Virus record (IMG/VR): IMGVR_UViG_3300033512_000032
Coordinates: 1-58,368 of that record
DNA from: a virus
Strand: one strand, 5' to 3'
Length of the DNA stretch: 58,368 nt
Part shown: one piece after another, positions 1 through 58,368 of the stretch
Layout: every line of letters begins with the position of its first letter
Position numbering within the stretch: position 1 is the stretch's first letter
Notes under the pieces: model-generated
What the model was told of the DNA's origin: nothing
Seen by the model: the letters and a program-made list of their open reading frames with translations, nothing else
The model's database searches: none
Made by a program: the position numbers and the translations under genes

Positions 1-141
1 GCAGTTCTTTACTGCGTTTCTCAGACTTCGCAATTCGTCCTTCCCATGATCTGTTACGCTGTTGTTCTTTTTCCAATAATACTTTATAATCGATCTGCCC
101 AACATTTTGCTCTACAAGAGGTTTCTCTGTTTCTACAGAAA
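1..141. repeat. Terminal overlap copy 1: identical to 58228-58368 (circular or terminally redundant assembly)
   Basis: Base-by-base comparison of the first 141 nt with the last 141 nt shows identity. A minus-strand reading frame continues in phase across the junction. Confidence 0.95.
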
Positions 142-325
142 CTATACCATCATCTGCCTTTTCAGTAACTGTAACAGTAGAAGTCTCAATAGGCACTTTC
201 TCATCTTTAGTCGGAGTTTCTACAGGTGCTACTACACTAGTCACCTGATCAAATACTTCCGCAAAAGTTGTATCAGTTGCCTCAACCGTAGTTTCCGTAA
301 TATTTTGCTCTTTTTCAGTATTCAT
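1..325 (-). CDS. Scaffolding-like protein, 5' portion (gene spans the assembly junction and continues at 58368->57647)
   Basis: ATG at 325..323 is preceded by GGAGAGAG. The frame stays open to base 1 and is in phase with ORF 57647..58303 once the 141-nt overlap is collapsed (906 nt, 301 aa). The N-terminus reads MNTEKEQNITETTVEATD.... Confidence 0.6.
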   Translation of the reverse strand, partial: MNTEKEQNITETTVEATDTTFAEVFDQVTSVVAPVETPTKDEKVPIETSTVTVTEKADDGIVSVETEKPLVEQNVGQIDYKVLLEKEQQRNRSWEGRIAKSEKRSKEL

Positions 326-390
326 TACTCTCTCCTGTGGGTGCCTAAGCATGTCCACTATTTATTTTAACCATACCCTAGATGGGGTGG

Positions 391-633
391 CTAATTTCCC
401 TCACCATTATAAGCGCCATTTTTATACTGTTTACCATTGATGTCGCGCTTCAAATCATTAATGATGCCGCGAACTTTTATAATCGCACCTCGTGTTTTTT
501 CGTCAGTGGTAATAATCAAATCTTCTTTCCATTCTTCTACATAGAGATTCAACAACTGTAATAAATCACCAGTACCTGGTTGGTGAATCAGAGGTTTAAT
601 CCTGGCTGTTAGTTCCTTAATCTCTTTACTCAT
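391..633 (-). CDS. Hypothetical head-module protein (80 aa)
   Basis: ORF track gives 391..705. I prefer the internal ATG at 633 (MSKEIKEL...) because it overlaps the stop of the upstream gene (gATGAGTAA coupling). Confidence 0.55.
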   Translation of the reverse strand: MSKEIKELTARIKPLIHQPGTGDLLQLLNLYVEEWKEDLIITTDEKTRGAIIKVRGIINDLKRDINGKQYKNGAYNGEGN

Positions 634-970
634 CAACGGCCTCTTTAAAAGCACCTTCAAAGTCTTCAGAACTCTCAATAGAAAGATCAGTAATCTGAAG
701 TTCAACTCGATTCCTGGTACCTTCCTTGTTTTCTATATTCTGATCACTCGACAAACTAGTGATTAATGCTTTTGCACTAATATTGATGGCTGTATCGATT
801 TCAAGATCTTTTATCTTAAGACCTAGTTTCTTCAACTCTTCATTATTAAGAGTTAATCGTAAACCCCAAGGGTATTTTTCATAGTAGGAGTTACCAGGGA
901 TAGGCATAGCATCTACCATTTCTTTTTTACTATCTTCAGGTTTAGGTCTTTCCATACTGATTAAGTTCAT
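626..970 (-). CDS. Hypothetical head-assembly protein (114 aa) with a scaffold-like C-terminal peptide
   Basis: ORF lies between portal and scaffold, and its start overlaps the portal stop (TAATG). The C-terminus DFEGAFKEAVDE resembles the scaffold C-terminus DDFNGAFAEAVEATK. Confidence 0.6.
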   Translation of the reverse strand: MNLISMERPKPEDSKKEMVDAMPIPGNSYYEKYPWGLRLTLNNEELKKLGLKIKDLEIDTAINISAKALITSLSSDQNIENKEGTRNRVELQITDLSIESSEDFEGAFKEAVDE

Positions 971-3003
971 TATTGATTCCCCATTCTTTCGGCCATTGGT
1001 CTTCCAACACCTGCTGCTTGTTGAGTTGCCTGAGTAATAAAATCTTCTATACCACTAACTTTTTCAGCGATCATCTGCATACCGCCTTCAAGTTGTTTTA
1101 TAACTGACTCGAGTTGATTAAACCCCGCACCTTGCTGAGCTTCCTGGGCTTGGGCCATTGCTGCTTGTCGCTGTTCCATTAGTGCACTATGCTCATCTTC
1201 AGTATATACAGCTTCATCACCACCAATATCCGTTGACTCGGACCAACGTCTAAGTAGGTTGCCACGTTTAATCCATGTTACGTCTTCCGGATTAAGGGTC
1301 ATCTGTAAGAATGTCTGTATCTGTTGAGCTCGAATCTCTTTAGCCATAAGAGCAGTTGAACCACGAGCAATAATCTTCATATCTCCTTTAACATCTTGGT
1401 TCTCGTTAAATTCCATATTCCAGTTATACATTGCTGTGATAAATGGTTTAGTTATACCATCATCAAACATCTTTACTAGATCAGATAGACCGACATTCGC
1501 CTGTCCCATTAGCATCGATAAACCAGAAGCAGTTCGCCCCGCGCCACTGACCCTTGCATCACCCTGCAGGTAACGAGGAACTATTGTAACTTCATCACCT
1601 AGTCTGCTAAATAATCCGTACATGTTAAGGAATTCAGGGGTGTAGGAAGCTATTGTTTTTACACGAACAACTTCTTTTCCTGCTACATCAGCATCACGCC
1701 CTGTACGTAGCCATACTTTGAAAGCACCAATATCTGAAGGATCTTCACCATCAGCAAGAAGATCAACATTGACTTCGTACTGAGGTCCTGCACAATGGGC
1801 AGCATTATCAATCATTGCTCTAATAGAAGCATTAACTAATCGCTGCGGGTCTCTCATTATGGAAGCAATGCCCTCACCATATATAGAGGTTTCGTCCTTA
1901 TCGAAGTAATAAACATAGTAAGGAATCACTAAACCAGTAATAGGTTGGATCTCAACTTTAATTACTGTATTTCCTATAGTCCAAATATTGCAAGGAACAT
2001 CATCATCTACACCTAACGTAGCAGCCATTTCAGCAAAGCGCACCGGATCTAATTCTAATAGATCACTAAATGAAGCATACCCCCAATACTCTACAATTTC
2101 ATAGGCGCCTTTAATTGCTGGGCGAGGAGAGGTATTAGATTCTTTCAGATTATAGAGTTCATTCTCAAAGTTAGAATATTCTGCTTTACCATCTGGATTT
2201 GCTGTTATAAATTCTTTAATGAAAGTCCCATCAAAATCTTCTCTTGCTGCAAGCTGTAATAACTTATGCCGCGGCATGATGTGACGTTCACAAAAGAATC
2301 TACATAAATCTTTTTCCGTTACTGATAAATCAGGATAGATATCCCAAATCGGTTTAAATTCTGCATAAGGTCGGTTTATTTTCTTCTGAACTAGGACCCA
2401 GGACCAGGAAGCACTTTCCTGACCATTAGCGTTAATAACTCGCTTCTGCTGCATCTCCCAGTGAGGTTCTATGACCTGGTCGACCAACGGACCTTTTAAC
2501 CAACCAGTTCCATAAAGATGCCCTGAATGCATTACATCTCTGATAATGCTTCTGTACTTTATTTCAGACAACTGGTCATTTATTTCAGTTGACATACGGT
2601 TAGCAGTTTCAGTAGCAAATGTCTGAATAGCAATTGCCAGTTCACTTTTTGTAGGAGGTCTATCTTCTCCTGCTGCTTTAACTACCGCAGTAACCTGCGC
2701 AAGAAGATTTTGCTCAATAGGAGCAGGGACTGATGGAATAGGTGTTACTTGAATGTCCCAGTTCTTCTCACCATTGGCTGGGAAAAGTAGATCAAGTATA
2801 CGGGCATCAATGGTACGGACCTTTGTTCTTGTTTCACGGATAAAAGATTTGGAACGCTTAGCATCCATCTTTGCAAGAACTTCAGGGTCATAGATACCTT
2901 TATACTGACGCAAATCCTGCAGCCATATAGTTTCATATACACTGCGCTTTGCCTTTACATCAGTAAAGTTTCTATATACCATCATGCCAAGTTTACTATC
3001 CAT
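970..3003 (-). CDS. Portal protein (putative)
   Basis: 677-aa ORF directly downstream of the terminase large subunit and upstream of scaffold and capsid genes. Size and position are typical of a portal. The family was not verified. Confidence 0.7.
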   Translation of the reverse strand: MDSKLGMMVYRNFTDVKAKRSVYETIWLQDLRQYKGIYDPEVLAKMDAKRSKSFIRETRTKVRTIDARILDLLFPANGEKNWDIQVTPIPSVPAPIEQNLLAQVTAVVKAAGEDRPPTKSELAIAIQTFATETANRMSTEINDQLSEIKYRSIIRDVMHSGHLYGTGWLKGPLVDQVIEPHWEMQQKRVINANGQESASWSWVLVQKKINRPYAEFKPIWDIYPDLSVTEKDLCRFFCERHIMPRHKLLQLAAREDFDGTFIKEFITANPDGKAEYSNFENELYNLKESNTSPRPAIKGAYEIVEYWGYASFSDLLELDPVRFAEMAATLGVDDDVPCNIWTIGNTVIKVEIQPITGLVIPYYVYYFDKDETSIYGEGIASIMRDPQRLVNASIRAMIDNAAHCAGPQYEVNVDLLADGEDPSDIGAFKVWLRTGRDADVAGKEVVRVKTIASYTPEFLNMYGLFSRLGDEVTIVPRYLQGDARVSGAGRTASGLSMLMGQANVGLSDLVKMFDDGITKPFITAMYNWNMEFNENQDVKGDMKIIARGSTALMAKEIRAQQIQTFLQMTLNPEDVTWIKRGNLLRRWSESTDIGGDEAVYTEDEHSALMEQRQAAMAQAQEAQQGAGFNQLESVIKQLEGGMQMIAEKVSGIEDFITQATQQAAGVGRPMAERMGNQ

Positions 3004-3004
3004 C

Positions 3005-4330
3005 TTAATATCCCGCTATCGAATCGCCAACTTTTAACTGGCGTCTGTACCCTTGTAAGCGTACTATATTGTTTGTATTGTAACCTTTAAAGTTATGGCC
3101 GCAAGCCATAGTCATAAAGGCATCTGCTCCATGAGCTGCCCAATCGCGTACAGGGGTTGACATGAATACTTTTTTCTTGTCATCATATTCTTTTTTATAG
3201 TTTTCAAGAGCATCAATACCGCGGGCACATCTTACAGAATCAAACCAGCACTGACTGAAAACATTTCTTGCAGCATTAATAGCATCTTCTTTATAAGCAA
3301 CCTTCTTTATGATCTGAAAATCAATACCCATATTCCTTGCTGCTTCTCTACGAGATTTACCAGAACCGAGTTCCCGTACCTTTATATCATGCGGGGCAAA
3401 ATGCTGCCCATATAAGTAACCTTTATTTCTCAACTCTTTAGCATAATACGGAAGACCTTCACCTGCTCCCTCAAGATAATCAATCAAGTGGATCTCGCGG
3501 CCGATATTTTGGGCAAACCAGATAGTCATCGAGTCATCCATGCCAAGGTCCCAATAAGTATCAACAGGAACATCTGTATGAATAGGTACGCGACCAAAAC
3601 GTCCTTCGCGTTTAGCGGCGACAACCTGTAAGGAGAAATATGCTCCAGGGATACCAGCTTCGAAACTGCAATAAAACTCCTGTTGAATAAGCTCTTCAGA
3701 CATCCCAGAATTTCTTTCATCATTGATCTGCTCCTGAGAAATAACGCCTGTATCATTTATAGATAGCATCTCTGAGAACCACAACTTAGGATTTGCTTTC
3801 GCCATTTGCATCAGCTTGTAACCGTGGTTCTTCCCGCGTGGGGTATACACAAAAAGTGCCCACCCGCCATTTTCCAATAAGATCGGACGTATAAGGTCCC
3901 AGGCCCGAGGATCTTGCAACGAATACTCTGAAAAGATACACCCAATAGGGTTTGCCCCAACGAGTCGATCTACCCAGTCTGTCCCAACAACCTGGTACAT
4001 GGACCCATTCACTGTTTCCAACTTCATGTCTGTATTGTTAGGGTTTCCCTTAATAAGTTCTTGGGGGAATGCGTCCAGAAATGGCCGCCCCGTTTTGTCC
4101 ATACCGTCCCATACGATCTTGCGCCCCTGATTATAAGTAGGCAGTAGATGCCAATACAGACCGGGGCGTTCTATCATTGAAGTAACACAGTAATGTAAAG
4201 CTGTCAGATCTTTACCCGCGCGGCGATGCCATATTGCAACGGCCCTTTTGCCACCATTTTCGAGATACGACCAAAGAGGCATTTGGTAATCTCTTGGAGT
4301 GAAATTGTGAGGTAAACTGACTTCAGCCAT
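3005..4330 (-). CDS. Terminase large subunit
   Basis: 441 aa. N-terminal Walker A-like WHRRAGKD. C-terminal nuclease-like acidic motifs YWDLGMDDS and AAHGADAF. Lies adjacent to the portal gene. Confidence 0.85.
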   Translation of the reverse strand: MAEVSLPHNFTPRDYQMPLWSYLENGGKRAVAIWHRRAGKDLTALHYCVTSMIERPGLYWHLLPTYNQGRKIVWDGMDKTGRPFLDAFPQELIKGNPNNTDMKLETVNGSMYQVVGTDWVDRLVGANPIGCIFSEYSLQDPRAWDLIRPILLENGGWALFVYTPRGKNHGYKLMQMAKANPKLWFSEMLSINDTGVISQEQINDERNSGMSEELIQQEFYCSFEAGIPGAYFSLQVVAAKREGRFGRVPIHTDVPVDTYWDLGMDDSMTIWFAQNIGREIHLIDYLEGAGEGLPYYAKELRNKGYLYGQHFAPHDIKVRELGSGKSRREAARNMGIDFQIIKKVAYKEDAINAARNVFSQCWFDSVRCARGIDALENYKKEYDDKKKVFMSTPVRDWAAHGADAFMTMACGHNFKGYNTNNIVRLQGYRRQLKVGDSIAGY

Positions 4331-4333
4331 CTC

Positions 4334-4744
4334 TTACCCCGTCACTTCTGACTGTTGTGTAATCTCTAACTCTTCTTCAGGCAGTGTCTGCACAGGTACT
4401 GCTTCTTTAATAGGCACACTATTATCAAGCTCCCGTTTAAGAACTTCAGGGTCCATCATCTTTCGCACCTGGCCAACTGGATCTTTGGAGTATTTAACTA
4501 TCTTCACAGTCACTCCCTCATCGCTAGAAGTAGAGATGTCTACTGCTCTGCGCTTCGGGGCTGTATATTGTGCGAGGTCTTTCATAATAGAGATTCGGTC
4601 AGACAGGGGTGTGTTGGGGTCCATGGCCAGAGCGGCAAGCTCAGCTATAGGGTCGCAGCCAGCATCATTTAATTTATTGAAGAGTTCAGCGATTGCTTCT
4701 TGTGTATTTACGGAAATTTTTGCTTTTTGCTTTTTAAGTGCCAT
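4334..4744 (-). CDS. Terminase small subunit-like protein
   Basis: 136 aa, first gene of the late block and immediately upstream of TerL. Helical N-terminus, a YTAPKRRA motif and an acidic tail. GAGGT RBS. Confidence 0.5.
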   Translation of the reverse strand: MALKKQKAKISVNTQEAIAELFNKLNDAGCDPIAELAALAMDPNTPLSDRISIMKDLAQYTAPKRRAVDISTSSDEGVTVKIVKYSKDPVGQVRKMMDPEVLKRELDNSVPIKEAVPVQTLPEEELEITQQSEVTG

Positions 4745-4796
4745 ACAGCTCTGACCTCGGATAAAGAATGCCCAAACTAAACCACTCGTAGGTTAT

Positions 4797-4825
4797 ACTA
4801 TAAACTATTTTTTTCGATAAGTAAA
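4797..4825 (-). promoter_or_regulatory. Candidate late-operon promoter (TTTACT-17-TATAGT on the minus strand)
   Basis: Read on the minus strand upstream of the TerS-like gene. The spacer contains TCGAAAAAAATAGTTTAT, which matches the box upstream of the polymerase promoter (GCGAAAAATAGTTTAT at 17913). Confidence 0.35.
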
Positions 4826-4860
4826 CATAATTATAATCGTTAGGCTATTATGTTGGAACA

Positions 4861-5170
4861 GGGTTTCCGCGTATATCGTTGATGTTTTTGAATCTGGGTG
4901 GCCCCTCCGCAATTTTTGGATTGAGTTTTGTTTTTGGGGTTGCTCTAGGAGCATGAGCTTTTATAGGGTGACATTGGTGCTGGGACCTTGGATCTATACT
5001 ATGGTGCCTTGGATCTTGGGCCCATCTTACTGGTATTTGTTACGGTTTAAATACTAGTATAAAAAGGGTTCTCGGGCCTCTGCGCAATCGTGTAGGGCTC
5101 GGGAGGCAAAAGGCCCGGGGCTGGTGGTCCACGTACCGGGCCCCAAGGCGCGGGCGCTGAGCTCCTGTAC
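4861..5170. other. Non-coding G+C-rich island in the divergent control region (candidate genome terminus, pac site or origin)
   Basis: No credible ORF. My hand count of 5071-5170 gives about 70% G+C in an otherwise AT-rich genome. Direct repeats TGGTGC..CCTTGGATCT occur at 4974-4995 and 5002-5016. Confidence 0.5.
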
Positions 5171-5187
5171 CAACTTTTATTTTGTAT

Positions 5188-5215
5188 TGTACAAAGATTC
5201 ATAATTATATATAAT
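5188..5215 (+). promoter_or_regulatory. Candidate early promoter P0 (TGTACA-16-TATAAT)
   Basis: -35-like TGTACAAAG at 5188 matches the hexamer used by P1-P4. TATAAT lies at 5210..5215. This is the first plus-strand promoter after the divergent region. Confidence 0.5.
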
Positions 5216-5285
5216 GTAATCACGATTGAGACACACAATCGATAAAAATAAAGTGTACCAGTTATAGATCTTTGACAACTAAATA

Positions 5286-5315
5286 ATGTATGATTCTCAT
5301 TAAACTCTCTCGTTC
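5286..5315. repeat. Left arm of the 30-bp inverted repeat flanking gene 5343..5693
   Basis: ATGTATGATTCTCATTAAACTCTCTCGTTC matches the reverse complement of 5705..5734 at 28 of 30 positions. Confidence 0.9.
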
Positions 5316-5342
5316 TACAGTTCTCTTAGAAAGGAGAAAGTT

Positions 5343-5693
5343 ATGGACGAGAAAAGATTCGAGAAGATGGTAGAAGATTTTAAGAGTTTGACTGACGAGC
5401 AGAAAAAGGCATTGCGAGATGCTCTCGGAATTCTGACCCCGACTGCAAAAGTAAGTAGCGGGATCCGGGTAACTGGCAAAGTTCAGCGAACTGATAAGGT
5501 GTTGGAAGATAAGATTGCGAAGCAGATGCAGATTCTGATCGATGTTTTGCCGAAGGATAAGGCGATTGATATCGCGGAATGGGGAACTCTGGCCAAGGCT
5601 GGAGGACTTCAGACCCAGCAACCGGCGGATAGGATCGCAGCGTATTATAAGAAAGCCATTATTGAAGGTGGTTTTGCCGTGGTAATTAACTAA
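5343..5693 (+). CDS. Hypothetical early protein (116 aa), first plus-strand gene
   Basis: ORF with the TAGAAAGGAGAAAG RBS 5 nt upstream. Bracketed by the 30-bp inverted repeat. Confidence 0.75.
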   Translation: MDEKRFEKMVEDFKSLTDEQKKALRDALGILTPTAKVSSGIRVTGKVQRTDKVLEDKIAKQMQILIDVLPKDKAIDIAEWGTLAKAGGLQTQQPADRIAAYYKKAIIEGGFAVVIN

Positions 5694-5704
5694 AATACAA
5701 ATTC

Positions 5705-5734
5705 GAACGAGAGAGTTTAGTAAGAATCATACAT
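5705..5734. repeat. Right arm of the 30-bp inverted repeat flanking gene 5343..5693
   Basis: GAACGAGAGAGTTTAGTAAGAATCATACAT is the reverse complement of 5286..5315, with two mismatches. Confidence 0.9.
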
Positions 5735-5809
5735 AAAATAAATGAGTTACAACCTTATAAATCTGTAGCACGAGCGGGTCAACTTACTAGACTAGAAAGG
5801 AAAACAACT

Positions 5810-6181
5810 ATGGACTATAAAAAGAGGCCTGGAATAGGCGAAAGTTTATGCAAAACACCAATAGAAACTCGCATAAAATTGCTAAATACTCCAGTTACGC
5901 ATGAAGAATGCCGATATTTTCTACAATTATTGGCAGAACAGGGAGCTATCCCTCAAGTAAGATTGTTTTTTGGTAAAGAAAATGACCAATTATGGGGAAC
6001 TGCTTGGTATGGCGGGAAAGAAATCATCTTAAATCGTAGATCTGTTGAAGTATTCTTACATGAAGCAGCTCATTTTGTGTGTAAGTTTTACTTTAAAGAT
6101 AACACAAGTCATGGCCAGAACTTTTGCCGTAGCTTAGATCGTTTGATTTATATGTGGCTTAACCATGAAACTAGACTTTAG
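5810..6181 (+). CDS. Small putative zinc metallopeptidase-like protein (HExxH)
   Basis: 123 aa with VFLHEAAHFV (HEAAH at 6059..6073) on a predicted helix. The RBS is TAGAAAGGAAAA. The gene ends in the TAG of the next RBS cassette. Confidence 0.6.
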   Translation: MDYKKRPGIGESLCKTPIETRIKLLNTPVTHEECRYFLQLLAEQGAIPQVRLFFGKENDQLWGTAWYGGKEIILNRRSVEVFLHEAAHFVCKFYFKDNTSHGQNFCRSLDRLIYMWLNHETRL

Positions 6182-6195
6182 AAAGGAGAAAACAA

Positions 6196-6372
6196 ATGGA
6201 TAATACTGTAGTTATAGTTCTCAAAAACTTTGGTCTAACTGACACAAGTAAGGCAACTGTATTAGAAACATTAAGAAAAGATTTACTTTCACTTGATGAT
6301 CTTAAAATCTATATTGAAAGTAGCTTAGTTGAAGTGTATGTTTCACCAAATAACTTTAGAAAGGAGAATTAA
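6196..6372 (+). CDS. Hypothetical small protein (58 aa)
   Basis: Below the ORF-track size cutoff; translated by hand as MDNTVVIVLKNFGLTDTSK...NNFRKEN. Preceded by GAAAGGAGAAAACAA. Its stop abuts the next ATG. Confidence 0.6.
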   Translation: MDNTVVIVLKNFGLTDTSKATVLETLRKDLLSLDDLKIYIESSLVEVYVSPNNFRKEN

Positions 6373-6552
6373 ATGCAGTTTTCAGATGGAATGAATTTCA
6401 ACACAGGAGGGCCAATACATATGGAAGATCGACCTGATGGACTATATGTAGTTGGCGGAGGAATGCTCATACCTGTAGATACAAAGGATGAAGCAGAGAT
6501 GATCATTAAAAGCTACACAACGAGACAGGGAGTTAATAATGAAGAAGCCTAA
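6373..6552 (+). CDS. Hypothetical small protein (59 aa)
   Basis: Hand translation MQFSDGMNFNTGGPIHMEDRPDGLYVVGGGMLIPVD.... Preceded by TAGAAAGGAGAATTAA. Confidence 0.6.
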   Translation: MQFSDGMNFNTGGPIHMEDRPDGLYVVGGGMLIPVDTKDEAEMIIKSYTTRQGVNNEEA

Positions 6553-6691
6553 AATAGCTATCGTTACTGTTGTTAAACAATGCAGAGCCACTACACAGAG
6601 GGTCAAGCTACAATCTAAACCTGCACAGTTCATACCGATCCTACTTTTAAGAAAAGCAACAGGGGATATGATACGTAAACAGTTGTGTTAA
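6539..6691 (+). CDS. Hypothetical small basic protein (50 aa)
   Basis: Hand translation MKKPKIAIVTVVKQCRATTQRVKLQ.... GGGAG lies 7 nt upstream. Overlaps the previous gene by 14 nt. Confidence 0.4.
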   Translation: MKKPKIAIVTVVKQCRATTQRVKLQSKPAQFIPILLLRKATGDMIRKQLC

Positions 6692-7199
6692 CGAACTACA
6701 ACACCAATCAACCATCATGGGAGGAGTCTCACGAACAGGAACTCTTCCCGATTTATTCTAGTCCTTTCTCTCTACCTATATAGGGATGGATTTATGTTAA
6801 GAAATTTAAAACCCTTAATTTCGGCGGTTATCTCCAAGGTCCGAGACCCCTGTACCACACTAATTGAAATGTTATTATCAGTAATACATACTCAATATCA
6901 ACTCCAATATATAAAATTAGTTAATAAAATTATATACTTATTTAGTCTGTATATTAGAGATATTAGTATATTGAGACTTTTTTTCGAAAAAAATAAAATT
7001 TGAAAAATGTCCCTATATAGGGGTTGAATTTTTTGGTCAATTTTTTAAATTTTATTCAAGTGAATACTAGCCAATATACACAACACGTCTATTATGTAAT
7101 TATATAATTTTATTAACTATTTATACTATAAAATGTTTATTATTAACCTAATATCGACTCAATACTCCAATAATAATTAATACTAGAAAAATAAAGTAA
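6692..7199. other. AT-rich non-coding spacer with palindromes
   Basis: About 500 bp without a convincing ORF. Contents: a hairpin at 6719..6749, the palindrome CCTATATAGG at 6775..6784, the perfect 12-bp palindrome CCCTATATAGGG at 7011..7022, and repeated CTCAATA..CTCCAATA strings at about 6891 and about 7157. Confidence 0.6.
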
Positions 7200-7256
7200 C
7201 TTCGATGTAAATAGTTGTACTTCGGAGTGTACAAGTTAAAAAATCCATGATATAAT
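7200..7256 (+). promoter_or_regulatory. Promoter P1 (box A CTTCGATGTAAATAG, box B CTTCGGAGTGTACA, 17-nt spacer, TGaTATAAT)
   Basis: -35-like TGTACA at 7228..7233, 17-nt spacer, TATAAT at 7251..7256 with an extended -10 TG. The architecture is shared with P2-P4. Confidence 0.7.
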
Positions 7257-7294
7257 GATTTTAACAGAATAAAAATAGAAAGAAGAATAAAGCT

Positions 7295-7567
7295 ATGGTA
7301 ATAAATATTTACGTTAAGTTTCCATGTTGTGGTAAATATTCTTACAGGTATGTTAAAGTCGAATCCCCCTGCTCAAAACATTTTACTGTCCATCATTTGC
7401 AAACAGCAGCAACTTGCCCAATATCACATAATATTAAAGTAGATATTAACTGGAATAAGTCAAAAACAAAACTTAAAGCAACAGTTAAATGGCTACAGAA
7501 TGATAGTGAAAGAGCTTGGCCAGCAAATTACCCATTATTATCAAACAGTTATAAACCAACCATTTAG
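7295..7567 (+). CDS. Hypothetical Cys-rich protein (90 aa)
   Basis: First ORF after P1, with the RBS-like TAGAAAGAAGAATAAAGCT upstream. It ends in the TAG of the next RBS cassette. Confidence 0.65.
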   Translation: MVINIYVKFPCCGKYSYRYVKVESPCSKHFTVHHLQTAATCPISHNIKVDINWNKSKTKLKATVKWLQNDSERAWPANYPLLSNSYKPTI

Positions 7568-7581
7568 AAAGGAGAATTAAA

Positions 7582-7815
7582 ATGGAAACAGCACGGAGAT
7601 CAGAGATCCGAGACCCAAAATCTTACCGCAGGAATCAACTCAAATCGCGCCAATTAAGCCCGAAACAAGAGGTATCGCTACGTGAGTACAAAGCATTTGC
7701 TCAACTCATCTATGACCTACCAGCCACAGCAGTAACAAGTTATCATATCTGCACTGCGAAATTTATCAAAGTGATAATGGACATGCAGACTGCTTCAATG
7801 TCGGTGAGTCACTAA
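7582..7815 (+). CDS. Hypothetical protein (77 aa)
   Basis: ORF preceded by TAGAAAGGAGAATTAAA. Confidence 0.7.
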   Translation: METARRSEIRDPKSYRRNQLKSRQLSPKQEVSLREYKAFAQLIYDLPATAVTSYHICTAKFIKVIMDMQTASMSVSH

Positions 7816-8054
7816 TGGAAAAGTCAACCCCTGTACCACTTAAAGAGATGTCCAGTGCTGTACGACCACAGAAAGAAAAGTATTCAGTTACAGTTAACTG
7901 GAACGGCGAAGTAATGACCCACTATACTCGGGCCTTTAATGAAGCCCAAGCAATCCGTAATGTGACTGCGAAAGTAGCAGATATTGTTGGTTACACAAGG
8001 TACTGCGTGCGACAAAAGTTAAAGCAGTTTGAAGTGAAGAAAATAATAGACTAG
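7815..8054 (+). CDS. Hypothetical protein (79 aa)
   Basis: ORF whose start overlaps the upstream stop (TAATG). Confidence 0.65.
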   Translation: MEKSTPVPLKEMSSAVRPQKEKYSVTVNWNGEVMTHYTRAFNEAQAIRNVTAKVADIVGYTRYCVRQKLKQFEVKKIID

Positions 8055-8118
8055 TGGTATTAACTACCGGTTGCGTTACTCCGGACATCAAAGGTAACGG
8101 CATAATGTGAGGTTATGC

Positions 8119-8155
8119 GGAGTCTCACTAGATCGTGGTAGTCTAGTGGGACTCC
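8119..8155 (+). promoter_or_regulatory. Strong intergenic hairpin (14-bp stem) containing GGAGTCTCAC
   Basis: GGAGTCTCACTAGA / TCTAGTGGGACTCC pair with one G-T wobble and a 9-nt loop. No U-tract follows, so this is not a classical intrinsic terminator. Confidence 0.7.
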
Positions 8156-8173
8156 AACTAAAAAGGATTAATT

Positions 8174-8599
8174 ATGCAAGAAGACCTTAAATTAAAAATA
8201 GATTGCTATCAAAGACTTTTAGGCGCAGCCAAAGAATTAGCATTAAGTGATATAGTTCAGGGGTTGAGCAAAGAGGTCCTCGAATATGGTAGATCTTTAG
8301 GAGATCAGAGGGAGCTCCTGGACTTGTCACATTGGGACCCGCTTCATTTTCATAGAGGCATCACAGCGGAATTCCAGGTGTATAGTAAGTACATTAACAG
8401 AATGTCTGTTGGTGCCCAGTGCCAGATAGTAAAGATAAATAACGCAAACTACCCATTCCCAGAGATCATATCAATGATGCTGGAACAGGGTGACTATTGG
8501 GAGGAAGATATTCCTGTTATTGTTGCTTTTGCACTGGCATACCTTAACGATGAAATGAAACCAACTGATGGTAGATATGATCGGCAGTCGTGGTATTAG
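8174..8599 (+). CDS. Hypothetical protein (141 aa)
   Basis: ORF with AAAAGGA upstream. Confidence 0.7.
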   Translation: MQEDLKLKIDCYQRLLGAAKELALSDIVQGLSKEVLEYGRSLGDQRELLDLSHWDPLHFHRGITAEFQVYSKYINRMSVGAQCQIVKINNANYPFPEIISMMLEQGDYWEEDIPVIVAFALAYLNDEMKPTDGRYDRQSWY

Positions 8600-8613
8600 A
8601 GGTCCATTAACAG

Positions 8614-8862
8614 ATGCCAAATAACATTAGCATTCATAAATATAAACGGAAGTACAACGTAAAAGTATTCTGCACTGCATGTGAGACGTGGAGATATGAG
8701 GTCTGGACTATGAGGCCTGACATGAAAGAACCGAGAGTCCCCTGTATCAACTGTAGGCCTCTATTTAGAATAGACTTTGAAGAAGGTTCAGAGAACATGA
8801 AAAGATTCAACCCAATTCCTAGTACTAAAAGAAAGGGGGGAAGGTATGAACGACACGCCTAA
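8614..8862 (+). CDS. Hypothetical zinc-ribbon-like protein (82 aa)
   Basis: ORF with a GAGGT RBS and the Cys pairs CTAC...CINC. Confidence 0.65.
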   Translation: MPNNISIHKYKRKYNVKVFCTACETWRYEVWTMRPDMKEPRVPCINCRPLFRIDFEEGSENMKRFNPIPSTKRKGGRYERHA

Positions 8863-9028
8863 AAGTAAATTTGTTGCACCACTGTCTGACATCATGGATC
8901 TGCTGGACTATGTAAAGCACGACTCATGGAGATGCGGGTACACAGGGAAATGCCATTGCGGGCTGGATGATTTAATGGACAAATTGGGGCTTGAGCGGAT
9001 ACCGCTGCCGAAGAAAGGGGAATGTTGA
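8846..9028 (+). CDS. Hypothetical protein (60 aa)
   Basis: ORF with the RBS AAAGGGGGGAAGGT. Overlaps its neighbours. Confidence 0.55.
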   Translation: MNDTPKSKFVAPLSDIMDLLDYVKHDSWRCGYTGKCHCGLDDLMDKLGLERIPLPKKGEC

Positions 9029-9198
9029 TGAAGCAAAGCAATCACGTATTTTTAACACTTGAACCGCACGAGCTTGAAGTAGTGGTACACGACTACCTCA
9101 AGCGAAAAGGTATATTGAAAGAAATACCCAAGGATGCAGAATACAGGTTATTTGACAGCGTTGAGGTTTGCATTGAATATATGTGGGGTGACGTATGA
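9028..9198 (+). CDS. Hypothetical small protein (56 aa)
   Basis: Hand translation MKQSNHVFLTLEPHELEVVVHDYLKRKG.... ATGA/TGATG coupling at both ends fills an otherwise empty gap. Confidence 0.55.
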   Translation: MKQSNHVFLTLEPHELEVVVHDYLKRKGILKEIPKDAEYRLFDSVEVCIEYMWGDV

Positions 9199-9548
9199 CC
9201 GACTACACTTTAACAGACGAACAGCGCAAGATGCTGACTGAGTTTATCGGAGAGGAGTGGATTGATGATGAACCCTGGTGGGACGAAGACAATAGAATAA
9301 ACCACTATAATAGTGCATTTGACACCGCCTCCGACATGATGGCCTTGCGTAAGGCGTTGAGGGAGAAGGGGAGATGGGCAGACTTCTTATCATTCGCCTT
9401 TTTTGAAGTTAATCCAGAAGATAAGACAGAACTATGTGAAGACGCAATTAACGGAAGTTTCTACTCAGTTGACTTCATGGCCTACCTCGACGAAGACGTT
9501 GAGAGATTTTGCTGGCTGTGCTGTAGATTCTTGGAGGAAAGACAATGA
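9195..9548 (+). CDS. Hypothetical protein (117 aa)
   Basis: ORF coupled by ATGA overlaps at both ends. Confidence 0.7.
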   Translation: MTDYTLTDEQRKMLTEFIGEEWIDDEPWWDEDNRINHYNSAFDTASDMMALRKALREKGRWADFLSFAFFEVNPEDKTELCEDAINGSFYSVDFMAYLDEDVERFCWLCCRFLEERQ

Positions 9549-9979
9549 AAATAATAAAGTTCAGAGCGTGGAATGGTGGAAATAGCGAATGGTTATCTCC
9601 GTCAGACATAAAAATACTTTGCGACAGCAGTATGGAAGTTTTAGGAAATAAAGCACTGCCCCTTGATTTATTTCATGATTACTATCCACTGATTACAATA
9701 GAGTCCTTCACAAACGTAACTGATACTCACTTCAAAGAAGTGTATGAAGGAGATTTGGTTAGAGTTTATAATTACAATGCTCAAATACAGAAAATTGATA
9801 TAATTTACAAAGTTATATGGAGATGTGTTCAGTTTGAGCTTGTAGTTGTCAAAGTAAATAAATGGGAAAAGTTTAACGTCCCTGCTCCTGAAGTTGGAGA
9901 TGCTGTCTATTTAATAAATATCTTACAATCAAGAATGTTTGAAGTTATTGGAAATATCCATGAAACAAAAACAACCTAA
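9545..9979 (+). CDS. YopX-like protein
   Basis: N-terminal MKIIKFRAWN and C-terminal FEVIGNIHE are the hallmark ends of the YopX family (recalled from memory, not searched). Confidence 0.6.
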   Translation: MKIIKFRAWNGGNSEWLSPSDIKILCDSSMEVLGNKALPLDLFHDYYPLITIESFTNVTDTHFKEVYEGDLVRVYNYNAQIQKIDIIYKVIWRCVQFELVVVKVNKWEKFNVPAPEVGDAVYLINILQSRMFEVIGNIHETKTT

Positions 9980-10130
9980 CCACTGCAAGGGATGCGGAAA
10001 CTGGCACAAAGCAGGGCATCATGAAGGCACTGCACTGCATGGCAGCAAGTACGATAACTGGTGCTGTAAGTACGGCAAACACGCACCGAAGGCAGTTTCG
10101 ATCTGTATTACGCAAGGAGGGAAGAAATGA
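9960..10130 (+). CDS. Hypothetical Cys/His-rich protein (56 aa)
   Basis: ORF track gives 9939..10130. I prefer the ATG at 9960 (MKQKQPNHCKGCGNWHK...). Confidence 0.5.
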   Translation: MKQKQPNHCKGCGNWHKAGHHEGTALHGSKYDNWCCKYGKHAPKAVSICITQGGKK

Positions 10131-10450
10131 ACAAGAAAAACTATTGTACATTGCCAGTCAGCAAGAAGCTAGTTGAGGCTGGTATTGTGATTGAGACGGA
10201 TGCTGTGTGGGTTCGATTTAAAAGTGGCTGGCAATTAATAAAAAGGGATAGCGAATACATATACACCGACAGAGTCCCCGCCCCGACCTTCGCTGAGGTG
10301 TGGAAGGAGTTGCCAGAAGACACTTGGATTAGGAAATGCGACGGAAAAACAAAGATAATGAATGAAGATAATTCTTTCGTAACCGACAGCACCAACCCCA
10401 CAGATACGGCAGCACTGCTTTATATTTGGATTAAGGAGAATGAAAGATGA
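10127..10450 (+). CDS. Hypothetical protein (107 aa)
   Basis: ORF with an AAGGAGGGAAGAA RBS and an ATGA overlap. Confidence 0.7.
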   Translation: MNKKNYCTLPVSKKLVEAGIVIETDAVWVRFKSGWQLIKRDSEYIYTDRVPAPTFAEVWKELPEDTWIRKCDGKTKIMNEDNSFVTDSTNPTDTAALLYIWIKENER

Positions 10451-10611
10451 TACTTAATACGATTGTAGTAGTATTTCATTTGGTGTCTTTAATGGGTACG
10501 GTATCGGCATTAATTGTTAACTGGAAAAATTACGATACTAGAGAATGGATTATGGTATGTTTTTGTTGGTGTTTTTCATCTCTAATCTTGTTCTTAATTT
10601 TAATTATGTAA
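10447..10611 (+). CDS. Hypothetical small membrane protein (54 aa, two hydrophobic helices)
   Basis: Hand translation MILNTIVVVFHLVSLMGTVSALIVNWKNYDTREWIMVCFCWCFSSLILFLILIM. ATGA-coupled to the upstream gene. Confidence 0.55.
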   Translation: MILNTIVVVFHLVSLMGTVSALIVNWKNYDTREWIMVCFCWCFSSLILFLILIM

Positions 10612-10622
10612 TGGAGTAAGCC

Positions 10623-10862
10623 ATGACAGAAGAAGAAGCAAAAAAGAAAGTCTGCAAGATAGTTCCAGTATGTATTGAAACTGAAAGTTCAACTGGTGGA
10701 AAGAATCGACTGTTTTATGATACGATGATTGTTCGTTGTGTTGGTGCAGATTGCATGATGTGGAGATGGATTAAGGAACACGATGGCATGAAATTTGGTA
10801 CTGGTGTGCAGAAATATTTGCCGCTAACAAAGGGATACTGCGGACTAGGAGGACGACCATGA
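10623..10862 (+). CDS. Hypothetical Cys-rich protein (79 aa)
   Basis: ORF with a GGAGTAAGCC RBS. Confidence 0.65.
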   Translation: MTEEEAKKKVCKIVPVCIETESSTGGKNRLFYDTMIVRCVGADCMMWRWIKEHDGMKFGTGVQKYLPLTKGYCGLGGRP

Positions 10863-11500
10863 CATTAGATACAACAAACTATGAAGAAGTACTATCATTT
10901 TCAGCTGCAGGTCACGTGGTCACACTCAAGAATTACCAGTATGCAAGGGCAATTCTTCTTAAAGAATATCATAGTACTATTATCCAAGATGCGAGGGACT
11001 TGTCTATTAAGAAAACCCTGGATGAGCTACGCCATATGGTAACTAAAATATTGAAACTAAGTTTGCACGAACATCCAACGCGCAGCTTATTAGAGATCAA
11101 AGACAAGAGGGAACTCGCTGATAAACTCTGGCCTATGCTACTAGTTGTTGGTAGAGCAACAAATAATAAAGTTCTCAATAGAACTAATAGAAATGCAAAA
11201 CTACCTACACATACAACTTACTTCTGTGACTATATTCCAGGTGAAGACCCAATGTTAGATCTTAACTATATTAAACTACCACCACAAGCGAGAGTTCTAG
11301 TTGATATGTTAGTCGATAAAGTACAACCAACAGGGAACTCCGGTATTCCTGAATTCCTGTTGCGCAAATATCTTGCTGAGTTATATGCTGATGGAATACT
11401 AAAAACTAAACAACCACTTTGGGATATATGGTCTTATTATGTAAACATATTAACAGCGAAAGGTTTCGTTGATGTGAAAAAACCTAGTAAAATAACTTAA
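10859..11500 (+). CDS. Hypothetical protein (213 aa)
   Basis: ORF that is ATGA-coupled. Confidence 0.75.
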   Translation: MTLDTTNYEEVLSFSAAGHVVTLKNYQYARAILLKEYHSTIIQDARDLSIKKTLDELRHMVTKILKLSLHEHPTRSLLEIKDKRELADKLWPMLLVVGRATNNKVLNRTNRNAKLPTHTTYFCDYIPGEDPMLDLNYIKLPPQARVLVDMLVDKVQPTGNSGIPEFLLRKYLAELYADGILKTKQPLWDIWSYYVNILTAKGFVDVKKPSKIT

Positions 11501-11514
11501 AAAAGGAGAACTAA

Positions 11515-11853
11515 ATGGAAGAAGAAAAAGAAGTAGTAGAAACAGGGAAAGAAGAGAAAAGAAATTTGGGGCAAATATATATCAGACTTGAAGGTATATA
11601 TGAAGCTGACGTACAAGTAGAAGAAGGTGTGCACGTACAGGCCTTCTTGTTGAGATTCACAGATATAAGTGGTAATGAGTTCATGTGTCCGTTAACGTGT
11701 CAAGAAAACTATAAAGATACCTTACGTAAGTACCTTGGTAAGTTGACGCCTCTTCATCTGTCGTTTGGTTCAAAGGACACAGAAAAGAAAAGTGAAGGTT
11801 CAGATCAGATTATCGACATGGAAGATACTTCGGTAAACCGGGAGGTACACTAG
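11515..11853 (+). CDS. Hypothetical acidic protein (112 aa)
   Basis: ORF preceded by AAAAGGAGAACTAA. Confidence 0.7.
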   Translation: MEEEKEVVETGKEEKRNLGQIYIRLEGIYEADVQVEEGVHVQAFLLRFTDISGNEFMCPLTCQENYKDTLRKYLGKLTPLHLSFGSKDTEKKSEGSDQIIDMEDTSVNREVH

Positions 11854-12050
11854 TGGAATCAATCACAGGTTTAACCGTGAAATTAGTCGGTGAAGATGGT
11901 AACGCCTTTGTTATTCTTGGCAAATGTAATACAGCCATGCGAAAAGCTAAAATAGACCAAGTTACTATTGAGAACTTTACTAAAGAAGCAACATCTGGTG
12001 ACTATGATCATTTACTGCAAACTTGCATAAAGTACTTTGATATTGAGTAA
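11853..12050 (+). CDS. Hypothetical protein (65 aa)
   Basis: GTG start with a GGGAGGT RBS 6 nt upstream. Overlaps the upstream TAG by 1 nt. Confidence 0.6.
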   Translation: MESITGLTVKLVGEDGNAFVILGKCNTAMRKAKIDQVTIENFTKEATSGDYDHLLQTCIKYFDIE

Positions 12051-12052
12051 AA

Positions 12053-12130
12053 CTTCGGTGTAAATAGTGCAACTTTCGTGATAAATAGATTATCTTCGAG
12101 GTGTACAAAGTTAAATTAACAGTATATAAT
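12053..12130 (+). promoter_or_regulatory. Promoter P2 (two box A copies, box B CTTCGAGGTGTACA, 17-nt spacer, TATAAT)
   Basis: CTTCG-type boxes at 12053, 12073 and 12094, about 20-21 bp apart. TGTACA at 12102..12107 and TATAAT at 12125..12130. Confidence 0.7.
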
Positions 12131-12163
12131 GTACCTAACAAAATAAAAAGAAAGGAGATTATC

Positions 12164-13156
12164 ATGGCAGATTATGTAGAATCAATGGCTTACAGGGGTG
12201 ATAAACCCTGGCACGGCATTGGTTTCCCGATCCACGAAGCAACGACACCGGCAGAAATGCTGAGATTAGCGGATTTAGATTGGTCGGTAAGTAAAAGACC
12301 TTTATACACCCCTGTTTCAAGTGAACGTGTAACTAAACCCGCGTTAATGGCGTTCAATGATCTTTCAGCATTGGTCCGAGATTCGGATAACAAGATCCTC
12401 GGTGTGTGTGGACCGCGTTATCAGCCGTTTCAGAATTCAGAGACATTTGAGTTCTTTACTAAGTTTACAGAAGCAGGGCACATGAAGATGGAAGTCGCTG
12501 GGTCATTGAAAGGAGGTTTATGGGTATGGGCACTTGCACGACTTGAAGGTCCTGCATTTCAATTAATGGAAAGTGACCCGAACTATTCTTATCTTCTTCT
12601 TGTGTCACCACATGTATGGAGTGAAGCAATGACTATTATGTTTACTTCAGTGCGTGTAGTTTGTTGGAACACTTTAACGCAAGCGTTGAATAAGAAACTT
12701 TCAGAGAAATTCAGGTTTGTGCATTCTAAGGCCTTTGTTGATGTCAAAGCATTAGCTGAACTTTCAGTCGAACAAGCGATGATTCATAAAGCAGTTTACG
12801 AACAGAAAGCAAAGATACTTTCTGAAGTAAAGATTGTTGATGTAACAAAACTTTATAAGTATGTAGCTGCTATTATGCAGCCAGATCTACTGATAGATGG
12901 TGAGGTAAAACCTACTGACTTTGGTAAACCAGCCACGCAGGTTCTATCAAATGTATATGGAGGTCCGGGGTCCAAGTTACCTTCTGCGTTGATGACGTGG
13001 TGGGGCGCATTTAACGCAGTGACTTATTTCTTTGATCATCAAATTGGTCGTAGTGGTCCTGATAAACGGCTATATGAGGCCTGGGTAAATCACAGTACAT
13101 CAGTTAAGAAGCGGAATGCTTTTGAATTAGCAGTACAATATGCACAAGCAGCGTAG
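12164..13156 (+). CDS. DUF932-like (phage/plasmid-like) protein
   Basis: ORF track starts at a GTG at 12101 inside promoter P2. I prefer the ATG at 12164 after AAAGGAGATTATC. Motifs KPWHGIG, GPRYQPFQN and RVVCWNTL resemble the DUF932 / TIGR03299 family (from memory). Confidence 0.6.
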   Translation: MADYVESMAYRGDKPWHGIGFPIHEATTPAEMLRLADLDWSVSKRPLYTPVSSERVTKPALMAFNDLSALVRDSDNKILGVCGPRYQPFQNSETFEFFTKFTEAGHMKMEVAGSLKGGLWVWALARLEGPAFQLMESDPNYSYLLLVSPHVWSEAMTIMFTSVRVVCWNTLTQALNKKLSEKFRFVHSKAFVDVKALAELSVEQAMIHKAVYEQKAKILSEVKIVDVTKLYKYVAAIMQPDLLIDGEVKPTDFGKPATQVLSNVYGGPGSKLPSALMTWWGAFNAVTYFFDHQIGRSGPDKRLYEAWVNHSTSVKKRNAFELAVQYAQAA

Positions 13157-13181
13157 TCTCTTGATGGAAAAGTCTTGAGAC

Positions 13182-13219
13182 TGGTGTGGTGAGTAAGTGG
13201 AAAGCTGAAAACCACACCA
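13182..13219 (+). terminator. Candidate weak terminator or hairpin after the DUF932-like gene
   Basis: TGGTGTGGT / ACCACACCA form a 9-bp stem with a 20-nt loop, followed by TTAATTA. A second small hairpin AGTCTC/GAGACT lies just upstream (13155..13182). Confidence 0.35.
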
Positions 13220-13258
13220 TTAATTATGATAAGACTGGTGCAAAAAAAAATAAAGTAC

Positions 13259-13316
13259 CTTCGATGCAAAATAGATTAACTTCGGGGTGTACAAAGTTTA
13301 AAAAATAGTGTATAGT
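13259..13316 (+). promoter_or_regulatory. Promoter P3 (box A CTTCGATGCAAAATAG, box B CTTCGGGGTGTACA, 17-nt spacer, TATAGT)
   Basis: TGTACA at 13288..13293 and TATAGT at 13311..13316. CTTCG boxes lie 21 bp apart. Confidence 0.7.
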
Positions 13317-13407
13317 GAATTTAACAGAGCGTGAGAAAGAAGAGTCAAATTAAAAAATAAATGAGAAAGAGAGGTGAATATATAATAATATTGTTAATGA
13401 GTTATTC

Positions 13408-13430
13408 CACAGGACTCCATTAGTCTCACG
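13408..13430 (+). repeat. 23-bp conserved element CCACAGGACTCCATTAGTCTCAC, copy 1
   Basis: Identical to 26175..26197. Both copies are preceded by ATGAG and followed, after 2 nt, by TATAAA. This copy lies in the long leader of gene 13483. Confidence 0.9.
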
Positions 13431-13482
13431 GTATAAATAAGTGTGTTAATTATTATAAACCAAAATAAAAAGGAGAACTACC

Positions 13483-13923
13483 ATGTCAGAAAACACAGTA
13501 AAAGAAAACGCGAAAGTAAACGGAGAGAAGAAAGCAGCACCCGAAGTAAAACCTAACCCGATGGCACCTAAAACAGTTGTTGTTCCCGGCAAACCCGGTG
13601 ATGAAAAGAAAGCACCTCGTGCACCGAAAGTCGCTAAAGCCGGCAGCAAATTTATTTTATTGAAAGAACTCGAAGAAGCCACCAAGATGCCGTTGCAGTG
13701 CAAACAGATCATCGGCATTCTGTCTGCTGCGCCTGGTAAAGCTCTGGGTCGCGAGGACCTTCTTGCGAAGATGGTTGCCTTTCCGATCGTAACTCGTCAG
13801 CCGATGGAACGGATCCTTGGTTTCTATCAGTCTCGCCTGGTAAGTGGTAACTGGGTCAAAATTGAAGCAGTTATTAAACCGGTTGTAGCCGCTCCGGCAG
13901 TAGAAGCAGAAGCAAAAAAGTAA
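13483..13923 (+). CDS. Putative DNA-binding protein with a histone H1-like Lys/Pro/Ala-rich N-terminus
   Basis: 146 aa with a strong RBS (AAAAGGAGAACTACC). The N-terminal 55 aa are rich in K, P and A; the C-terminal half is globular. The DNA-binding role is inferred only. Confidence 0.55.
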   Translation: MSENTVKENAKVNGEKKAAPEVKPNPMAPKTVVVPGKPGDEKKAPRAPKVAKAGSKFILLKELEEATKMPLQCKQIIGILSAAPGKALGREDLLAKMVAFPIVTRQPMERILGFYQSRLVSGNWVKIEAVIKPVVAAPAVEAEAKK

Positions 13924-13946
13924 TCATGGCCACTATTGTAGTGGTT

Positions 13947-13995
13947 AACCGGAAAGAGCGAGCAGCATATCGCGTAAGTCTTAATCTTTCCGGTT
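13947..13995 (+). terminator. Hairpin or attenuating terminator after gene 13483..13923
   Basis: AACCGGAAAG / CTTTCCGGTT form a perfect 10-bp stem with a 29-nt loop, followed by ATTCTT. Confidence 0.45.
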
Positions 13996-14017
13996 ATTCT
14001 TAAATAGAAAGGAGAAG

Positions 14018-14761
14018 GTGATGTGCCCAAATGATTTTGGAAAGATTGTAGATAAAACATATCTATCAGTTGACTTAGCAGAACGTAGAGGTTTTCTGCA
14101 TCGGGACTATATCGCGCATTGTTTCCGCTGGTCGCATGTTATAAAGTTTCTTAGTGAAAAGAAACGATACGAATCCGCACATATCCTTGATATAGCATGC
14201 GGAAAAGAAACACCGCTTCTTAAAACCCTGTATTCATCACGTCTTATACCACAGTCTTATTGTGGCATCGACTTCGGTCCTATTAATCCGCCAGATCCCG
14301 CACTTATGAAGAAGTTCCCCGTAACTCTTTATCCTAACTATAATATCCTCGACATTGAACCAACTAAAGGTTGGACGCAGATTGCCATGTTTGAATGTTT
14401 GGAGCACATGGAAGCTGACATGGGTCGTGAGGTCCTCAAGCATATACAAGGGTTCATGACCTCTGGACAGACAACGTTCTTTATGTCTACTCCCTGTTTT
14501 GATGGACACAAGGCTGCCAACCATGTCTACGAGAGAACGTACGAAGAACTACGCGAATTGCTACTTACGTTAGACTATAAAATAGTAAATGTCTGGGGGA
14601 CTTTCGCCTCGATTAAAGATTACGTAGATCATTTTACATCAGAGCAAAGAGAAATCTTTGATGAACTGCGAGAGTACTATGACTCGAATGTTTTGTCTGT
14701 GATCTTTGCGCCTATGTTTCCTGAATATTCACGTAATGCTTTATGGCAGTTAACAATTTAA
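14018..14761 (+). CDS. Class I SAM-dependent methyltransferase-like protein
   Basis: Motif I-like ILDIACGKE, an acidic beta-2 end YCGIDF, and IAMFECLEHM typical of small-molecule type methyltransferases. No DPPY or PC DNA-methyltransferase motifs. An ATG at 14021 is an alternative start. First gene of the nucleotide operon. Confidence 0.65.
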   Translation: MMCPNDFGKIVDKTYLSVDLAERRGFLHRDYIAHCFRWSHVIKFLSEKKRYESAHILDIACGKETPLLKTLYSSRLIPQSYCGIDFGPINPPDPALMKKFPVTLYPNYNILDIEPTKGWTQIAMFECLEHMEADMGREVLKHIQGFMTSGQTTFFMSTPCFDGHKAANHVYERTYEELRELLLTLDYKIVNVWGTFASIKDYVDHFTSEQREIFDELREYYDSNVLSVIFAPMFPEYSRNALWQLTI

Positions 14762-14762
14762 T

Positions 14763-15176
14763 ATGCTGAACTATAAACCTTTGGAGGATTTTATGATTCA
14801 CGAAGTAATAGAGTTCAATGCTAAAGTACTAGGTATTGAACAGAGGCCAATTCACCTTTTATCCGAAGATGAAAAAGATTTCTTGGAGAGAGCACTCTAT
14901 GAAGAAACGTTTGAGTTTCAAGATGCTCATACTACAAGTGATATTGTTGGTGTGGTTGATGGGTTGCTTGATCTTTGTTACTTTGCAATTGGTGGACTGT
15001 ACAGGTCTGGTCTTACCGAGTTGCAGATAGAAAAGTGCTTCACTGTAATACACCAAGCTAATATGCAAAAGCAAATTGGTATACAAAAAAAGCGTGGTGG
15101 TAAAGCAATTGATGCAGTGAAACCTGAAGGTTGGAAACCTCCGGAAGAAAAGATAAAGGAGATACTTAATCTATGA
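14763..15176 (+). CDS. MazG/HisE-like all-alpha NTP pyrophosphohydrolase
   Basis: ExxE-type motif LYEETFEFQDA and DGLLDLCYF (DxxDxxY) in a 137-aa helical protein. Confidence 0.65.
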   Translation: MLNYKPLEDFMIHEVIEFNAKVLGIEQRPIHLLSEDEKDFLERALYEETFEFQDAHTTSDIVGVVDGLLDLCYFAIGGLYRSGLTELQIEKCFTVIHQANMQKQIGIQKKRGGKAIDAVKPEGWKPPEEKIKEILNL

Positions 15177-15742
15177 ACGGTATCATAATCACCGACGGCC
15201 CTGACGCCTGCGGCAAATCAACGCTGCAGCAAGCAATTGTAGAAAAATATGGTGCAGTATCAGTCCACTTAACTTACCCTGCGCCTGAACAATATCAAAA
15301 TATGTTTGACTATCAGTTAGATGAGTTGTTAAAAGCAATTGATTTATCTGCAGAGAACTTAGTCGTTATTGACCGACACTGGATCAGTGAAATGATCTAT
15401 GCCAAGGTGTTCAGGGGTGGTAGCCCCTGGCCTCGCATGCCTTATGTCATGGATGCTTTATGTAGATTCAATGGTGTATTATATATTCTATGTATGCCTG
15501 GAACGATTGAAGCAACAGTCAAACGGCACCGTGAAAATATTGATTCTAACCACCCATACTCTGATGAGAAGTTCACTGAATTACTGCAAGAGTATAATAA
15601 TTTTTACTTGAAGACAGGGGCTGCACGGCTTGATATGTTGAGGTATACCATTGAAAGAAATGGTGATAATCTTGACCGATTTATAACGGATGCTGTAAGA
15701 CAATTGTTAAGCATCAGAAGGATGTTAGCTGCATGGAAATAA
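15173..15742 (+). CDS. Thymidylate-kinase-like dNMP kinase
   Basis: P-loop DGPDACGKST plus VIDRHWISEMIYA (the DRxxxS..Y of the TMK fold). ATGA-coupled to the MazG-like gene. Confidence 0.65.
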   Translation: MNGIIITDGPDACGKSTLQQAIVEKYGAVSVHLTYPAPEQYQNMFDYQLDELLKAIDLSAENLVVIDRHWISEMIYAKVFRGGSPWPRMPYVMDALCRFNGVLYILCMPGTIEATVKRHRENIDSNHPYSDEKFTELLQEYNNFYLKTGAARLDMLRYTIERNGDNLDRFITDAVRQLLSIRRMLAAWK

Positions 15743-16560
15743 CTGGCTATACAGCAACTGAAACATGGCTCAGTTTAATTGAGCAGATAAAGTGGTCCGG
15801 GAAGATAGTTTCTCCGCGTGGTATCCATTGTCTTGAAACTATTAATATGCATACAGTAACATGTATGCATAACCCAATTGTTACTTCAGTCGAAAGAGAT
15901 TTAGGTTACCGCTTTTTATTTGCTGAAGCGGCATGGATATTAAGTGGTGACTTTCGTGTAAAAACTATAACAGCTTATTCTAAAACAATTGCTAATTTCT
16001 CTGATGATAATGTAACGTTCTTTGGAGCGTATGGTCCAAAGATCAAAGAACAACTTGACTATGTCTGTAGTAAACTCATTGCAGATGAGGATACACGGCA
16101 AGCAGTATTAACTATATGGCGAGAGAACCCACCACAAACGAAAGATACGCCATGCACGGTAGCTGTACAGTTTATTATTCGTGATAGTAAACTACATTGT
16201 ATAGTTACAATGCGTAGTTCAGATGCATGGCTTGGTTGGCCGTATGATACGTTTAATTTCAGTATGCTTAGTTCTTTAGTAGCAATAAAGCTTAACTATA
16301 TGGCAGGTTTGAAACTAGATCTTGGCTGTATCTATATGAACCTCGGGTCGTCACATATCTACTCATCTAACTTATTAGGAGTAGAGAAATGCTTAAATAG
16401 TAAAGGTAAAACTTTAAAGGCATATCCAATGTTATATCCAATTGGTGAGTGGCAATCGCCAAATGAATTAATCCATGATCTATGGGCAATTGCTGAAAGA
16501 CGTCCTGCTGATCTTTATAGTAAATGGGGTGAGATGTTCGCCAACGAAACTTATAAGTAA
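15733..16560 (+). CDS. Thymidylate synthase superfamily enzyme, predicted deoxycytidylate C5-hydroxymethylase or methylase
   Basis: Aligns without gaps to the E. coli ThyA core: PCTVAVQF...MRSSDAWLGWPYD versus PCHAFFQF...[13 protein letters not shown]. The catalytic Cys (16153..16155) is kept. The residue 31 positions later is Asp (16246..16248) instead of Asn177. Confidence 0.75.
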   Translation: MEITGYTATETWLSLIEQIKWSGKIVSPRGIHCLETINMHTVTCMHNPIVTSVERDLGYRFLFAEAAWILSGDFRVKTITAYSKTIANFSDDNVTFFGAYGPKIKEQLDYVCSKLIADEDTRQAVLTIWRENPPQTKDTPCTVAVQFIIRDSKLHCIVTMRSSDAWLGWPYDTFNFSMLSSLVAIKLNYMAGLKLDLGCIYMNLGSSHIYSSNLLGVEKCLNSKGKTLKAYPMLYPIGEWQSPNELIHDLWAIAERRPADLYSKWGEMFANETYK

Positions 16561-16571
16561 AGGAGAGTACA

Positions 16572-17258
16572 TTGAAAGAGCAAACTGTTAAAGCAATTAA
16601 TGATATTAAACAGATGGTAGAGAATATAAGTCGTGGTGGCATTGAAGATTTAATTACATTTATTGATACTGGTTCTGACTTCTTTACTGCACCGGCTTCT
16701 ACTAGATTTCATCTTGCTTATGAAGGTGGATTAGCAGAGCATTCATGGAATGTAACTGATCTTCTTTTTAAAAAGAATGAGCAGTATGGAACTAACTATG
16801 ACTATGACACATTAGCAATTGTAGGTTTATTCCATGACCTCTGCAAAACGAATATGTATAAGTTAGTTGCTGAAGATCCTACTGATGCGCAGTTAAAGTA
16901 TCTAAGTTCTCTTTGTAAAGGCAAGGTGCCAAAAGCCCCTGGCAAATTACATAAAGCTTATGTTAGTGATCTCATCAACTTCTACGTTAAAGGTGGCAAG
17001 GAACCAGAGTACACACCTGGTAGTTATCAGATTGAGAATACTTTTCCAGTTGGCCACGGTGAGAAGTCAGTGATGCTTCTTCAAAAGTTTATTGAATTAA
17101 CTAATGAAGAAATTTATGCTATTCGTTGGCACATGTGTGCATGGGATATTAGCCCGTATGCTACTTATGACTATAATGAAGCGGTGAAGAAGTCGCGCCT
17201 TGTGACTTTAATTACAACAGCTGATATGGAAGCATCAAATATTCTGGAGGTGCTATGA
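16572..17258 (+). CDS. HD-domain phosphohydrolase
   Basis: TTG start after AAGGAGAG. Motifs RFHLAYEGGLAEHSWNV, GLFHDLCK and HGEKS. Confidence 0.7.
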   Translation: MKEQTVKAINDIKQMVENISRGGIEDLITFIDTGSDFFTAPASTRFHLAYEGGLAEHSWNVTDLLFKKNEQYGTNYDYDTLAIVGLFHDLCKTNMYKLVAEDPTDAQLKYLSSLCKGKVPKAPGKLHKAYVSDLINFYVKGGKEPEYTPGSYQIENTFPVGHGEKSVMLLQKFIELTNEEIYAIRWHMCAWDISPYATYDYNEAVKKSRLVTLITTADMEASNILEVL

Positions 17259-17512
17259 CAGACATGAAAGATGTTGAACGTAATTTGTACATAACAGGAG
17301 GGGTTCTTATTTTTCTGGCTACTATGCTTTTGATCTATGCGTTAGTAACTATTTTCCTTGGTCAGATACCAGTAGAGACTAAGTATGAACCGACTAAATA
17401 TCAACAAGAAGAAATAAAAAGGTTACATAAGAAGCATGGTGTTAGTTTATCCATTGACAACGCAGGTTACCGTTACTTTATCCGTAATGGAAAGGTTTGT
17501 GAGTTGAAATGA
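17255..17512 (+). CDS. Hypothetical single-pass membrane protein (85 aa)
   Basis: ORF that is ATGA-coupled on both sides, with the hydrophobic helix ITGGVLIFLATMLLIYALVTIFLG. Confidence 0.65.
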   Translation: MTDMKDVERNLYITGGVLIFLATMLLIYALVTIFLGQIPVETKYEPTKYQQEEIKRLHKKHGVSLSIDNAGYRYFIRNGKVCELK

Positions 17513-17952
17513 GAGTAGATGAGCACGACTATTTTATGGGTATTGCAAAGCAAGTTGCTACTAGAAGTGCTTGTGTTAGTCGGCAGGTTGGTTGTGTACT
17601 TGTAGATAAGCACAAACATATTTTAGCAACAGGGTATAATGGACCTCCAAGGGGAATTGAACATTGTCGTCAGTGCCATAGACACGAGTCTGGTCGAGAT
17701 CTTTATGAATGTAGTGCTGTCCATGCTGAAATGAATTCTTTATTGCAATGCCCAGATGTAAATAAAATAGTATCTGCTTACGTTACAATAAACCCCTGTA
17801 TGATCTGCGCAAGACTACTTGCTAACACTTCTTGCCAGACTATAGTCTTTGATGAAGTATATACCAACCAATCTTATGCTGACTTCACCAGGTTCTGGGG
17901 TCAGAGATTAGAGCGAAAAATAGTTTATCTTCGAGGTGTACTTAAGAAATAA
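17509..17952 (+). CDS. dCMP deaminase (ComEB/cytidine deaminase-like zinc enzyme)
   Basis: VHAEMN (H-A-E) and PCMICA (PCxxC) zinc-binding motifs in a 147-aa protein. Confidence 0.85.
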   Translation: MRVDEHDYFMGIAKQVATRSACVSRQVGCVLVDKHKHILATGYNGPPRGIEHCRQCHRHESGRDLYECSAVHAEMNSLLQCPDVNKIVSAYVTINPCMICARLLANTSCQTIVFDEVYTNQSYADFTRFWGQRLERKIVYLRGVLKK

Positions 17953-17965
17953 CTTGTGATATAAT
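17913..17965 (+). promoter_or_regulatory. Promoter P4 (embedded in the 3' end of the deaminase gene; drives the DNA polymerase)
   Basis: GCGAAAAATAG box, then CTTCGAGGTGTACT (-35-like at 17937..17942), a 17-nt spacer, and TGaTATAAT (17960..17965). Confidence 0.65.
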
Positions 17966-17995
17966 AACCATAGTTAAATAAACCTAGAAAGAAGA

Positions 17996-19840
17996 ATGAA
18001 TATGCTTTATCCTGATCTGAGTTCAGCTAAACTTATTTGTATCGACCTTGAAACTTATGATCCTAATTTAAAGGAAAAAGGTCCTGGGACCTTTCGCAAT
18101 GATGGTTGGATAGCTGGTATATCTATTAAACCGAATGATGGCCCATCTATATACTATTCTATTGGTCACACTGAAGGAAACCTTCCATTAAAAGTAGTTA
18201 AACAATATTGTAAAGATCAATTGAGCTCTGATATACCTAAACTCGGTGCCCGCATTTTATATGATCTTGAATGGCTGCATTGGTTAGGTGTAAAGGTCGG
18301 AGGCAAGAAGTACGATATACAAGTTGCTGAACCTTTACTCGATGAGAATCGCTTTCAGTATAACCTTGAAGATATTGCTCAGCGTCGTTTAGGTGTTGGC
18401 AAATATAAAGATACACTACTTCATGAAGCCCAAAAGATAAACCCAAAGATAAAGAAAACAAGTGACATCTTTAAGACATTATGTAAGATGCCTCCAGATA
18501 AAGTCGCAGTATATGCTTGTCAAGACACAGATCTATTAGTACCAATCTTTGAGCAACAACAAAAGGAAATGTCTGAGCAAGATCTTAATAAAGTTTTTGG
18601 AGTTGAGACAGAGTTAATTGATTTGTTACTTCAAATGCGTATTAATGGAGTAAGAGTTGATGTTGACCAAGCAGAGCAAATAAGAGAAAGGTTAATAGCA
18701 AATGAAAAAGAACTTCAAATCAACGTTGATAAGATCGCAGGACAACATGTTGACATATGGGCCGCAGAAAATATTGCAATTGCCTTTGATCGAGCAAGTA
18801 TTCCCTATCCAAAAACAGCAAAAACTAAAAAACCTTCGTTTACAGCACCGTGGCTTGAAGCACACCCTTCAGAAATAGCACAATCAATTGTGCAATTGCG
18901 TAAGATAACTAAACTGCGGAATGATTTTGTAGAGAATATGGTTCTTGGTTCTGCAATCAATGGTCGTATTCATCCGTCGTTTAATCCAGTTAAGCATGAT
19001 GAAGGTGGTACAGTATCTGGTAGGTTCTCATCTAGTAACCCTAACCTACAGCAAGTACCGTCACGAGACCCTGTCAACGGACCTCTGATCAGGGGTTTGT
19101 TCATACCTGAAGATGGTTGTCTATGGTGTAAGGGTGACTATAAACAGCAGGAGCCACGAGTAACAGTTCACTATGCTTATCTTAAAAAGTTCCTTGGTGC
19201 GGATATAGCACGGCAGAAATATATTGATAATCCAGATACTGACTACCATCAAATGGTTGCTGATATGTGTGAAATTGAAAGGCGTCCTGCGAAAGATATT
19301 AATCTTGGTCTTGCTTACGGAATGGGTGTTACTAAAATGGCCGAGAAACTAGGCAAGACAATAGAAGAAACTAAAGAGTTATATAAGAGGTACCATGCTG
19401 GTGTGCCATTTGTAAAGTTACTTGCGGATAACTGTATGCAACTTGCGACTACTCGTGGTTATATTAAAACAATTCTCGGTAGACGTAGAAGATTTGACTT
19501 ATATGGTCCACCGAAATTTAATAAAGATAAACCAATAACACCATTACCATATGATGAAGCAGTAAAAGAATTTGGTTTACCGTTGCGTAGAGCATTCACG
19601 CATAAAGCATTAAACGCTTTAATTCAAGGCACATCAGCAGATATGGTTAAGATTGCAATGGTAGATCTATATCATGCTGGCTACGTGCCACATCTTACAG
19701 TGCATGATGAAACAGACACATCAGTTGAAACTGAGAAACAGCATAATGAGATACGAGATATAATGGCCAATGCTGTTAAACTTGAAGTACCATTAGTTGT
19801 TGATATGTTTTTAGAAAAGAATTGGGGTTTATGTAAATGA
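17996..19840 (+). CDS. Family A DNA polymerase with 3'-5' exonuclease domain
   Basis: Exo I ICIDLETY and Exo III YACQDTDL. Polymerase motif A GDYKQQEPRV, motif B RRPAKDINLGLAYGMG, motif C LTVHDET. Confidence 0.92.
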   Translation: MNMLYPDLSSAKLICIDLETYDPNLKEKGPGTFRNDGWIAGISIKPNDGPSIYYSIGHTEGNLPLKVVKQYCKDQLSSDIPKLGARILYDLEWLHWLGVKVGGKKYDIQVAEPLLDENRFQYNLEDIAQRRLGVGKYKDTLLHEAQKINPKIKKTSDIFKTLCKMPPDKVAVYACQDTDLLVPIFEQQQKEMSEQDLNKVFGVETELIDLLLQMRINGVRVDVDQAEQIRERLIANEKELQINVDKIAGQHVDIWAAENIAIAFDRASIPYPKTAKTKKPSFTAPWLEAHPSEIAQSIVQLRKITKLRNDFVENMVLGSAINGRIHPSFNPVKHDEGGTVSGRFSSSNPNLQQVPSRDPVNGPLIRGLFIPEDGCLWCKGDYKQQEPRVTVHYAYLKKFLGADIARQKYIDNPDTDYHQMVADMCEIERRPAKDINLGLAYGMGVTKMAEKLGKTIEETKELYKRYHAGVPFVKLLADNCMQLATTRGYIKTILGRRRRFDLYGPPKFNKDKPITPLPYDEAVKEFGLPLRRAFTHKALNALIQGTSADMVKIAMVDLYHAGYVPHLTVHDETDTSVETEKQHNEIRDIMANAVKLEVPLVVDMFLEKNWGLCK

Positions 19841-20034
19841 TATTAGATAAAGATGGCAAATCAATTAATGACTTATCTAGCGCGCTTTTACAACGAGTAA
19901 CCGATAGTGTGCTTAAAACTTTTTCAAAAGAATCTAAATGTCCAGTAATTTTATACGACCAATTCGGTAAGCAAATAAATAAGGGTGAACCTATTAAGTT
20001 TAAAAGATATGAAAAGATTGAGGTAAATAAATGA
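19837..20034 (+). CDS. Hypothetical protein (65 aa)
   Basis: ORF with ATGA coupling on both sides. Confidence 0.6.
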   Translation: MILDKDGKSINDLSSALLQRVTDSVLKTFSKESKCPVILYDQFGKQINKGEPIKFKRYEKIEVNK

Positions 20035-20477
20035 CAGAATCAGACCTTTGGAAAATGGTTAGGCGCGCATGGGATTATGCACACCTAGTAAGAATTGAAA
20101 GTTCATCATCATTTGGTTTACCTGATATTAATGTTTGTTGTAATGGTAAAGAATTTTGGGTTGAACTTAAAGTTGCACATGGTAATTACTTTACACTGCA
20201 GCCTTCACAATTAGCATGGACTGCTAATAGATTAAAAGCAGGGGCAAAGAATTTATTCATACTGATCGGTAATGAAAAGACTAAAGGTACGTACTTATGT
20301 AAGTCAAGTGAACTATTTAGGCCTGGTGTAGTGTTGAACCATGGCTCAGTATTAAAAGCAGTTATATCTGAAATTGAATGCGTTTCATTAGATGCGATGA
20401 GCCCAAGTGGCTTTAAAAATCTTTTAAATAAAATTATGTTTACATTTGAAAATAAAGATGATATAATAAATATTTAG
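20031..20477 (+). CDS. VRR-NUC / PD-(D/E)xK nuclease-like protein
   Basis: RIESSSSFGLPDINV...EFWVELK fits the E...PD...ExK restriction-endonuclease-fold signature. Confidence 0.6.
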   Translation: MTESDLWKMVRRAWDYAHLVRIESSSSFGLPDINVCCNGKEFWVELKVAHGNYFTLQPSQLAWTANRLKAGAKNLFILIGNEKTKGTYLCKSSELFRPGVVLNHGSVLKAVISEIECVSLDAMSPSGFKNLLNKIMFTFENKDDIINI

Positions 20478-20490
20478 AAAGGAGAATGTT

Positions 20491-20814
20491 ATGGCAAAAG
20501 TATATGTAGTCCAGGAAACACTTGGCAAGAATCTATTGTCTGCTTCAGAGTATGGTGAACTTGAAGTTCTATTACCTCAAGGTCAGATTACTTTGTCACC
20601 AGGTCCTAGTATCTTTCGCCTGCGTAAGAAACTAAATGACTTCAACGATGATGACTACTTGCTTTTGATTGGTGACCCAATAGCTATTGCGTTAGCAGCA
20701 ATGGTTGCTTCGTCAATTAATCAAGGCAAAGTTAACTTTTTAAAGTGGGACAAACAGGAAAGAAAGTATTTCCCTGTTAAGTCAGACTTACACCGCAAAC
20801 TATCAGACGAATAG
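20491..20814 (+). CDS. Hypothetical protein (107 aa)
   Basis: ORF preceded by TAGAAAGGAGAATGTT. Confidence 0.7.
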   Translation: MAKVYVVQETLGKNLLSASEYGELEVLLPQGQITLSPGPSIFRLRKKLNDFNDDDYLLLIGDPIAIALAAMVASSINQGKVNFLKWDKQERKYFPVKSDLHRKLSDE

Positions 20815-20827
20815 AAAGGAGAATAAG

Positions 20828-20971
20828 ATGGCAGGGCATGTTGTAAAATTTTATGAAGAGAACAAGAGTAAGTTTCAGACTAAACGACAAGCATCAAAGT
20901 ACTTAAACCATTATGGTAAAGTCTGGAAAGAAGAGCATAACATTCCTATGTTGGACCCTAAACGAAAATAG
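20828..20971 (+). CDS. Hypothetical small basic protein (47 aa)
   Basis: Hand translation MAGHVVKFYEENKSKFQTKRQASKYLNHYGKVWKEEHNIPMLDPKRK. Flanked by two identical TAGAAAGGAGAATAAG cassettes. Confidence 0.6.
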   Translation: MAGHVVKFYEENKSKFQTKRQASKYLNHYGKVWKEEHNIPMLDPKRK

Positions 20972-20984
20972 AAAGGAGAATAAG

Positions 20985-21566
20985 ATGGCGTTAGATCAAT
21001 TAATGTTCGAAGAAGACTCAATGAGAACCCCCAACCTCAGTGGTTTAGATCGGCTAGGTCAGTTGGTTAATCGGCAACTTCAACTTGAAGCAGATATCAT
21101 GGAACTTGAAACGTATCTGTCTGAGAAAAATATTCAGTTGAAGAAAGTCGCTGAAGATGAGATACCTAATCTGTTTCAGGAACTTGGCATACAGGAGTTC
21201 AAACTGCAGGATGGTTCAAAGGTCACAGTCAAACCGTACTATGCTGCCAGTATAAGTGCAGATAAACAGGATGCTGCATTTACATGGCTACGTGAGAATG
21301 GCCTTGATGATGTGATTAAGCATAACATTACTGTTGCATATGGAAGGGGGGAAGGTAAAGAATGTGATAGGTTGAAAGCAGCATTAGCAGAACTCAATGT
21401 GAACTATGTTGAGAAAGCTGGCGTTCATCCGCAAACTTTAAAAGCACTCGTAAAAGAACAGATCGAAGTAATGAGTACTCGTCTTGAAGAAGGTGTTAAG
21501 TTTCCAATGGAACTTTTCAATGTCTTTATTGGGAATAAAACAACAGTCAAAAAACCTAAAAAATAG
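20985..21566 (+). CDS. Hypothetical coiled-coil protein (193 aa), recombination/replication module
   Basis: ORF track starts at 20913. I prefer the ATG at 20985, directly after TAGAAAGGAGAATAAG. Confidence 0.7.
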   Translation: MALDQLMFEEDSMRTPNLSGLDRLGQLVNRQLQLEADIMELETYLSEKNIQLKKVAEDEIPNLFQELGIQEFKLQDGSKVTVKPYYAASISADKQDAAFTWLRENGLDDVIKHNITVAYGRGEGKECDRLKAALAELNVNYVEKAGVHPQTLKALVKEQIEVMSTRLEEGVKFPMELFNVFIGNKTTVKKPKK

Positions 21567-21584
21567 AAAGGTGGAACATTATAT

Positions 21585-22388
21585 ATGAAGAAAGATGATA
21601 AGAAAGTAGAAGAAAAAGCAGTAGTTACAGTTGCACCGACGCAGGTACCTGCATTATCCAATGTTGATTTTGAAGGTGACGCCGGTGTCGGCTTTGAGAA
21701 TATGACAGCCAATGATATGGCAATTCCGTTCCTTGTAATTCTCCAGTCAGGTAGTCCTCAGTTGAAACGTGGTGAGTCAAAGATCGAAGGTGCAAGTGAA
21801 GGTGATATCTTCAACACAGTGACAGGGGATTTCTACAGTGGCCTCGAAGGTATCTTCGTTATCCCCTGTACCTATAAAAAATCCTATGTTGAATGGACAC
21901 CGCGTGATGCCGGCGGCGGTTTTGTTAGACAGCATGATGATGCTTCTATTATGAATGAAGCAAGTAAGGATGCAACAGGAAAAGACATTTTGCCGAATGG
22001 CCATGTTATTGTACCGACTGCATACCACTATGTTCTGATTACTGATCCGATTACCGGCGGTTACAATGAAGGTGTTATCAGTATGACGAGCACTCAGTTG
22101 AAGAAGTCTCGCAAATGGAACAGCATCATGAATGGTCTGAAGATGACTAAGAAAGATGGCACGAAGTTTACCCCGCCTATGTTCAGCCACATGTATAAGT
22201 TGACCACTGATCCTGAGTCAAATGAACTCGGAGCTTGGTCAGGTTGGCATGTTGATATTTACAGTCAGGTTCCTACACTTGAACTGTATAATGCCGCAAA
22301 GAAATTTGCCAAAGATGTACTCGCCGGTATTGTCAAAGAGTCATCTCCGCAAGTAACTGCAGTTGAGGATGATGGAGTTCCTTACTAG
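21585..22388 (+). CDS. Putative ssDNA-binding or annealing protein (267 aa)
   Basis: The acidic C-terminal tail ending in an aromatic residue (AVEDDGVPY) is typical of SSB-type partner-binding tails. The position in the replication module fits. The family was not recognised with certainty. Confidence 0.35.
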   Translation: MKKDDKKVEEKAVVTVAPTQVPALSNVDFEGDAGVGFENMTANDMAIPFLVILQSGSPQLKRGESKIEGASEGDIFNTVTGDFYSGLEGIFVIPCTYKKSYVEWTPRDAGGGFVRQHDDASIMNEASKDATGKDILPNGHVIVPTAYHYVLITDPITGGYNEGVISMTSTQLKKSRKWNSIMNGLKMTKKDGTKFTPPMFSHMYKLTTDPESNELGAWSGWHVDIYSQVPTLELYNAAKKFAKDVLAGIVKESSPQVTAVEDDGVPY

Positions 22389-22404
22389 TTAAGAAGTTGT
22401 AGTG

Positions 22405-22436
22405 AAAGGTCCGAGGTGAAATAGACTCGGACCTTT
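22405..22436 (+). terminator. Rho-independent terminator
   Basis: AAAGGTCCGAG / CTCGGACCTTT form an 11-bp stem with a 10-nt loop, followed by a T-rich run. Confidence 0.75.
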
Positions 22437-22465
22437 ATTATAAATACTTGTAAGGGGTACTCACT

Positions 22466-22933
22466 ATGCTAATGCCTGTAGAGGAACGTTTTTGGGGTAA
22501 AGTTGATAAGTCTAAAGAGTGCTGGCTATGGTTAGGCGCAACTACTGAAGGGTATGGTCAGTTTGGTATTGGTAGAAAAAATGTACATGCTCATAGGTTT
22601 GCATATGAAGTAACATATGGTAAGATACCTGAAGGTTTATTCATACTACATAAATGTGATAATCCATCTTGTGTAAGACCAGACCATTTATTTTGTGGCA
22701 CTAACCAGGAAAATATGCAAGACGCTTATGATAAAGGTCGTGGTCCTAATCATATAGCAGTTTTGCATCGTGAAAAATATTATCCTTCACAAAAAGAATT
22801 GTGGAGACAAGAGGCCCACCCATCAGTGTCATATAAAACATTTATAAAAAGACTAAAATATCAAGGGTGGTCTTTTGAAGAAGCACTATACACTCTTTCT
22901 TATTGTGGTAATAAGTTAAGGAGGACTGTATGA
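22466..22933 (+). CDS. HNH homing endonuclease
   Basis: GYGQF...HAHRFAYE...HKCDNPSCVRPDHLFCGTNQEN matches the HNH_3-type signature. It is a free-standing gene between a terminator and the primase gene. Confidence 0.85.
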   Translation: MLMPVEERFWGKVDKSKECWLWLGATTEGYGQFGIGRKNVHAHRFAYEVTYGKIPEGLFILHKCDNPSCVRPDHLFCGTNQENMQDAYDKGRGPNHIAVLHREKYYPSQKELWRQEAHPSVSYKTFIKRLKYQGWSFEEALYTLSYCGNKLRRTV

Positions 22934-24441
22934 AAGGTTTAGCAAATGAGTTTCATAAAGTCTTTGCAGGTTTAGATAGGGCTTATGGCACATATAATGT
23001 CACAACGGAAAAGGGGTCTGGGAAGAAAATTGGCGCCGCTGCAATTATAAAGAAAATTGTGGATTCTAACCTTTGGTACAATCATTTAGTTGGTAAACAA
23101 GGTATTGGCATTATACCTATTAATGATGACTCATGCTGTAATTTTGGAGCAATAGATATAGATGTCTACACTGGCCTTAATATCCCAAATATTTTAAAGC
23201 AAGTGCGACAATTAAAGTTTCCATTGATACCATGCCGATCTAAATCAGGTGGCTGCCATTTATTTATATTCACTAGTGAAGAAGTACAAGCGGAATTATT
23301 AGTAACTAAGTTAAAAGAAATGGCCGCAGTCCTAGGTTATGGGAACTGTGAGATCTATCCAAGACAAATAAAAATTCTAGTAGAACGCGGCGATATTGGC
23401 CAATTCATTAATATGCCTTACTTCAATGGTGTCAAAGGTCTGAGGTATGCCATTGATGAAAATGGTGCACCTATTTCGCCTGAAGATTTTCTCAAATTAG
23501 TTACTCAGTTCCGTCAAACAAAAGATCAATTGTCAGCAGTCAAAGTAGATATGAGACCGGACCTCGAAGACGGCCCGCCATGTTTACAATATCTTATAAC
23601 GCAAGGTTTTCCTGAAGGTACACGAAACGATGGTCTCTTTAATCTTGGCGTTTATTTATTAAAAGCTTTTCCAGATACTTGGAAAGATAAAATCGAAGAT
23701 TATAACCGTGAGTATATGGATCCTCCATTACGGGCGGTTGAGATACAGGGAGTCATAAAGAGTTTAGAGAAGAAAGATTATTTCTACACATGTGATAAAG
23801 CGCCAGTAGTTTCTTACTGCAATAAAGCATTATGTATGACAAGGAAGTTTGGCATTGGCGTAACAGGGATGCCTGTCCTTAGTAGTCTCACAAAGTACGA
23901 CTGTAACCCACCCATCTGGTTTGTCAACGTAGATAATGGTGGAAGAATAGAGTTACTAACTGAAGACCTACAGAATCAATTACGCTTTCAGAAACGCTGC
24001 ATTGAGTCTCTAAACATCATGCCCCCTGTCATAGCAAAAAATCAATGGCAGCAATTAATACAGAAACTTCTTGACAAAGTAATTATAATAGAAGCCCCAG
24101 CAGACGCTTCTCCAGGTGGCCAACTGTTAGAGTACCTAGAAAAATTCTGCTCATCACGAGCTCAAGCTCAAAGTAAAGATGAAATCTTATTAGGCAAACC
24201 TCTTACAGAAAACAAACACCACTTCTTTCGCATGAGTGACTTCATGGCGTATCTCGAACGTAATCATTTCCGTGAGTTTAAAGTAAACAAAATAACTTCA
24301 ATTATTAAAGATCAATTAAAAGCAGAGCATCATTTCTTTTTACTTAAAGGTAAAGGTGTAAACTGCTGGTCTATACCTGAATTTAAAAGACAGACTGAAT
24401 CTCATGATGTGCCTGATTTCGATGATTCGCAGCCATATTAG
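22930..24441 (+). CDS. Archaeo-eukaryotic-type primase-polymerase (prim-pol) with PriCT-like domain
   Basis: AEP motif I GAIDIDVY and motif II SKSGGCHLFIF. PriCT-like FPEGTRNDGLFNLGVYLL. No Walker A motif was seen. Confidence 0.7.
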   Translation: MKGLANEFHKVFAGLDRAYGTYNVTTEKGSGKKIGAAAIIKKIVDSNLWYNHLVGKQGIGIIPINDDSCCNFGAIDIDVYTGLNIPNILKQVRQLKFPLIPCRSKSGGCHLFIFTSEEVQAELLVTKLKEMAAVLGYGNCEIYPRQIKILVERGDIGQFINMPYFNGVKGLRYAIDENGAPISPEDFLKLVTQFRQTKDQLSAVKVDMRPDLEDGPPCLQYLITQGFPEGTRNDGLFNLGVYLLKAFPDTWKDKIEDYNREYMDPPLRAVEIQGVIKSLEKKDYFYTCDKAPVVSYCNKALCMTRKFGIGVTGMPVLSSLTKYDCNPPIWFVNVDNGGRIELLTEDLQNQLRFQKRCIESLNIMPPVIAKNQWQQLIQKLLDKVIIIEAPADASPGGQLLEYLEKFCSSRAQAQSKDEILLGKPLTENKHHFFRMSDFMAYLERNHFREFKVNKITSIIKDQLKAEHHFFLLKGKGVNCWSIPEFKRQTESHDVPDFDDSQPY

Positions 24442-24453
24442 AAAGGAGACTGT

Positions 24454-24666
24454 ATGAGTTTAACACGACCAATTAAACCTAGTGAATTAGAACTTGTAGA
24501 ATATTTAGAGAAAAGATTTGATAGTTATCAGGGCATTTTAACAATGTGGGAAAAGCATTTTATGACTGATGTTATTGGCAAATATCGACAATATAAGTCT
24601 AATATGCTATTGTCAAATAGCCAAGTAAATCAATTACTTAAAATATCTGAGAAGGTGCCGATATGA
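24454..24666 (+). CDS. Hypothetical protein (70 aa)
   Basis: ORF preceded by TAGAAAGGAGACTGT. Confidence 0.7.
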   Translation: MSLTRPIKPSELELVEYLEKRFDSYQGILTMWEKHFMTDVIGKYRQYKSNMLLSNSQVNQLLKISEKVPI

Positions 24667-26156
24667 GTAAAATAAAAATTATACTAGGACCTCCGGGCAC
24701 TGGCAAGACGGAACGGTTACTGAAATTAGTGGAACAGTATATCTCGCAAGGTGTTCAACCACACCAAATAGGGTTTCTTGCTTTTACAAAGAAAGCTGCC
24801 AATGAAGCAAAGCAACGTGCTATAAAGAAGTTTGGCTTAAATGAAAGAGACCTAGTATATTTCAGAACAATACACTCATTGGCGTTTAGACAACTTGGTT
24901 TATCTAAGGTTCAGGTCATGCAGCGGGAACATTATATAGAACTAGGTGAGAGATTAAATATTGAAATAACTGGTAGTGTTGATATGGACGAAGGGTCCCA
25001 GGCCTATGGTATGAGGTCAGGGGATCGTCTAATCTTTATTGATGGTCTTGCTCGTGCGAAGATGATTACTTTAAGACAGCAGTGGGAAAGTGGAATCAAT
25101 GAAGATACCGACTGGTTCGAACTTGAGCGAGTTTCTAAAGGATTAAAGAAGTATAAAGAAGCTAATGGTCTTGTAGACTTTACAGATATGGTAGAACTAT
25201 TCTATAAGCAAGGGCACGTACCACCACTCAAAGTTCTCTTAATCGATGAAGCTCAAGATTTGTCAAAGTTGCAATGGCTAGCTATTAACCATATAATAGA
25301 TAAGACTGAAAATGTTATTGTGGCTGGTGATGATGATCAAGCAATCTTTGGGTGGTCAGGGGCAGACACTGAATACTTCATTAATCTTCCTGGTAAAGTT
25401 GAAGTACTTAATATCAGTTACAGAGTTCCGAGGTCTGTGCAGAAAACGGCCCTGTCATTGGTAACACAAATAAGAAATCGTCGTAAGAAAGAGTGGCAGT
25501 CACGTGCAGCAGAGGGGTTAATCTCCTGGCACAACGAATTAGACACAGTTCCATTAGAAAAAGGTGAGTGGCTACTACTTGCGCGTAACGGGTATATGTT
25601 AAAACAGTTTGAAGACCACTGCATATTGTCAGGATTTTCATTTGATGGTAGATATAGTCCATTGAAATCTCCATCATTAACTGCTATAAGATATTGGGAA
25701 CAGCTGCGACGTGGTGAAAGTGTAACACCAGATCAAGTAAAAAAGATTAACAGCTATATGCTGCCACATGTAAGATTTAAAAACTTACAGAAATTATCTA
25801 TGTATGAACATCTTACAATGGCAATATTAAAACGTGAATTTGGTTTAACAACAGAGGCGATATGGCACGAGGCCCTAGGCAAGATTTCACCTTATGAGCG
25901 TGAGTACTTCATTAGTGCAAGACGTAAAGGAGAAACATTAATAGGAAAACCACGCATAAAGATAAGTACTATACATGGAAGTAAAGGTGGAGAAGCAGAA
26001 AATGTATTAGTAATGTCAGACATCGCGCCTCGTACCTATGATGAAATGGGAAAGGATTTAGATAGTGAATTGCGAACATTTTATGTAGGTGTAACTCGTG
26101 CGAAGGAAAGTTTACATATGCTTAATCCTCAAACAAATATGTACTTTTCTATGTAA
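24663..26156 (+). CDS. UvrD/Rep-like SF1 DNA helicase
   Basis: Walker A GPPGTGKT, Walker B LLIDEAQDLS, VAGDDDQAIFGWSGA, SYRVP and TIHGSKGGEAENVLV. Confidence 0.88.
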   Translation: MSKIKIILGPPGTGKTERLLKLVEQYISQGVQPHQIGFLAFTKKAANEAKQRAIKKFGLNERDLVYFRTIHSLAFRQLGLSKVQVMQREHYIELGERLNIEITGSVDMDEGSQAYGMRSGDRLIFIDGLARAKMITLRQQWESGINEDTDWFELERVSKGLKKYKEANGLVDFTDMVELFYKQGHVPPLKVLLIDEAQDLSKLQWLAINHIIDKTENVIVAGDDDQAIFGWSGADTEYFINLPGKVEVLNISYRVPRSVQKTALSLVTQIRNRRKKEWQSRAAEGLISWHNELDTVPLEKGEWLLLARNGYMLKQFEDHCILSGFSFDGRYSPLKSPSLTAIRYWEQLRRGESVTPDQVKKINSYMLPHVRFKNLQKLSMYEHLTMAILKREFGLTTEAIWHEALGKISPYEREYFISARRKGETLIGKPRIKISTIHGSKGGEAENVLVMSDIAPRTYDEMGKDLDSELRTFYVGVTRAKESLHMLNPQTNMYFSM

Positions 26157-26174
26157 AGTGATTAAAACATGAGA

Positions 26175-26197
26175 CCACAGGACTCCATTAGTCTCAC
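26175..26197 (+). repeat. 23-bp conserved element CCACAGGACTCCATTAGTCTCAC, copy 2
   Basis: Identical to 13408..13430. Followed by TCTATAAAATG. The flanking TGAGAC/GTCTCA can close a hairpin (26170..26196). Confidence 0.9.
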
Positions 26198-26274
26198 TCT
26201 ATAAAATGACCTATATAATATTAGGTTTAAATATTACGAGAAAAATTAATGAAACGATTAGAAAGGAGAATTAG

Positions 26275-27741
26275 ATGACGGACTATCATTTTAAAACTAC
26301 CCCATACAAGCATCAGTTAGAAGTATGGGAATCAAGTAAAGAAAGAGTTGATTTTGCTTTGTTCATGGAAATGAGGACCGGGAAAACGAAGGTAGTTATA
26401 GATACTGCCGCATGGCTATATGATCAGGGTAAGATAGATGGTCTACTTATTATAGCGCCTAAAGGTAATTATCGTGATTGGTTAGATATAACTGATGACG
26501 GTGTACGTGAAGGTCAGATAGTTGATCATATGCCTGAGCATGTAAAGTTCTATGCAACTTACTGGTCGTCATATCAGAATCAATTCTTACGTCAGACATA
26601 TCAACGGTTAATGAGACCATCAGATGAGTTACATATTCTTGTGTTAAACGTTGAAGCCCTGTCACACAAAACAGGGGTTGACTTTGCCAAGAAGTTTCTG
26701 AATACTCATACATGTTTAATGGCAATTGATGAGTCAACAACTATTAAAAATAAAAGTAAACGTACTCAGAATGCAATTAACTTAGGCGGTTATGCGAAGT
26801 ACCGGCGTATATTAACTGGCAGACCTATTACAAAGAATCCTATGGATTTGTACTGGCAGTGCTGCTTTCTTGACCATAGGCTCCTTGGGTTCAGTTCGAT
26901 CTTTGCATTTAGGAATCGATACGCAGTTGTACAGAAGATGCATTTTGGTAATAGGTCCTTTGATAAAATTGTCGGTTTCCAGAGACTAGAAGAATTGACC
27001 GGGAAACTCGAACCTTTTAGTTACCGCATTCGCCAAGACCAATGTTCAGATATACCTGAGAAAACGTATAAGTATCACTATGTTGATATGACGCCTGAGC
27101 AAGAGCAGTACTACGCACAGATGAAACACATGGCTATAGTACAGTTAAGTGCGACTGATATTATAACTGCGCCTATGGTTATGACGAAGATGCAGAAGTT
27201 ACACGAAATAGTTTGCGGTTTTATTCGTGACCCAGACTCTGGTGTGCTAACTGAAATACCTAATAATCGTTTACAGGCAGTATTAGATATACTTGAAGAA
27301 ACAGACCGCAAAGTAATTATATGGAGTACCAATACCTATGACATCAACAAATTATATGAAGTTCTCTGTAAAGAATACGGTGAAGAATCATCAGCCAAGT
27401 ATCACGGTGGAACTAGTGATAACGACAGACAAGACATTAAGCGACGATTTCAAAACCCTAATGACCCGTTACGTTTCTTCATTGGCAACCCTTCTACAGG
27501 AAAATTCGGTCTCACTTTAACAGAAGCAAAGGTTATGATCTACTACGCAAATGACTATAATCTAGAGAATAGACTTCAAAGTGAAGAACGGTCACAGTTC
27601 CTTGCACAAAAAGAAAGTTTACTTGTAATTGATCTGATGACAAAGAATACAGTTGATGAGCGGTATGTTAAGGTATTACGCGAAAAGAAGAACTTATCTG
27701 ATGTAGTTATTGGTGATGACTACAAACAGTGGTTAACTTAA
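26275..27741 (+). CDS. SNF2-family helicase/translocase
   Basis: Motif I MEMRTGKT, motif II AIDESTTIKN, and a C-terminal helicase domain with FFIGNPSTGKFGLTL. Confidence 0.85.
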   Translation: MTDYHFKTTPYKHQLEVWESSKERVDFALFMEMRTGKTKVVIDTAAWLYDQGKIDGLLIIAPKGNYRDWLDITDDGVREGQIVDHMPEHVKFYATYWSSYQNQFLRQTYQRLMRPSDELHILVLNVEALSHKTGVDFAKKFLNTHTCLMAIDESTTIKNKSKRTQNAINLGGYAKYRRILTGRPITKNPMDLYWQCCFLDHRLLGFSSIFAFRNRYAVVQKMHFGNRSFDKIVGFQRLEELTGKLEPFSYRIRQDQCSDIPEKTYKYHYVDMTPEQEQYYAQMKHMAIVQLSATDIITAPMVMTKMQKLHEIVCGFIRDPDSGVLTEIPNNRLQAVLDILEETDRKVIIWSTNTYDINKLYEVLCKEYGEESSAKYHGGTSDNDRQDIKRRFQNPNDPLRFFIGNPSTGKFGLTLTEAKVMIYYANDYNLENRLQSEERSQFLAQKESLLVIDLMTKNTVDERYVKVLREKKNLSDVVIGDDYKQWLT

Positions 27742-27745
27742 AAAC

Positions 27746-27780
27746 GACAGGGGTTCCTGGGAGAAGCAAGAACCCCTGTC
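27746..27780. terminator. Bidirectional terminator at the convergence of the plus and minus blocks
   Basis: GACAGGGGTTC / GAACCCCTGTC form a perfect 11-bp GC-rich stem with a 13-nt loop, flanked by an A-run upstream on the plus strand only. It lies between the two converging genes. Confidence 0.8.
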
Positions 27781-27813
27781 AACTACCCAACTAACACAGT
27801 ACAACGCGGGTTT

Positions 27814-30800
27814 TTATTCGTTAAACATTCCCATATACATGGACTTGCTTGGTTTATATAATGCTTTTGCTTGAGTCTTTAAAGTCTGATTCGTTATAAA
27901 CGGAATCTGACCAGCTTTTTTAGACTTCATAATGGCATTATTATAGTTACTTATATCATCCATGATAGACTTCATATCTTTACTCGAACCTTTATCAATT
28001 ACATAGTCACGCCACCGCTCGAGAATCTTATCATGCTTCACTTTATAAGAAGCAATTTCACGTTTAGTTTCCCAAGTACGTTCACCCATGGTTGCTTGTT
28101 CAGCAGATCTAAAACCAACTAACCGAGCAGCAGTTTCCATAGTAGATGGTATGTAGGGTTTTCCACTATCATCCCAGACCCTCTGACCTTTTGTAGTAGT
28201 AACGCCGTTAAGTTCTCTAATTGCTCTAAAAACATTTGCAAAACCAGTAGGCAATACTTTTTCTGCTGCTCTGCCGGGTTGCCCAATCTGTAGGAAATGC
28301 ATAGCATCTTCTACATCTTTATATAGGCCGCCGCCAATACCGAATAACTCATAGAAATTCCGTGGTGTTCCTACACCAATTGACATTGACCCAGATACAT
28401 CTAAATTTGCGGCACCGAGTAAACCATGTCTCCCAATACGCTCTGGAGTTTTACCTAGTTTCTTTCTTATCCAATCCCAGAAACCTTTTTCAGGATCGTC
28501 ATCAGAACCCATGGCTTTAAACATTACTCCCACAATTCCAAATAAAAGATTCTTCATAGGAATAACTGTTGCACCACCAAGGATGACAGGGGATATTAGG
28601 CCATATAAGAAAGCTTTAATGTTTCCTTTACGTACCCCCGTATCATAGAGCATTTGTAAGTAGTTGTGAGGGAACTTTCCAAATGTGTATAGTACCTGAG
28701 ATAACCGGGCAGCAGGCCCAGTTCCCTGGCCAACGGCGAGTTGTGTAGATTTACCATATATGCCATGGGCTTTATCAGACACATCGTGAGCTTTTCTAGT
28801 AACTTCACGACTATCCATATCTGGATTATTTTCTTTTATTAACCGATATGCAGCAAGCATCGTTGTTCCACGTATCCATTGCTCTGATTTACCAAATAGA
28901 TACATTGCTGTAGCCATTGTTTTTGCCCATACTTTGCCGTGTGCTCTTTGAATAGTTCCAAGAGCATCTCTAGTATATTGAGGTGAATCATAACCACGTT
29001 GTTTTATTTCATCAATGAAGGCTTGTTCACCCTTATCATCAAGTTTCTGGCCAAGCATAACTTTACGGTAGTCATTGGAAGCAATTGAAAGAGCGCCCAT
29101 GATCTTGGTCAGAGATCCTTTGCCATCTAAACCATACTGGTGGATTGCTGTAGGAACTGTGGTCGCAAGAGATAAAATGTTCACCACAGGTGACCTTAAG
29201 TTAAACCCAAGATATTTAAATGATGCAAGACTCTTGATTAAACCAACAAGTCTATCTGCTGCATCTGAATTACGCAGTTGTTCTTCAATATATTTAGTAG
29301 CGGTGTCATAGGCCCGAGGTTCTTTTGCTGGGTCTATACCACCAATAAGCTTTTTATCTTTACCAGTACCTTCATAGTGACCAGCTAAAGTTTCAAACAT
29401 ATCTTTTGCTGCTTCACCTTTAGCAACACCTGCCGCTATATTATTAATGTACCGTACGAATCTTTCATTAGGATCTGTAATATAACCACGAATAGCATCA
29501 CCAGGTTTACGAGTAACCATTGAAGCACGGAAACCGCGAACACGGATAAGGTCTGCGACTTCTTTTAAAAGTTCTTCATTAAACTTTATTTCGAGTTCTG
29601 GATCTATACCTTCAACACGTTGCATTGCAGTTTTAATTGCTTGCTGTGTATTGATAATCCGTAATGAAGCATAAACGTCTTCAGGAAGTCTTTCACGTTC
29701 AAAGATTTCTTCGACCTTGTAACCTTTACGCTCGAGTTCTCGTTTCAATAACTCTGCTGCGAAACGATTTGATTTATGATACCGCACCACTTTATCGAAG
29801 CGCTTACCTTTAACTACATATTCTCCAGTCTCACGTAAACGAGGAGCATATGTTCCTTTCAATGAACCCATACGAGCGAGAACTGCTTTAAGATTAATAG
29901 TCTCTGGTTTTCCATCTTCATTAAGAGTTACAAACTCAGGGTATTTCGGTTTTGTATTATCTTTTTCTGCTTGCTTCTCTATGCTAGCAACTAGTTTCTT
30001 CATTGGTTCCATTAGAATATCTAGTGCTACATCATATGATCTTCTGTGCGCTTTATATAGGTTAATTACATCTTGACCAACACCTTCATTCTGGAAGTGC
30101 TGCTCCCATGTAGGTATGTTGTCTCCATAACCTTTTTTCCATTCACCAGTGTCAATCTGGTCTTTCATCTTTTCAAGTTGCTTGTATTCCTTGGACGTCT
30201 CGCCTTTGACTATTTGTGTAGTAGTTAAACCTCTATGCATTAACTTCATATTTGCTTCAATGATGTCAGAAGAATTTTCCCAGGTTCTCTGCTTCATTGT
30301 TTCAGGATTAACTTCCATTTCATTAAGCAAATTGAATAGTTCAAAGTACCGATCGTGCCTGTCAATTGCTGCACGAACAATCTTCTGCATAGTAGGATGC
30401 TTGTACCACTCAGGAGACATCAGATAACGTTCTGCCCAATGCATTGCTGGTTGGTTCTTTGGTAACTGCATTACCATTGTCTTCAGCATTGCATAAGCCT
30501 GGTCATCGAATAAATTCTTCAACTCCTGTTTCGGCGTGTCAGGGGTTATGTCCTGATAGTCTACAATGCGGAATCGGCCACGAGGTTCTTCTTTTTTAGG
30601 TACTAGTTTAAGACTAGGTTTATAATCAGAATCTATATTAAGTGAAATTCCATTCTCATTAACTGATAACTCAGGTCTAGGTCCATTTCTTAATTCATTC
30701 CATGGTACTGCACCTTCAGTCTCTAATTCATTTTCCGTTTTATACTTAGCATCTTCGACCTGATACTTAGCAATATTTTTACTTGTATCTATATCCAGTA

Positions 30801-33800
30801 AGAAAGATTTGTTTTTATTAACACTTTTAAAGTTGTCTATAGCAGTAAAAATACTATTTATTGTTTTATCAGATAAAAACATTCCCAGTTCTTCTTTAAT
30901 TGCAGAAGGTTTAAATGTGCTAAATGGTAAGGCCATTATACTAGCATTTGACTTTTGCTCTATTACACCAGTACCATCAGGTCTAAGTAAAAAGATTAAG
31001 TTATTTAGTTTTGAATCACTAAAGTCAATTTCACCGTCTTCGTCTTCGTCTTCAGGAACATAATTTAATTTGCGAATATCTTCATCATTAAGTTTGATAT
31101 AGTTATTGATAGGCGACAATGCGTAGTCGACAATACTGAATCTACCGCGAGGTTCTCTAAATTTATTTAGTGGAGAATTATATACTATCTTAGGGTTAGT
31201 TACTTTTTTAAGTTGACCAATAGAGGTAACTACTCCTGATTTTACTACTTTTGTAGTTGTATAATCAGTTACGTCATAAATAATTTCTCCACTATCTGCC
31301 TCATCAAAAGCAAATGAAATAGAATCTAATTGTTCTTGCGTTAATTTATGGTGATTGGGAATTTCTACATAGGCATTTCCATCATCAAGGTTTGTTCTAA
31401 TAAGTCCTACTTCTGTAAATAATTTTCCAAGTAAATCCCCAGTAAAACTATCAAACCCACTTACTAATTGTTTATATATGTCTGGATATTTGCTTTGAAG
31501 AACCTCAATGATCCGACTATGTGGTCCACCTAAAACAACTGCTGTTCCATCAGGTAATATTAGACCAGAATCATATGGAAAGCCATATTGTTCAGTGGGA
31601 AATGATTCTTTAATCGCGTCAATTATTTTCTGAGCATAATTGGTTTGTGTAGCAGTAAGAGTTTTTTCAGTTTTACTAAACCACGGTTGACCTTTCTCAA
31701 CTACTGACTTTGCCATTTCAGGTGTGACTGTGAAGCCGGGTTGCTTAGAAAGTTCTTTACGTTCAATAGGTTGCTTAGCGTTAAAATCTCTTAAGATTTG
31801 CTCACTATTATCTTCAATCCAATCATCAAGGTCTTCTTCGCTATTAAACTGTTTACTATATTCTATACTGCCATTTGGGTTAAGCACATTTATTGTTAAA
31901 TTATCATAGTTTGATACAATATGTGTACCTTCTTCTAAATTCCAGGCTGCTGTGCCTTCACCTAAAATAGCCTTTGGCAATGGTTTATCGAGATGCATAC
32001 TTATTGTCTCGAGTCTTGCGCCCCACTGCTTGATATATTTTTCAGTCCAGTTCTTTAACTTCTCATCATAGAATGATTCCATACCTTCACCACCAATCTC
32101 GATATCGAGATTGGTATAGTGAGCAGTATGTTGTGCAGTATTAGAATTGTCATATATTGGTTCATTACTTAACATGCTACTGGGAAATAAAAGCGATGGC
32201 AATTTTTTAATTGCTCTAACAGCAAGTTCTTTACCTACATAATCAACTAACTTTTCATATGTGTCTGCTGCTTTTTGCAGTACTTGGGTGCCATCTTTTT
32301 TAGCAGTTACACCATAAGCACCAGGTAACTTTCTAATAATCACTTCATCAACTCGTTCTGCAATAATTCCTGGGTAGCGCTCTTGCTGCTGCTTACCCGT
32401 GGTCCAAGCGACGGAGTCAAAGTTATTATCAACAGCGTAGCGAATCATCCTCTTCATGAGGACCACATGCCAGTTCTCTAGGAACGGGGCAGTAGGTATT
32501 TGCTGTGAAAGTTCTCCACCTTCTACTATACTAAAATCTTGTTGTCCTAGTAACTTCTGCCAGGAGTTAAGAGCAGTTTGTGCTGCTTCTCTAGTGTTGT
32601 AGTGGCCAACTCGTGCCTCACCATTCATTACATGGTAAACTTGCTTTGTGTTAAAACCATATTTCTTTGCGTCTTGCAACCAGTCACTCTGAATTTCTTC
32701 AATGAACAAGACTCTCCGACCTTGGTCGTCGATTCGTTCATTAAACCGTATGTGCCCTAAAACATTGGCCTCGTGCCAGTGAGAGGATTGGTATAATGTT
32801 TTAGCACGTTTAGAACTGTCATTAGTTAATACGGTGACAGCATGTTCTGCTTTGGACGGATTGTTCCAACTAGATATAACTCTATCTGTATTATCATAAA
32901 CGTACCAGTTGCCATCTTCAGCACTATACTCAACTCTATATGTAACCTTAGACTTTGGCGCTTCAGTTGGGCTCCAGATCAGAAGTAATTCCCTCTGATC
33001 TTTGCCGCCGGACAGTACCCACTGATCATGTCTTAGATTACCGGAACGGCCAGTACCATCAATATAACTATCTGGATCATCATATAGTATTTCACGATCA
33101 GATTCATAGTCATCGATAATGGCATAAACCTTGTCTAACTCACCTTCAGTTAATTTGATACCAAATGGGTCAAGTACATCTATAAATGAAGGAACAGAGA
33201 ACTTGTTTACATTATCAAAACAACTGTCATATATACTTTGAAGAAACTCATCCTCAAAAGTATCATTATTTAATGCTGCCTGTAAACCATTTTGCCCTGC
33301 ATTTTCTATAGCAATAGTAAACAACCTGCCAGTAAGTTCTATTTGTATGTCACCCAAATTATCAAGTGCAGTCTCTGTAAAATAATTGATGTTAGTGTTA
33401 CTACCAACTGTAACTGTTTGCTCACTAATCCAGTTATGCAGTTCAGTTATCATGTCATCTGTAGCATTATCACCGTCTGCTTCCCATTCATTTGAAAACT
33501 CTTGTAGGTAGGTTGTTTGTTCCGGTGTTAAAATATAATTACCAAGAAGTATTTCACTGGCTGATAATTGTGGCATAGGGATTGTGGTACCAGGAGCTTT
33601 ATCACTATGCATTACTTCTTCAACTTTAATCTGATTTGCACTTAAGAAGTTAATGAAGTCTTGCTTATTAATTTTCTCTTTCCCTTTAAGATACTGCTCA
33701 ACTCCCATCCATTTTAACTCTGCCGGTTTAACAAACTTATTCAGCCAATTGACGAGTGACTGAGGTTTAGTAGGCATATCAGTTCGAGTAGTAACAGTTT

Positions 33801-36800
33801 GAAGAAGTGTAGAATAGAATGTAGGAGCATTGGTTACTTTGTCAAGACGAGGAATCTTTTCATTACTGAAGTAATCTTCAATGTTTGTACTTGCACCTAT
33901 TTCGCCTTTAAGAAACTTCTGCGAGTCAGACAGGAGTGCTTTAAGGTCACCTGTGGTAAGATTAACACCAAAACCGATACTACGCAAAATGTTATTAATC
34001 GACATTCTAACTTTTTCCCAGAATGTAGTAGTTCCCTGATTCTCTTCAGCCATGAAAGCTAGATATTCGGCGCCTGCATCTATGCGATCTTTTTCTTTGC
34101 CTACATCAAATTTATAGTCGAAGATAATCTTTTCCATTTTCTTTGTATCTTTAAATGAATCATATATACTCAAAGCAGTACTATCAAACTTTGTCCCAAG
34201 AGTCTTATATATTCCGTAATGTCCAATAGACTCGTGTAACATTGTGCGCATAACGCCAAACTTATTATGCAGTTCACTTCTGATTAAGAATACTGTATCA
34301 CCTAACTGAGCGCCGCCAATGTCATACCTATCTGAATCAGCAGCAATTTTCTCTTTCAATTCAGGAGGCAATTGATCCCTGTTATCAAGAACAATAACAA
34401 ACGGGGAATTTGGCCAGAGTTCCGAGATTCGATCAGACACGTCAGTTACTTCTTTAACTGAGAGCCCCGGACCTTTGCCTTCGGTTCTTTTAAAACCCCC
34501 TGACTTCTTAGTACGACCTACTCCAATCTCAATTGTCTTACTCAAGAAGTCTTTTACAACGGCAACATCTTGAGTGAATGATTGTTTTTCATCATAGGTC
34601 CCTGCTTCAGTTCTCTCAGTTGGTGCAAAGAAGTTATCAAGTTTTCCTGCTTTAACGCCCTTTTCCAACTGAGTAATAAACTTACTGATCATACTCAGAT
34701 CAACAGTTCCATCACTAAAGTGGCCAGCATAATTGATCATTGCTGCAAAGGCCCGAGGCATGGTGACAGGGGACATCTTCTTTAGCATCCGCATGCCTGT
34801 GTCTGGTTCAATTTCAGTATAATGATCAAGTTGTTCCTGTGCCATTACTGGAGACATATATGAAATATGCTTCGCTAATGGGTGCTCTTGCTTATTAGTT
34901 TCTTCTCCATTATCTTTTTCACCAAACCATTGAACTTTAGGTGAAGATTTCTTTGCCATTAATCGATTAGCAAGAATCTTTATATCTTGACGAGTTGAAT
35001 CAATTGCAAACTCAATATCTTCTCGTTCCTGTTCAGTAGTTGCTTTTGCTAATTCTGCCTTTAACTTTTTAAGTTCAGACTGAGATTTCTTTATCAGATC
35101 ACGTATAGTCTTCTTAACTACTTTCTTTGGTTTAGTTCCTGCTTTTGCAATAGCGCGCTGATCGGCTCTCGCTTCTCGTTCTTCTTCAGTTAATGATGCT
35201 TTATTTTGTTCTGTCTTATAGGCAGGTTCATGCTCTTCCCATTTATTTGTTTCTGGATTACGGGTCCACCTTAAAGCAAGAGTCTTAAACTTCGCTACAC
35301 CTTCGTCAGTAACGTCTTCTCCTGCCTTAAGGCGTTTTTCAACAACATTAGCCCGTAGTTTTTCAACTTTCTGTTTAGGTGTCACTTGGGTTTCGGTTTG
35401 CACTTGGCCATTAGTTTCACCTCCTTCTTTTACAATAGCTTCTTTAGGTATTACACCCATATAAACTACTGACAATTCTCCTTGTTCACCAGATTTAAAC
35501 ATACGTAACGCGGTGGATTTAGTTTTCAATAAGTCATATGGAGTTTTACTGAAATCTCTACCGTCATTTGTAACTTCAACATCATAGTTCATATCTGGAA
35601 AAAGTTTTTCAATATCTAGTTTAGAAGTATCAACTTTAATTATATTACTTGTAGTATCTTCCATAAGTGTAGCTTCATTTAAATCAGTAAAGAAGAAAGT
35701 TCCACCATTAACACCAAGACTTGGGTTAAAGCCATTTTCTTCAATATCTTTAACTGTTTCTAAATTAGTGGCGTGGTAAAGAAAAGGTTTACTTTTTATA
35801 TTTTTCTGAAACTTATTTTTAGCTGCAATAACTTCAGGATCATTTACTACTTCTCGCTCTTCTTCAGTAAGGGTAGGTCTATTTGCTTCACCTCCTTTAA
35901 CTAATTTAAGTTGTAACTTGTCAATTTGACTTTTGGTTAAGCTTTCTTTAGCCTGTGTGATTAAAGTGTCAAAGTCGCCCTCATGCTCTTCAAGGTGATC
36001 TGCTATGGTATCAAAATATACTGCTACTGGCTGTCTATTAAATTCTTCCATCCAAATATCATATTGCTTTTTAATATTTTCTTCACCAGTAGTGTAAAGT
36101 TTTTCAATTTCTTCTTGGGTGATGCCTTTAGTATCATGTAACCAGTCTTCTAGAACGTCCATTGGATATTCACCAAGGTCACTAGAGTCTAACTGTTTAG
36201 TAATTTCATCAATTATAGTTGTACTTTTAGGAACAAATTTAATTACGTTATCTTTAGCTTTTACTAATTCTTTATTTAATTCAGAATACTCTTTCTTTTT
36301 TAATGGTGGATTGTCTTCATCAAAATCTTCATTACCAGAAAAACTTATAATACTATTAACTGGTACGTTACCAAGATATATGCATTCAGTTAATTTTTGA
36401 CTATTTGCTAAGTCAAATAATTTTAACTCTAATTCAGGGTTACTTTTTATCTCAGCAGGTGAAATATAGCCTTCTTCACCTTTTAAAGTAGATTCTAAAG
36501 TAAAAGGATCTGGCAGCACTTTATTCATATCTAATAATTTTGCAATAAATTTAACAATATGTGCACCATATCCCATAGCATCAAATGGGGTAAAAAATAC
36601 TTCACCCTTGTCGTTTTTAAGTATTCCATTTTTTAATATGTCAGTTACAGGTACATTAGTGGCATGGTAAAAAATTCCTTTATCACTGAGTATGTAGTCA
36701 ATAAACTTTTTCTTTGCTATATTAAGTCTAGTAGCTACTTCTTGCGCTTTAGACTTAGTTTTAGTTTCTTCAGGTTTTGCCTGAGTAGTTTCTGTTGTCT

Positions 36801-39129
36801 TTTTAACTGGAGTTTCAGTAACTGGTTTAGTTTCATTTTGCTCCTTTATCTTTTGTTCTTTACGCTTCTCGCGTTCAATAGTTTTTGCCACTGCACTACG
36901 GCGTGAAACAGTTCGCTGATAAATTTTAGTTTTCTCATGACCTTGTTCTTCAAGGTCAGAGATAATACTATCAAGTACTGATAAACCTTCAGTTGGAGTC
37001 TTTGCTGCAAGGTATTCAGTATTACGGCGATTTACATATTCTTGAGCAGACTCTACTTTAGGTTGTGCAGGAACTAGTTCTTTACGACGAGCTACCCATT
37101 GCTTTTCACCAAGTTGAACTGGTACATATTTTTCTTCAGTGCCTTCATGCTTCATTTCTTTATAATTCTTTTGGATTGCACGCATGGCACTTACTTTATT
37201 TGTAAAAGGTTTCCCTTTATTTGTTAAATCATCAGTGTTAGAGTTCTCGTATGTAGGTGCCACTGGAACTGCTTGCTGTACAGGGGTTTGTGTAGGTCTC
37301 TGCTCCTGTTTGCCTTGTCCAGTGATAATGAGTGGTTGGCGTCTGTTACCTGCGACTACCTGCCCGAGGTTCTGGGACATTTGAGTCATTGCAATGGGTG
37401 CGCCAACCCATTCATTTTGGGCAAGTTCCATAGGTGCATGTGTCTCAGATAAACCTTGCTTCTTTAAGATTGCTTTAACTGAACCTTTATTAGAGAACAA
37501 CTCTCCCTTACTTGTGAAGACTAGTTGATTCTTTAAATTTTCGGGAATATTTTGTATTATACTTTTACCAGGCGTTAATTTAATAGTGTCACTAGTGGAG
37601 TCCTGTGGAGCCTCTTTTTCAATAGGATTACCGCTTTTGTCTAAAATTACACTCGGTTGAATATTAGGTGTCTGTGCACCTGGGTCCTTGGCACCCATAA
37701 TAAATGATGCCATGTCATTTGCTTTTTCTTCACTGAAACCTTTTTCAATAAACTTATCAAATAACTGTTGACGTAGTTCAAGGCCCATGGTCTGTCTAAC
37801 AACTTTATCATCAGCTGGTTTCTGCTCACCTTCAGGAATAACTTCAGGCTGATCAACTTTCGGTTGACCTCGCTCCATGAACTTATTAGTGTCAATATCA
37901 TTTTGCTTCGCGACTTCTTGATCTGCGAGTACGCCTTCTAAAGGTTTCATATCAGTGAACTTTTTATCAAGTTCTATTGGTTCACCTTCAAGAAGTTTAT
38001 ACTGTGCTATCTCACCCCATTTTTGAGCAACATTTGTATTATTAACTTTGTCAGTTTTTTGTAGTTCAGTGTAAATAGTTCTCATTGCATCGAAACGAGT
38101 ATCAAAATCCGTTTCCGGATTTTCTAACGCTTTAATAATGTTTGCTCGTTTCTTTACATCAACACCATGGAACAGACCACCAGTTATTGCTACTGATGTT
38201 ATTGTAGGGATAATTGAATCTACCGCTGCTTGCCAAGGTGTCTGACTCTGTGGCAAACCCATATCTATATTACTTTGGGTTTGTAAATAATTCTGGGTCA
38301 TTTCAGTAGCTACTTCAGCCGGTTGTGCTTTTGCTTGCGCTACTAAATAGTTTTTAGCACCACCTTTCCAACCCTGCTTTAGAATACTTCTAATAGATTC
38401 TTTGACTGGTTGTGTAGCAAGTTTACCCAAACCAAATGTGACACCTTCAATAACGTTAGATGCTGCTTCAAAACCACCTTCAATTAAGGCCTGTTTAAAA
38501 GCTTCATTCTTATATACATCTGCAGGTATAGGATTTTCTGGGTTCTCAGCATTATGTTTAAGCACATCACGGACTACTTGATCATATTGTGCGAGGCCAA
38601 AGATTGTGCCACCGCCACCAGCGAAACCAATAATAGCACCAGCAACTGGCATACCTACAGCAGAACCAACTGCTGCACCAGCGATAGCACCTGGAAGACC
38701 AGACCCAAGGGAAGGCACAATCATTTCTGCGCCTTCACGAACTTGACCACGAAGGTACGATTCGTCTTTTGCTGGTCCATAGACGTAAGGATATTTTTTC
38801 TCTAGTTTTTCTTTATTGACTACTAGCCAATTTGCAAATTGACCGACATAGTCTTCAGTATCACCAAAGTGCTTCTCATCTAGGTTCTCTCCGCCAGCAT
38901 GACCACCATAAGCTAATCTTGCTGCAGCTAACGTTCCTACTAAATTAGTAGCACCTACAACTGGAACTAATAAGGCATCCATAAATGGAGACCGTGCAAT
39001 ACCAGTAGACTGTTGTAGCTGTTGAGGTTGCTCAACTGCAGTTGATAGACCATAAAGGTCAGTTTGGTCGGTGGAAGTTAAATCAGTAGAAACGTTAAGA
39101 TCGGTTAAACCGTAAAGATCATCAGACAT
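27814..39129 (-). CDS. Giant virion-associated polyvalent protein (about 3,771 aa)
   Basis: Uninterrupted 11.3-kb ORF. The track starts at a TTG at 39168, but the ATG at 39129 follows GAAAGGAAAAAT. It is the last gene of the late operon. Contents: a Gly-rich hydrophobic N-terminus, two ART-like modules, a duplicated EPRGRF peptide and multiple C-terminal hydrophobic helices. Confidence 0.85.
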   Translation of the reverse strand: MSDDLYGLTDLNVSTDLTSTDQTDLYGLSTAVEQPQQLQQSTGIARSPFMDALLVPVVGATNLVGTLAAARLAYGGHAGGENLDEKHFGDTEDYVGQFANWLVVNKEKLEKKYPYVYGPAKDESYLRGQVREGAEMIVPSLGSGLPGAIAGAAVGSAVGMPVAGAIIGFAGGGGTIFGLAQYDQVVRDVLKHNAENPENPIPADVYKNEAFKQALIEGGFEAASNVIEGVTFGLGKLATQPVKESIRSILKQGWKGGAKNYLVAQAKAQPAEVATEMTQNYLQTQSNIDMGLPQSQTPWQAAVDSIIPTITSVAITGGLFHGVDVKKRANIIKALENPETDFDTRFDAMRTIYTELQKTDKVNNTNVAQKWGEIAQYKLLEGEPIELDKKFTDMKPLEGVLADQEVAKQNDIDTNKFMERGQPKVDQPEVIPEGEQKPADDKVVRQTMGLELRQQLFDKFIEKGFSEEKANDMASFIMGAKDPGAQTPNIQPSVILDKSGNPIEKEAPQDSTSDTIKLTPGKSIIQNIPENLKNQLVFTSKGELFSNKGSVKAILKKQGLSETHAPMELAQNEWVGAPIAMTQMSQNLGQVVAGNRRQPLIITGQGKQEQRPTQTPVQQAVPVAPTYENSNTDDLTNKGKPFTNKVSAMRAIQKNYKEMKHEGTEEKYVPVQLGEKQWVARRKELVPAQPKVESAQEYVNRRNTEYLAAKTPTEGLSVLDSIISDLEEQGHEKTKIYQRTVSRRSAVAKTIEREKRKEQKIKEQNETKPVTETPVKKTTETTQAKPEETKTKSKAQEVATRLNIAKKKFIDYILSDKGIFYHATNVPVTDILKNGILKNDKGEVFFTPFDAMGYGAHIVKFIAKLLDMNKVLPDPFTLESTLKGEEGYISPAEIKSNPELELKLFDLANSQKLTECIYLGNVPVNSIISFSGNEDFDEDNPPLKKKEYSELNKELVKAKDNVIKFVPKSTTIIDEITKQLDSSDLGEYPMDVLEDWLHDTKGITQEEIEKLYTTGEENIKKQYDIWMEEFNRQPVAVYFDTIADHLEEHEGDFDTLITQAKESLTKSQIDKLQLKLVKGGEANRPTLTEEEREVVNDPEVIAAKNKFQKNIKSKPFLYHATNLETVKDIEENGFNPSLGVNGGTFFFTDLNEATLMEDTTSNIIKVDTSKLDIEKLFPDMNYDVEVTNDGRDFSKTPYDLLKTKSTALRMFKSGEQGELSVVYMGVIPKEAIVKEGGETNGQVQTETQVTPKQKVEKLRANVVEKRLKAGEDVTDEGVAKFKTLALRWTRNPETNKWEEHEPAYKTEQNKASLTEEEREARADQRAIAKAGTKPKKVVKKTIRDLIKKSQSELKKLKAELAKATTEQEREDIEFAIDSTRQDIKILANRLMAKKSSPKVQWFGEKDNGEETNKQEHPLAKHISYMSPVMAQEQLDHYTEIEPDTGMRMLKKMSPVTMPRAFAAMINYAGHFSDGTVDLSMISKFITQLEKGVKAGKLDNFFAPTERTEAGTYDEKQSFTQDVAVVKDFLSKTIEIGVGRTKKSGGFKRTEGKGPGLSVKEVTDVSDRISELWPNSPFVIVLDNRDQLPPELKEKIAADSDRYDIGGAQLGDTVFLIRSELHNKFGVMRTMLHESIGHYGIYKTLGTKFDSTALSIYDSFKDTKKMEKIIFDYKFDVGKEKDRIDAGAEYLAFMAEENQGTTTFWEKVRMSINNILRSIGFGVNLTTGDLKALLSDSQKFLKGEIGASTNIEDYFSNEKIPRLDKVTNAPTFYSTLLQTVTTRTDMPTKPQSLVNWLNKFVKPAELKWMGVEQYLKGKEKINKQDFINFLSANQIKVEEVMHSDKAPGTTIPMPQLSASEILLGNYILTPEQTTYLQEFSNEWEADGDNATDDMITELHNWISEQTVTVGSNTNINYFTETALDNLGDIQIELTGRLFTIAIENAGQNGLQAALNNDTFEDEFLQSIYDSCFDNVNKFSVPSFIDVLDPFGIKLTEGELDKVYAIIDDYESDREILYDDPDSYIDGTGRSGNLRHDQWVLSGGKDQRELLLIWSPTEAPKSKVTYRVEYSAEDGNWYVYDNTDRVISSWNNPSKAEHAVTVLTNDSSKRAKTLYQSSHWHEANVLGHIRFNERIDDQGRRVLFIEEIQSDWLQDAKKYGFNTKQVYHVMNGEARVGHYNTREAAQTALNSWQKLLGQQDFSIVEGGELSQQIPTAPFLENWHVVLMKRMIRYAVDNNFDSVAWTTGKQQQERYPGIIAERVDEVIIRKLPGAYGVTAKKDGTQVLQKAADTYEKLVDYVGKELAVRAIKKLPSLLFPSSMLSNEPIYDNSNTAQHTAHYTNLDIEIGGEGMESFYDEKLKNWTEKYIKQWGARLETISMHLDKPLPKAILGEGTAAWNLEEGTHIVSNYDNLTINVLNPNGSIEYSKQFNSEEDLDDWIEDNSEQILRDFNAKQPIERKELSKQPGFTVTPEMAKSVVEKGQPWFSKTEKTLTATQTNYAQKIIDAIKESFPTEQYGFPYDSGLILPDGTAVVLGGPHSRIIEVLQSKYPDIYKQLVSGFDSFTGDLLGKLFTEVGLIRTNLDDGNAYVEIPNHHKLTQEQLDSISFAFDEADSGEIIYDVTDYTTTKVVKSGVVTSIGQLKKVTNPKIVYNSPLNKFREPRGRFSIVDYALSPINNYIKLNDEDIRKLNYVPEDEDEDGEIDFSDSKLNNLIFLLRPDGTGVIEQKSNASIMALPFSTFKPSAIKEELGMFLSDKTINSIFTAIDNFKSVNKNKSFLLDIDTSKNIAKYQVEDAKYKTENELETEGAVPWNELRNGPRPELSVNENGISLNIDSDYKPSLKLVPKKEEPRGRFRIVDYQDITPDTPKQELKNLFDDQAYAMLKTMVMQLPKNQPAMHWAERYLMSPEWYKHPTMQKIVRAAIDRHDRYFELFNLLNEMEVNPETMKQRTWENSSDIIEANMKLMHRGLTTTQIVKGETSKEYKQLEKMKDQIDTGEWKKGYGDNIPTWEQHFQNEGVGQDVINLYKAHRRSYDVALDILMEPMKKLVASIEKQAEKDNTKPKYPEFVTLNEDGKPETINLKAVLARMGSLKGTYAPRLRETGEYVVKGKRFDKVVRYHKSNRFAAELLKRELERKGYKVEEIFERERLPEDVYASLRIINTQQAIKTAMQRVEGIDPELEIKFNEELLKEVADLIRVRGFRASMVTRKPGDAIRGYITDPNERFVRYINNIAAGVAKGEAAKDMFETLAGHYEGTGKDKKLIGGIDPAKEPRAYDTATKYIEEQLRNSDAADRLVGLIKSLASFKYLGFNLRSPVVNILSLATTVPTAIHQYGLDGKGSLTKIMGALSIASNDYRKVMLGQKLDDKGEQAFIDEIKQRGYDSPQYTRDALGTIQRAHGKVWAKTMATAMYLFGKSEQWIRGTTMLAAYRLIKENNPDMDSREVTRKAHDVSDKAHGIYGKSTQLAVGQGTGPAARLSQVLYTFGKFPHNYLQMLYDTGVRKGNIKAFLYGLISPVILGGATVIPMKNLLFGIVGVMFKAMGSDDDPEKGFWDWIRKKLGKTPERIGRHGLLGAANLDVSGSMSIGVGTPRNFYELFGIGGGLYKDVEDAMHFLQIGQPGRAAEKVLPTGFANVFRAIRELNGVTTTKGQRVWDDSGKPYIPSTMETAARLVGFRSAEQATMGERTWETKREIASYKVKHDKILERWRDYVIDKGSSKDMKSIMDDISNYNNAIMKSKKAGQIPFITNQTLKTQAKALYKPSKSMYMGMFNE

Positions 39130-39183
39130 ATTTTTCCTTTCAAGAGGTTCCTCATTGCGAGACCCCAATAAATAAAGTTGCCA

Positions 39184-40728
39184 CTAATTCGGTGAATCGT
39201 AACCCCAAGCATTTAAACCAACACTATTATCTTTAACAACTTGCTTAATATTTTTTGGTATACTTCTTTTGTTAGCTTCCACTTGTTTAGTAAGTAACGT
39301 CTTAGTCTGTAACAAAAGATTGCGGCCCTCTTCCCATGCTTTCGGATCTTCATTCTTTAGTGACTGTGCTGCCTGCTGCCGCATACTATTGATATTTGAA
39401 ATGAACCCCGGATCTTTTATATTTTTCAAGATCCCCTGTACTTCATTATCAAGCATACCAAATTCTTTACGTGTTTGGACAGGGGCTTTAAAGGTGTCAG
39501 GGAATGTCTTACCTAAGCGTTTAGCAGTTCCGTCATACTGATAAGCCTGCTGCTTTTGCCTTATTATTTCTTGCACTTTTGCATTTTTAACTTTTTCATA
39601 GTCATCTTGTGAAAGAGTTATATTTTCATTAGTATTGGGGTCAATTGTGTGACGTAAACCATCGGGTCCAACTGGCCATGCTTTATCATACGCTGCACCG
39701 ATTACTGTTGGGTCAAGTTTAGTGCTAACATCAGTGTGCTCAGAACTTAAGGTAGCCTGTTTGTTTGTACTATTTGCAACGTCACGTTGTGCGGCGACTT
39801 GCATACTAATACCTTGCAAATACCTTGCGTCAGTCGCTGCTTGTGACTCAGAAGTCTGAACGGCTTTACCAACATCAACATACTCTTTACTCGGTAAGAA
39901 CTCACCTTCTTTAATTCCAGTGACTTGTGACTGGCGACCCGTGACCTGGCGAGCTTTAGTAAGATAATCGTAAGTAGCACCTTGCTCTTTTAAAGCATTA
40001 TCGATTGCTGTAGTGTCACCATCTAACGATTTAAGAATGCCTTGTGCCCATTGTAAATATTTTTTATTTTCAAGATACAGGGGCCTAGGGTCTTTCTGAT
40101 AGCGGGCGTAATCATTAACATCTTTTTGATAAGTGTCAAAAAGAGTTTTTTTATTCGGGTCACTCTGAGAGTCAATTTTAAGTTGATCTAACTCCGCTTG
40201 AGAAGCAAATGCACCAGCACTCTGTAAACCAAGGGCTTGCTTTGATTGTAGCACTTTATCAGTTAATTGCGCCATTGGATCTTTTGTTGATGTAAGTGCT
40301 ACAGTAATAGGTTGCGCTACATAACCTACTTCACGCATTGACATAGGCTTCTTATCTTTATTAAAGACTAACTGTTGATTAGGGTCTGGATTATTTTCAT
40401 CAGTAACACCTATATTAGCCATCTTCATAATGCCGTGTATTTTTTCTAATGCAGAAGCATCAATAGGTTTACCACCAGTCACCATATTTCCTATTAATGA
40501 TAGCGTTGCAGGTCGGTTCAAGAAGTCTTCTTTCGCTTTAATCTTATTAAGCTTTAGTTTATCTTCTTGTAGTTTGACATCTTTAAGTTCGAGGTCCTTA
40601 GAGCGAGTTTGTTCCTCACCCATAAACTTTGCAAGGCCCAATGTAGCATTATAGTTATCCTGACCTACACCACGAATAGTGCTAGTTAAGCCATTCCAAC
40701 TTGCTGATAAATCCTCGTTTGCTGCCAT
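39184..40728 (-). CDS. Putative internal virion (ejection) protein (514 aa)
   Basis: Long helical, Q/K/D-rich ORF between the GNAT-like gene and the giant gene. GAGGT RBS. Function is inferred from position only. Confidence 0.5.
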   Translation of the reverse strand: MAANEDLSASWNGLTSTIRGVGQDNYNATLGLAKFMGEEQTRSKDLELKDVKLQEDKLKLNKIKAKEDFLNRPATLSLIGNMVTGGKPIDASALEKIHGIMKMANIGVTDENNPDPNQQLVFNKDKKPMSMREVGYVAQPITVALTSTKDPMAQLTDKVLQSKQALGLQSAGAFASQAELDQLKIDSQSDPNKKTLFDTYQKDVNDYARYQKDPRPLYLENKKYLQWAQGILKSLDGDTTAIDNALKEQGATYDYLTKARQVTGRQSQVTGIKEGEFLPSKEYVDVGKAVQTSESQAATDARYLQGISMQVAAQRDVANSTNKQATLSSEHTDVSTKLDPTVIGAAYDKAWPVGPDGLRHTIDPNTNENITLSQDDYEKVKNAKVQEIIRQKQQAYQYDGTAKRLGKTFPDTFKAPVQTRKEFGMLDNEVQGILKNIKDPGFISNINSMRQQAAQSLKNEDPKAWEEGRNLLLQTKTLLTKQVEANKRSIPKNIKQVVKDNSVGLNAWGYDSPN

Positions 40729-40744
40729 AGTTAATATACCTCAT

Positions 40745-41170
40745 TTAATCCTTAATAAAGCCAGTGTCAGAATCTTGCAATGCCAGTATATATGTTGTTG
40801 CATTAGTCTCGGCTACTTGCATCCCGTATTTCGTCAGTTTATCACCCCATGATTTTGTTTTCGTCATTGAGTAAATAAATGCACAGCCGTTAGACTTAGC
40901 TACATCTACCAGAGCATCAAATAATGTTTGTAAAGCCTTGTCACTTTCTTCCTGTGGCCGCGATCTATCTTTTAATGCCCAGTCGATAAAACCCATTCTT
41001 CTAGGTTCAGAATACATTGCCAAAAATGCAATAAAATCACCACTGGTGGTTTCAGCTACTAGCGCTGTATGAGGAATGGCATTTAATGGGCAAGGCAACC
41101 AGCCATAACTATGCCATAACTGAGACATTATCTTATAATGTTTGGCCGGGTTAAATGCGACAATATTCAT
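40745..41170 (-). CDS. GNAT-like acetyltransferase (putative)
   Basis: 141 aa with alternating beta/alpha segments. LVAETTSGDFIAFLAMY...GFIDWAL...LFDALVDVAKSNGCAFIY...KYGM fits the GNAT core pattern. No profile search was done. Confidence 0.4.
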   Translation of the reverse strand: MNIVAFNPAKHYKIMSQLWHSYGWLPCPLNAIPHTALVAETTSGDFIAFLAMYSEPRRMGFIDWALKDRSRPQEESDKALQTLFDALVDVAKSNGCAFIYSMTKTKSWGDKLTKYGMQVAETNATTYILALQDSDTGFIKD

Positions 41171-42728
41171 TTAAGTAATCCAATCTCTGTTGTGCAGTCA
41201 TATTTTCACTATCAGTGACTTCACCATAATCAGCGAACCGAATGCCATTAACCATGAGAGTATGCTTTTCGTTATTAATGATGTAAACTTTAACTAACAA
41301 ATCAGAATCAACAATAGCTGCATATTTACTGTTCTTTACTCGCTTCCACTCGCCATCTTCATAAACAGCATGAGAACCGGTTACGCCAATTCCTTCATAG
41401 TTGAATATGTCTTTTGCTAGTACAATACCAATCCCTGTGACCATACCACCTTCAGCACAGTCTTCCATGAGGCCAACATCTTCCACCGGTTTCGTTGTAC
41501 CATCAGACATTGTAATAGGTGTTCCGGCAAGAAAACAGAATAGATTACCAATTGCACCTAATGGATTAAGTACTGCATTGGCTACTTGCCCAGCAGTACT
41601 TGGTTCATCTGCATCAGAAAATGGATTAAGAATTGCATTTGTTGCCGTATTCAAGGTTTCTTTATTAAAAGCGTCATCATCTCCAAAGGCATAATCTATT
41701 GGTGCCATTACCGTTCTTTCAAGAGCTGCCATATTTTTAGCTGCTCTTCCTGCGACAGTACCATCTGGTGCTAGTAATGTTCCGGGCGCTAATGAAGCCA
41801 TGACTCCTGCTGTGCCAGGACTATCAACAGTTCTTTGTTGCTTTGTCTTTTCTTCATACGGGATACCAGCCCCGCCCCACTGTCCTCTTGCCATTTCTGC
41901 AGCTGCTATATATGCTATGGCATTTCCGGCAACTTTTGCGGTACTTGATAGTGCTCCTGTTTTCCCTGCACCATAAGCAGCACCTTCACCAACATAAGTT
42001 CCAGTCCCAGCAGTACCTGATATACCAGGGGTTACCGCATTGGCCCCATAAGCAGCACCTTCACTAGCTAGTGCGTTTGTTCCATAAGCAGCACCTTCAC
42101 CAATATAAGTTCCAGTGGCTGCAGTGCCTGACAGACCTGCATTTGAAGCTGTACTAGCTGCAAGACCTCCTACTTCAGGTGCCACTACAGATGCTGCATC
42201 AGCAACTAATGCTGGTGTAGATGGTTTTGTCGCAAGAGTAGCTTCGCCAAGTGAAGTTGTTACAGGGTTTGTGGAAGTAGAAGAATTTAGACCAAGAGCA
42301 TCTTTAATTCCAGTTAAACCCTTAGAGATTAAACCTGGTTCTTGAGTAACACCCGAAGCACTAGCCAATTTCTCTGCAAGTAAACTATTTTTATAGGCGC
42401 CATAGGCACTAACACCAGTTCCAAGCATTCCAAGCATGTTGCCAGTAGTAGCATTTGACTTTGCTGCATCTGCTTCTTGAGCAGATAGAGCTGTCATATC
42501 ATTATAGTATTTAAGCTGATTTTCTTTCTCTTGTTTATCTACATTTAATGCTTCTTGCTGAATAGCCACACCAGCGTTTGCATTTTTTAAAACGTCTTGA
42601 TTATATTCTGCATCTTCAGTTGCAGCATAGGCAGCAGGTAAAGAAGCAGCTTTTGCTTTTACTATAGCGCCATAATCTAAACCATAATAAGGTTTTTTAG
42701 TTAGAGCTGATAGTTGAGTTGTACCCAT
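41151..42728 (-). CDS. Internal virion protein with C-terminal Hint (bacterial intein-like) domain
   Basis: Gly/Ala/Thr-rich N-terminal part with internal repeats GT(A/G)TGTY(I/V)GEGAAYG. The C-terminal module starts CFLAGTPITMSDGTTKPVEDV and contains VTGSHAVY, as Hint domains do. Confidence 0.65.
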   Translation of the reverse strand: MGTTQLSALTKKPYYGLDYGAIVKAKAASLPAAYAATEDAEYNQDVLKNANAGVAIQQEALNVDKQEKENQLKYYNDMTALSAQEADAAKSNATTGNMLGMLGTGVSAYGAYKNSLLAEKLASASGVTQEPGLISKGLTGIKDALGLNSSTSTNPVTTSLGEATLATKPSTPALVADAASVVAPEVGGLAASTASNAGLSGTAATGTYIGEGAAYGTNALASEGAAYGANAVTPGISGTAGTGTYVGEGAAYGAGKTGALSSTAKVAGNAIAYIAAAEMARGQWGGAGIPYEEKTKQQRTVDSPGTAGVMASLAPGTLLAPDGTVAGRAAKNMAALERTVMAPIDYAFGDDDAFNKETLNTATNAILNPFSDADEPSTAGQVANAVLNPLGAIGNLFCFLAGTPITMSDGTTKPVEDVGLMEDCAEGGMVTGIGIVLAKDIFNYEGIGVTGSHAVYEDGEWKRVKNSKYAAIVDSDLLVKVYIINNEKHTLMVNGIRFADYGEVTDSENMTAQQRLDYLNEYCRI

Positions 42729-43202
42729 TTATTTACTCCCAAGACGTTTTAAGTAAAGTTGTAAAAGAGACTCTGTCATTTGATTCTGATTATAAGCCCC
42801 ATATAAACCAATACCTGCGTTTACAGCACCTAGTACATTGGACCAAGATGATTTATCTTTTGCTAAGTCTAAAGTATCACGAGCATTTTGAGTGCGAAGA
42901 TTATAATAAGCATTGGATGTGCCAATACCTAGTGTTTTATCTATGTCAACTTTTTGCTGGTCAAGGTTTAACTTTGCCTTTGCTAAAGCAACTGAATCAT
43001 TATGTTCTTTGGCAGTAGTTGCTAAATTAGAAACAGCCAGATTATGGGCAGATAATTGCTTCATTGCTGCTTGATCTACGTCAGAAAAATTTGCTAAGGC
43101 CCGTAGAGCAGGAGGCATATTGAGAACCCTTTGCATCATTTGCTGGTACTCTGGGTTCTCTGTCATCGCACCTATATCTGCTGCCATTGTCGGAATAGCC
43201 AT
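42729..43202 (-). CDS. Hypothetical virion protein (157 aa)
   Basis: ORF with the RBS GTAGGAGAATATC. Its stop abuts the next start. Confidence 0.6.
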   Translation of the reverse strand: MAIPTMAADIGAMTENPEYQQMMQRVLNMPPALRALANFSDVDQAAMKQLSAHNLAVSNLATTAKEHNDSVALAKAKLNLDQQKVDIDKTLGIGTSNAYYNLRTQNARDTLDLAKDKSSWSNVLGAVNAGIGLYGAYNQNQMTESLLQLYLKRLGSK

Positions 43203-43276
43203 GATATTCTCCTACATGTAGATAAATTATATTAACACACTTCGACCACAAAGTAAACCGAATTATAAAATAAAGT

Positions 43277-43753
43277 TTACTTTTTATCAACAGGGGCTGA
43301 GTTAAATATCATATCTGTTTTATCCTTTGAAGATTTTGTAGTTCCAAAGAAATATCCAGTAATTGTTTTATACTCACCTATAATGATTCCTACAAAGCCA
43401 CCAATTAAAGCAGCCACGCCAGGTTCTACGGTTGGAAGGCCTTTGTAAAGTAGATAACTAATAATGCCTATTGGAGCAATAACACACCAAGTAGCTAGAA
43501 TATATAGGAAATAATCTGCATGGCCTGTTGCTTGTTCTCTCTTACTTTGGTTATCCCTTGCATTAGCTCGATCTTTAAATTCCTCAATCTTAAGTTGAAA
43601 CTCATTATTTAAGTCCTGAAGTTCACCTTTCTGTTGCAACTCGAACAATGCAAACTTAGCCTTATCCGCATCTGCTTTATCTGGGAATATCTTATCAAGT
43701 ATCTTCCCACCAAAGTCTGCAATACTTCCAATTCCTAAAGCATCAAGTCCCAT
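43277..43753 (-). CDS. Holin-like membrane protein (resembles the 3-TM GTA-type holin family)
   Basis: N-terminal ILDKIFPDKADADKAKFALFELQ followed by hydrophobic helices FLYILATWCVIAPIGIISYLLY and AALIGGFVGIIIG. Adjacent to a putative wall hydrolase. Confidence 0.45.
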   Translation of the reverse strand: MGLDALGIGSIADFGGKILDKIFPDKADADKAKFALFELQQKGELQDLNNEFQLKIEEFKDRANARDNQSKREQATGHADYFLYILATWCVIAPIGIISYLLYKGLPTVEPGVAALIGGFVGIIIGEYKTITGYFFGTTKSSKDKTDMIFNSAPVDKK

Positions 43754-43754
43754 A

Positions 43755-44144
43755 CTATTCTCCCTTCACTATCTCAATCGTTAGTTCCTGCCCTTTAATC
43801 TTATTCATCAGCGTAGCAAAAGCTGTCCTAGATCGACCTATGTAATCATATCCCTTTGTGCATCCAACAAGTAAGCATCCTTCTGTGTCTTGTGCTGTGT
43901 TCCCAGAATGAATGCGAACACCTTCAAAGCCTGGGACATCCTTAATCAAAGGCATATACTTTTGGAAACGTGGACTGAAAGTAATTTCAACGTCATACGT
44001 TCCATAAGGGATCGCAGTCTTACCGTATATCTTCTCAGGTCGGGCAGCATCCTCCAGAGTAAAACAGAAATGCTCACCATCAATAAGTAGTTCACCAATG
44101 GTAGATATTTCAGTAAACTCTCTCCTAATTACAATCAGCTTCAT
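43755..44144 (-). CDS. Putative cell-wall hydrolase (DUF5675-like, His/Cys motif)
   Basis: 129 aa. VRIHSGNTAQDTEGCLLVG resembles the H...GC catalytic signature of YkuD-fold enzymes. Sits in the lysis cassette. Family recalled from memory. Confidence 0.4.
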   Translation of the reverse strand: MKLIVIRREFTEISTIGELLIDGEHFCFTLEDAARPEKIYGKTAIPYGTYDVEITFSPRFQKYMPLIKDVPGFEGVRIHSGNTAQDTEGCLLVGCTKGYDYIGRSRTAFATLMNKIKGQELTIEIVKGE

Positions 44145-44287
44145 AGCTTCCCATCCTCTCTCAACGCCCTCTCGACAAGCTCCAATCGCTTCAAGTCATT
44201 GTTTCTGCACTCTCTCAAAGCAGTTATCTCAAAGGCCAATTCCATCCATGTCTTCATTATTTGATGCCATATTTCGTAATAGTTCAT
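44141..44287 (-). CDS. Hypothetical small protein (48 aa)
   Basis: Hand translation MNYYEIWHQIMKTWMELAFEITALRECRNNDLKRLELVERALREDGKL. ATGA-coupled at both ends, and it fills the gap between two track ORFs. Confidence 0.5.
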   Translation of the reverse strand: MNYYEIWHQIMKTWMELAFEITALRECRNNDLKRLELVERALREDGKL

Positions 44288-44604
44288 TTTAGTATCTTCT
44301 CCAAACACTGACTGCCGAAGTGGTAAACAACATAAATGACACCCCCAGCAAATGCAACTTTTATCAAAGTCCCTATAACATTATCTTTAAGCTCATTCAT
44401 CGGTTTCCGAAACCAGTTAAACTTCTCAAGATCATCAAGTCTCTTGCTGTACCCTTCGCATACTGATTCCAATTTTGTTTTGATCTCAATAATGTTATGG
44501 CTCATTCCGTTTTTAACCAGTGTCTCCAACACGGTTATCCTGTTTGAGTATTCCAGTTGCCGTTCTAAAATCAGGTCCAATTTGTCATCAGCAGTCATTG
44601 TCAT
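44284..44604 (-). CDS. Coiled-coil protein with C-terminal transmembrane helix (lysis-cassette associated)
   Basis: 106 aa with the RBS AAAAGGAGACGTT and the C-terminal helix IGTLIKVAFAGGVIYVVYHF. Confidence 0.55.
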   Translation of the reverse strand: MTMTADDKLDLILERQLEYSNRITVLETLVKNGMSHNIIEIKTKLESVCEGYSKRLDDLEKFNWFRKPMNELKDNVIGTLIKVAFAGGVIYVVYHFGSQCLEKILK

Positions 44605-44619
44605 AACGTCTCCTTTTTA

Positions 44620-44922
44620 TTATTTCACAGCTTCCACTTGAGTATATTGTATTTGCTCGTCAATCCATTCTCTCAGTGTCAAATATCTGTAAGGCTCAAT
44701 CTCAGGATAGTGACTTCGATACAGCGTCACTTCCATATGATCATCTGCCCATATCTCAGTAAGAGGAATCCAATCACCATTGATAAGTGCCTGTGCCTGT
44801 GCGTGATCAGTGCTCTCGTCGATCTTTGATATGGAAATCCTCACCTGAGTTTTATTAATCGCTCCCCAAGTCCAAGCGCAGAGGATTGAGTTGGGGACAC
44901 AGTATGTTTTTGCGTTAAGCAT
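44620..44922 (-). CDS. Hypothetical protein (100 aa)
   Basis: ORF with the RBS TTAAGGAGACAATC. Confidence 0.65.
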   Translation of the reverse strand: MLNAKTYCVPNSILCAWTWGAINKTQVRISISKIDESTDHAQAQALINGDWIPLTEIWADDHMEVTLYRSHYPEIEPYRYLTLREWIDEQIQYTQVEAVK

Positions 44923-44932
44923 GATTGTCTCC

Positions 44933-45739
44933 TTAATTGTGGAATGTTGACACGCCCATGAATTTTCTGGGATTACCTACTTTCATATGACTCGATATTC
45001 TGTAAGTTAACGCTGCATTGGGATTAAAGGATGCGTGTTTATACTGCCAGCCTCTTGAACCGCCTTGAGTGGAAAGGAGAAGTGCTCCGGTGGCTGCTGG
45101 TGTGAGGACATTCTTAACTGACGTATCACTTATCCACGCATCACAAGTATATCCTGCTAATCTTAATAGATAAAAACTAGGGTCTGTGACCAGATTAACG
45201 GTATAGTATTTTGTGTAAGTTCCTGCTGCTGCAATATTTGGAAACGGGAAATTGCTCACGTCACTCGTAGCACAACCAGCTCTCATACGACCAGTAATAC
45301 TATCTACCACTATAGACCCTAATTGTAGTGTCCCAGTTGGTGTAACTCTACTTGTTTGATATACGCCCATAACAAGACCATCAGAAACTATCCGCAAACG
45401 ATCACCAGCATCGTCTGCTTCTAAATAACTAGTCCCAGTTTGAGTTCCATTTAACGACCACGATTGTGGTACATTAGACGCCCATGTTCCAGTAAATGAT
45501 GGATTGAGTAGTTTTTCAAGATAGGTTTCCTCACTCGGAGCCGTAGCACTTATCCACGCTTGAGCCCAGAGCACAGGAGTTGCCTCAGTTGACCAAAACT
45601 CTATCAGCCTATTTCTATACGGAGAAAGATCAACCCCAACTGGAGCGCAGAAAGCATTGGCTGTCGTAGAATCTATCAAAGCATTTCCTGCTGTAATTGA
45701 TCCAGCTACTATCGTTGGAAAGTTTCTATATAAGCTCAT
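44933..45739 (-). CDS. Putative tail fibre or receptor-binding accessory protein (268 aa)
   Basis: ORF with an AGGAGG RBS. Beta-rich and Thr/Ser/Gly-rich sequence, next to the fibre gene. Confidence 0.45.
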   Translation of the reverse strand: MSLYRNFPTIVAGSITAGNALIDSTTANAFCAPVGVDLSPYRNRLIEFWSTEATPVLWAQAWISATAPSEETYLEKLLNPSFTGTWASNVPQSWSLNGTQTGTSYLEADDAGDRLRIVSDGLVMGVYQTSRVTPTGTLQLGSIVVDSITGRMRAGCATSDVSNFPFPNIAAAGTYTKYYTVNLVTDPSFYLLRLAGYTCDAWISDTSVKNVLTPAATGALLLSTQGGSRGWQYKHASFNPNAALTYRISSHMKVGNPRKFMGVSTFHN

Positions 45740-45748
45740 GCCAGCCTC

Positions 45749-47128
45749 CTAAGCCAAAGTCCACGTTCCATCTGTGCTAGTCACATACAGAAGCGCAGTA
45801 GAAATAAGCTTAAAGTGCGCAGTCTGATACTTGCTTGCCTCACTCGTTGCCGTTCCACCAGCACTCGACGCATCAGCAGCCCTGACAATCGTGATCGAAG
45901 CATCAACGTCAAGGATGATCTTACCTGCTCCTGTGCCGTCTTTAATCAAGCGGAACTCTTTTCCAATATCAGCAGCAGAAGCCGCACCAAGGGTGAAGGT
46001 CTGATCGCTTGAATGATCGCCCTGCCATGTCTTAGGAACAGAACTCAACTCTGCCCATGTAATCGCGGTGGGTGTGGCAGTACCTACGTCAACAACATCC
46101 AGGCCGATTTCAGTGAGGAGCGGACTGGGATTCCATTCAATTAAAGTTCCTGCCGATCCTCTGGCAACTCCAAGAATTTGTATCTGATCGCCATCACCGG
46201 AAGGAGCGGTCTGCGTCAATGCACCAGAAGTTGAAGCGTAAAGCAGCCCACCGCAAGTCCAAGTCCAAGTTGACTTATATCCCCAGCCTCTTATGCCAAC
46301 TAAACAAGTCGCATCGGCAGCAGCAGTTGCAAGGGAAATCCTCATTGCTGGCATAGTAGCTGCTTGATCTGCATCGCAAATCCACCACTTGCCGTCTGAT
46401 TTTAGGTATAGTGGCGTCCAGATAGCCGAGATTGTTTCACCGACTGTTACTGTTTCAGTATCGCCTGAGAATGTGTCTGTCGTTGCTGGTACTGTATCCC
46501 ATTGTGCTTTTGCTTGATCTGACATTGTTAAAAGCGTAGCAACTGTAAGATTGGTAACGGAAGGACTATTTGACCAAATAGGATCAGCATCTGTCTGTCC
46601 AATTAATACTTCACCTGTTGCACCGACTGCTGTAGGAGTAACTGCACCAGTGCCAGACCCAAGCATAACTCCGTGATCTGTGACGGTGGATAAACCCGTT
46701 CCACCTTGCGTAACCGGTACAGGGATAGCTGTTATCCCTAAGTCAGTCGGCCCCCAAGCTGAAACATCCCAGATGAAGCACTGCCCCTCGCCGGGCGTTA
46801 GGGTAAACGTAACGCCGTTAGCAACCACTGATAGGTTGTGGGTTGAGGTGTCATTATTAATTACCATGAACTTACGAATAGTCGCTGTGGTAGTCGGGGC
46901 TTGTAACGTCTGTGTATTCCCTGCTGCGGTTAAAGTAACCACAACACCGTTATAAGCATCTACTATTGCCGTGGCCGTAGCCACTGAAGATGCCGGGTTT
47001 GTCGATGCGGTAAAGTTCTCTGTAACAGTAGAACCACTTATTGTAACACCACTTATCGTTCCACCAGTTATACTGACATTAGATGGGTTAAAAGGAGGTC
47101 CATCAATTCCTTCATTTCCAATAGTCAT
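45749..47128 (-). CDS. Tail fibre or spike protein (459 aa)
   Basis: N-terminal ITGGTISGVTISGSTV repeat typical of fibre shafts. Gly/Thr/Ala-rich throughout. Strong RBS AAGGAGGTG. Confidence 0.6.
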   Translation of the reverse strand: MTIGNEGIDGPPFNPSNVSITGGTISGVTISGSTVTENFTASTNPASSVATATAIVDAYNGVVVTLTAAGNTQTLQAPTTTATIRKFMVINNDTSTHNLSVVANGVTFTLTPGEGQCFIWDVSAWGPTDLGITAIPVPVTQGGTGLSTVTDHGVMLGSGTGAVTPTAVGATGEVLIGQTDADPIWSNSPSVTNLTVATLLTMSDQAKAQWDTVPATTDTFSGDTETVTVGETISAIWTPLYLKSDGKWWICDADQAATMPAMRISLATAAADATCLVGIRGWGYKSTWTWTCGGLLYASTSGALTQTAPSGDGDQIQILGVARGSAGTLIEWNPSPLLTEIGLDVVDVGTATPTAITWAELSSVPKTWQGDHSSDQTFTLGAASAADIGKEFRLIKDGTGAGKIILDVDASITIVRAADASSAGGTATSEASKYQTAHFKLISTALLYVTSTDGTWTLA

Positions 47129-47130
47129 GA

Positions 47131-47727
47131 CTACACCTCCTTATAAAATAATGTATATTTGATGACTGAACCAGAAGCATTTACCGCATTAATAGCCTTA
47201 AAGTTTTTAATATTGTGTGCACCTCTAATAACGTATGACTGCCCAGTTACCATTAGATGCCCCATTGCAGATAAAGCAGTCGTTCCTGCAAGTACACCAC
47301 TTAATGTAAACCTTACATCTGCTGTTTCAACAGTTATTAAGCATGCTTTAGGTGAAGCATAACTTACAATTGGTAGTACATCTTGATAAATAACTACTGT
47401 ACCTGTAGATGTTTGGCCAGTCAGGGTTTCAGCCACAAACGTACCGACTATATCCTTTACCCATAGCCATCCAGCATCTGCACTTCCAGCAGCTACACCA
47501 TTTTCTATTGCCCTTGCGACTAACACACAAGTAGCAGAAGAAGTGCCACCTTTTAATGTCTCACCAACTGTTAAACCACTAACTGCACCACCAGTATAAC
47601 GAATTCTGTGCGTTGCAGTACTTGGTGCAGAAATAAATTGCTCAGCAAAACTTCTAGCAGAAGTAATTGCAGACCAACTACCTGAATAACCTGCATCTCC
47701 ATCATGTGCAAAAACTACGCCATTCAT
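47131..47727 (-). CDS. Hypothetical structural protein (198 aa)
   Basis: ORF with an AAGGAGGT RBS, within the tail module. Confidence 0.6.
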   Translation of the reverse strand: MNGVVFAHDGDAGYSGSWSAITSARSFAEQFISAPSTATHRIRYTGGAVSGLTVGETLKGGTSSATCVLVARAIENGVAAGSADAGWLWVKDIVGTFVAETLTGQTSTGTVVIYQDVLPIVSYASPKACLITVETADVRFTLSGVLAGTTALSAMGHLMVTGQSYVIRGAHNIKNFKAINAVNASGSVIKYTLFYKEV

Positions 47728-47764
47728 ATTTACTACCTCCTTTTTGGCCTATCACCACTAAAAC

Positions 47765-48421
47765 TTAATCAATAGAACTAAAATCCATACTAATTTCATA
47801 TGTTACTGTTAATTGTGCACTATTTGCGACTGGGACTACTGGAGCAAGCACTGAGCGTTCAGTAAGGAAAGTATTACAACCATAGTCTGAGTACAGACCA
47901 ACTTCCTTAATAGTAATACTTCCACCACTATTATTATTTATAATTCTCTTACTTGTCATTGTCCAAATTTTAGAAGCATAGGACTTACTATCATAGCCAC
48001 TTGCTTGATAAGTTAATTTGCCTGAACCAGTTCCATTTGCTATAGGAGCAACTAATGCATACTGTTCCATGCTCCAAGCGGTATCACCAGTTCCTACAAC
48101 AATACCTCTTAAAGCACCTACTACACCAGCAGTAATTTCTGTTATATATAATAAATTGCTATTATTATTACCAGAGATATTTTTACCAATTAAAGAACCA
48201 ACACCAAAAGAACCTGATAACGTACCATTAGTCCCAATGCCTGCTCTAAAATTATAGAAGTTTCTCGTCCAACTATGGCCTCTCTGCTTATCGTCAAAGA
48301 TCAACTTGCCATCCTTATGAACTTGAAACCCTATATGTACATCAGGGGGTGGAGGAACTTTTAAGTCCTTACACTTATCCCTAAGTTCTGCAAACTTCTT
48401 TTCTTCTTCAGGATTCAACAT
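47765..48421 (-). CDS. Tail-module paralog B (218 aa)
   Basis: Clearly paralogous to 48421..49113: MLNPEEEKKFAELRDKCKDLKV...QRGHSWTRNFYNF versus MLDPQEEAKFVELKATCRELRV...QRGHSWTRNYWNY. Confidence 0.7.
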   Translation of the reverse strand: MLNPEEEKKFAELRDKCKDLKVPPPPDVHIGFQVHKDGKLIFDDKQRGHSWTRNFYNFRAGIGTNGTLSGSFGVGSLIGKNISGNNNSNLLYITEITAGVVGALRGIVVGTGDTAWSMEQYALVAPIANGTGSGKLTYQASGYDSKSYASKIWTMTSKRIINNNSGGSITIKEVGLYSDYGCNTFLTERSVLAPVVPVANSAQLTVTYEISMDFSSID

Positions 48422-49113
48422 TAATTCACCCCCGAAAAATCTTCTACTATTGTATAGGTTACTGTAAGTTGTGCGCCATCTGGGACTGTTACGGTAGCCA
48501 CTAGTTTAGATCTTTCTAATAGCCAACTTTCACCAGCTCCCTCACCAAAAATTCCAGAAACAAGTAATCCTGTCTCAGCCACTACAATATCTCCGCCACT
48601 ATTATTATTAAAAATTCTATTACCTGTAATAGTCCAAGTCTTTGCAATTGGTGCGTAAGTAGTACTTGCCACTGCACTTGCATTATAATAAAGTTTTGCA
48701 GCACTACTTCCTGATTCTATTAAAGTAGCAAGTGCATACTGATCAATGTTAAAAGCAGTTGTTCCTGTACCTACCACAATCCCTGCAGCATACTTATTAG
48801 CAATTGCCGTTAATAAACTGTTCCAACTAGTACTTATAGAAGCTTGGAATGTAAGATCACCTACTAATCTCTTAACTGACACATAACCAGCTCCAAAAGT
48901 GCTATCAATAAATGTGCAGCCACTACATAGACAATGTAGATAGTTCCAATAGTTCCTAGTCCAACTATGTCCACGCTGAATATCTTCATGAATCAACTTG
49001 CCAGCATCATGTACTTGAGTACCTATGAATAAGTCTGTAGGTGCTTGCACTCTAAGTTCTCTACATGTTGCTTTAAGTTCTACAAATTTTGCCTCTTCTT
49101 GTGGGTCTAACAT
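48421..49113 (-). CDS. Tail-module paralog A (230 aa)
   Basis: See paralog B. The two form a tandem duplication with a TAATG junction. Confidence 0.7.
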   Translation of the reverse strand: MLDPQEEAKFVELKATCRELRVQAPTDLFIGTQVHDAGKLIHEDIQRGHSWTRNYWNYLHCLCSGCTFIDSTFGAGYVSVKRLVGDLTFQASISTSWNSLLTAIANKYAAGIVVGTGTTAFNIDQYALATLIESGSSAAKLYYNASAVASTTYAPIAKTWTITGNRIFNNNSGGDIVVAETGLLVSGIFGEGAGESWLLERSKLVATVTVPDGAQLTVTYTIVEDFSGVN

Positions 49114-49121
49114 ATTTTCTC

Positions 49122-50048
49122 CTATGGCCCAGTAACTAATGTAGCTATTGCCACTGTTGGTGGTGCTGGTACATTTAATGCGGTGTTACCAATTGATTGA
49201 GGCGCAACATTATAAGGATGCGTACCAATATATCTTATAATCATTATTCTATTCACATTAATTGGGCGTGTCTCATTACCACCAGTACTCCCAGTAGTAT
49301 AGCTTGAAGCACCGCCGGCACCATCACCAGCACTACCGTCTCCGAACATTTCATCATGTGTTGCAGTCCTTGGCGGTGCAGCGTGCACATGCGCTTTAAA
49401 TATATCTTCCTGTTCAGTTCCTACGTGGTCTCCTGCAGTTATAGTAGCACCAGTCGCAGTTGGAGCAGTCCGCGTTGCGGCATCTGGATCTATACCAGCA
49501 CCATGGTCCCATACACGTGGGAATTTACCACGCATATCAGGGAGATTAAAGTGAGCCGCATCTGCTGCGCCATACATCACGCCAATTACTGCAAATAGCT
49601 CTGGATAACTTGCTCGTAATAATGATGACCCATCTTCTTCTAACCAACCATATGGTATCTCTTCAGAAGGCCAAAATATTTCCATACCAACTGGTAATAA
49701 TAGACCTAATGTTATTGGTACTTGAAAATATGTACCGTCGTATATAACTTTTACAATCTGGTTTATTACAATATCATAGGCACTTAGATTAAGTAGACTT
49801 CCTTGCTTTCTAAGTGTCACTGCTCCTAATCCATTAACATTTAACGTAGCAGAACCTGTATTAATATGGTTTGCTTTAAACTTTAACTCCATACCTTCTA
49901 TTAAAGCTGTAATAGACGGTGGATAAGTAACAAGGTAATTGTTACTGGACCCTGTGGCTACTGCATAACTGATACTATTATCTATAATATCTTTTATTGT
50001 AGCCGCTTGCTCACCACCTATTGTTGTATCAGCAACTAAATCAGCCAT
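49122..50048 (-). CDS. Tail fibre protein with phage tail-collar domain
   Basis: ORF track starts at 50090. I prefer the ATG at 50048 after GGAGG. The tail-collar signature is IFWPSEEIPYGWLEEDGSSLLRASYPELFAVIGVMYG...FNLPDMRGKFPR. Confidence 0.75.
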   Translation of the reverse strand: MADLVADTTIGGEQAATIKDIIDNSISYAVATGSSNNYLVTYPPSITALIEGMELKFKANHINTGSATLNVNGLGAVTLRKQGSLLNLSAYDIVINQIVKVIYDGTYFQVPITLGLLLPVGMEIFWPSEEIPYGWLEEDGSSLLRASYPELFAVIGVMYGAADAAHFNLPDMRGKFPRVWDHGAGIDPDAATRTAPTATGATITAGDHVGTEQEDIFKAHVHAAPPRTATHDEMFGDGSAGDGAGGASSYTTGSTGGNETRPINVNRIMIIRYIGTHPYNVAPQSIGNTALNVPAPPTVAIATLVTGP

Positions 50049-50055
50049 AATTATA

Positions 50056-53000
50056 CTATGCCTCCGGTCTCTCAACCATAAACTGCACACCCCACGCTAA
50101 TGGTTTAATGTTATTAGTTAATGCAGTTGAATAAAACTCAAACTTAAATTTATGGCATAAACCAATATAAGAATTATCACACATAAATTTTGTGAAGTCA
50201 TCTGTCAATTGAACTTTGTTAAATGGGACAATAACAGGGGTTGCCTCACCATCTTGGTAGTATGAAACCTTAACGAATGCGGCACTTAATGTAATAGATG
50301 TTCCTGCTGCGAAATCTACACCACGACCAGAGGCAAAAACCATCTTAGTAGCAGTTACTGATGAACATACAAATGGGCCAGGATTATCTACATTTGAAGT
50401 AACAACCATAAGTCCAGGTATGAAACCAGCTGCCACAAAATCACCAGCAACTGTTTCTATTTCCATTTCATAGTGAGAAATAGCTGTTCCAGTTATACTA
50501 ACCACACCGGCAACATCTTGCCACTTTGCACCGCCACCTAACGTTTGACTTTCAAGCAACTGTTTACAGACAAAATCTTCACCACTCCAATAAGAAGACG
50601 TGCACGCAGGATCTTCTATAAGTGTTCCATATATTCTTAAATCACCACTCTCTATTCCAGCACCATTAATTGAAATGTCAGATCTTGTGTAAATAATATC
50701 ATAGGTACCATCACCTTCAACTAGTAATTTTATATTGCGCAACAGCGTTGTATCAAATATACTCCCAGTTGGCGCCATATTATTTGTTACTATGTAACCT
50801 TCAATTGAATCTACACCATTCCATAAATTACCATTTTCTAAACGAACCATATAGCCTGTGTCAAGCAAGCCATAAAAGTAAATATTACCATAGTTATCGA
50901 CAACTCTAACTGTTGCTTGTGGCGTGGCTTGCGCTTTAGTACTTCTTTTTGACCATTTCTTATTTATAAGATCATATACAACCCATACATTACATGTTGT
51001 CTGAGTAGCACCACTTGGCAAACATACGTTCCATTCATAATAGTTAGGATCAAACCAAGCATGTGCCTTATCAAGAGCGTTAAAATTTACACAAGTATCA
51101 GTTTTAGTTTTATCAAAGTATAGACCTATGCCACTTAAAGGAACTAAAACTGCTGCATCAAATATTACTGGACCAACTGAACTAATCCACATAGCAATAT
51201 TACGTATAGCATCTTTACTTACTTCAAAAGCAACTTCAGCTGTACACAACGTTCTTGCCGCAGCTATGCCTAAGTTTTCTGAAATTTGGCTTACTTTAAA
51301 GTTATCTGGCGCGTCACCATCAAGTAGAAAAACTTCTGATTGCTTTAATAAAAGTTCTGAGTTATATAGACTTGCACCAAATCTATTAAAAACATTAACG
51401 GCTGCTACTAAGTCTGAACTACTCTTACCTGCATAGAGTCTTTTATTCTTATTACTGGAGTCTGCACCATTGAATGAGTCTGATGTATTAGTTACTCCAT
51501 AATCAATTGCGTGACCCTCTTTACTAATAATATCACCAGCTAAAAAGAGTCTATTTCTATACGTAAATGGGAATTTATAAGAACCCATAGTACTAACTGC
51601 TGGTATACCATAAATTGTATCTGGATGACAGCCATCAAGTATATCTGCTGAAATAATAGCAAGTGTGCCAGGGTCAGTAGCGGCATTATAGTCTGCCGCA
51701 TACCCAGAAGTATCCACTGCAATAGTAAATGTATCTGAATCTAGTACAGTTACTGTATATGAAACTCCGTTTAAAGCAGTCCAACCTGCTTGCGTTATGC
51801 CAGTACATTGAATTATATCACCAGTGCTCAAACCATGACTGGCCCATGAAACTACACAAACTGCTGCTTTTGATAAACCTTGGATTGGCCGTTTAGTGTG
51901 TGATGTCAAACCTGCACTCCATACTAACTTATAAGCAAATCCATAAGTACTGAATAAGTTAACCTTATGCTCTAATGCAACTACTGGTGGATCCCAATAC
52001 ATAGTACCATTTTGATTCATCGATACAGTAGCACCACTATTTAATGTACCATCATAGACAGTTCCAACAGTTGTCCAAGTAGTCCCGTTCCAATAATATA
52101 TTGTTATTGTGCTAGCAGTAGTATTTACTAAACCAGCGAGAAAAGCAAATTTAACTGCTGTCATACGATCTTCAAACATTAATATGGCATGGTCTGATGA
52201 AGACAATCCAGCAAAGCGCGCTACAATAGGAGACTGTACCGAACTTCCTTCATATACTTCTCCTGTATAATCTTCATAGATTCCAGCCCTATTAACTTCA
52301 CACTGTATACAAACTCTATTAACGCCATCCCATAAATTAACTAACCCCTGCATAGGAGCATTAACCGTCAAATGATACAATGTGCAAGTTCCAGCAGATA
52401 ATGTGACTTTATACCAATAGAGAAGTTGATCATTAATAGAGGCAGGTTTAGAAGTAGTTACTGTGGAGGTAAATAATATCATTCCCGTTGCTTTATGTGT
52501 TATAGTAGCATCAGAAGTACCATCAGAAGTAACAGTGCATCCACTCCAAGCTGTACCTTTCCATTCTTCAATTGTTAAAGTAGAAGCAGTAGCATTGACA
52601 ACTGAAATATAAGGTTTAAAACCACATAGTGGTCTAGTAGAACCAACTAAATAAACATTTGTTGCTGCTACAAAAGCAACTACATTTCCGGTTGAAGATA
52701 AAGTATTTCGTAACTTATCTGTATAATCTATTGGGTTTGCAGGGGTTAAACCCGTTACTGATGTCGCTAATATAAAGGAACCTACAGCTGATTCTTCACC
52801 ACCATAAATAAGAGTCTCAACTGTATTACAATACACCATATCATTATTTGGTGCTTCTGTAAAGAAACCATATGATGATCCTGCTGCGTCAGCCCGTGTG
52901 GTAGTTTCAAAATCACCAACTGCAGGAGGCACACCTTTATGAGTGTAGAGTACACTAGCAGTTAATCCTGCATTCCATTGCTGTGTAAAGATATAAGATT

Positions 53001-53265
53001 TCTGAGTATTAGGTGTACGCAACTGAAACCCGTTTCTACCACATGGGTAACTAGTTAGTGCAGTAGTTGCATTAATTTTTGTGTAACCATTACAACCAAT
53101 TATACCTGTACGTGTGTAGCGAATATTTTGCACATCAGAATAGTTCCCATTGCCGATCTTTAATGGGTGCAAATCAGGAAGCCACTCACCAGTAAAGTCA
53201 AACTGGAGTCGCTTAAATTGTTCATCCTGAGCAAATTCTTGAGGTGCCTGCAATTGCTGCATCAT
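50056..53265 (-). CDS. Large tail structural protein (1,069 aa)
   Basis: Long beta-rich ORF between the small adaptor-like genes and the fibre genes. The exact role (nozzle or tubular-B-like) is only a positional guess. Confidence 0.55.
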   Translation of the reverse strand: MMQQLQAPQEFAQDEQFKRLQFDFTGEWLPDLHPLKIGNGNYSDVQNIRYTRTGIIGCNGYTKINATTALTSYPCGRNGFQLRTPNTQKSYIFTQQWNAGLTASVLYTHKGVPPAVGDFETTTRADAAGSSYGFFTEAPNNDMVYCNTVETLIYGGEESAVGSFILATSVTGLTPANPIDYTDKLRNTLSSTGNVVAFVAATNVYLVGSTRPLCGFKPYISVVNATASTLTIEEWKGTAWSGCTVTSDGTSDATITHKATGMILFTSTVTTSKPASINDQLLYWYKVTLSAGTCTLYHLTVNAPMQGLVNLWDGVNRVCIQCEVNRAGIYEDYTGEVYEGSSVQSPIVARFAGLSSSDHAILMFEDRMTAVKFAFLAGLVNTTASTITIYYWNGTTWTTVGTVYDGTLNSGATVSMNQNGTMYWDPPVVALEHKVNLFSTYGFAYKLVWSAGLTSHTKRPIQGLSKAAVCVVSWASHGLSTGDIIQCTGITQAGWTALNGVSYTVTVLDSDTFTIAVDTSGYAADYNAATDPGTLAIISADILDGCHPDTIYGIPAVSTMGSYKFPFTYRNRLFLAGDIISKEGHAIDYGVTNTSDSFNGADSSNKNKRLYAGKSSSDLVAAVNVFNRFGASLYNSELLLKQSEVFLLDGDAPDNFKVSQISENLGIAAARTLCTAEVAFEVSKDAIRNIAMWISSVGPVIFDAAVLVPLSGIGLYFDKTKTDTCVNFNALDKAHAWFDPNYYEWNVCLPSGATQTTCNVWVVYDLINKKWSKRSTKAQATPQATVRVVDNYGNIYFYGLLDTGYMVRLENGNLWNGVDSIEGYIVTNNMAPTGSIFDTTLLRNIKLLVEGDGTYDIIYTRSDISINGAGIESGDLRIYGTLIEDPACTSSYWSGEDFVCKQLLESQTLGGGAKWQDVAGVVSITGTAISHYEMEIETVAGDFVAAGFIPGLMVVTSNVDNPGPFVCSSVTATKMVFASGRGVDFAAGTSITLSAAFVKVSYYQDGEATPVIVPFNKVQLTDDFTKFMCDNSYIGLCHKFKFEFYSTALTNNIKPLAWGVQFMVERPEA

Positions 53266-53882
53266 CTTTGTGGGCCCACTAGTTTCAGTATATATTGATT
53301 TTGTGGAGGAGGTTGCACTATATTTTCTTGTGTAACCTCACCTTTATCTAAATTTAAAGCTTGCAAGTATAATTGATATAATTGCCCTGCTCTTGCATAT
53401 TGTTTTTCTTTCAATAACCCCATAAATGTAACGAATAATACTGCAGGGGTTTTAAACTTAGTTGGTATATTTGTGATGTCTTCAGTTACCTTTGAATAAT
53501 AAACTGTAGCGATTGTTGCATTTTCAGTTACTGTGGGTACTGGGAAAAATCCGATCTTATCTGTTATATCAAAAAAATATTCAGGCGGACCAGTTGCAAC
53601 TGCAGTCTGTAATCCTTCCATTTGAGGCGTAGCTTGCTTTAAACCTTTACTACCATATATTACACCAATAAGTTTTAAATAATCAGTGGCTACTGTATAC
53701 ATCTGAGTAGTAGCAGTAAGTGTTAAAGGTGTAGAAACTTCATAACAATAAGTCTTTGTCGATATATCAACTGCCGCATCATCAACCCAACTTTCTAACT
53801 GAGTGTTCAACCAGAACCCCTCAACTATTTCATTAAGCAAAATGCGCGCCCTATCTCTTATCATTGACTTTGTCAGTCCCAT
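53262..53882 (-). CDS. Putative head-tail adaptor or tail tube protein (206 aa)
   Basis: ORF that is ATGA-coupled to the 1,069-aa gene. The call is positional. Confidence 0.45.
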   Translation of the reverse strand: MGLTKSMIRDRARILLNEIVEGFWLNTQLESWVDDAAVDISTKTYCYEVSTPLTLTATTQMYTVATDYLKLIGVIYGSKGLKQATPQMEGLQTAVATGPPEYFFDITDKIGFFPVPTVTENATIATVYYSKVTEDITNIPTKFKTPAVLFVTFMGLLKEKQYARAGQLYQLYLQALNLDKGEVTQENIVQPPPQNQYILKLVGPQR

Positions 53883-53886
53883 GTTA

Positions 53887-54534
53887 TTATCCTATAACTG
53901 AAAATGGCGCAGACTGCGTACGAATAGATACTTTAGCTTTGCCAGTAAACTTTTTACCTTTAGCCTCACTTAACGTGCCATCATATAATGTATTGTAGTA
54001 TTCAGAACCCTCAATACTTGACCAAGACTTACCGGGGATTCTTAGTAAATATGATACTGCACCATTAACAATTGTTTCATACCAATCATCAACAATGAAA
54101 TCTGGTATGGTACTAGTGCTTGCAGTAGGTTTTAAAGTAACCCAAACCACTAATCCACCAGTATAAGATGTGTCTGGTATTTCTTTAAAGCGTAAAACTT
54201 TTTCAGCGTCAACCATATAATTAATTGGTTGGTTTGAAGTATCAGTTTGCCAATTTTCTGGAGATCTATTTAATAAATCTAAAGAAGTTGGGCTAACAAA
54301 CTCACCATTAACTTCAACACGCTCAACTCCTACAATAGAGCAATTTGTAGGAGCCACTAGTGTATATGTACCAACTGCACTAACAATGTCAATAGCAGTT
54401 AATTGTCGAATGTAAAGTAAAGTCCTTGAGCAAAAATCACGTATTACTGATCGTACAGCAGAATCGATTTCAGTCTTACTCGCTCCAGGGACTCTTGTAG
54501 ACGTATCAGCTAAGAAACTAGATATGTTACCCAT
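53887..54534 (-). CDS. Putative head-tail connector protein (215 aa)
   Basis: ORF with a TGGAG RBS. The call is positional. Confidence 0.45.
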   Translation of the reverse strand: MGNISSFLADTSTRVPGASKTEIDSAVRSVIRDFCSRTLLYIRQLTAIDIVSAVGTYTLVAPTNCSIVGVERVEVNGEFVSPTSLDLLNRSPENWQTDTSNQPINYMVDAEKVLRFKEIPDTSYTGGLVVWVTLKPTASTSTIPDFIVDDWYETIVNGAVSYLLRIPGKSWSSIEGSEYYNTLYDGTLSEAKGKKFTGKAKVSIRTQSAPFSVIG

Positions 54535-54544
54535 GTTAACTCCA

Positions 54545-54576
54545 ATATAGGGGCATCATATTGACTGCCCCTATAT
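54545..54576 (-). promoter_or_regulatory. Intercistronic stem-loop (11-bp perfect stem) inside the late operon
   Basis: ATATAGGGGCA / TGCCCCTATAT with a 10-nt loop, between the head-proximal genes and the connector/tail genes. No U-tract lies downstream in the direction of transcription. Confidence 0.6.
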
Positions 54577-54590
54577 CAAAAAAGTTTTAA

Positions 54591-55580
54591 CTAAATTGCC
54601 AATAACACTGACCGCATACCTTCAGTGTCAGTAGTTGTTACAAACTGCCGTGGCAACCAAATGTATTGATCTTCATCTGCCGCACTCAGTGCTGTGACAT
54701 TGACAAACTGGCAATTATTATCAAAAATCATCGCACAAGATGATCCGCCAGTAAAGTCGAATGCTTTAGTCATGGCTGTGGCATAGTTTTCACTGAATGC
54801 CATAAAGCGGCAATTTTCAAATGTTGCCCAAGTGTACCCGCTCGTATTTTCAACTGAAAAGAAAAGAGGGTCTCCATCAGTTAAATTTACAAGGAAAGTA
54901 CAGTCTTTAAACGTCGTAAGTGTGCCAGCAGCAAGACTTACATTCGGTGAAGCCTCATCACGACCAATAGTGTCAGTACCAATAAAGCAACCTTCAAATG
55001 AACATTCAGAGCCGTTTATATCAAGGCCACAATAAGAAGCATGGCCGCCCTGTGCTGCAACCATTGGGCCACCAAAATGCATTCCTTTAAAAGCATTCCT
55101 GGCGCCATCAATTTTCCAACCGACGTAGTCAGCTGCCGCTGTTCCATGCATTGTGTAAAGATCCTGAAACAAATTGCCATAGCCAGAAACTGTCAGGAAT
55201 GGTGAAAAAGTTGTAGACATCCCAATACGGCATCTTTTGCTCATTGCCGGCCAGTCCTGAGTACCCTTAAAAATGCTCATATTATGAGCAATTACTGGGT
55301 CAGCCGCAAGTGAATGGTTCCCTGGTAAAATAATCAAAGAATCACCACGACCAGTCGTCATAGCGGTTTCTGCTGTTGCAAAAGAATCATACACTTTAGA
55401 AGAATCGGCGCCATTCGCAAGTAATGAAGAATAAAAAGCATCAGTTGTTTTATTAGCAACTAAGTACCTTTCTTCTCCAACCTCAGGGCCAACCATAGTG
55501 TTTATGACTTCTTGCATTTTCCAAAAAGCCCGTCTAGAATTGGCGTCAGCAACCTGGTTAAAATAAGAATTAAGTTTCAT
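54591..55580 (-). CDS. Parallel beta-helix-like protein (329 aa) in the head module
   Basis: Periodic motifs NLFQDLYT, NAFKGMHF, CSFEGCFI, TTFKDCTF, ATFENCRF and MIFDNNCQF, spaced about 25-35 aa apart, are typical of right-handed beta-helix coils. Confidence 0.45.
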   Translation of the reverse strand: MKLNSYFNQVADANSRRAFWKMQEVINTMVGPEVGEERYLVANKTTDAFYSSLLANGADSSKVYDSFATAETAMTTGRGDSLIILPGNHSLAADPVIAHNMSIFKGTQDWPAMSKRCRIGMSTTFSPFLTVSGYGNLFQDLYTMHGTAAADYVGWKIDGARNAFKGMHFGGPMVAAQGGHASYCGLDINGSECSFEGCFIGTDTIGRDEASPNVSLAAGTLTTFKDCTFLVNLTDGDPLFFSVENTSGYTWATFENCRFMAFSENYATAMTKAFDFTGGSSCAMIFDNNCQFVNVTALSAADEDQYIWLPRQFVTTTDTEGMRSVLLAI

Positions 55581-55623
55581 TTTGTCTCCTTCCTTGCCAT
55601 ATTATGGCCGTTTACTTTCGTTG

Positions 55624-56169
55624 TTAAACTTCATCTGCTGTATCAAGATACACAGCACCTTCGCCATAACCATACGGAATGTCAACCAGATCAATGAACG
55701 TCATTGATACGCCAGTGGCACTGTCTTTTGTCGTACCAACAATAAACGGGTTGGTAGTATTCGCAACAGTCCAGATTGCCACCGGGCAAGTGTCGGCAGC
55801 AGGAGCCGGCAGGGACTTTAGAGCAAGTGCTGCAGTTGTAGCATCATCACCCTTAAGGCAATCCCATGTGGTCGTAGCATCAATGGTAATCAAGTAACAG
55901 CAGTAAGTTGCCGCAGCTTGAATAGCACCAGCAGTTCCAGCAGTTGCCGCCAAACCAGCAGTCGTGGCTGAAATATCAATTCTTTCAGATGCCTGAGAGT
56001 AAATGATATTGTTGATCGTGTATGTCGTAGTATTAGCCGGAGTTAAATCCTCATCATCAGTAGCTGCCGTACCAGTCATACCTGCTGCCGTAAGGCAGTG
56101 CGGACGGGCATGGATTTCACGAAGTGCCGCAGCAATGTCTTCATTCGGAATAGTGTCAAAAAGTCTCAT
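55624..56169 (-). CDS. Hypothetical Ala/Thr-rich head-associated protein (181 aa)
   Basis: ORF with an AGGAGGAAA RBS, two genes downstream of the major capsid gene. Confidence 0.6.
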   Translation of the reverse strand: MRLFDTIPNEDIAAALREIHARPHCLTAAGMTGTAATDDEDLTPANTTTYTINNIIYSQASERIDISATTAGLAATAGTAGAIQAAATYCCYLITIDATTTWDCLKGDDATTAALALKSLPAPAADTCPVAIWTVANTTNPFIVGTTKDSATGVSMTFIDLVDIPYGYGEGAVYLDTADEV

Positions 56170-56178
56170 TGTTTCCTC

Positions 56179-56595
56179 CTAAGATAAAATAGAAAAAGGA
56201 AACCGTCGAACTTGTCTCTCGAGCATCGGGCCAACAAATACTCCATTGGATTCTTCTCGATAGTATTTAGTTTCAACAGCATCCTCAAGTGCTTTTAATA
56301 TCGGCACGGGGATTACAACGGGTACATCCCGCGGAATCGAATACCCCATACCATTCGCCGACACAAACACTGGCTGATTACCAAGTGCACCTTCTTGATT
56401 ATGCATAATGATTCGCACCTTTTTTGCATTACGGATTTCTTCAGCAGAACCAAGCAACTGATTCAAAATGATAGCATCAATTTTATCCTCAGCGCCAAGT
56501 TCTTCAGATTCTTGCTCATACAAGATTTCAGGATTATCAGCCAATGGGTTAATGATCTCTCGATCTTGTTCCACTCTATTGTTAACTTTTGTCAT
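56179..56595 (-). CDS. Hypothetical head-associated protein (138 aa)
   Basis: ORF with a GGAGG RBS, directly downstream of the major capsid gene. Confidence 0.65.
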   Translation of the reverse strand: MTKVNNRVEQDREIINPLADNPEILYEQESEELGAEDKIDAIILNQLLGSAEEIRNAKKVRIIMHNQEGALGNQPVFVSANGMGYSIPRDVPVVIPVPILKALEDAVETKYYREESNGVFVGPMLERQVRRFPFSILS

Positions 56596-56621
56596 TATCT
56601 AGTCCTCCACAACTATGTTAT

Positions 56622-57632
56622 TTATTCGGGGTTAGCCGTTACTGCAACTTCAACACGAACCATCCAGGCATCATTCAGGATAACTGCTTTCTGCATGGAC
56701 TTCCAGGCGACATGCCCGCGCTGTGCCAGGGGATCACTATCACTCGGTTTCGGATTGACAACCATCGGGGTAATAGCATTGGCGCCTTTAAGCGGAACAA
56801 TAGCATAAGCGTTTTTAGCCAGGAATATGATCGGATATACATCAGACAACGTCCCAGTCGTTGACAGCATAGCCGTTCCGGAACCTGCATAAGCACCACC
56901 ACCGTCAGCCCACGGCTCAAAGATCGTTGAATAGATGTAGCGAACATCTTCAACTTTTCCGATTTCCGTTTCATACGGAGTCATACCAGAGCCGTAATTT
57001 TCAACGGGTACGAAACCAGGCATATTGCGAATATCAGACTCGCCATCAGAGTGACACAGTGCTACGTAAGACGGGGCAACAGACTGCGTGCCATAAGCCG
57101 GAGTCGATTTAACAACAGAGGTAATCTTCTTGCCCATCTGACGTTTCAGGTACCGCGTAACTTTGCGCTGCAACCCAAGAGTGATCGGAGTATTAATATC
57201 GGTACGCGCCGTGCCATTAGCACGATAAACATTAGTACCGGCTTTGATAACGCCGAACCGAGCGATTTCAACCATCTGACCAGCCTGTTCACCAAGAACC
57301 TCCTGTGCTTCACGGAAGACCGGATCTTCATGTGTGTCCATAATAACATCAGTAATAACAATACGATCACCAAGTTGCTCCAAAGTAACCGTAACATCAG
57401 TAGATGTTATCTGTTTGCCAGTAGGCGTAACACCTTCAACCAGCACATTCGGTGTTGCTGAAATAGCGTTGTAGCGGCGGAAAACCATAGTCTTTGAACT
57501 GTTAGCCGGCAGAGGTTTTGCTTGACCGAACTTTTCAATTACCAGAAAAGGTATTGCTCTCTCAAGAAATTCTTTTGCGGCGTATGCTGCCGTTCTCGGT
57601 GAAATATCACCATATGTCGTAATGATTGCCAT
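56622..57632 (-). CDS. Major capsid protein (HK97-fold; resembles the N4 gp56-type family)
   Basis: 336 aa with a very strong RBS (AGGAGGAAGTT), directly after the scaffold gene. The N-terminal pattern ...PRTAAYAAKEFLERAIPFLVIEKFGQAKPLPANSSKTMVFRRY... matches my memory of N4-gp56-type capsid proteins. Confidence 0.8.
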   Translation of the reverse strand: MAIITTYGDISPRTAAYAAKEFLERAIPFLVIEKFGQAKPLPANSSKTMVFRRYNAISATPNVLVEGVTPTGKQITSTDVTVTLEQLGDRIVITDVIMDTHEDPVFREAQEVLGEQAGQMVEIARFGVIKAGTNVYRANGTARTDINTPITLGLQRKVTRYLKRQMGKKITSVVKSTPAYGTQSVAPSYVALCHSDGESDIRNMPGFVPVENYGSGMTPYETEIGKVEDVRYIYSTIFEPWADGGGAYAGSGTAMLSTTGTLSDVYPIIFLAKNAYAIVPLKGANAITPMVVNPKPSDSDPLAQRGHVAWKSMQKAVILNDAWMVRVEVAVTANPE

Positions 57633-57646
57633 AACTTCCTCCTATT

Positions 57647-58368
57647 TTATTTTGTTGCTTCTACTGCTTCAGCAAATGCCCCATTAAAATCATCAGCATT
57701 TGGTTTGCCCTTAGGTATGGTGTATGACCCACCTTTGACTGCCGTCGCTGCGGTAATTTTTTCTTTAGAAGGCTTTGTGATAACAGTTTCAGTTTCAACT
57801 TTTGCCGGCTTGACTTTGCCGGTCTTTTCTTTAAATTCGTCTAGTAACTCAATTACCTGTTGAGTAGAACCACCAGCAATTATCTTTTTCTTTTCAACAG
57901 CTTTACTATATGGGAGACTATCAACGTACTCTTCAAGTTCTCCTTTTTCAAGGATTTCAGCCACGTCACTGTGTTTCGCAAGAATAGTACTATAATGATC
58001 TTTTGCTTTTGTTTCAGCGAATGATGAAACTTGCTGCTCAATCACTGGAACTTTTTCTGAGAACGGTTTGATTGCTTCATTAATAGCTTTTTTAATATAA
58101 GCATTAAGAGGTTTAATGAAGTCATCACCCATTTCTTTAATAAAACCCTGTATCAATGGGTCTTCAACATCAACTAAACTTTCCGTAGTTGCTGGTGCTT
58201 TAACCTCAATTGCATCGAGTTTCTCTTGCAGTTCTTTACTGCGTTTCTCAGACTTCGCAATTCGTCCTTCCCATGATCTGTTACGCTGTTGTTCTTTTTC
58301 CAATAATACTTTATAATCGATCTGCCCAACATTTTGCTCTACAAGAGGTTTCTCTGTTTCTACAGAAA
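57647..58368 (-). CDS. Scaffolding-like protein, 3' portion (wraps to 1..325 region)
   Basis: Charged, helical, coiled-coil-like sequence between the portal region and the capsid gene. No stop lies upstream before the window edge. It is in phase with the ATG at 325 after collapsing the overlap. Confidence 0.6.
   Translation of the reverse strand, partial: SVETEKPLVEQNVGQIDYKVLLEKEQQRNRSWEGRIAKSEKRSKELQEKLDAIEVKAPATTESLVDVEDPLIQGFIKEMGDDFIKPLNAYIKKAINEAIKPFSEKVPVIEQQVSSFAETKAKDHYSTILAKHSDVAEILEKGELEEYVDSLPYSKAVEKKKIIAGGSTQQVIELLDEFKEKTGKVKPAKVETETVITKPSKEKITAATAVKGGSYTIPKGKPNADDFNGAFAEAVEATK
58228..58368. repeat. Terminal overlap copy 2: identical to 1-141
   Basis: Same comparison as for copy 1. 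Unique genome length is therefore 58,227 bp. Confidence 0.95.

Follow-up and report, generated by a model that had tools for sequence, protein, structure and literature searches.

The thymidylate synthase (TS) homolog encoded at positions 15733–16560 of the window (the whole stretch of DNA analysed, 58,368 nt, representing a complete 58-kb phage genome with a 141-bp terminal repeat) is probably a folate-dependent enzyme acting on dCMP. Its most likely predicted product is 5-hydroxymethyl-dCMP (5hm-dCMP), and the modified base would replace most or all of the cytosine in the virion DNA. The ORF and its key codons are located as follows:

15733–16560, + strand: TS-fold enzyme of 275 aa, predicted deoxycytidylate 5-hydroxymethylase (5hm-dCMP synthase; PF00303, likeness to MilA, D/T/M/D/D at the five diagnostic sites)
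16144–16146, + strand: Asp138 (codon GAT), aligned with E. coli Leu143, a position at which acidic residues are correlated with hydroxymethyl, not methyl, products
16153–16155, + strand: Cys141 (codon TGC), catalytic nucleophile aligned with E. coli C146 and invariant in the family
16213–16224, + strand: R161-S162-S163-D164, aligned with E. coli R166-S167-C168-D169; Ser162 is a deoxyribo marker
16246–16248, + strand: Asp172 (codon GAT), aligned with E. coli Asn177; base-specificity switch to cytosine according to the alignment and the published rule

Fold and active site of the TS homolog

The likeness to TS is not due to chance, since the protein matched Pfam PF00303 (E = 6e-19) as well as the PHROG thymidylate synthase families (best E 4e-37), and its AlphaFold2 model (pLDDT 95) matched TS-fold structures. 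A first-pass annotation had described a core aligning without gaps to E. coli ThyA, an intact nucleophilic Cys together with the R-S-x-D segment, and an Asp 31 positions past the Cys at the site of Asn177. All three observations were reproduced. In the MAFFT alignment the 40-residue core showed no internal gaps and 15/40 identities, Cys141 and R161-S162-S163-D164 aligned with their E. coli counterparts, and Cys141 and Asp172 were separated by 31 residues, as are Cys146 and Asn177 in E. coli. Further ligand-binding and catalytic residues are kept, namely R29 (R21 in E. coli), E65 (E58), Y100 (Y94), R122 (R126) and H208/Y210 (H207/Y209). In the reference alignment, Arg127 is replaced by Gln in the TS homolog and Trp80 has no counterpart.

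Asp172 was present in 120 of the 120 closest database homologs and in each of the 84 ORFs of the family taken from IMG/VR and from GenBank phages, about 200 relatives overall, and it is therefore neither a one-off exchange nor a sequencing error. Asp138 and Asp164 are both invariant in the family, too.

Five diagnostic sites, given here as E. coli ThyA positions 143/147/165/169/177, were compared with those of characterised enzymes. In the reference multiple alignment the TS homolog carries D/T/M/D/D, the same combination as T2 gp42. The respective residues are L/H/Q/D/N in ThyA, D/N/N/D/N in the dUMP hydroxymethylases, E/T/M/N/D in RB69 gp48 and N/P/L/D/D in the Xp12-like dCMP methylases, for which AXL1 (a close relative of Xp12) and PaMx74 served as 5mC references. 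MilA, the CMP 5-hydroxymethylase of mildiomycin biosynthesis (PDB 5JNH, 5B6D), was compared by PDB alignments outside this multiple alignment and likewise has Asp at 177 and 143, Thr147 and Met165. It is the solved protein nearest to the TS homolog, with E = 2e-18 in the sequence comparison and TM 0.82 in the fold comparison.

An exchange of Asn177 for Asp makes the enzyme favour dCMP instead of dUMP (Liu & Santi 1992; Hardy & Nalivaika 1992; Graves 1992), and in the MetaGPA experiment position 177 was the one that best told apart the TS homologs of contigs with modified cytosine and those of unmodified contigs. Positions 177 and 147 form the predictive rule of MetaGPA, and the meanings of positions 177, 143 and 169 have likewise been published. 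Asp at 177 is common to T-even gp42, RB69 gp48, the Xp12-like enzymes and MilA; the comparison supports the earlier conclusion that this residue marks an enzyme for dCMP and not for dUMP. Concerning the product, the first-pass annotation had named either 5hm-dCMP or 5-methyl-dCMP. A C5-modified dCMP agrees with the present data, and between the two the residues favour the hydroxymethyl product, the rule of an acidic residue at position 143 being a correlation according to its own authors. The implied novelty was overrated, as both the N177D switch and predictions of modified phage DNA based on it had been published before. N177D is a well published mark of modified cytosine, and the gene belongs to a branch of this known strategy.

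In the proposed reaction, Cys141 would attack C6 of the pyrimidine, and Asp172 would select cytosine by hydrogen bonds to N3 and the N4 amino group. The methylene group of 5,10-methylene-tetrahydrofolate would then be transferred to C5, and the exocyclic methylene intermediate would be hydrated instead of reduced, which may be favoured by the acidic Asp138 at the opening of the active site.

The operon and the proposed pathway

Beside the TS homolog, the following genes were identified in its vicinity:

14018–14761, + strand: class I SAM-dependent methyltransferase-like protein (Methyltransf_23 type; weak Pfam match, clear in homologs)
14763–15176, + strand: MazG/PRA-PH-type NTP pyrophosphohydrolase, putative dCTP pyrophosphatase (PF01503, PHROG pyrophosphohydrolase families)
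15173–15742, + strand: dNMP (thymidylate-kinase-like) kinase, putatively acting on modified dCMP (PHROG 761, E = 1.6e-14)
16572–17258, + strand: HD-domain metal-dependent phosphohydrolase, a lineage-specific insert in the cassette (PF01966, PHROG 28876)
17509–17952, + strand: cytidine deaminase of the dCMP/dCTP family (PF00383, E = 4.5e-17; PHROG 174, E = 1.3e-37)
17996–19840, + strand: family A DNA polymerase (PolA), end of the operon (PHROG 17, E = 5e-109)

These genes form a tight operon in the order methyltransferase-like gene, MazG-like gene, dNMP kinase, TS homolog, HD protein, dCMP deaminase and PolA, in which the kinase ORF overlaps the start of the TS homolog by 10 nt. Across 80 loci, 72 had the kinase directly upstream of the TS homolog and 60 had the deaminase directly downstream; PolA was present in 58 and followed the deaminase in about 50. 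The HD protein occurred, among the 80 IMG/VR loci, in that of the closest relative (L013) only. NCBIfam models specific for the cassette proteins were not found, and a search for near-identical DNA among GenBank phages gave no match.

Published work uses the linkage of a deaminase with TS(D177) to mark modified-cytosine phages and describes PRA-PH as typical of the neighbourhood in modified-cytosine contigs. In the phage studied here, TS(D177) lies less than 3 kb from a deaminase-family gene, with PRA-PH and PolA nearby, which corresponds to a module of the MetaGPA type; the arrangement is kept in 60 of 80 loci. The likeness to the TS homologs of the MetaGPA viromes (Yang et al. 2021; mSCD preprint 2024) comprises the 177/147 rule and the neighbourhood of deaminase, PRA-PH and PolA, whereas the MetaGPA papers make no mention of the linked class I methyltransferase-like gene.

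The translationally coupled operon would provide the remaining steps of a pre-replicative pathway like that of T4. The MazG-like pyrophosphatase would convert dCTP to dCMP and so exclude normal cytosine from the DNA, phosphorylation of the modified nucleotide would fall to the dNMP kinase, and the deaminase would feed the thymidylate branch. The phage PolA would finally incorporate the modified dCTP. Most or all cytosine of the virion DNA would be replaced by 5hmC, or by a derivative that the linked SAM-methyltransferase-like protein forms, and the DNA would in this way be protected against restriction.

The counterpart in T-even phages is gp42 (EC 2.1.2.8; PDB 1B49), which shares the TS fold, the Cys nucleophile, the D/T/M/D/D signature and the Ser and Arg deoxyribose markers with the TS homolog and also works together with a dCTP pyrophosphatase, a dNMP kinase and a dCMP deaminase. 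With 25% identical amino acids and 52 bits, it is no nearer to the TS homolog than ThyA is, and the two represent separate lineages with a like active-site signature. The phage further differs from the T-even phages in the exchange at Arg127, the missing counterpart of Trp80, the MazG/PRA-PH-type pyrophosphatase and the family A polymerase. Instead of glucosyltransferases, which were not found among the ORFs scanned, a SAM-methyltransferase-like gene is linked.

Searches of the complete genome with Pfam and PHROGs, which covered mainly ORFs of at least 100 aa, revealed neither a DHFR nor a second ThyA or a ThyX. A hydroxymethylase releases tetrahydrofolate and requires no DHFR; the hydroxymethyl reading therefore fits a genome in whose scanned ORFs this gene was not found. 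In the same searches, glycosyltransferases, NDP-sugar genes and other known 5hmC-tailoring enzymes were not found either.

Cultured relatives and alternative products

Stenotrophomonas phage AXL3 encodes a TS homolog (gp28) with 49% identical amino acids, the same D/T/M/D/D signature and the same cassette; the TS homologs of AXL3 and PW916 show 46–49% identity. Both phages resemble the one studied here in the order of methyltransferase, NTP pyrophosphatase, kinase, TS and deaminase (Axeltriavirus-type cassette). They differ in being siphoviruses of high-GC hosts without the HD protein, and AXL3 additionally possesses ThyX. A publication on a CtrA phage with a TS homolog was also considered; it concerns ThyX.

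AXL3 DNA is cut by two of 37 enzymes, which are the two with A/T-only sites, and every tested site containing G/C is resistant. Furthermore, it is not cut by KpnI and Eam1105I, both of which partly cut the 5mC-type DNA of AXL1. These restriction data show that the G/C pairs of AXL3 are altered, the identity of the base lying beyond them.

The TS homolog might instead be a dCMP methylase of the Xp12 type, which forms 5-methyl-dCMP by reductive TS chemistry and leads to 5mC in the virion DNA, the deaminase turning some of the 5-methyl-dCTP into dTTP. This is rather unlikely, even if several observations agree with it. Asp at 177 is shared, the arrangement of TS(D177), deaminase, PRA-PH and PolA is typical of such phages, and the MazG-like protein is homologous to the TS-adjacent pyrophosphatase of the 5mC Pamexviruses AXL1 and PaMx74 (39–41% identity). 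The deaminase route to dTTP would also explain why no other thymidylate synthase was found in the window. In addition, a functional survey of deaminase-linked TS(D177) homologs (2024 preprint) reported that five of seven tested enzymes made 5m-dCMP, which counts against a hydroxymethylase. Some of these enzymes may belong to the subfamily of the TS homolog, because their neighbourhood of TS, deaminase, PRA-PH and PolA resembles that of the phage.

The residues argue against such a methylase, since the Xp12-type enzymes have N/P/L at 143/147/165 instead of D/T/M, and every known hydroxymethylase has D at 143 like the TS homolog. In BLAST comparisons the TS homolog reached only 53–54 bits with the PaMx74 and AXL1 enzymes, which are themselves ThyA-like overall (96–105 bits to E. 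coli ThyA); among characterised proteins, MilA was followed by the SPO1, SP10, M6-like and ViI-like hydroxymethylases (69–87 bits). All Pamexviruses carry an adjacent DHFR, which was not found among the scanned ORFs of the phage studied here, and lack the methyltransferase-like gene; a SAM methyltransferase would have no obvious role if the base were already methylated. The resistance of AXL3 DNA to KpnI and Eam1105I, in which it differs from AXL1 DNA, points in the same direction.

It is very unlikely that the protein is a dUMP enzyme, either an ordinary thymidylate synthase or a dUMP hydroxymethylase, and that the DNA contains normal cytosine. Databases do use the names 'thymidylate synthase' (JGI, AXL3) or 'deoxyuridylate hydroxymethyltransferase' (PW916), the adjacent dCMP deaminase would supply dUMP, and, among the phage enzymes that have been characterised, BLAST scored the dUMP hydroxymethylases of SPO1 and SP10 highest. 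Every member of the family, however, has Asp in place of Asn177, whereas the compared dUMP enzymes keep Asn177 together with N/H at 147 and N/Q at 165. The scores of 40–52 bits with the NCBIfam ThyA equivalog models are far from the cut-offs of 108–427 bits. In AXL3, a second dTMP synthase would be redundant beside ThyX, and enzymes cut the DNA where their site consists of A/T alone, not where it contains G/C.

It is highly improbable that the protein is of the same kind as RB69 gp48 and DLP3 gp80, flavin-dependent 5-hydroxy-dCMP synthases, and provides 5-hydroxycytosine as the sugar acceptor. These enzymes represent a third product class that is widespread in viruses, and RB69 gp48 has Asp177, an acidic residue at 143, Thr147 and Met165 in common with the TS homolog. 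The exchange D169N, which is diagnostic for this class, is absent, Asp164 being invariant in the family. RB69 gp48 furthermore showed the lowest similarity among the references (42 bits), and no glycosyltransferase or NDP-sugar genes for a sugar-carrying base were found among the ORFs scanned in the complete genome.

A hydroxymethylase of the MilA/BcmA kind for the ribonucleotide CMP, serving a purpose other than DNA modification, would explain why MilA is the closest solved relative, and is hardly to be expected, because the preference of MilA for ribonucleotides is set by Ala176 and Lys133' with Ser/Arg as the deoxy state, because Ser162 and Arg122 of the TS homolog correspond to this deoxy state and indicate a deoxyribo substrate, and because the gene is placed among a dNMP kinase, a deaminase and a DNA polymerase in a phage replication operon.

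The linked methyltransferase-like gene and the final base

The methyltransferase-like gene (14018–14761) was linked to the TS subfamily at 60 of 80 loci when the scan started from TS and at 70 of 80 when it started from the methyltransferase. It stays beside TS even where the type of pyrophosphatase changes and the deaminase is lost, and it is missing from 5mC, 5hoC and T-even phages. The profile of its family matched UbiG, Hen1 and PKMT2, and the fold matched CmoM and generic class I methyltransferases; a PDB search with the single sequence gave no match. Literature on a 5-methoxymethyl base in phage DNA or on this methyltransferase-TS module was not found in the library searched.

Because this gene is almost always linked to the TS subfamily, the DNA could finally carry a 5hmC derivative. 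It is conceivable, if doubtful, that 5hm-dCMP or 5hmC is only an intermediate and that the methyltransferase-like protein makes an undescribed DNA base, for example 5-methoxymethylcytosine or an N-methylated 5hmC. If this were true, a methylated derivative of 5hmC would be the actual base in hundreds of environmental phages as well as in those of the AXL3 type. The gene is a testable lead to a possibly new DNA modification, for which the cultured phages AXL3 and PW916 are available.

The residue signature provides a cheap rule for sorting phages of the 5hmC, 5mC and 5hoC type in metagenomes. The prediction, if it holds, would also correct a widespread misannotation of the subfamily as 'thymidylate synthase' or 'dUMP hydroxymethylase', which affects AXL3 and PW916 as candidates for therapy as well as Pelagibacter podophages. 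If the predicted formation of 5hm-dCMP is true, a complete 58-kb phage genome exchanges cytosine for a C5-modified base, which would have consequences for restriction, CRISPR targeting, cloning, bisulfite or enzymatic methyl-sequencing and nanopore basecalling.

Active-site residues of the thymidylate synthase homolog

The ORF at 15733-16560 (+, 275 aa) encodes a thymidylate synthase (TS) homolog that matches PF00303 of Pfam (E = 6e-19) and four PHROG families named 'thymidylate synthase'. Read directly from the DNA, Cys141 is encoded by TGC (16153-16155) and Asp172 by GAT (16246-16248), and the distance of 31 residues between them equals that between Cys146 and Asn177 in E. coli ThyA. In a MAFFT alignment R161-S162-S163-D164 was placed over R166-S167-C168-D169 and Asp172 over Asn177 of ThyA, and no internal gaps occurred in the core. 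The first-pass annotation had thus correctly described a gapless core, the conserved Cys nucleophile and R-S-x-D segment, and an Asp at the position of Asn177. Asp172 is a family trait, invariant in 120 of the 120 closest proteins of a collection of 5.8 billion and in all 84 subfamily ORFs from IMG/VR and GenBank phages.

Mutagenesis of the TS of E. coli and L. casei showed that position 177 (E. coli numbering, as throughout) sets the base choice, Asn for dUMP and Asp for dCMP, and in a virome experiment this position, with 147, was the top discriminator of modified-cytosine and unmodified contigs. The principle is already well known (T4 gp42, Xp12, MetaGPA in 2021 and follow-ups in 2024 and 2026). 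The product correlates, and this is a correlation, with position 143, where bulky hydrophobic residues accompany methylation and Asp or Glu hydroxymethylation (T4 gp42; MilA, the CMP 5-hydroxymethylase of mildiomycin biosynthesis). Flavin-dependent 5-hydroxy-dCMP synthases (RB69 gp48) are marked by D169N, and the ribonucleotide preference of MilA stems from Ala at 167 and Lys at 126, where deoxy enzymes possess Ser and Arg. Reference enzymes were translated from genome records, aligned and compared at five positions.

Residues at positions 143/147/165/169/177
E. coli ThyA: L/H/Q/D/N
SPO1 gp29, SP10, Det7, M6-like Churro (5hmdU phages): D/N/N/D/N
T2 gp42: D/T/M/D/D
RB69 gp48: E/T/M/N/D
PaMx74, AXL1 (Xp12-like 5mC phages): N/P/L/D/D
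Window protein, Manatee Spring phage MW202621, AXL3 gp28, PW916, Pelagibacter phage HTVC119P: D/T/M/D/D

With the D/T/M/D/D signature and the deoxy-type Ser162 and Arg122 seen in the alignment, the window protein would be a deoxycytidylate hydroxymethylase by the residue code. T-even gp42 carries the matching signature but is only 25% identical to the window protein, which therefore represents a separate lineage.

Genome and nucleotide operon

An exact direct repeat of 141 bp at the window ends (1-141 and 58228-58368) indicates that the contig is a complete phage genome, assembled as a circle of about 58.2 kb (39% GC, JGI metagenome); no near-identical relative was found among GenBank phages. 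The minus-strand half encodes terminase, portal, adaptor, major head protein and tail proteins, and genes for replication and nucleotide metabolism form a plus-strand block. To judge by the SU10-like portal and adaptor, the phage may be an SU10-type podovirus. The Pam3-like proteins and the HNH endonuclease lie within the replication block.

970-3003 (-), 53262-53882 (-): SU10-like portal and adaptor
20913-22388 (+), 22466-22933 (+): Pam3 gp33/gp34-like proteins, HNH endonuclease

At the start of the structural block, an ORF of 3784 aa (27814-39168, -) occupies ~19% of the genome; it gave no Pfam or PHROG match and may encode a giant virion or ejection protein.

The TS homolog is the fourth gene of a tightly packed operon (junctions +1, -4, -10, +11, -4, -4, +43 nt), to which T4 gp56, gp1, gp42 and cd form a functional parallel.

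14018-14761 (+): class I SAM-methyltransferase-like protein
14763-15176 (+): MazG/PRA-PH pyrophosphatase
15173-15742 (+): thymidylate-kinase-like dNMP kinase
15733-16560 (+): TS homolog
16572-17258 (+): HD-domain phosphohydrolase
between HD protein and deaminase: 85-aa ORF
17509-17952 (+): dCMP-deaminase-family protein
17996-19840 (+): PolA

The TS family alignment retrieved 80 IMG/VR loci, of which 72 have the kinase directly upstream of the TS gene and 60 the deaminase directly downstream; PolA was detected in 58 (right behind the deaminase in about 50) and a MazG-like gene in 36. An Asp177-type TS with deaminase, PRA-PH and PolA is also the neighbourhood of virome contigs surviving selection for modified cytosine. 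The window pyrophosphatase is 39-41% identical to that adjoining the TS of the 5mC Pamexviruses, which would fit a common role in dCTP removal. The HD phosphohydrolase occurs, among these 80 loci, only in the closest relative (L013) and is thus a lineage-specific addition to the cassette. A DUF932/PHROG 1221 protein (12101-13156, +) precedes the TS homolog by about 3.3-4.6 kb, and was found at this position in 24 of these 80 loci and in 42 of 80 retrieved with the methyltransferase.

Predicted reaction: hydroxymethylation or methylation of dCMP

That the homolog modifies cytosine at C5 is very probable. Among solved proteins MilA is the best relative both by sequence (E = 2e-18; T4 dCH 4e-8, TS about 1e-9) and by fold, with a TM of 0.82 (TS and T4 dCH about 0.67) to an AlphaFold2 model with a pLDDT of 95.2. 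In BLAST the nearest characterised phage enzymes are without exception hydroxymethylases (87 bits for SP10 and SPO1, 74 for Churro, 69 for Det7), and every NCBIfam ThyA equivalog cut-off lies far above the score of the window protein.

Formation of 5m-dCMP is an unlikely alternative, although five of seven deaminase-linked Asp177 homologs made this product in one functional survey, which may or may not include the window subfamily. The Xp12-type dCMP methylases read N/P/L/D/D instead of D/T/M/D/D and score only 53-54 bits against the window protein; their own closest match is ThyA (96-105 bits), which fits the reductive chemistry that they retain. A dihydrofolate-producing methylase needs DHFR. 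This gene adjoins the TS homolog in all Pamexviruses, whereas none was found in the complete window genome. The earlier claim of a dCMP enzyme with a hydroxymethyl or methyl product is therefore supported by the residue code and narrowed to a probable, uncharacterised 5hm-dCMP synthase.

Linked methyltransferase and cultured relatives

The methyltransferase-like gene and this TS subfamily are linked in nearly all cases. The gene was present in 60 of the 80 loci retrieved from the TS side, and the reciprocal scan found a TS homolog within 6 kb in 70 of 80 loci; nine of the ten others are contigs ending <1.7 kb past the gene. In a divergent module with another pyrophosphatase type and no deaminase (PolA, NUDIX hydrolase, kinase, Asp177-type TS, methyltransferase; L056, 6806-9698, also L050, L052, L069, L073, L074 and L085), the methyltransferase still abuts the TS gene. 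These loci lack a MazG-like gene, and the NUDIX protein seems to be a non-orthologous replacement of the pyrophosphatase.

Among 50,697 GenBank phage records the gene is confined to four with the full cassette, namely AXL3, PW916 and two Manatee Spring genomes; it was not found in the examined regions of PaMx74, AXL1, RB69 and HTVC119P. The protein belongs to the class I SAM methyltransferases (Methyltransf_23); its family profile matches UbiG, Hen1 and PKMT2, and its best fold match is CmoM. No DNA-methyltransferase motifs were seen, and many Arg and His residues are invariant in the family. Motif I, which is DxGCG in the family, reads DIACG in the window protein and in the two relatives closest to it.

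Stenotrophomonas phage AXL3 and Pseudoxanthomonas phage PW916 are the sole cultured phages in which this TS subfamily comes together with the full cassette. Of 37 restriction enzymes having sites in the AXL3 genome, just two digested the phage DNA, TasI and Tru1I, whose recognition sites consist of A/T only. From this the authors of that study deduced an alteration of G/C bases, but they took gp28 as an ordinary TS and did not link it to the result. KpnI and Eam1105I partly cut DNA of the Xp12-like AXL1 in the same laboratory but failed on AXL3 DNA, which hints at a modification other than simple 5mC. The GenBank names 'thymidylate synthase' for AXL3 gp28 (L003, 6001-6810) and 'deoxyuridylate hydroxymethyltransferase' for the PW916 protein (L007, 3280-4098) are probably wrong about the base, since Asp takes the place of Asn177 in each of the two proteins. 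A separate ThyX is encoded by AXL3 as well.

The SAR11 podophages HTVC119P (L008, 5923-6771) and HTVC200P encode annotated 'thymidylate synthases' with the D/T/M/D/D signature of cytosine hydroxymethylases and 51% identity, so that these abundant marine phages may contain modified cytosine; in the examined HTVC119P region neither a deaminase nor a kinase is annotated, and tblastn detected no methyltransferase-like gene.

The methyltransferase linkage is unmentioned in the MetaGPA virome papers, and the literature searched yielded no description of phage DNA that contains a methylated derivative of 5hmC. For these reasons it is conceivable, if rather doubtful, that the linked methyltransferase converts 5hmC into such a derivative as a novel base of AXL3-type phages. 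With the linked methyltransferase, and with AXL3 and PW916 available, the TS homolog is a worthwhile experimental lead.

What the first reader, a model, noticed from the sequence alone, without database searches (positions are those of the whole stretch)
27814..39168. An 11.3-kb single ORF (about one fifth of the genome) sits where N4-like phages carry their virion RNA polymerase, but shows no recognisable polymerase motifs
Seen in the sequence:
- One uninterrupted minus-strand ORF of 3,771-3,784 codons.
- It is the last gene of the late operon and abuts the bidirectional terminator at the convergence point.
- The whole genome layout (early genes rightward, late genes leftward, divergent control region) and the capsid protein type both resemble N4-like podoviruses, where this slot holds the 3,500-aa virion RNA polymerase.

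Reading the protein, I could not find a convincing T7-like motif A/B/C set or a two-barrel DxDGD motif. What I did see:
- A Gly-rich hydrophobic N-terminus.
- Long charged linkers.
- Two ART-like modules.
- A block with SSHWHEANVLGHIRF...RRVLFIEEIQSDW at 32681-32800.
- A duplicated EPRGRF peptide.
- A C-terminal 400 aa with several hydrophobic helices (about 28500-29300).

This mosaic fits the polyvalent-protein concept: multi-effector proteins packaged in heads and injected with the DNA. No RNA polymerase is visible anywhere else in the genome.
Basis: partly seen in the sequence, partly recalled or inferred. Interest (0 to 1): 0.8.

Follow-up and report, generated by a model that had tools for sequence, protein, structure and literature searches.

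The report
Giant injected polyvalent protein, not polymerase

Summary
**Observation.** Confirmed. One uninterrupted minus-strand ORF spans 27814-39168. The likely start is the ATG at 39129, giving 3,771 aa. It is 19.4% of a circular 58.2-kb podovirus genome, the last gene of the late operon, and is followed by a 15-bp terminator hairpin.

**Not a polymerase.** Direct, profile and profile-profile comparisons with N4 gp50 and with all PDB chains found no polymerase similarity. No RNAP is encoded elsewhere in the genome.

**Anatomy.**
- A conserved N domain (aa ~30-790) with Gly-rich hydrophobic segments.
- A conserved C domain (aa ~2848-3771) that passes the NCBIfam cutoff for the PLxRFG 'tail-700' domain.
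- Swappable modules between them:
  - an HExxxH…E metallopeptidase-like module;
  - an enzyme-like ~450-aa module (SSHWHE…IEEIQSDW). The query covering these two modules had more than 10,000 relatives, mostly in 2,000-7,000-aa proteins, with no Pfam or PDB match;
  - three lineage-specific insertions, one holding the two 'ART-like' paralogues.

**Precedent.** Capsid relatives (Rollin, vB_Pun_Y3) and F116-like and Lastavirus phages carry comparable giants in the same slot. Giants sharing the peptidase module were found in virions by proteomics (phi24B gp47; JC1 gp69, close homologue of Bcep22 gp75).

**Limits.** The ART assignment could not be verified. Packaging is inferred, not shown.

**Verdict.** The polyvalent reading is partly supported. 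This is a new member of a known kind, of moderate interest.

The parts
27814..39129 (-). Complete CDS of the giant protein: 3,771 aa from the ATG at 39129, stop codon at 27814-27816. The ORF stays open upstream to a TTG at 39168.
39135..39139 (-). Shine-Dalgarno-like AAGGA, 5 nt upstream of the ATG
   Evidence: read from the sequence
36760..39042 (-). Conserved N domain (aa ~30-790). It is shared at 42-53% identity with the orthologues L009, P0005, P0062 and P0002. Part of it (aa ~110-400) also occurs in other giant proteins.
38587..38985 (-). Gly-rich hydrophobic segments (aa 49-70 and 148-180), candidate membrane-inserting hairpins
   Evidence: weak Pfam RTX N-terminal hit, E 0.046
36334..36717 (-). 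'ART-like' paralogue 1 (aa 805-932; FYHATN…VFFT). It lies inside lineage-specific insertion 1 (aa ~790-1230).
   Evidence: ART identity not confirmed.
35419..35823 (-). 'ART-like' paralogue 2 (aa 1103-1237; LYHATN…FFFT)
   Evidence: 30% identity to paralogue 1, E 1e-10; ART-PolyVal HMM -1.4 bits; hhalign probability 17.8%
34510..35436 (-). Conserved middle region (aa ~1232-1540), found only in the close orthologues; function unknown
33850..34497 (-). M1: metallopeptidase-like module (aa ~1545-1760). It carries H1632-E1633-x3-H1637 and E1688, conserved across 17 family members.
   Evidence: The profile hits phi24B gp47 (E 1e-16) and Bcep22 gp75 (E 7e-7). An HEXXXH clade of polyvalent-protein MPTases is described in PMC5512222.
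33580..33837 (-). 'FYS' module (aa ~1765-1850). In most relatives it directly precedes M2.
   Evidence: Only a weak pairwise hit to the LPD5 region of vB_Pun_Y3 (E 0.008), not confirmed.
33040..33579 (-). Lineage-specific insertion 2 (aa ~1851-2030), acidic, with no relatives found
31645..33039 (-). M2: enzyme-like module (aa ~2031-2495). It contains SSHWHE…IEEIQSDW, WTTGxQQxxRY and GGEGMxxFYD.
   Evidence: AF2 pLDDT 74. BFVD Foldseek matches to fragments of viral polyvalent proteins, E down to 7e-20. No PDB or Pfam match.
30589..31581 (-). Lineage-specific insertion 3 (aa ~2517-2847). Its last ~190 aa are bracketed by a 36-nt imperfect direct repeat (31120-31155 and 30553-30588) encoding EPRGRF(S/R)IVDY.
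27817..30588 (-). Conserved C domain (aa 2848-3771), 54-67% identical in the orthologues
27925..29853 (-). PLxRFG 'tail-700' domain (NCBIfam NF032893), aa 3093-3735
   Evidence: 112.8 bits, cutoff 100, E 1.7e-32. Same domain in Rollin, and in Epa33, ZX1 and L009.
28510..28620 (-). Hydrophobic helical hairpin inside the tail domain (aa 3504-3540)
27745..27781 (-). Terminator hairpin (15 bp, 8 G-C pairs) followed by TTTTT on the minus strand, at the convergence point with the rightward helicase gene

Best explanation
**What it is.** The gene encodes a virion-delivered polyvalent protein of the PLxRFG-tailed kind.

**Shown**
- It is a single 3,771-aa product of the last late gene.
- It is built from a conserved N domain and a conserved C domain that flank interchangeable internal modules.
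- It has no detectable polymerase.

**Inferred mechanism**
1. A few copies are packed into the head during assembly.
2. At infection the almost cysteine-free, linker-rich chain is threaded domain by domain through the portal and short tail.
3. The Gly-rich hydrophobic segments of the N domain and the hydrophobic hairpin of the PLxRFG tail engage the envelope. They help form or use the ejection conduit.
4. The HExxxH…E metallopeptidase-like module (M1) cuts the chain, or a host target.
5. The internal modules then act early in the cell. These are the widespread enzyme-like M2 unit and the lineage-specific inserts, including the two YHAT…FFT paralogues.
6. Early transcription is left to the host RNA polymerase.
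For: **Family membership**
- The PLxRFG tail scores above the curated cutoff.
- The same tail ends giant last-structural-gene proteins in:
  - the closest capsid relative, Rollin;
  - F116-like Epa33, annotated 'structural protein 5', 3,799 aa;
  - Klebsiella ZX1, 3,867 aa.

**Widespread central modules**
- The query covering M1 and M2 (aa 1420-2600) had 10,241 relatives at E<=1e-3 among 50%-identity representatives. The 150 best hits have a median length of 2,915 aa.
- Relatives include Dfl-JY45, with four Pfam ART-PolyVal domains.
- They also include BFVD fragments named ART-PolyVal, LPD or LT_GEWL proteins.

**Carrier-plus-cargo layout**
- Orthologues keep the N and C domains at 42-67% identity but differ in the modules between them.

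**Slot and virion evidence**
- vB_Pun_Y3 has ddrB-ParB, LPD5, LPD1, ART-PolyVal and a methyltransferase in the same slot.
- The M1 profile hits phi24B gp47 and Bcep22 gp75. phi24B gp47 was detected in purified virions (bioRxiv 10.64898/2026.04.10.717836). For the Bcep22 type, the detected protein is JC1 gp69, 79% identical to gp75 (PMC9144972).
- Iyer et al. describe HEXXXH MPTases as the hub of polyvalent proteins (PMC5512222).

**Other points**
- Only 2 Cys in 3,771 aa.
- No RNAP similarity.
- No RNAP elsewhere in the genome.
Against: - There are no virion data for this phage or for any PLxRFG-tailed protein examined here. 'Structural protein' is only an annotation.
- The virion-proven giants share only M1 with this protein and lack the PLxRFG tail.
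- No module has a verified biochemical activity:
  - Pfam, PHROGs and PDB give nothing for about 83% of the chain;
  - the ART-like modules fail HMM and profile tests, and the AF2 model is unusable;
  - M2 has no significant PDB structural neighbour.
- The membrane role of the hydrophobic segments is inference from composition alone.
Confidence: 0.7

Rival explanations
1. It is a highly diverged N4-type virion RNA polymerase. It would be ejected to transcribe early genes, with its polymerase motifs eroded beyond recognition.
For: - Same position (last late gene) and similar size as N4 gp50.
- The capsid is of the N4-gp56 type.
- The portal is weakly similar to N4 gp59.
- N4 gp50 also carries an MPTase domain (PMC5512222).
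- A relative's giant protein is annotated 'putative vRNAP'.
Against: - BLASTP against gp50: best E 0.61.
- Orthologue profile against gp50: probability 0.6%.
- Tail profile against 10 vRNAP C-termini: probability 0.65%.
- phmmer and three profiles against the PDB returned no polymerase chain; N4 mini-vRNAP entries such as 2PO4 and 3C2P are cited in the papers read, but I did not check which polymerase entries this copy holds.
- All stretches longer than 500 aa are accounted for by non-polymerase families. The unexplained inserts are shorter than 450 aa.
- The StenR_269 annotation rests only on size, lack of Cys and helical content (PMC10747016).
Confidence: 0.03
2. It is a purely structural internal-core or ejectosome protein. 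It would act as a conduit or head-filling scaffold with no enzymatic effector role, and the conserved polar motifs would serve assembly.
For: - Hydrophobic segments at both ends.
- No recognised catalytic domain in Pfam or the PDB.
- The phi24B authors propose a conduit role for gp47.
- N4 gp51 and gp52 form membrane channels next to gp50.
Against: - M1 keeps an invariant HExxxH…E set.
- M2 keeps about 25 invariant polar or aromatic residues across relatives at 30% identity. This pattern is typical of enzymes.
- Internal modules are gained and lost between orthologues while N and C are kept. This fits cargo rather than scaffold.
Confidence: 0.17
3. It is an external adhesin or fibre-like virion appendage, or a non-virion late protein.
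For: It is a very large late gene next to tail genes.
Against: - No fibre, beta-helix or collagen-like families were found. The recognisable tail-fibre gene is elsewhere, at 49125-50090.
- The protein shares modules with head-packaged giants.
- It has a PLxRFG tail.
- The chain is linker-rich, with only 2 Cys.
Confidence: 0.03

Closest known systems
PLxRFG domain-containing giant proteins (NCBIfam NF032893): Pseudomonas phage Rollin 2,184 aa; F116-like Epa33 'structural protein 5' 3,799 aa; Klebsiella phage vB_KpnP_ZX1 3,867 aa
   Same: - C-terminal ~680-aa tail domain scoring above the curated cutoff.
- Giant size.
- Last gene of the structural operon of a podovirus.
   Different: - The tail is only 22-25% identical. 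It scores 113 bits here against 366-791 bits in those phages.
- The upstream modules differ; for example Rollin has LPD39.
- Function and virion location of this family are not documented in anything I could read.
Polyvalent proteins of phages (Iyer, Burroughs, Anand, de Souza, Aravind 2017, PMC5512222); the same-slot example is Pseudoalteromonas phage vB_Pun_Y3, 3,421 aa
   Same: - Many unrelated modules in one giant polypeptide.
- Late, virion gene neighbourhood.
- HEXXXH-type MPTase hub.
- Same slot in a phage whose capsid is 42% identical.
   Different: - None of the Pfam PolyVal, LPD or ART models matches this protein.
- Only weak pairwise similarity to vB_Pun_Y3, E 0.008-0.012.
Virion-proven giants: Stx phage phi24B gp47 (2,811 aa) and JC1 gp69 (4,515 aa), whose close homologue is Bcep22 gp75 (4,602 aa)
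   Same: - Last structural gene.
- About 20% of the genome (JC1 gp69: 22.1%).
- They contain the M1 metallopeptidase-like module.
- phi24B gp47 and JC1 gp69 were detected in purified virions.
   Different: - No PLxRFG tail.
- No M2 hit.
- The Bcep22-type protein is annotated DarB-like, and phi24B gp47 carries LPD5, LPD1 and LPD38 domains. None of these is detectable here.
N4 gp50 virion RNA polymerase (Schitoviridae)
   Same: - Positional analogue at the end of the late operon, about 3,500 aa.
- Beads-on-a-string organisation with low-complexity linkers.
- Contains an MPTase domain.
- Ejected through a ~35 Å channel (PMC13434306, PMC5512222).
   Different: - No RNAP module and no detectable homology in any part.
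- The phage has no N4-type RNAPII genes either.
P1 DarB / T4 Alt (head-packaged anti-restriction and ADP-ribosylating proteins)
   Same: The concept of enzymes packed in the head and injected with the DNA. Several tblastn hits to the C domain are annotated 'DarB-like'.
   Different: - No methyltransferase or helicase domain.
- No verified ART domain.

Membership tests
N4-like virion RNA polymerase | Central T7-like single-subunit RNAP module homologous to mini-vRNAP | tested here: not met
   - BLASTP best E 0.61.
- hhalign probability 0.6%.
- phmmer and profiles against PDB chains: no polymerase chain returned.
N4-like virion RNA polymerase | C-terminal (encapsidation) region homologous among Schitoviridae | tested here: not met
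   - Profile of 20 PLxRFG tails against profile of 10 vRNAP C-termini: probability 0.65%.
- NCBIfam tail-700 does not hit the gp50 C-terminal half.
N4-like virion RNA polymerase | Last gene of the late virion operon, about 3,500 aa | tested here: met
N4-like virion RNA polymerase | Rifampicin-resistant early transcription from hairpin promoters | not testable with these tools
   Needs an experiment; promoter hairpins were not searched.
crAss-like gp66 two-barrel RNAP | DxDGD metal-binding motif and double-psi beta-barrels | tested here: not met
   - No D.DGD motif.
- No PDB sequence or profile match.
- The fold was tested only for aa 2005-2500.
PLxRFG domain-containing protein (NCBIfam NF032893, tail-700) | Score at or above the curated cutoff (100 bits) over the ~681-position model | tested here: met
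   112.8 bits, E 1.7e-32, model positions 2-646, aa 3093-3735
Polyvalent proteins (Iyer et al. 2017) | Several unrelated globular modules in one polypeptide, shared combinatorially with other giant proteins | tested here: met
   Module map and census; orthologues differ in internal modules
Polyvalent proteins (Iyer et al. 2017) | Zincin-like MPTase hub domain (HEXXH or HEXXXH plus a downstream Glu) | tested here: inconclusive
   - The motif set H1632, E1633, H1637, E1688 is conserved.
- The profile hits phi24B gp47 and Bcep22 gp75.
- But there is no Pfam MPTase-PolyVal hit and no PDB hit, and the fold was not modelled.
Polyvalent proteins (Iyer et al. 2017) | Encoded among virion genes of a phage or the transfer genes of a conjugative element | tested here: met
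Polyvalent proteins (Iyer et al. 2017) | Delivered into the host with the DNA | not testable with these tools
   Only by analogy to phi24B gp47, JC1 gp69 and N4 gp50.
ART-PolyVal (PF18760) | Significant match to the family profile, with the H-Y-E type triad | tested here: not met
   - No Pfam hit, even on tiles at E<=5.
- A jackhmmer profile of 125 domains misses the protein.
- hmmsearch scores -1.4 bits.
- hhalign probability is 17.8%, over the YHxT…FFT half only.
- The catalytic Glu is not alignable between the two copies.
LPD5 (PF18799) | Match to the family profile | tested here: not met
   - No Pfam hit.
- jackhmmer from the vB_Pun_Y3 LPD5 does not reach the protein.
- Only one pairwise hit, E 0.008.
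P1 DarB-like antirestriction protein | N6-adenine methyltransferase plus SF2 helicase domains | tested here: not met
   No such Pfam or NCBIfam hits

The most novel reading that the evidence does not exclude
**Carrier and cargo.** The conserved pair forms a dedicated carrier that takes interchangeable cargo through a podovirus tail into the cell.
- One half is the N domain, with Gly-rich hydrophobic hairpins.
- The other half is the PLxRFG tail, with its own hydrophobic hairpin.

**A possible new enzyme family.** The commonest cargo, the FYS+M2 unit, may be an undescribed enzyme family.
- It has thousands of relatives, about 25 invariant polar residues, and no Pfam or PDB match.
- Its motifs, as I recall them from memory, resemble two known types:
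  - D…ExQ…QxxxY, as in a RecB/BglII-like nuclease core;
  - xGGxGM, as in an actin-fold adenosine loop.

**Wider implication.** On this reading N4 vRNAP is just one cargo solution among many for the same slot.
Probability: 0.3. Interest if true: 0.55.

Novelty: new member of a known kind. Interest (0 to 1): 0.35.

Why it matters
**Why it matters**
- It shows that a fifth of this phage's genome is spent on one injected multi-module protein rather than on a virion polymerase. It also cautions against 'putative vRNAP' labels given on size alone, as in StenR_269.
- It gives a clean natural example of conserved N and C carrier domains with swapped internal modules.
- It points to two abundant modules that current domain libraries miss and that would be worth biochemical study: the HExxxH peptidase-like M1 and the M2 unit.

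**Limit**
- It does not open a new category. Polyvalent, virion-delivered giants in this slot are already documented.

Tried and rejected
**Domain-library searches that found nothing**
- Pfam on the whole protein and on ten 450-aa tiles.
- PHROGs.
- PDB by sequence.

**Similarity searches that found nothing**
- megablast against phages: no match.
- tblastn of aa 1-1350: no match.

**The search for homologous proteins**
- The whole protein timed out.
- aa 1301-2300 and aa 801-1250 gave no hits, probably because the word index is swamped by the charged linkers.

**ART hypothesis**
- jackhmmer, hmmsearch and hhalign were all non-significant.
- AF2 on the two-paralogue alignment gave pLDDT 39 and is unusable.
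- No relatives of that insert exist in IMG/VR or in JGI metagenome contigs.

**LPD5 link**
- Not reproduced.

**M2 function**
- Profiles of the whole module and of its first subdomain against the PDB found nothing.
- Foldseek against the PDB gave no hit at E<=1e-3. The weak top of the list was dominated by MreB, FtsA, PPX and DnaK, with TM about 0.1. This is a lead only.

**M1**
- Pfam on 17 family members and a PDB profile search found nothing.

**Homology of the scaffold to N4 gp50**
- Rejected.
- The M1 HMM does align just upstream of the gp50 HELVH motif, but without significance (E 0.049).

**Neighbouring genes**
- The neighbours (514, 141 and 525 aa) show no similarity to N4 gp51/gp52 or to the neighbours of other giants.

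**Source record**
- An exact-sequence look-up of the protein in public assemblies found it not on record.

Full report
**1.

The ORF list gives one minus-strand ORF at 27814..39168, 3,784 codons from a TTG. It translates without a stop. The first ATG is at 39129 and has AAGGA five bases upstream, so the product is most likely 3,771 aa. At 39.2% GC, 3,784 stop-free codons have a chance probability of about 1e-109.

The first and last 141 nt of the window are identical. The window is therefore a circular assembly of 58,227 bp, and the gene takes 19.4% of it.

The gene ends the leftward late operon:
- large terminase at 3008-4330;
- portal at 973-3003;
- capsid at 56625-57632;
- tail and fibre genes.

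It converges on the rightward replication genes: DNA polymerase A, primase and two helicases. A 15-bp hairpin lies at 27745-27781. The T-run follows it only on the minus strand, so it is a terminator for the giant gene. Bidirectional action is not shown.

One correction applies: the metal-binding motif is HESIGH, that is HExxxH.

**2. What kind of phage this is**

The capsid is closest to these phages:

| Phage | Capsid identity |
|---|---|
| Pseudomonas phage Rollin | 44% |
| Pseudoalteromonas phage vB_Pun_Y3 (annotated as an N4-gp56-family capsid) | 42% |
| StenR_269 | 40% |
| Xanthomonas DES1 | 37% |

Similarity to N4 itself is limited to the capsid family and a weak portal hit, E 8e-5. The phage is not a schitovirus.

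No ORF outside the giant could hold an RNA polymerase:
- the larger early proteins are replication enzymes or small unknowns;
- the larger late proteins give tail or no hits.

**3. It is not a polymerase**

| Test | Result |
|---|---|
| BLASTP against N4 gp50 | best E 0.61 |
| BLASTP against the StenR_269 'putative vRNAP' | best E 1.3 |
| phmmer of the whole protein against all PDB chains | two antibody chains at E>0.2 |
| Profile of the five-member orthologue family against the PDB | one irrelevant hit, E 1.9 |
| hhalign of that profile against gp50 | probability 0.6% |
| Profile of 20 PLxRFG tails against 10 Schitoviridae vRNAP C-termini | probability 0.65% |

- No polymerase chain was returned by any PDB search. 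N4 mini-vRNAP entries such as 2PO4 and 3C2P are cited in the papers I read, but I did not check which polymerase entries this PDB copy holds.
- No DxDGD motif is present.
- The stretches not assigned to a non-polymerase family are three inserts shorter than 450 aa. From general knowledge, that is too short for a single-subunit or two-barrel polymerase.
- The StenR_269 label rests only on size, lack of cysteines and helical content (PMC10747016).

**4. Anatomy**

A full HMMER scan of 1.84 billion representatives with aa 1420-2600 found:
- 10,241 relatives at E<=1e-3;
- 1,609 relatives at E<=1e-30.

The 150 best hits have a median length of 2,915 aa. Mapping the whole protein onto those 150, plus phage proteins, gives the following map:

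| Region (aa) | Description |
|---|---|
| ~30-790 | N domain |
| ~790-1230 | Insertion 1, with two paralogous ~130-aa modules |
| 1232-1540 | Region found only in close orthologues |
| 1545-1760 | M1 |
| 1765-1850 | Small 'FYS' module |
| 1851-2030 | Insertion 2 |
| 2031-2495 | M2 |
| 2517-2847 | Insertion 3 |
| 2848-3771 | C domain |

The close orthologues keep the N and C domains but differ in between:
- They are an IMG/VR contig ORF of 2,868 aa and P0005, P0062 and P0002.
- N is 42-53% identical and C is 54-67% identical.
- None has insertion 1.
- P0005 and P0062 lack FYS+M2.
- L009 lacks all three insertions.

The last ~190 aa of insertion 3 are bracketed by a 36-nt imperfect direct repeat encoding EPRGRF(S/R)IVDY. 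This looks like a recombination scar. The layout is therefore a conserved carrier (N plus C) with exchangeable internal modules.

**5. The modules**

*C domain*
- NCBIfam NF032893 (PLxRFG 'tail-700') matches aa 3093-3735 at 112.8 bits, above the cutoff of 100.
- The same domain ends the 2,184-aa slot protein of Rollin, at 366 bits.
- It also ends Epa33 'structural protein 5' and the ZX1 'PLxRFG protein'.
- A hydrophobic hairpin lies at aa 3504-3540.

*M1*
- Across 17 members, E1633, H1637 and E1688 are invariant and H1632 nearly so. The pattern is HExxxH plus a Glu 51 residues downstream.
- Pfam and the PDB give nothing.
- Iyer et al. describe exactly such an HEXXXH clade of zincin-like MPTases as the hub of polyvalent proteins (PMC5512222).
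- The M1 profile hits phi24B gp47 (E 1e-16) and Bcep22 gp75 (E 7e-7).
- From memory, the motif and spacing also recall HEXXGH…EEXRAE of peptidase family M49. This is a lead only.

*FYS+M2*
- This is the most widespread unit, present in about 130 of the 150 best hits.
- About 25 residues are invariant at roughly 30% identity. They include H..E.N…H.R…R.D..G…F.EE.QSDW, P.APF..W, WTxG..Q..RY and GGxGM..FYD.
- The 91 relatives returned with annotations have almost no Pfam domain.
- An AF2 model built from 72 sequences has pLDDT 74 and pTM 0.64.
- Foldseek finds 22 BFVD matches at E<=1e-3, the best at 7e-20. All are fragments of giant uncultured-phage proteins, some named ART-PolyVal, LPD or LT_GEWL proteins.
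- Nothing in the PDB reaches E<=1e-3.
- The weak top of the PDB list is dominated by actin-fold ATPases with TM about 0.1. I treat this as a lead only. I treat the D…ExQ…QxxxY pattern, a nuclease-like motif recalled from memory, the same way.

*'ART-like' pair*
- The two modules are real paralogues: 30% identity, E 1e-10.
- They share YHATN and G..FFT.
- A profile of 125 ART-PolyVal domains does not find them.
- The best HMM alignment scores -1.4 bits.
- hhalign gives 17.8% probability over the first half only.
- The AF2 model is unusable.
- No relatives exist in the three collections searched.
- The ART reading remains a motif-level guess.

**6. Context from other phages and the literature**

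The same slot in vB_Pun_Y3 holds a 3,421-aa protein with ddrB-ParB, LPD5, LPD1, ART-PolyVal and methyltransferase domains. It is followed by a 1,027-aa ART-PolyVal protein.

Giant last-structural-gene proteins have been detected in purified virions:
- phi24B gp47, proposed to be an ejection protein;
- JC1 gp69, a Bcep22-like protein taking 22.1% of its genome, with 51 unique peptides.

Both phi24B gp47 and Bcep22 gp75, the close homologue of JC1 gp69, share M1 with the present protein. Both lack the PLxRFG tail.

N4 gp50 is itself counted among polyvalent proteins and carries an MPTase. It is ejected as loosely connected domains through a ~35 Å channel.

**7. Most likely mechanism**

*Shown*
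- The modular build.
- The family links.
- The absence of a polymerase.

*Inferred*
- Head packaging.
- Threading of the nearly Cys-free (2 of 3,771), linker-rich chain through the tail.
- Envelope engagement by the hydrophobic segments of N and C.
- Processing by M1.
- Early action of M2 and the lineage-specific inserts.
- Early transcription carried out by the host polymerase.

Confidence in the overall reading is about 0.7. Confidence is much lower for any single module's activity.

**8. Novelty**

The kind is known. It is covered by the polyvalent proteins of Iyer et al. 2017, by the NCBIfam PLxRFG family, and by virion-proven examples in podoviruses.

What is particular here:
- Current domain libraries miss about 83% of the chain.
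- That missed portion includes two very abundant modules.
- The orthologue set shows the carrier-plus-cargo logic unusually clearly.

I rate it a new member of a known kind, with interest 0.35.

Noticed in passing
window 1-141 and 58228-58368: The first and last 141 nt are identical. The window is a circular assembly of a complete 58,227-bp genome, and the late operon runs across the junction.
   Followed up: yes
window 31120-31155 and 30553-30588 (-): A 36-nt imperfect direct repeat encoding EPRGRF(S/R)IVDY brackets a lineage-specific ~190-aa insertion just before the conserved C domain. It looks like a recombination scar from module insertion.
   Followed up: partly
L006:14439-15395 versus L006:13439-14410 (GenBank OR779980, vB_Pun_Y3): The first 319 aa of the 1,027-aa 'ADP-ribosyltransferase' ORF are 100% identical to the last 319 aa of the preceding 3,421-aa ORF. 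This is either a ~957-bp direct repeat or an assembly artefact in the public record.
   Followed up: no
L007:22776-29585 (StenR_269) and L005:32798-39265 (DES1): The 'putative virion-associated RNA polymerase' of StenR_269 shows no similarity to N4 gp50 and no Pfam or NCBIfam hit. Its C-terminal third is homologous to the C-terminus of the vB_Pun_Y3 1,027-aa protein and to DES1. The vRNAP label seems unfounded.
   Followed up: partly
window ~37374-37527 and ~37074-37236 (-) (aa ~535-585 and ~632-685): Two copies of a ~50-aa motif lie in the linker-rich part of the N region: F[TS]xK…A[IL]xK…P[MV]xL…WV[GA]. This may be a small repeated binding domain.
   Followed up: no
window 12101-13153 (+), 14018-14758 (+), 15733-16557 (+), 16572-17255 (+): The early region encodes a DUF932 protein (Pfam E 1.6e-33), a weak methyltransferase-like protein, a thymidylate synthase and a weak HD-domain protein. 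This may point to nucleotide or DNA modification.
   Followed up: no
window 39187-40728, 40748-41170, 41154-42728 (-): Three genes directly upstream of the giant (514, 141 and 525 aa) have no family hits. Their sizes and order resemble N4 gp51/gp52 and JC1 gp67/gp68, which precede those phages' giants, so they are candidate partner ejection proteins. No sequence similarity was found.
   Followed up: partly
window 50059-53265 (-): The 1,069-aa tail-region protein has a weak hit to the ubiquitin-E1 FCCH domain (E 1.8e-6, below the Pfam cutoff). The same stretch (aa 458-523) hits a PHROG 'major tail protein' family.
   Followed up: no

What the first reader, a model, noticed from the sequence alone, without database searches (positions are those of the whole stretch)
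27814..43202. A 15-kb effector island at the distal end of the late operon
Downstream of the lysis cassette the late operon ends with six genes:
- A 157-aa protein
- The Hint-domain protein
- The GNAT-like protein
- A 514-aa helical protein
- The giant polyvalent protein

In T7-like and N4-like phages this slot encodes proteins that are ejected into the host. Here the slot combines autoprocessing (Hint), a putative acetyltransferase and putative twin ARTs. This suggests a coordinated, injected host-takeover or anti-defence system rather than purely structural core proteins. I know of no described system with this exact composition, but I could not search.
Basis: inference. Interest (0 to 1): 0.7.

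Follow-up and report, generated by a model that had tools for sequence, protein, structure and literature searches.

The report
Phage ejection-protein operon with bolt-on enzymes
The last 15 kb of this phage's virion-gene strand is a five-gene operon of probable internal (ejected) virion proteins, ending in a giant multi-enzyme protein of an already described class, and its one new feature is a self-cleaving Hint domain always paired with a small acetyltransferase-fold protein.

Summary
The ORFs are real, but there are five, not six. All lie on the minus strand: 157, 525, 141, 514 and about 3,780 aa.

**Domain calls**
- GNAT fold of p141: confirmed (AF2 pLDDT 90; 153 Foldseek hits, the 50 listed all GNAT-family).
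- Hint domain: well supported. Cys1 and the block-B His are invariant, and only intein or Hint models hit, all sub-threshold.
- Twin modules: true paralogues with a probable ART-superfamily fold. The model is weak, and they are not Pfam ART-PolyVal members.
- Giant protein: also has a conserved HExxxH motif and passes the NCBIfam 'tail-700' (PLxRFG) cutoff.

**Context**
- A small / ~500-aa / GNAT / mid-size / giant gene order recurs in about nine metagenomic lineages; cultured phage vB_Pun_Y3 has a looser version.
- The Hint+GNAT pair and the twin modules are accessory. Both are absent from the closest relative.
- A comparable giant protein was found in phi24B virions by mass spectrometry.

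**Verdict**
This is an ejection-protein operon carrying accreted effector cassettes, which is the known 'polyvalent protein' theme (Iyer 2017). Packaging, ejection and enzyme activities are inferred. The obligate Hint–GNAT pairing appears undescribed.

The parts
43262..43290 (-). Near-consensus sigma-70-type promoter (TTGATA-17-TATAAT), about 60 nt upstream of the p157 ATG. A strong AGGAG ribosome-binding site follows.
   Evidence: It is the best match in the 19-kb scan, 11 of 12 positions. It is the only TTGAYA-N16-18-TATAAT site in the whole window on either strand; 0.17 are expected by chance. The sequence was read. The closest relative has TTTACT-17-TATAAT plus AGGAG at the same position.
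42729..43202 (-). p157, a small protein and the first gene of the unit. It is probably an internal virion or ejection protein.
   Evidence: The ORF is. It has no Pfam, PHROG or NCBIfam hit. A 37%-identical orthologue sits at the same position in L004. Proteins of 116-165 aa occupy this position in other lineages.
41538..42728 (-). N-terminal 397 residues of p525, rich in Ala and Gly. This is the predicted released fragment, ending ...GAIGNLF.
   Evidence: Composition and junction were read. Residues 1-167 are conserved with L004. Residues 65-397 and 271-397 are conserved with L098 and L095 respectively.
41154..41537 (-). C-terminal Hint-type autoprocessing domain of p525 (aa 398-525). Cys398 sits at the predicted cleavage site F397|C398.
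   Evidence: Pfam Vint gives E 0.0011 on the fragment. Of 6 family members, 5 hit Hom_end_hint and 4 hit Vint, and no other family recurs. The family profile hits only intein chains in the PDB: NEQ068 E 0.006 and PI-SceI E 0.049. C1, H56 (GxHAV), E90, H92 and D103 are invariant.
40745..41170 (-). p141, a GNAT-fold protein whose start overlaps the end of p525 by 20 nt.
   Evidence: It has seven homologues. The AF2 model has pLDDT 90 and pTM 0.86, with GNAT topology. Foldseek against the PDB gives 153 hits at E<=1e-3, and the 50 listed are all GNAT-family proteins. The overlap sequence was read. A Hint domain lies upstream in every locus found.
39184..40728 (-). p514, a mid-size protein of unknown fold and a positional orthologue of the 329-504-aa proteins in related clusters.
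   Evidence: It is 21% identical over 371 aa to the L004 504-aa protein, E 8e-8. No family hit exceeds noise.
27814..39168 (-). Giant polyvalent-type protein. It is 3,784 aa from the TTG at 39168, or about 3,771 aa from the more likely ATG at 39129.
   Evidence: The ORF is. Start-site context was read. The domain evidence is listed in the rows below.
36874..39030 (-). Conserved N-terminal region of the giant (aa 47-765). It contains Gly-rich hydrophobic segments at aa 65-83 and 162-193.
   Evidence: It is 53% identical to the L004 giant. Residues 119-342 match the L114 giant. There is a weak RTX N-terminal hit, E 0.047.
36319..36726 (-). ART-like module 1 (aa 815-950), with YHATN ... FFT ... 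PD.
   Evidence: It is a paralogue of module 2, pairwise E 1e-10. It lies inside the aa 766-1244 segment that is absent from the L004 giant.
35404..35832 (-). ART-like module 2 (aa 1113-1255).
   Evidence: The AF2 model has pLDDT 61.5. All of the top 50 Foldseek hits are ART-superfamily proteins, with Tpt1/KptA at E 1.3e-3, plus DarT, PARPs and toxins. The only real homologues among 1.84 billion representatives are P0009 and P0010. Those two weakly hit Pfam Tpt1 and PARP.
33610..34416 (-). Metallopeptidase-like region (aa 1585-1853). HESIGH (HExxxH) lies at aa 1645-1650 (nt 34219-34236), followed by a conserved GAEY.
   Evidence: The motif was found. L004 conserves it as HEVVGH. An HExxH motif lies upstream of the same conserved block in the L113, L114 and L115 giants. 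The region is similar to the Dfl-JY45 polyvalent protein, E 4e-9. There is no Pfam hit.
31996..33120 (-). Conserved domain of unknown function (aa ~2017-2391), with motifs S.HW..NV, QSDW, AW.T and, in five of the six sequences, GG.GM.
   Evidence: It matches Dfl-JY45 at E 7e-28 and MW202675 at E 7e-10. It matches the L113, L114 and L115 giants.
27925..29853 (-). C-terminal 'tail-700' / PLxRFG domain (aa 3106-3748), with a hydrophobic segment at aa 3520-3546.
   Evidence: NCBIfam NF032893 scores 112.8 bits against a cutoff of 100, E 1.7e-32. The same domain is found in the L004 giant and in the 5,145-aa 'structural protein' of Pseudomonas phage 8P, E 2.6e-230.
27745..27781 (.). Intrinsic terminator hairpin (15-bp stem, 8 G-C pairs) in the 72-nt gap between the giant and the convergent helicase gene. 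It marks the end of the unit.
   Evidence: From the scan. The sequence was read.

Best explanation
The region is one transcription unit, running from a promoter-like site at 43290-43262 to a terminator at 27781-27745. It encodes the phage's internal-virion (ejection) protein set. A positionally conserved backbone has picked up optional enzymatic cassettes, following the 'polyvalent protein' logic.

**Backbone**
- p157.
- The N-terminal part of p525.
- p514.
- Four parts of the giant: the hydrophobic N-terminal region, the HExxxH region, the S.HW/QSDW central domain and the C-terminal tail-700 (PLxRFG) domain.

**Optional cassettes**
- A Hint autoprocessing domain on the C-terminus of p525, together with a translationally overlapping GNAT-fold protein (p141).
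- A ~480-aa insertion in the giant that carries two ART-fold modules.

**Proposed mechanism**
1. The proteins are made from this operon and packaged in the head.
2. The Hint domain cuts p525 at F397|C398 by an N-to-S acyl shift, releasing a 397-aa Ala/Gly-rich fragment.
3. At infection the proteins leave through the tail. The hydrophobic N- and C-terminal regions of the giant help form or anchor the trans-envelope conduit.
4. The HExxxH peptidase may cut the giant into pieces.
5. The ART-like modules, and possibly the GNAT-fold protein, then modify host targets.

**Shown versus inferred**
- Shown: the ORFs, the GNAT and Hint fold assignments, the paralogy of the twin modules, domain sharing with known polyvalent proteins, conserved gene order, strict Hint+GNAT co-occurrence, the accessory status of the cassettes, and the promoter and terminator motifs.
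- Inferred: virion packaging, ejection, every catalytic activity, and all targets.
For: **Operon structure**
- Five co-directional, tightly spaced ORFs.
- The window's only near-consensus sigma-70 promoter sits just upstream of p157, and a related element sits in the relative.
- A strong terminator follows the giant.

**Conserved cluster**
- The same gene order occurs in L086/087, L091, L095, L098, L099, L104, L105 and L108.
- Cultured phage vB_Pun_Y3 has a looser version of the order. Its capsid protein is 42% identical to ours.

**Giant protein**
- The tail-700 domain scores above the curated cutoff.
- That domain is shared with the 8P 'structural protein', which also carries methylases, an SNF2 helicase and LPD23.
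- Two other domains are shared with the Dfl-JY45 protein, which carries 4x ART-PolyVal.
- HExxxH is conserved, and Iyer et al. describe HEXXXH peptidases in polyvalent proteins.

**Virion association by analogy**
- phi24B gp47 was found in virions by mass spectrometry.
- Phage polyvalent proteins sit among late virion genes.

**Cassettes**
- GNAT fold.
- Hint.
- ART-like fold.
- The standalone homologues P0009 and P0010 lie in arrays of small phage-like genes. This fits accretion of a solo effector into the giant.
- L004 lacks both cassettes but keeps the backbone.
Against: - There is no proteomic or experimental evidence for this phage or any close relative.
- No island protein resembles T7 gp14-16, P22 ejection proteins or N4 vRNAP at sequence level.
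- The ART call rests on a low-confidence model, and the strand-2 Tyr is Phe in both copies.
- p141 lacks the canonical Q/RxxGxG/A CoA-binding loop (by inspection).
- The peptidase is a motif-level call with no Pfam hit.
- A strong sigma-70 promoter could mean the unit is not strictly late.
- phi24B gp47 lacks the tail-700 domain, so the analogy is architectural and not homology-based.
Confidence: 0.62

Rival explanations
1. The unit is a purely structural ejectosome. The enzyme-like parts are not host-directed effectors. The Hint domain is only a self-removing maturation device, comparable to the autocleaving C-terminal chaperone domains of tail fibres. p141 is an assembly factor with a GNAT fold but no transferase activity. 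The twin modules are inactive spacers.
For: - The backbone is conserved while the cassettes are dispensable.
- p141 lacks the glycine-containing CoA loop.
- Both modules carry Phe where H-Y-[E/D] ARTs carry Tyr.
- No curated enzyme family is matched at threshold.
- The phi24B authors propose a conduit role for gp47.
Against: - The predicted catalytic His and Asp, and a Tyr-Gly motif, are invariant across two 30%-identical paralogues and two distant standalone homologues. That pattern is unusual for a spacer.
- The standalone homologues sit among small non-structural genes.
- A different, canonical GNAT occupies the same slot in vB_Pun_Y3. This argues that transferase function is what is selected.
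- p141 shows many invariant polar and aromatic residues in the alpha1-alpha2 and beta5-alpha4 regions, by inspection.
Confidence: 0.2
2. Hint and p141 form a two-part protein acyl-transfer system. The Hint domain converts the F397-C398 peptide bond into a thioester. The GNAT-fold partner, whose fold normally uses acyl-CoA thioesters, directs aminolysis of that thioester, perhaps through its invariant Cys27. The 397-aa fragment would end up covalently attached to an amine on another virion protein or on the host envelope.
For: - Co-presence is strict in every lineage found: window, L086-090, L091-094, L095-097, L098, L099/100, L104, L105 and L108.
- Both are absent from L004.
- A 20-nt gene overlap is seen in most of these loci.
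- The Hint domain is C-terminal and has no C-extein or HN junction, so it resembles a Hedgehog-type transfer domain rather than an intein.
- p141 lacks the CoA pyrophosphate loop but keeps an invariant Cys in a W.PCP motif.
Against: - The chemistry is entirely inferential.
- vB_Pun_Y3 has a GNAT in the same slot without any Hint domain, so a GNAT there does not need a Hint partner.
- Co-inheritance could simply reflect a shared recombination cassette.
- Hydrolysis is the default fate of Hint thioesters.
Confidence: 0.1
3. The proteins are not packaged. The unit is expressed from its own host-type promoter and acts inside the producing cell, for example to modify host or phage proteins during infection.
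For: The strongest sigma-70-like promoter in the genome lies directly upstream. There are no virion data for this phage.
Against: - The unit sits at the end of the virion-gene strand and is co-oriented with it.
- The tail-700 domain is shared with a protein annotated as structural in phage 8P.
- Giant polyvalent proteins were found in phi24B virions.
- The conserved hydrophobic termini are typical of ejection proteins. This point is an inference.
Confidence: 0.08

Closest known systems
Polyvalent proteins of phages and conjugative elements (Iyer, Burroughs, Anand, de Souza, Aravind 2017, PMC5512222)
   Same: - A very large protein encoded among virion genes that combines unrelated domains.
- An ART-type module in more than one copy.
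- A zincin-like peptidase motif, including the HEXXXH variant.
- A GNAT nearby.
- Domains shared with proteins that carry Pfam ART-PolyVal, LPD23 and a methylase-helicase dyad.
   Different: - The twin modules are not the ART-PolyVal family: there is no Pfam hit and hhalign gives 3% probability.
- No named LPD or MPTase Pfam model matches.
- The word 'Hint' does not occur as a domain name in that paper, and 'intein' does not occur at all.
Distal late-gene cluster of Pseudoalteromonas phage vB_Pun_Y3 (OR779980; 'Poorviridae', PMC11654794)
   Same: It is a cultured relative (capsid protein 42% identical). After the tail fibre it encodes a 519-aa protein, a GNAT, three mid-size proteins, a 3,421-aa giant with ART-PolyVal-like and HExxH/HExxxH motifs, and a 1,027-aa ART protein.
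   Different: - The 519-aa protein has no Hint domain.
- Its GNAT is canonical and not detectably homologous to p141.
- No island protein matches at E<1e-3.
- The authors listed the ART as an auxiliary metabolic gene and did not treat the cluster as an ejection module.
phi24B gp47 (Stx phage, Traversvirus) and its upstream small genes
   Same: It is a 2,807-2,811-aa polyvalent protein at the very end of the late region of a ~58-kb podovirus, preceded by several small and mid-size ORFs. It was detected in virions by mass spectrometry and proposed to be a capsid-packaged ejection protein.
   Different: It has no tail-700 domain and no detectable sequence similarity to our giant. Its domains are LPD1, LPD5, LPD38 and MuF-C according to the authors.
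PLxRFG / 'tail-700' giant proteins (NCBIfam NF032893), e.g. Pseudomonas phage 8P gp023 and the Klebsiella Lastavirus 495-kDa protein
   Same: The C-terminal ~650-aa domain scores above the curated cutoff. The protein is a giant encoded in the structural module of a ~60-kb podovirus-type genome.
   Different: The N-terminal cargo differs completely: 8P carries methylases, an SNF2 helicase and LPD23. The eponymous motif has diverged here, APRLRETG against APLSRFG. The function of this domain is uncharacterised in the papers found.
Hedgehog/BIL-type Hint domains (N-terminal cleavage only) and inteins
   Same: - Cys at position 1 in a CF.(A)GTP block A.
- An invariant His in a block-B-like GxHAV.
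- Only intein or Hint models are hit.
   Different: - There is no C-extein.
- There is no terminal His-Asn plus nucleophile, so protein splicing is not expected.
- All hits are sub-threshold.
- The location, at the C-terminus of a putative internal virion protein and always followed by a GNAT-fold gene, was not found in the literature searched.
T7 gp14/gp15/gp16, N4 vRNAP and T4 Alt (ejected proteins)
   Same: The concept is the same: proteins carried in the head and ejected with the DNA, with some forming a conduit and some modifying the host.
   Different: No sequence or family similarity was detected. No RNA polymerase domain and no lytic transglycosylase were found.

Membership tests
Polyvalent proteins (Iyer et al. 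2017) | One large polypeptide combining two or more domains with unrelated activities | tested here: met
   The giant has two ART-like modules, an HExxxH region, a conserved central domain and a tail-700 domain. It shares domains with Dfl-JY45 (4x ART-PolyVal) and with the 8P giant.
Polyvalent proteins (Iyer et al. 2017) | Encoded next to late or virion genes in phages | tested here: met
   It is the last gene on the strand that carries terminase, portal, capsid, tail and lysis genes.
Polyvalent proteins (Iyer et al. 2017) | Delivered into the host with the DNA | not testable with these tools
   The only support is an analogy to the phi24B gp47 mass-spectrometry data.
Zincin-like MPTase of polyvalent proteins | HExxH or HExxxH helix plus a downstream Glu ligand, recognised by a family model | tested here: inconclusive
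   HESIGH and a downstream GAEY are conserved in L004. HExxH lies upstream of the same block in three distant giants. No Pfam model matches.
Pfam ART-PolyVal (PF18760) | Match to the family profile | tested here: not met
   There is no hit at E<=5 on isolated segments. hhalign against four genuine copies aligns only YH(G/A)T, with 3% probability.
ADP-ribosyltransferase superfamily (H-Y-[E/D] type) | ART fold | tested here: inconclusive
   The top 50 Foldseek hits are all ARTs (Tpt1/KptA E 1.3e-3, DarT, PARPs, toxins). The model has pLDDT 61.5 and TM-scores are 0.24-0.46. Homologues P0009 and P0010 hit Pfam Tpt1 and PARP at E ~1e-3 to 1e-2, below threshold.
ADP-ribosyltransferase superfamily (H-Y-[E/D] type) | Catalytic His (strand 1), Tyr (strand 2) and Asp/Glu (strand 5) | tested here: inconclusive
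   His and Asp are invariant in all four sequences. The strand-2 position is Phe in both window copies and in P0009, and Tyr in P0010. Assignment of residues to strands relies on the weak model.
GNAT superfamily | GNAT fold (beta1-alpha1-beta2-4-alpha3-beta5-alpha4-beta6-7) | tested here: met
   The AF2 model has pLDDT 90 and pTM 0.86 with that topology. Foldseek gives 153 PDB hits at E<=1e-3, probability 1.00 and TM-score up to 0.74. The 50 listed are all GNAT-family proteins.
GNAT superfamily | Acetyl-CoA pyrophosphate-binding loop Q/R-x-x-G-x-G/A after beta4 | tested here: not met
   The loop reads KDRSRPQEESD and has no Gly in any of the 7 members (by inspection). No Pfam acetyltransferase model matches.
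Hint / intein superfamily | N-terminal nucleophile (Cys/Ser 1) and block-B His | tested here: met
   C1 and H56 are invariant in six lineages. The motif is present in all upstream proteins examined.
Hint / intein superfamily | Match to a Hint family model at the curated threshold | tested here: not met
   The best results are Vint at 19.2 bits against a cutoff of 27, and Hom_end_hint at E 0.0011. Profile hits to the PDB are inteins only, at E 0.006-0.25. The signal is consistent but sub-threshold.
Inteins (protein splicing) | C-terminal His-Asn followed by a Cys/Ser/Thr C-extein | tested here: not met
   The domain is followed by a 25-50-aa tail and then the stop codon, with no HN+nucleophile junction.
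NCBIfam NF032893 'tail-700' (PLxRFG domain) | Score above the curated cutoff | tested here: met
   It scores 112.8 bits against a cutoff of 100, E 1.7e-32, covering profile positions 2-646 of 681.
N4-like virion RNA polymerase | Single-subunit RNA polymerase domain inside the giant protein | tested here: not met
   No Pfam, PHROG, NCBIfam or PDB hit of that kind was found on the whole protein or on ten segments.
T7-type internal core (gp14/gp15/gp16) | Sequence-family membership, or the lytic transglycosylase of gp16 | tested here: not met
   No PHROG or Pfam hit was found for any of the five proteins.

The most novel reading that the evidence does not exclude
The Hint domain and its obligate GNAT-fold partner may be a previously unrecognised two-component protein-ligation device. 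The Hint-generated thioester at Phe397 would serve as the acyl donor. The GNAT-fold protein has lost the CoA loop but kept an invariant Cys. It would transfer the 397-aa virion-protein fragment onto an amine of another virion protein or of the host envelope, as a covalent anchor for the ejection apparatus. The twin modules would separately define a new, very rare ART-fold family closer to Tpt1 and DarT, which act on nucleic acids, than to the ART-PolyVal family, which is predicted to modify proteins.
Probability: 0.1. Interest if true: 0.85.

Novelty: new variant of a known kind. Interest (0 to 1): 0.45.

Why it matters
Giant ejected 'polyvalent' proteins are widespread but almost unstudied experimentally. 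This locus separates a conserved backbone from swappable cassettes, which gives a map for deletion and swap experiments.

The Hint+GNAT pair is a compact hypothesis that can be tested directly by cleavage at F397|C398 with and without p141. If the pair proves to be a protein acyl-transfer system, it would be new protein chemistry with biotechnological use.

The twin modules may define a rare ART-fold family. If they do nothing, the locus is simply one more example of the scheme Iyer et al. described in 2017.

Tried and rejected
**Searches that found nothing or failed**
- A whole-giant homologue search timed out.
- A homologue search with aa 800-1900 found nothing among 8,000 word-sharing candidates.
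- A megablast of the island against 50,697 phage records found no match.
- A PDB sequence search of the giant, p525 and p141 returned only noise.
- Pfam on ten segments of the giant returned only noise.
- The search for related loci with a two-sequence alignment of the C-terminal domain recovered only the same contig.
- A genome-contig scan with the GNAT alignment found nothing, so there is no prophage or host clue.

**Hits rejected**
- The top hit of the representative search, P0008, was rejected. It is a TPS/YDG-repeat haemagglutinin matched ten times on a 58-residue stretch, which is a compositional artefact.

**Ideas rejected**
- ART-PolyVal membership of the twin modules.
- An N4-like vRNAP reading of the giant, because no polymerase domain was found.
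- An intein reading of the Hint domain, because there is no C-extein junction.
- A homing-element reading of Hint+p141, because p141 has a GNAT fold and is not a nuclease.

**Literature**
Searches for Hint domains in phage virion proteins returned only terminase inteins. Searches for a Hint-GNAT link returned nothing relevant.

**Not done**

Full report
**1. What is at the coordinates**

The window is a 58,368-bp contig, the same length recorded for the contig that carries p141. It has podovirus-type modules.
- A plus-strand replication block encodes DNA polymerase, primase and two helicases.
- A minus-strand virion block encodes terminase and portal at 4330..970 and then, continuing from the other end of the record, the major capsid protein at 57632..56622, followed by adaptor and tail genes and tail fibres.
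- Downstream on that strand lie a DUF5675 protein (E 1.8e-32) and a holin-like protein.

Exactly five ORFs follow within 43202..27814:

| Gene | Coordinates (minus strand) | Note |
|---|---|---|
| p157 | 43202..42729 | first gene of the unit |
| p525 | 42728..41151 | C-terminal Hint domain |
| p141 | 41170..40745 | overlaps p525 by 20 nt |
| p514 | 40728..39184 | |
| giant | 39168..27814 | 3,784-codon ORF |

The finding's 'six genes' is a miscount. The gaps of 74, 16 and 15 nt leave no room for another gene. The giant most likely starts at the ATG at 39129, preceded by AAGGA, and not at the TTG at 39168.

**2. It looks like its own operon**

- The only TTGAYA-N16-18-TATAAT site in the whole window, on either strand, lies at 43290-43262. 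That is the gap just upstream of p157, and it is followed by an AGGAG ribosome-binding site. Chance predicts 0.17 such sites in the entire window.
- The closest relative has TTTACT-17-TATAAT plus AGGAG at the equivalent place.
- A 15-bp-stem hairpin with a T-run follows the giant at 27781-27745.
- These are motif matches and not transcript data.

**3. The small proteins**

p157 and p514 have no family hits.
- p157 has a 37%-identical orthologue in contig IMGVR_UViG_3300014204_000439 (loci L004/L085).
- p514 has a weak orthologue there, 21% identity, E 8e-8.
- 'Helical' was not tested.

**4. Hint**

The last 128 residues of p525 begin CFLAGTPITM and contain TGSHAV.
- On its own the fragment gives Pfam Vint at E 0.0011 and Hom_end_hint at E 0.039.
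- I collected the equivalent domain from related loci and aligned six lineages. C1, H56 (GxHAV), E90, H92 and D103 are invariant.
- Five of six members hit Hom_end_hint and four hit Vint. No other family recurs.
- The profile hits only intein chains in the PDB: NEQ068 at E 0.006 and PI-SceI at E 0.049, the latter aligned on block A.
- Every hit is below curated thresholds, but they are consistent. I accept a Hint fold at roughly 85-90%.
- There is no C-extein and no HN junction, so this is an N-terminal-cleavage type, like Hedgehog or BIL domains, and not an intein.
- The predicted cut is F397|C398, which would release a 397-aa Ala/Gly-rich fragment.

**5. GNAT**

- p141 has no family hit except an unannotated PHROG at E 4e-4.
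- With seven homologues, AlphaFold2 gives pLDDT 90 and pTM 0.86 with classic GNAT topology.
- Foldseek returns 153 PDB hits at E<=1e-3. The 50 listed are all GNAT-family proteins, including Ard1/Naa10, NatC, aminoglycoside 6'-acetyltransferases, TacT and AtaT.
- The beta4-alpha3 loop lacks the Q/RxxGxG/A signature in all members, so acetyl-CoA use is uncertain.

**6. Hint and GNAT travel together**

- Every locus that carries a p141 homologue has a Hint domain at the end of the upstream gene wherever upstream sequence is available. In most of them the two genes overlap by 20 nt.
- These loci are L086-088 and L090, L091-094, L095-097, L098, L099/100, L104, L105 and L108.
- The closest relative, L004, lacks both.
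- That makes about nine lineages with the pair, one with neither, and none with only one.
- No paper in the library describes this pairing.

**7. The giant protein**

Comparison with the 2,868-aa L004 giant splits it into conserved and variable blocks.
- Conserved blocks: aa 47-765, 1245-1852, 2046-2530 and 2829-3782.
- Absent from L004: aa 766-1244, 1853-2045 and 2531-2828.

*N-terminus.* It has Gly-rich hydrophobic segments.

*Twin modules.* The aa 766-1244 insert holds two modules, aa ~815-950 and ~1113-1255. They are 30% identical, pairwise E 1e-10, and share YHATN, FFT, PD and Y.G..P.
- Pfam does not call them ART-PolyVal.
- hhalign against four genuine ART-PolyVal copies aligns only the YH(G/A)T strand, at 3% probability.
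- A profile search of 1.84 billion representatives found only two credible relatives, P0009 (141 aa) and P0010 (206 aa).
- Those two weakly hit Pfam Tpt1 and PARP. They lie in arrays of small genes typical of mobile elements.
- An AF2 model of module 2 is poor (pLDDT 61.5). Even so, its top 50 Foldseek hits are all ART-superfamily proteins, led by Tpt1/KptA at E 1.3e-3, then DarT, PARPs and toxins.
- I rate 'ART fold' at about 60-65% and 'ART-PolyVal member' as rejected.

*Peptidase-like region.* aa 1645-1650 read HESIGH (HExxxH).
- The motif is conserved in L004 together with a downstream GAEY.
- An HExxH sits upstream of the same conserved block in three distant giants.
- Iyer et al. describe HEXXXH peptidases in polyvalent proteins.

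*Central domain.* aa ~2017-2391 form a conserved domain of unknown function with motifs S.HW..NV, QSDW and AW.T, plus GG.GM in five of the six aligned sequences. It is shared with Dolichospermum phage Dfl-JY45 (E 7e-28) and with several metagenomic giants.

*C-terminus.* aa 3106-3748 pass the curated cutoff of NCBIfam 'tail-700' / PLxRFG.
- The 5,145-aa 'structural protein' of Pseudomonas phage 8P carries the same domain behind methylases, an SNF2 helicase and LPD23.
- The Dfl-JY45 protein that shares two of our domains carries four ART-PolyVal copies.
- Membership in the polyvalent-protein class is therefore well supported.

**8. Context from known phages**

- Iyer et al. 2017 describe this logic: large virion-associated proteins with ARTs, GNATs and metallopeptidases, predicted to enter the host with the DNA. 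They note GNATs next to ARTs and solo GNATs among late structural genes.
- vB_Pun_Y3 has a capsid protein 42% identical to ours. After its tail fibre it encodes a 519-aa protein, a GNAT, three mid-size proteins, a 3,421-aa giant and a 1,027-aa ART protein. It has no Hint domain, its GNAT is unrelated to p141, and no island protein matches at E<1e-3.
- phi24B gp47 is a 2,811-aa polyvalent protein at the end of the late region. It was detected in virions by mass spectrometry but is invisible in the cryo-EM map, and was proposed to be an ejection protein. It lacks tail-700.
- Klebsiella Lastavirus phages carry a 495-kDa PLxRFG protein of unknown role.

**9. Interpretation**

- The best reading is an ejection-protein operon whose conserved backbone carries optional enzyme cassettes.
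The class is known and predicted to be injected, but most of the 15 kb is backbone, and only Hint+GNAT show coordinated inheritance.
- Rival readings are set out in the report sections with what would refute each: a purely structural module, a Hint-GNAT ligation device, and non-packaged enzymes.
- Nothing here demonstrates packaging, ejection or catalysis.

**10. Novelty and score**

- The island as a whole is another instance of a described theme.
- The variant features are the obligate Hint-GNAT pair, an orphan ART-fold family present in two copies, and a dedicated promoter.
- Interest is 0.45.
- The most novel reading not excluded is Hint thioester plus GNAT-fold acyl transfer. I give it about 0.1 probability.

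Noticed in passing
window 43262-43290 (minus strand); L085 847-882: The only near-consensus sigma-70 promoter in the 58-kb window lies in the 74-nt gap before p157. The closest relative has a perfect -10 box with 17-nt spacing at the same place. The 'distal end of the late operon' may therefore be a separate transcription unit.
   Followed up: partly
window 39129 vs 39168: The giant ORF is listed from a TTG with no Shine-Dalgarno sequence. An ATG 13 codons downstream has AAGGA 7 nt upstream and is the more likely start, giving about 3,771 aa.
   Followed up: partly
window 31996-33120 (giant aa ~2017-2391): This domain (GG..Y.ELLL, S.HW..NV, QSDW, AW.T, and GG.GM in five of six sequences) is the most widely conserved piece of these giant proteins. 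It occurs twice in the Dolichospermum phage Dfl-JY45 protein. It matches no Pfam, NCBIfam or PHROG model, and its function is unknown.
   Followed up: partly
L116 (vB_Pun_Y3, OR779980) 19497-37521: The published annotation lists the ART (ORF31) as an 'auxiliary metabolic gene' and labels the GNAT 'diamine N-acetyltransferase'. Together with the 3,421-aa 'DdrB-like ParB' protein they occupy the same slot as this island. They are more plausibly an ejection or polyvalent-protein module.
   Followed up: partly
L091 12262-17079: The 1,605-aa protein downstream of a Hint+GNAT pair contains two YHGS/FRAS...FFTD-type modules. One hits an ART-PolyVal profile weakly (E 0.0014 in a small database). A different ART type may fill the same role in that lineage. 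The Hint gene in this contig is interrupted by a run of N.
   Followed up: partly
L109, L110, L111: The only credible homologues of the twin modules are standalone proteins of 141 and 206 aa. They lie in tight same-strand arrays of small ORFs, next to DUF2786/DUF7168 and RF-1-domain genes, which looks like the early region of a mobile element.
   Followed up: partly
window 1-4330 and 43277-58303: The virion genes run off both ends of the window on the same strand: terminase and portal at the start, capsid to lysis at the end. The window length equals the contig length recorded for p141. This is probably a complete, circularly permuted genome.
   Followed up: no
window 43755-44144: The DUF5675 protein taken as the endolysin contains HSGN...DTEGCLLVG. 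From memory, this resembles the His/Cys motif of YkuD-type L,D-transpeptidase-fold enzymes. This was not tested.
   Followed up: no
L113 172-3120: A distant giant that shares our central block has a Pfam MuF_C domain (E 2e-29) near its N-terminus. This links the clade to the MuF-associated virion proteins discussed by Iyer et al. and to phi24B gp47.
   Followed up: no
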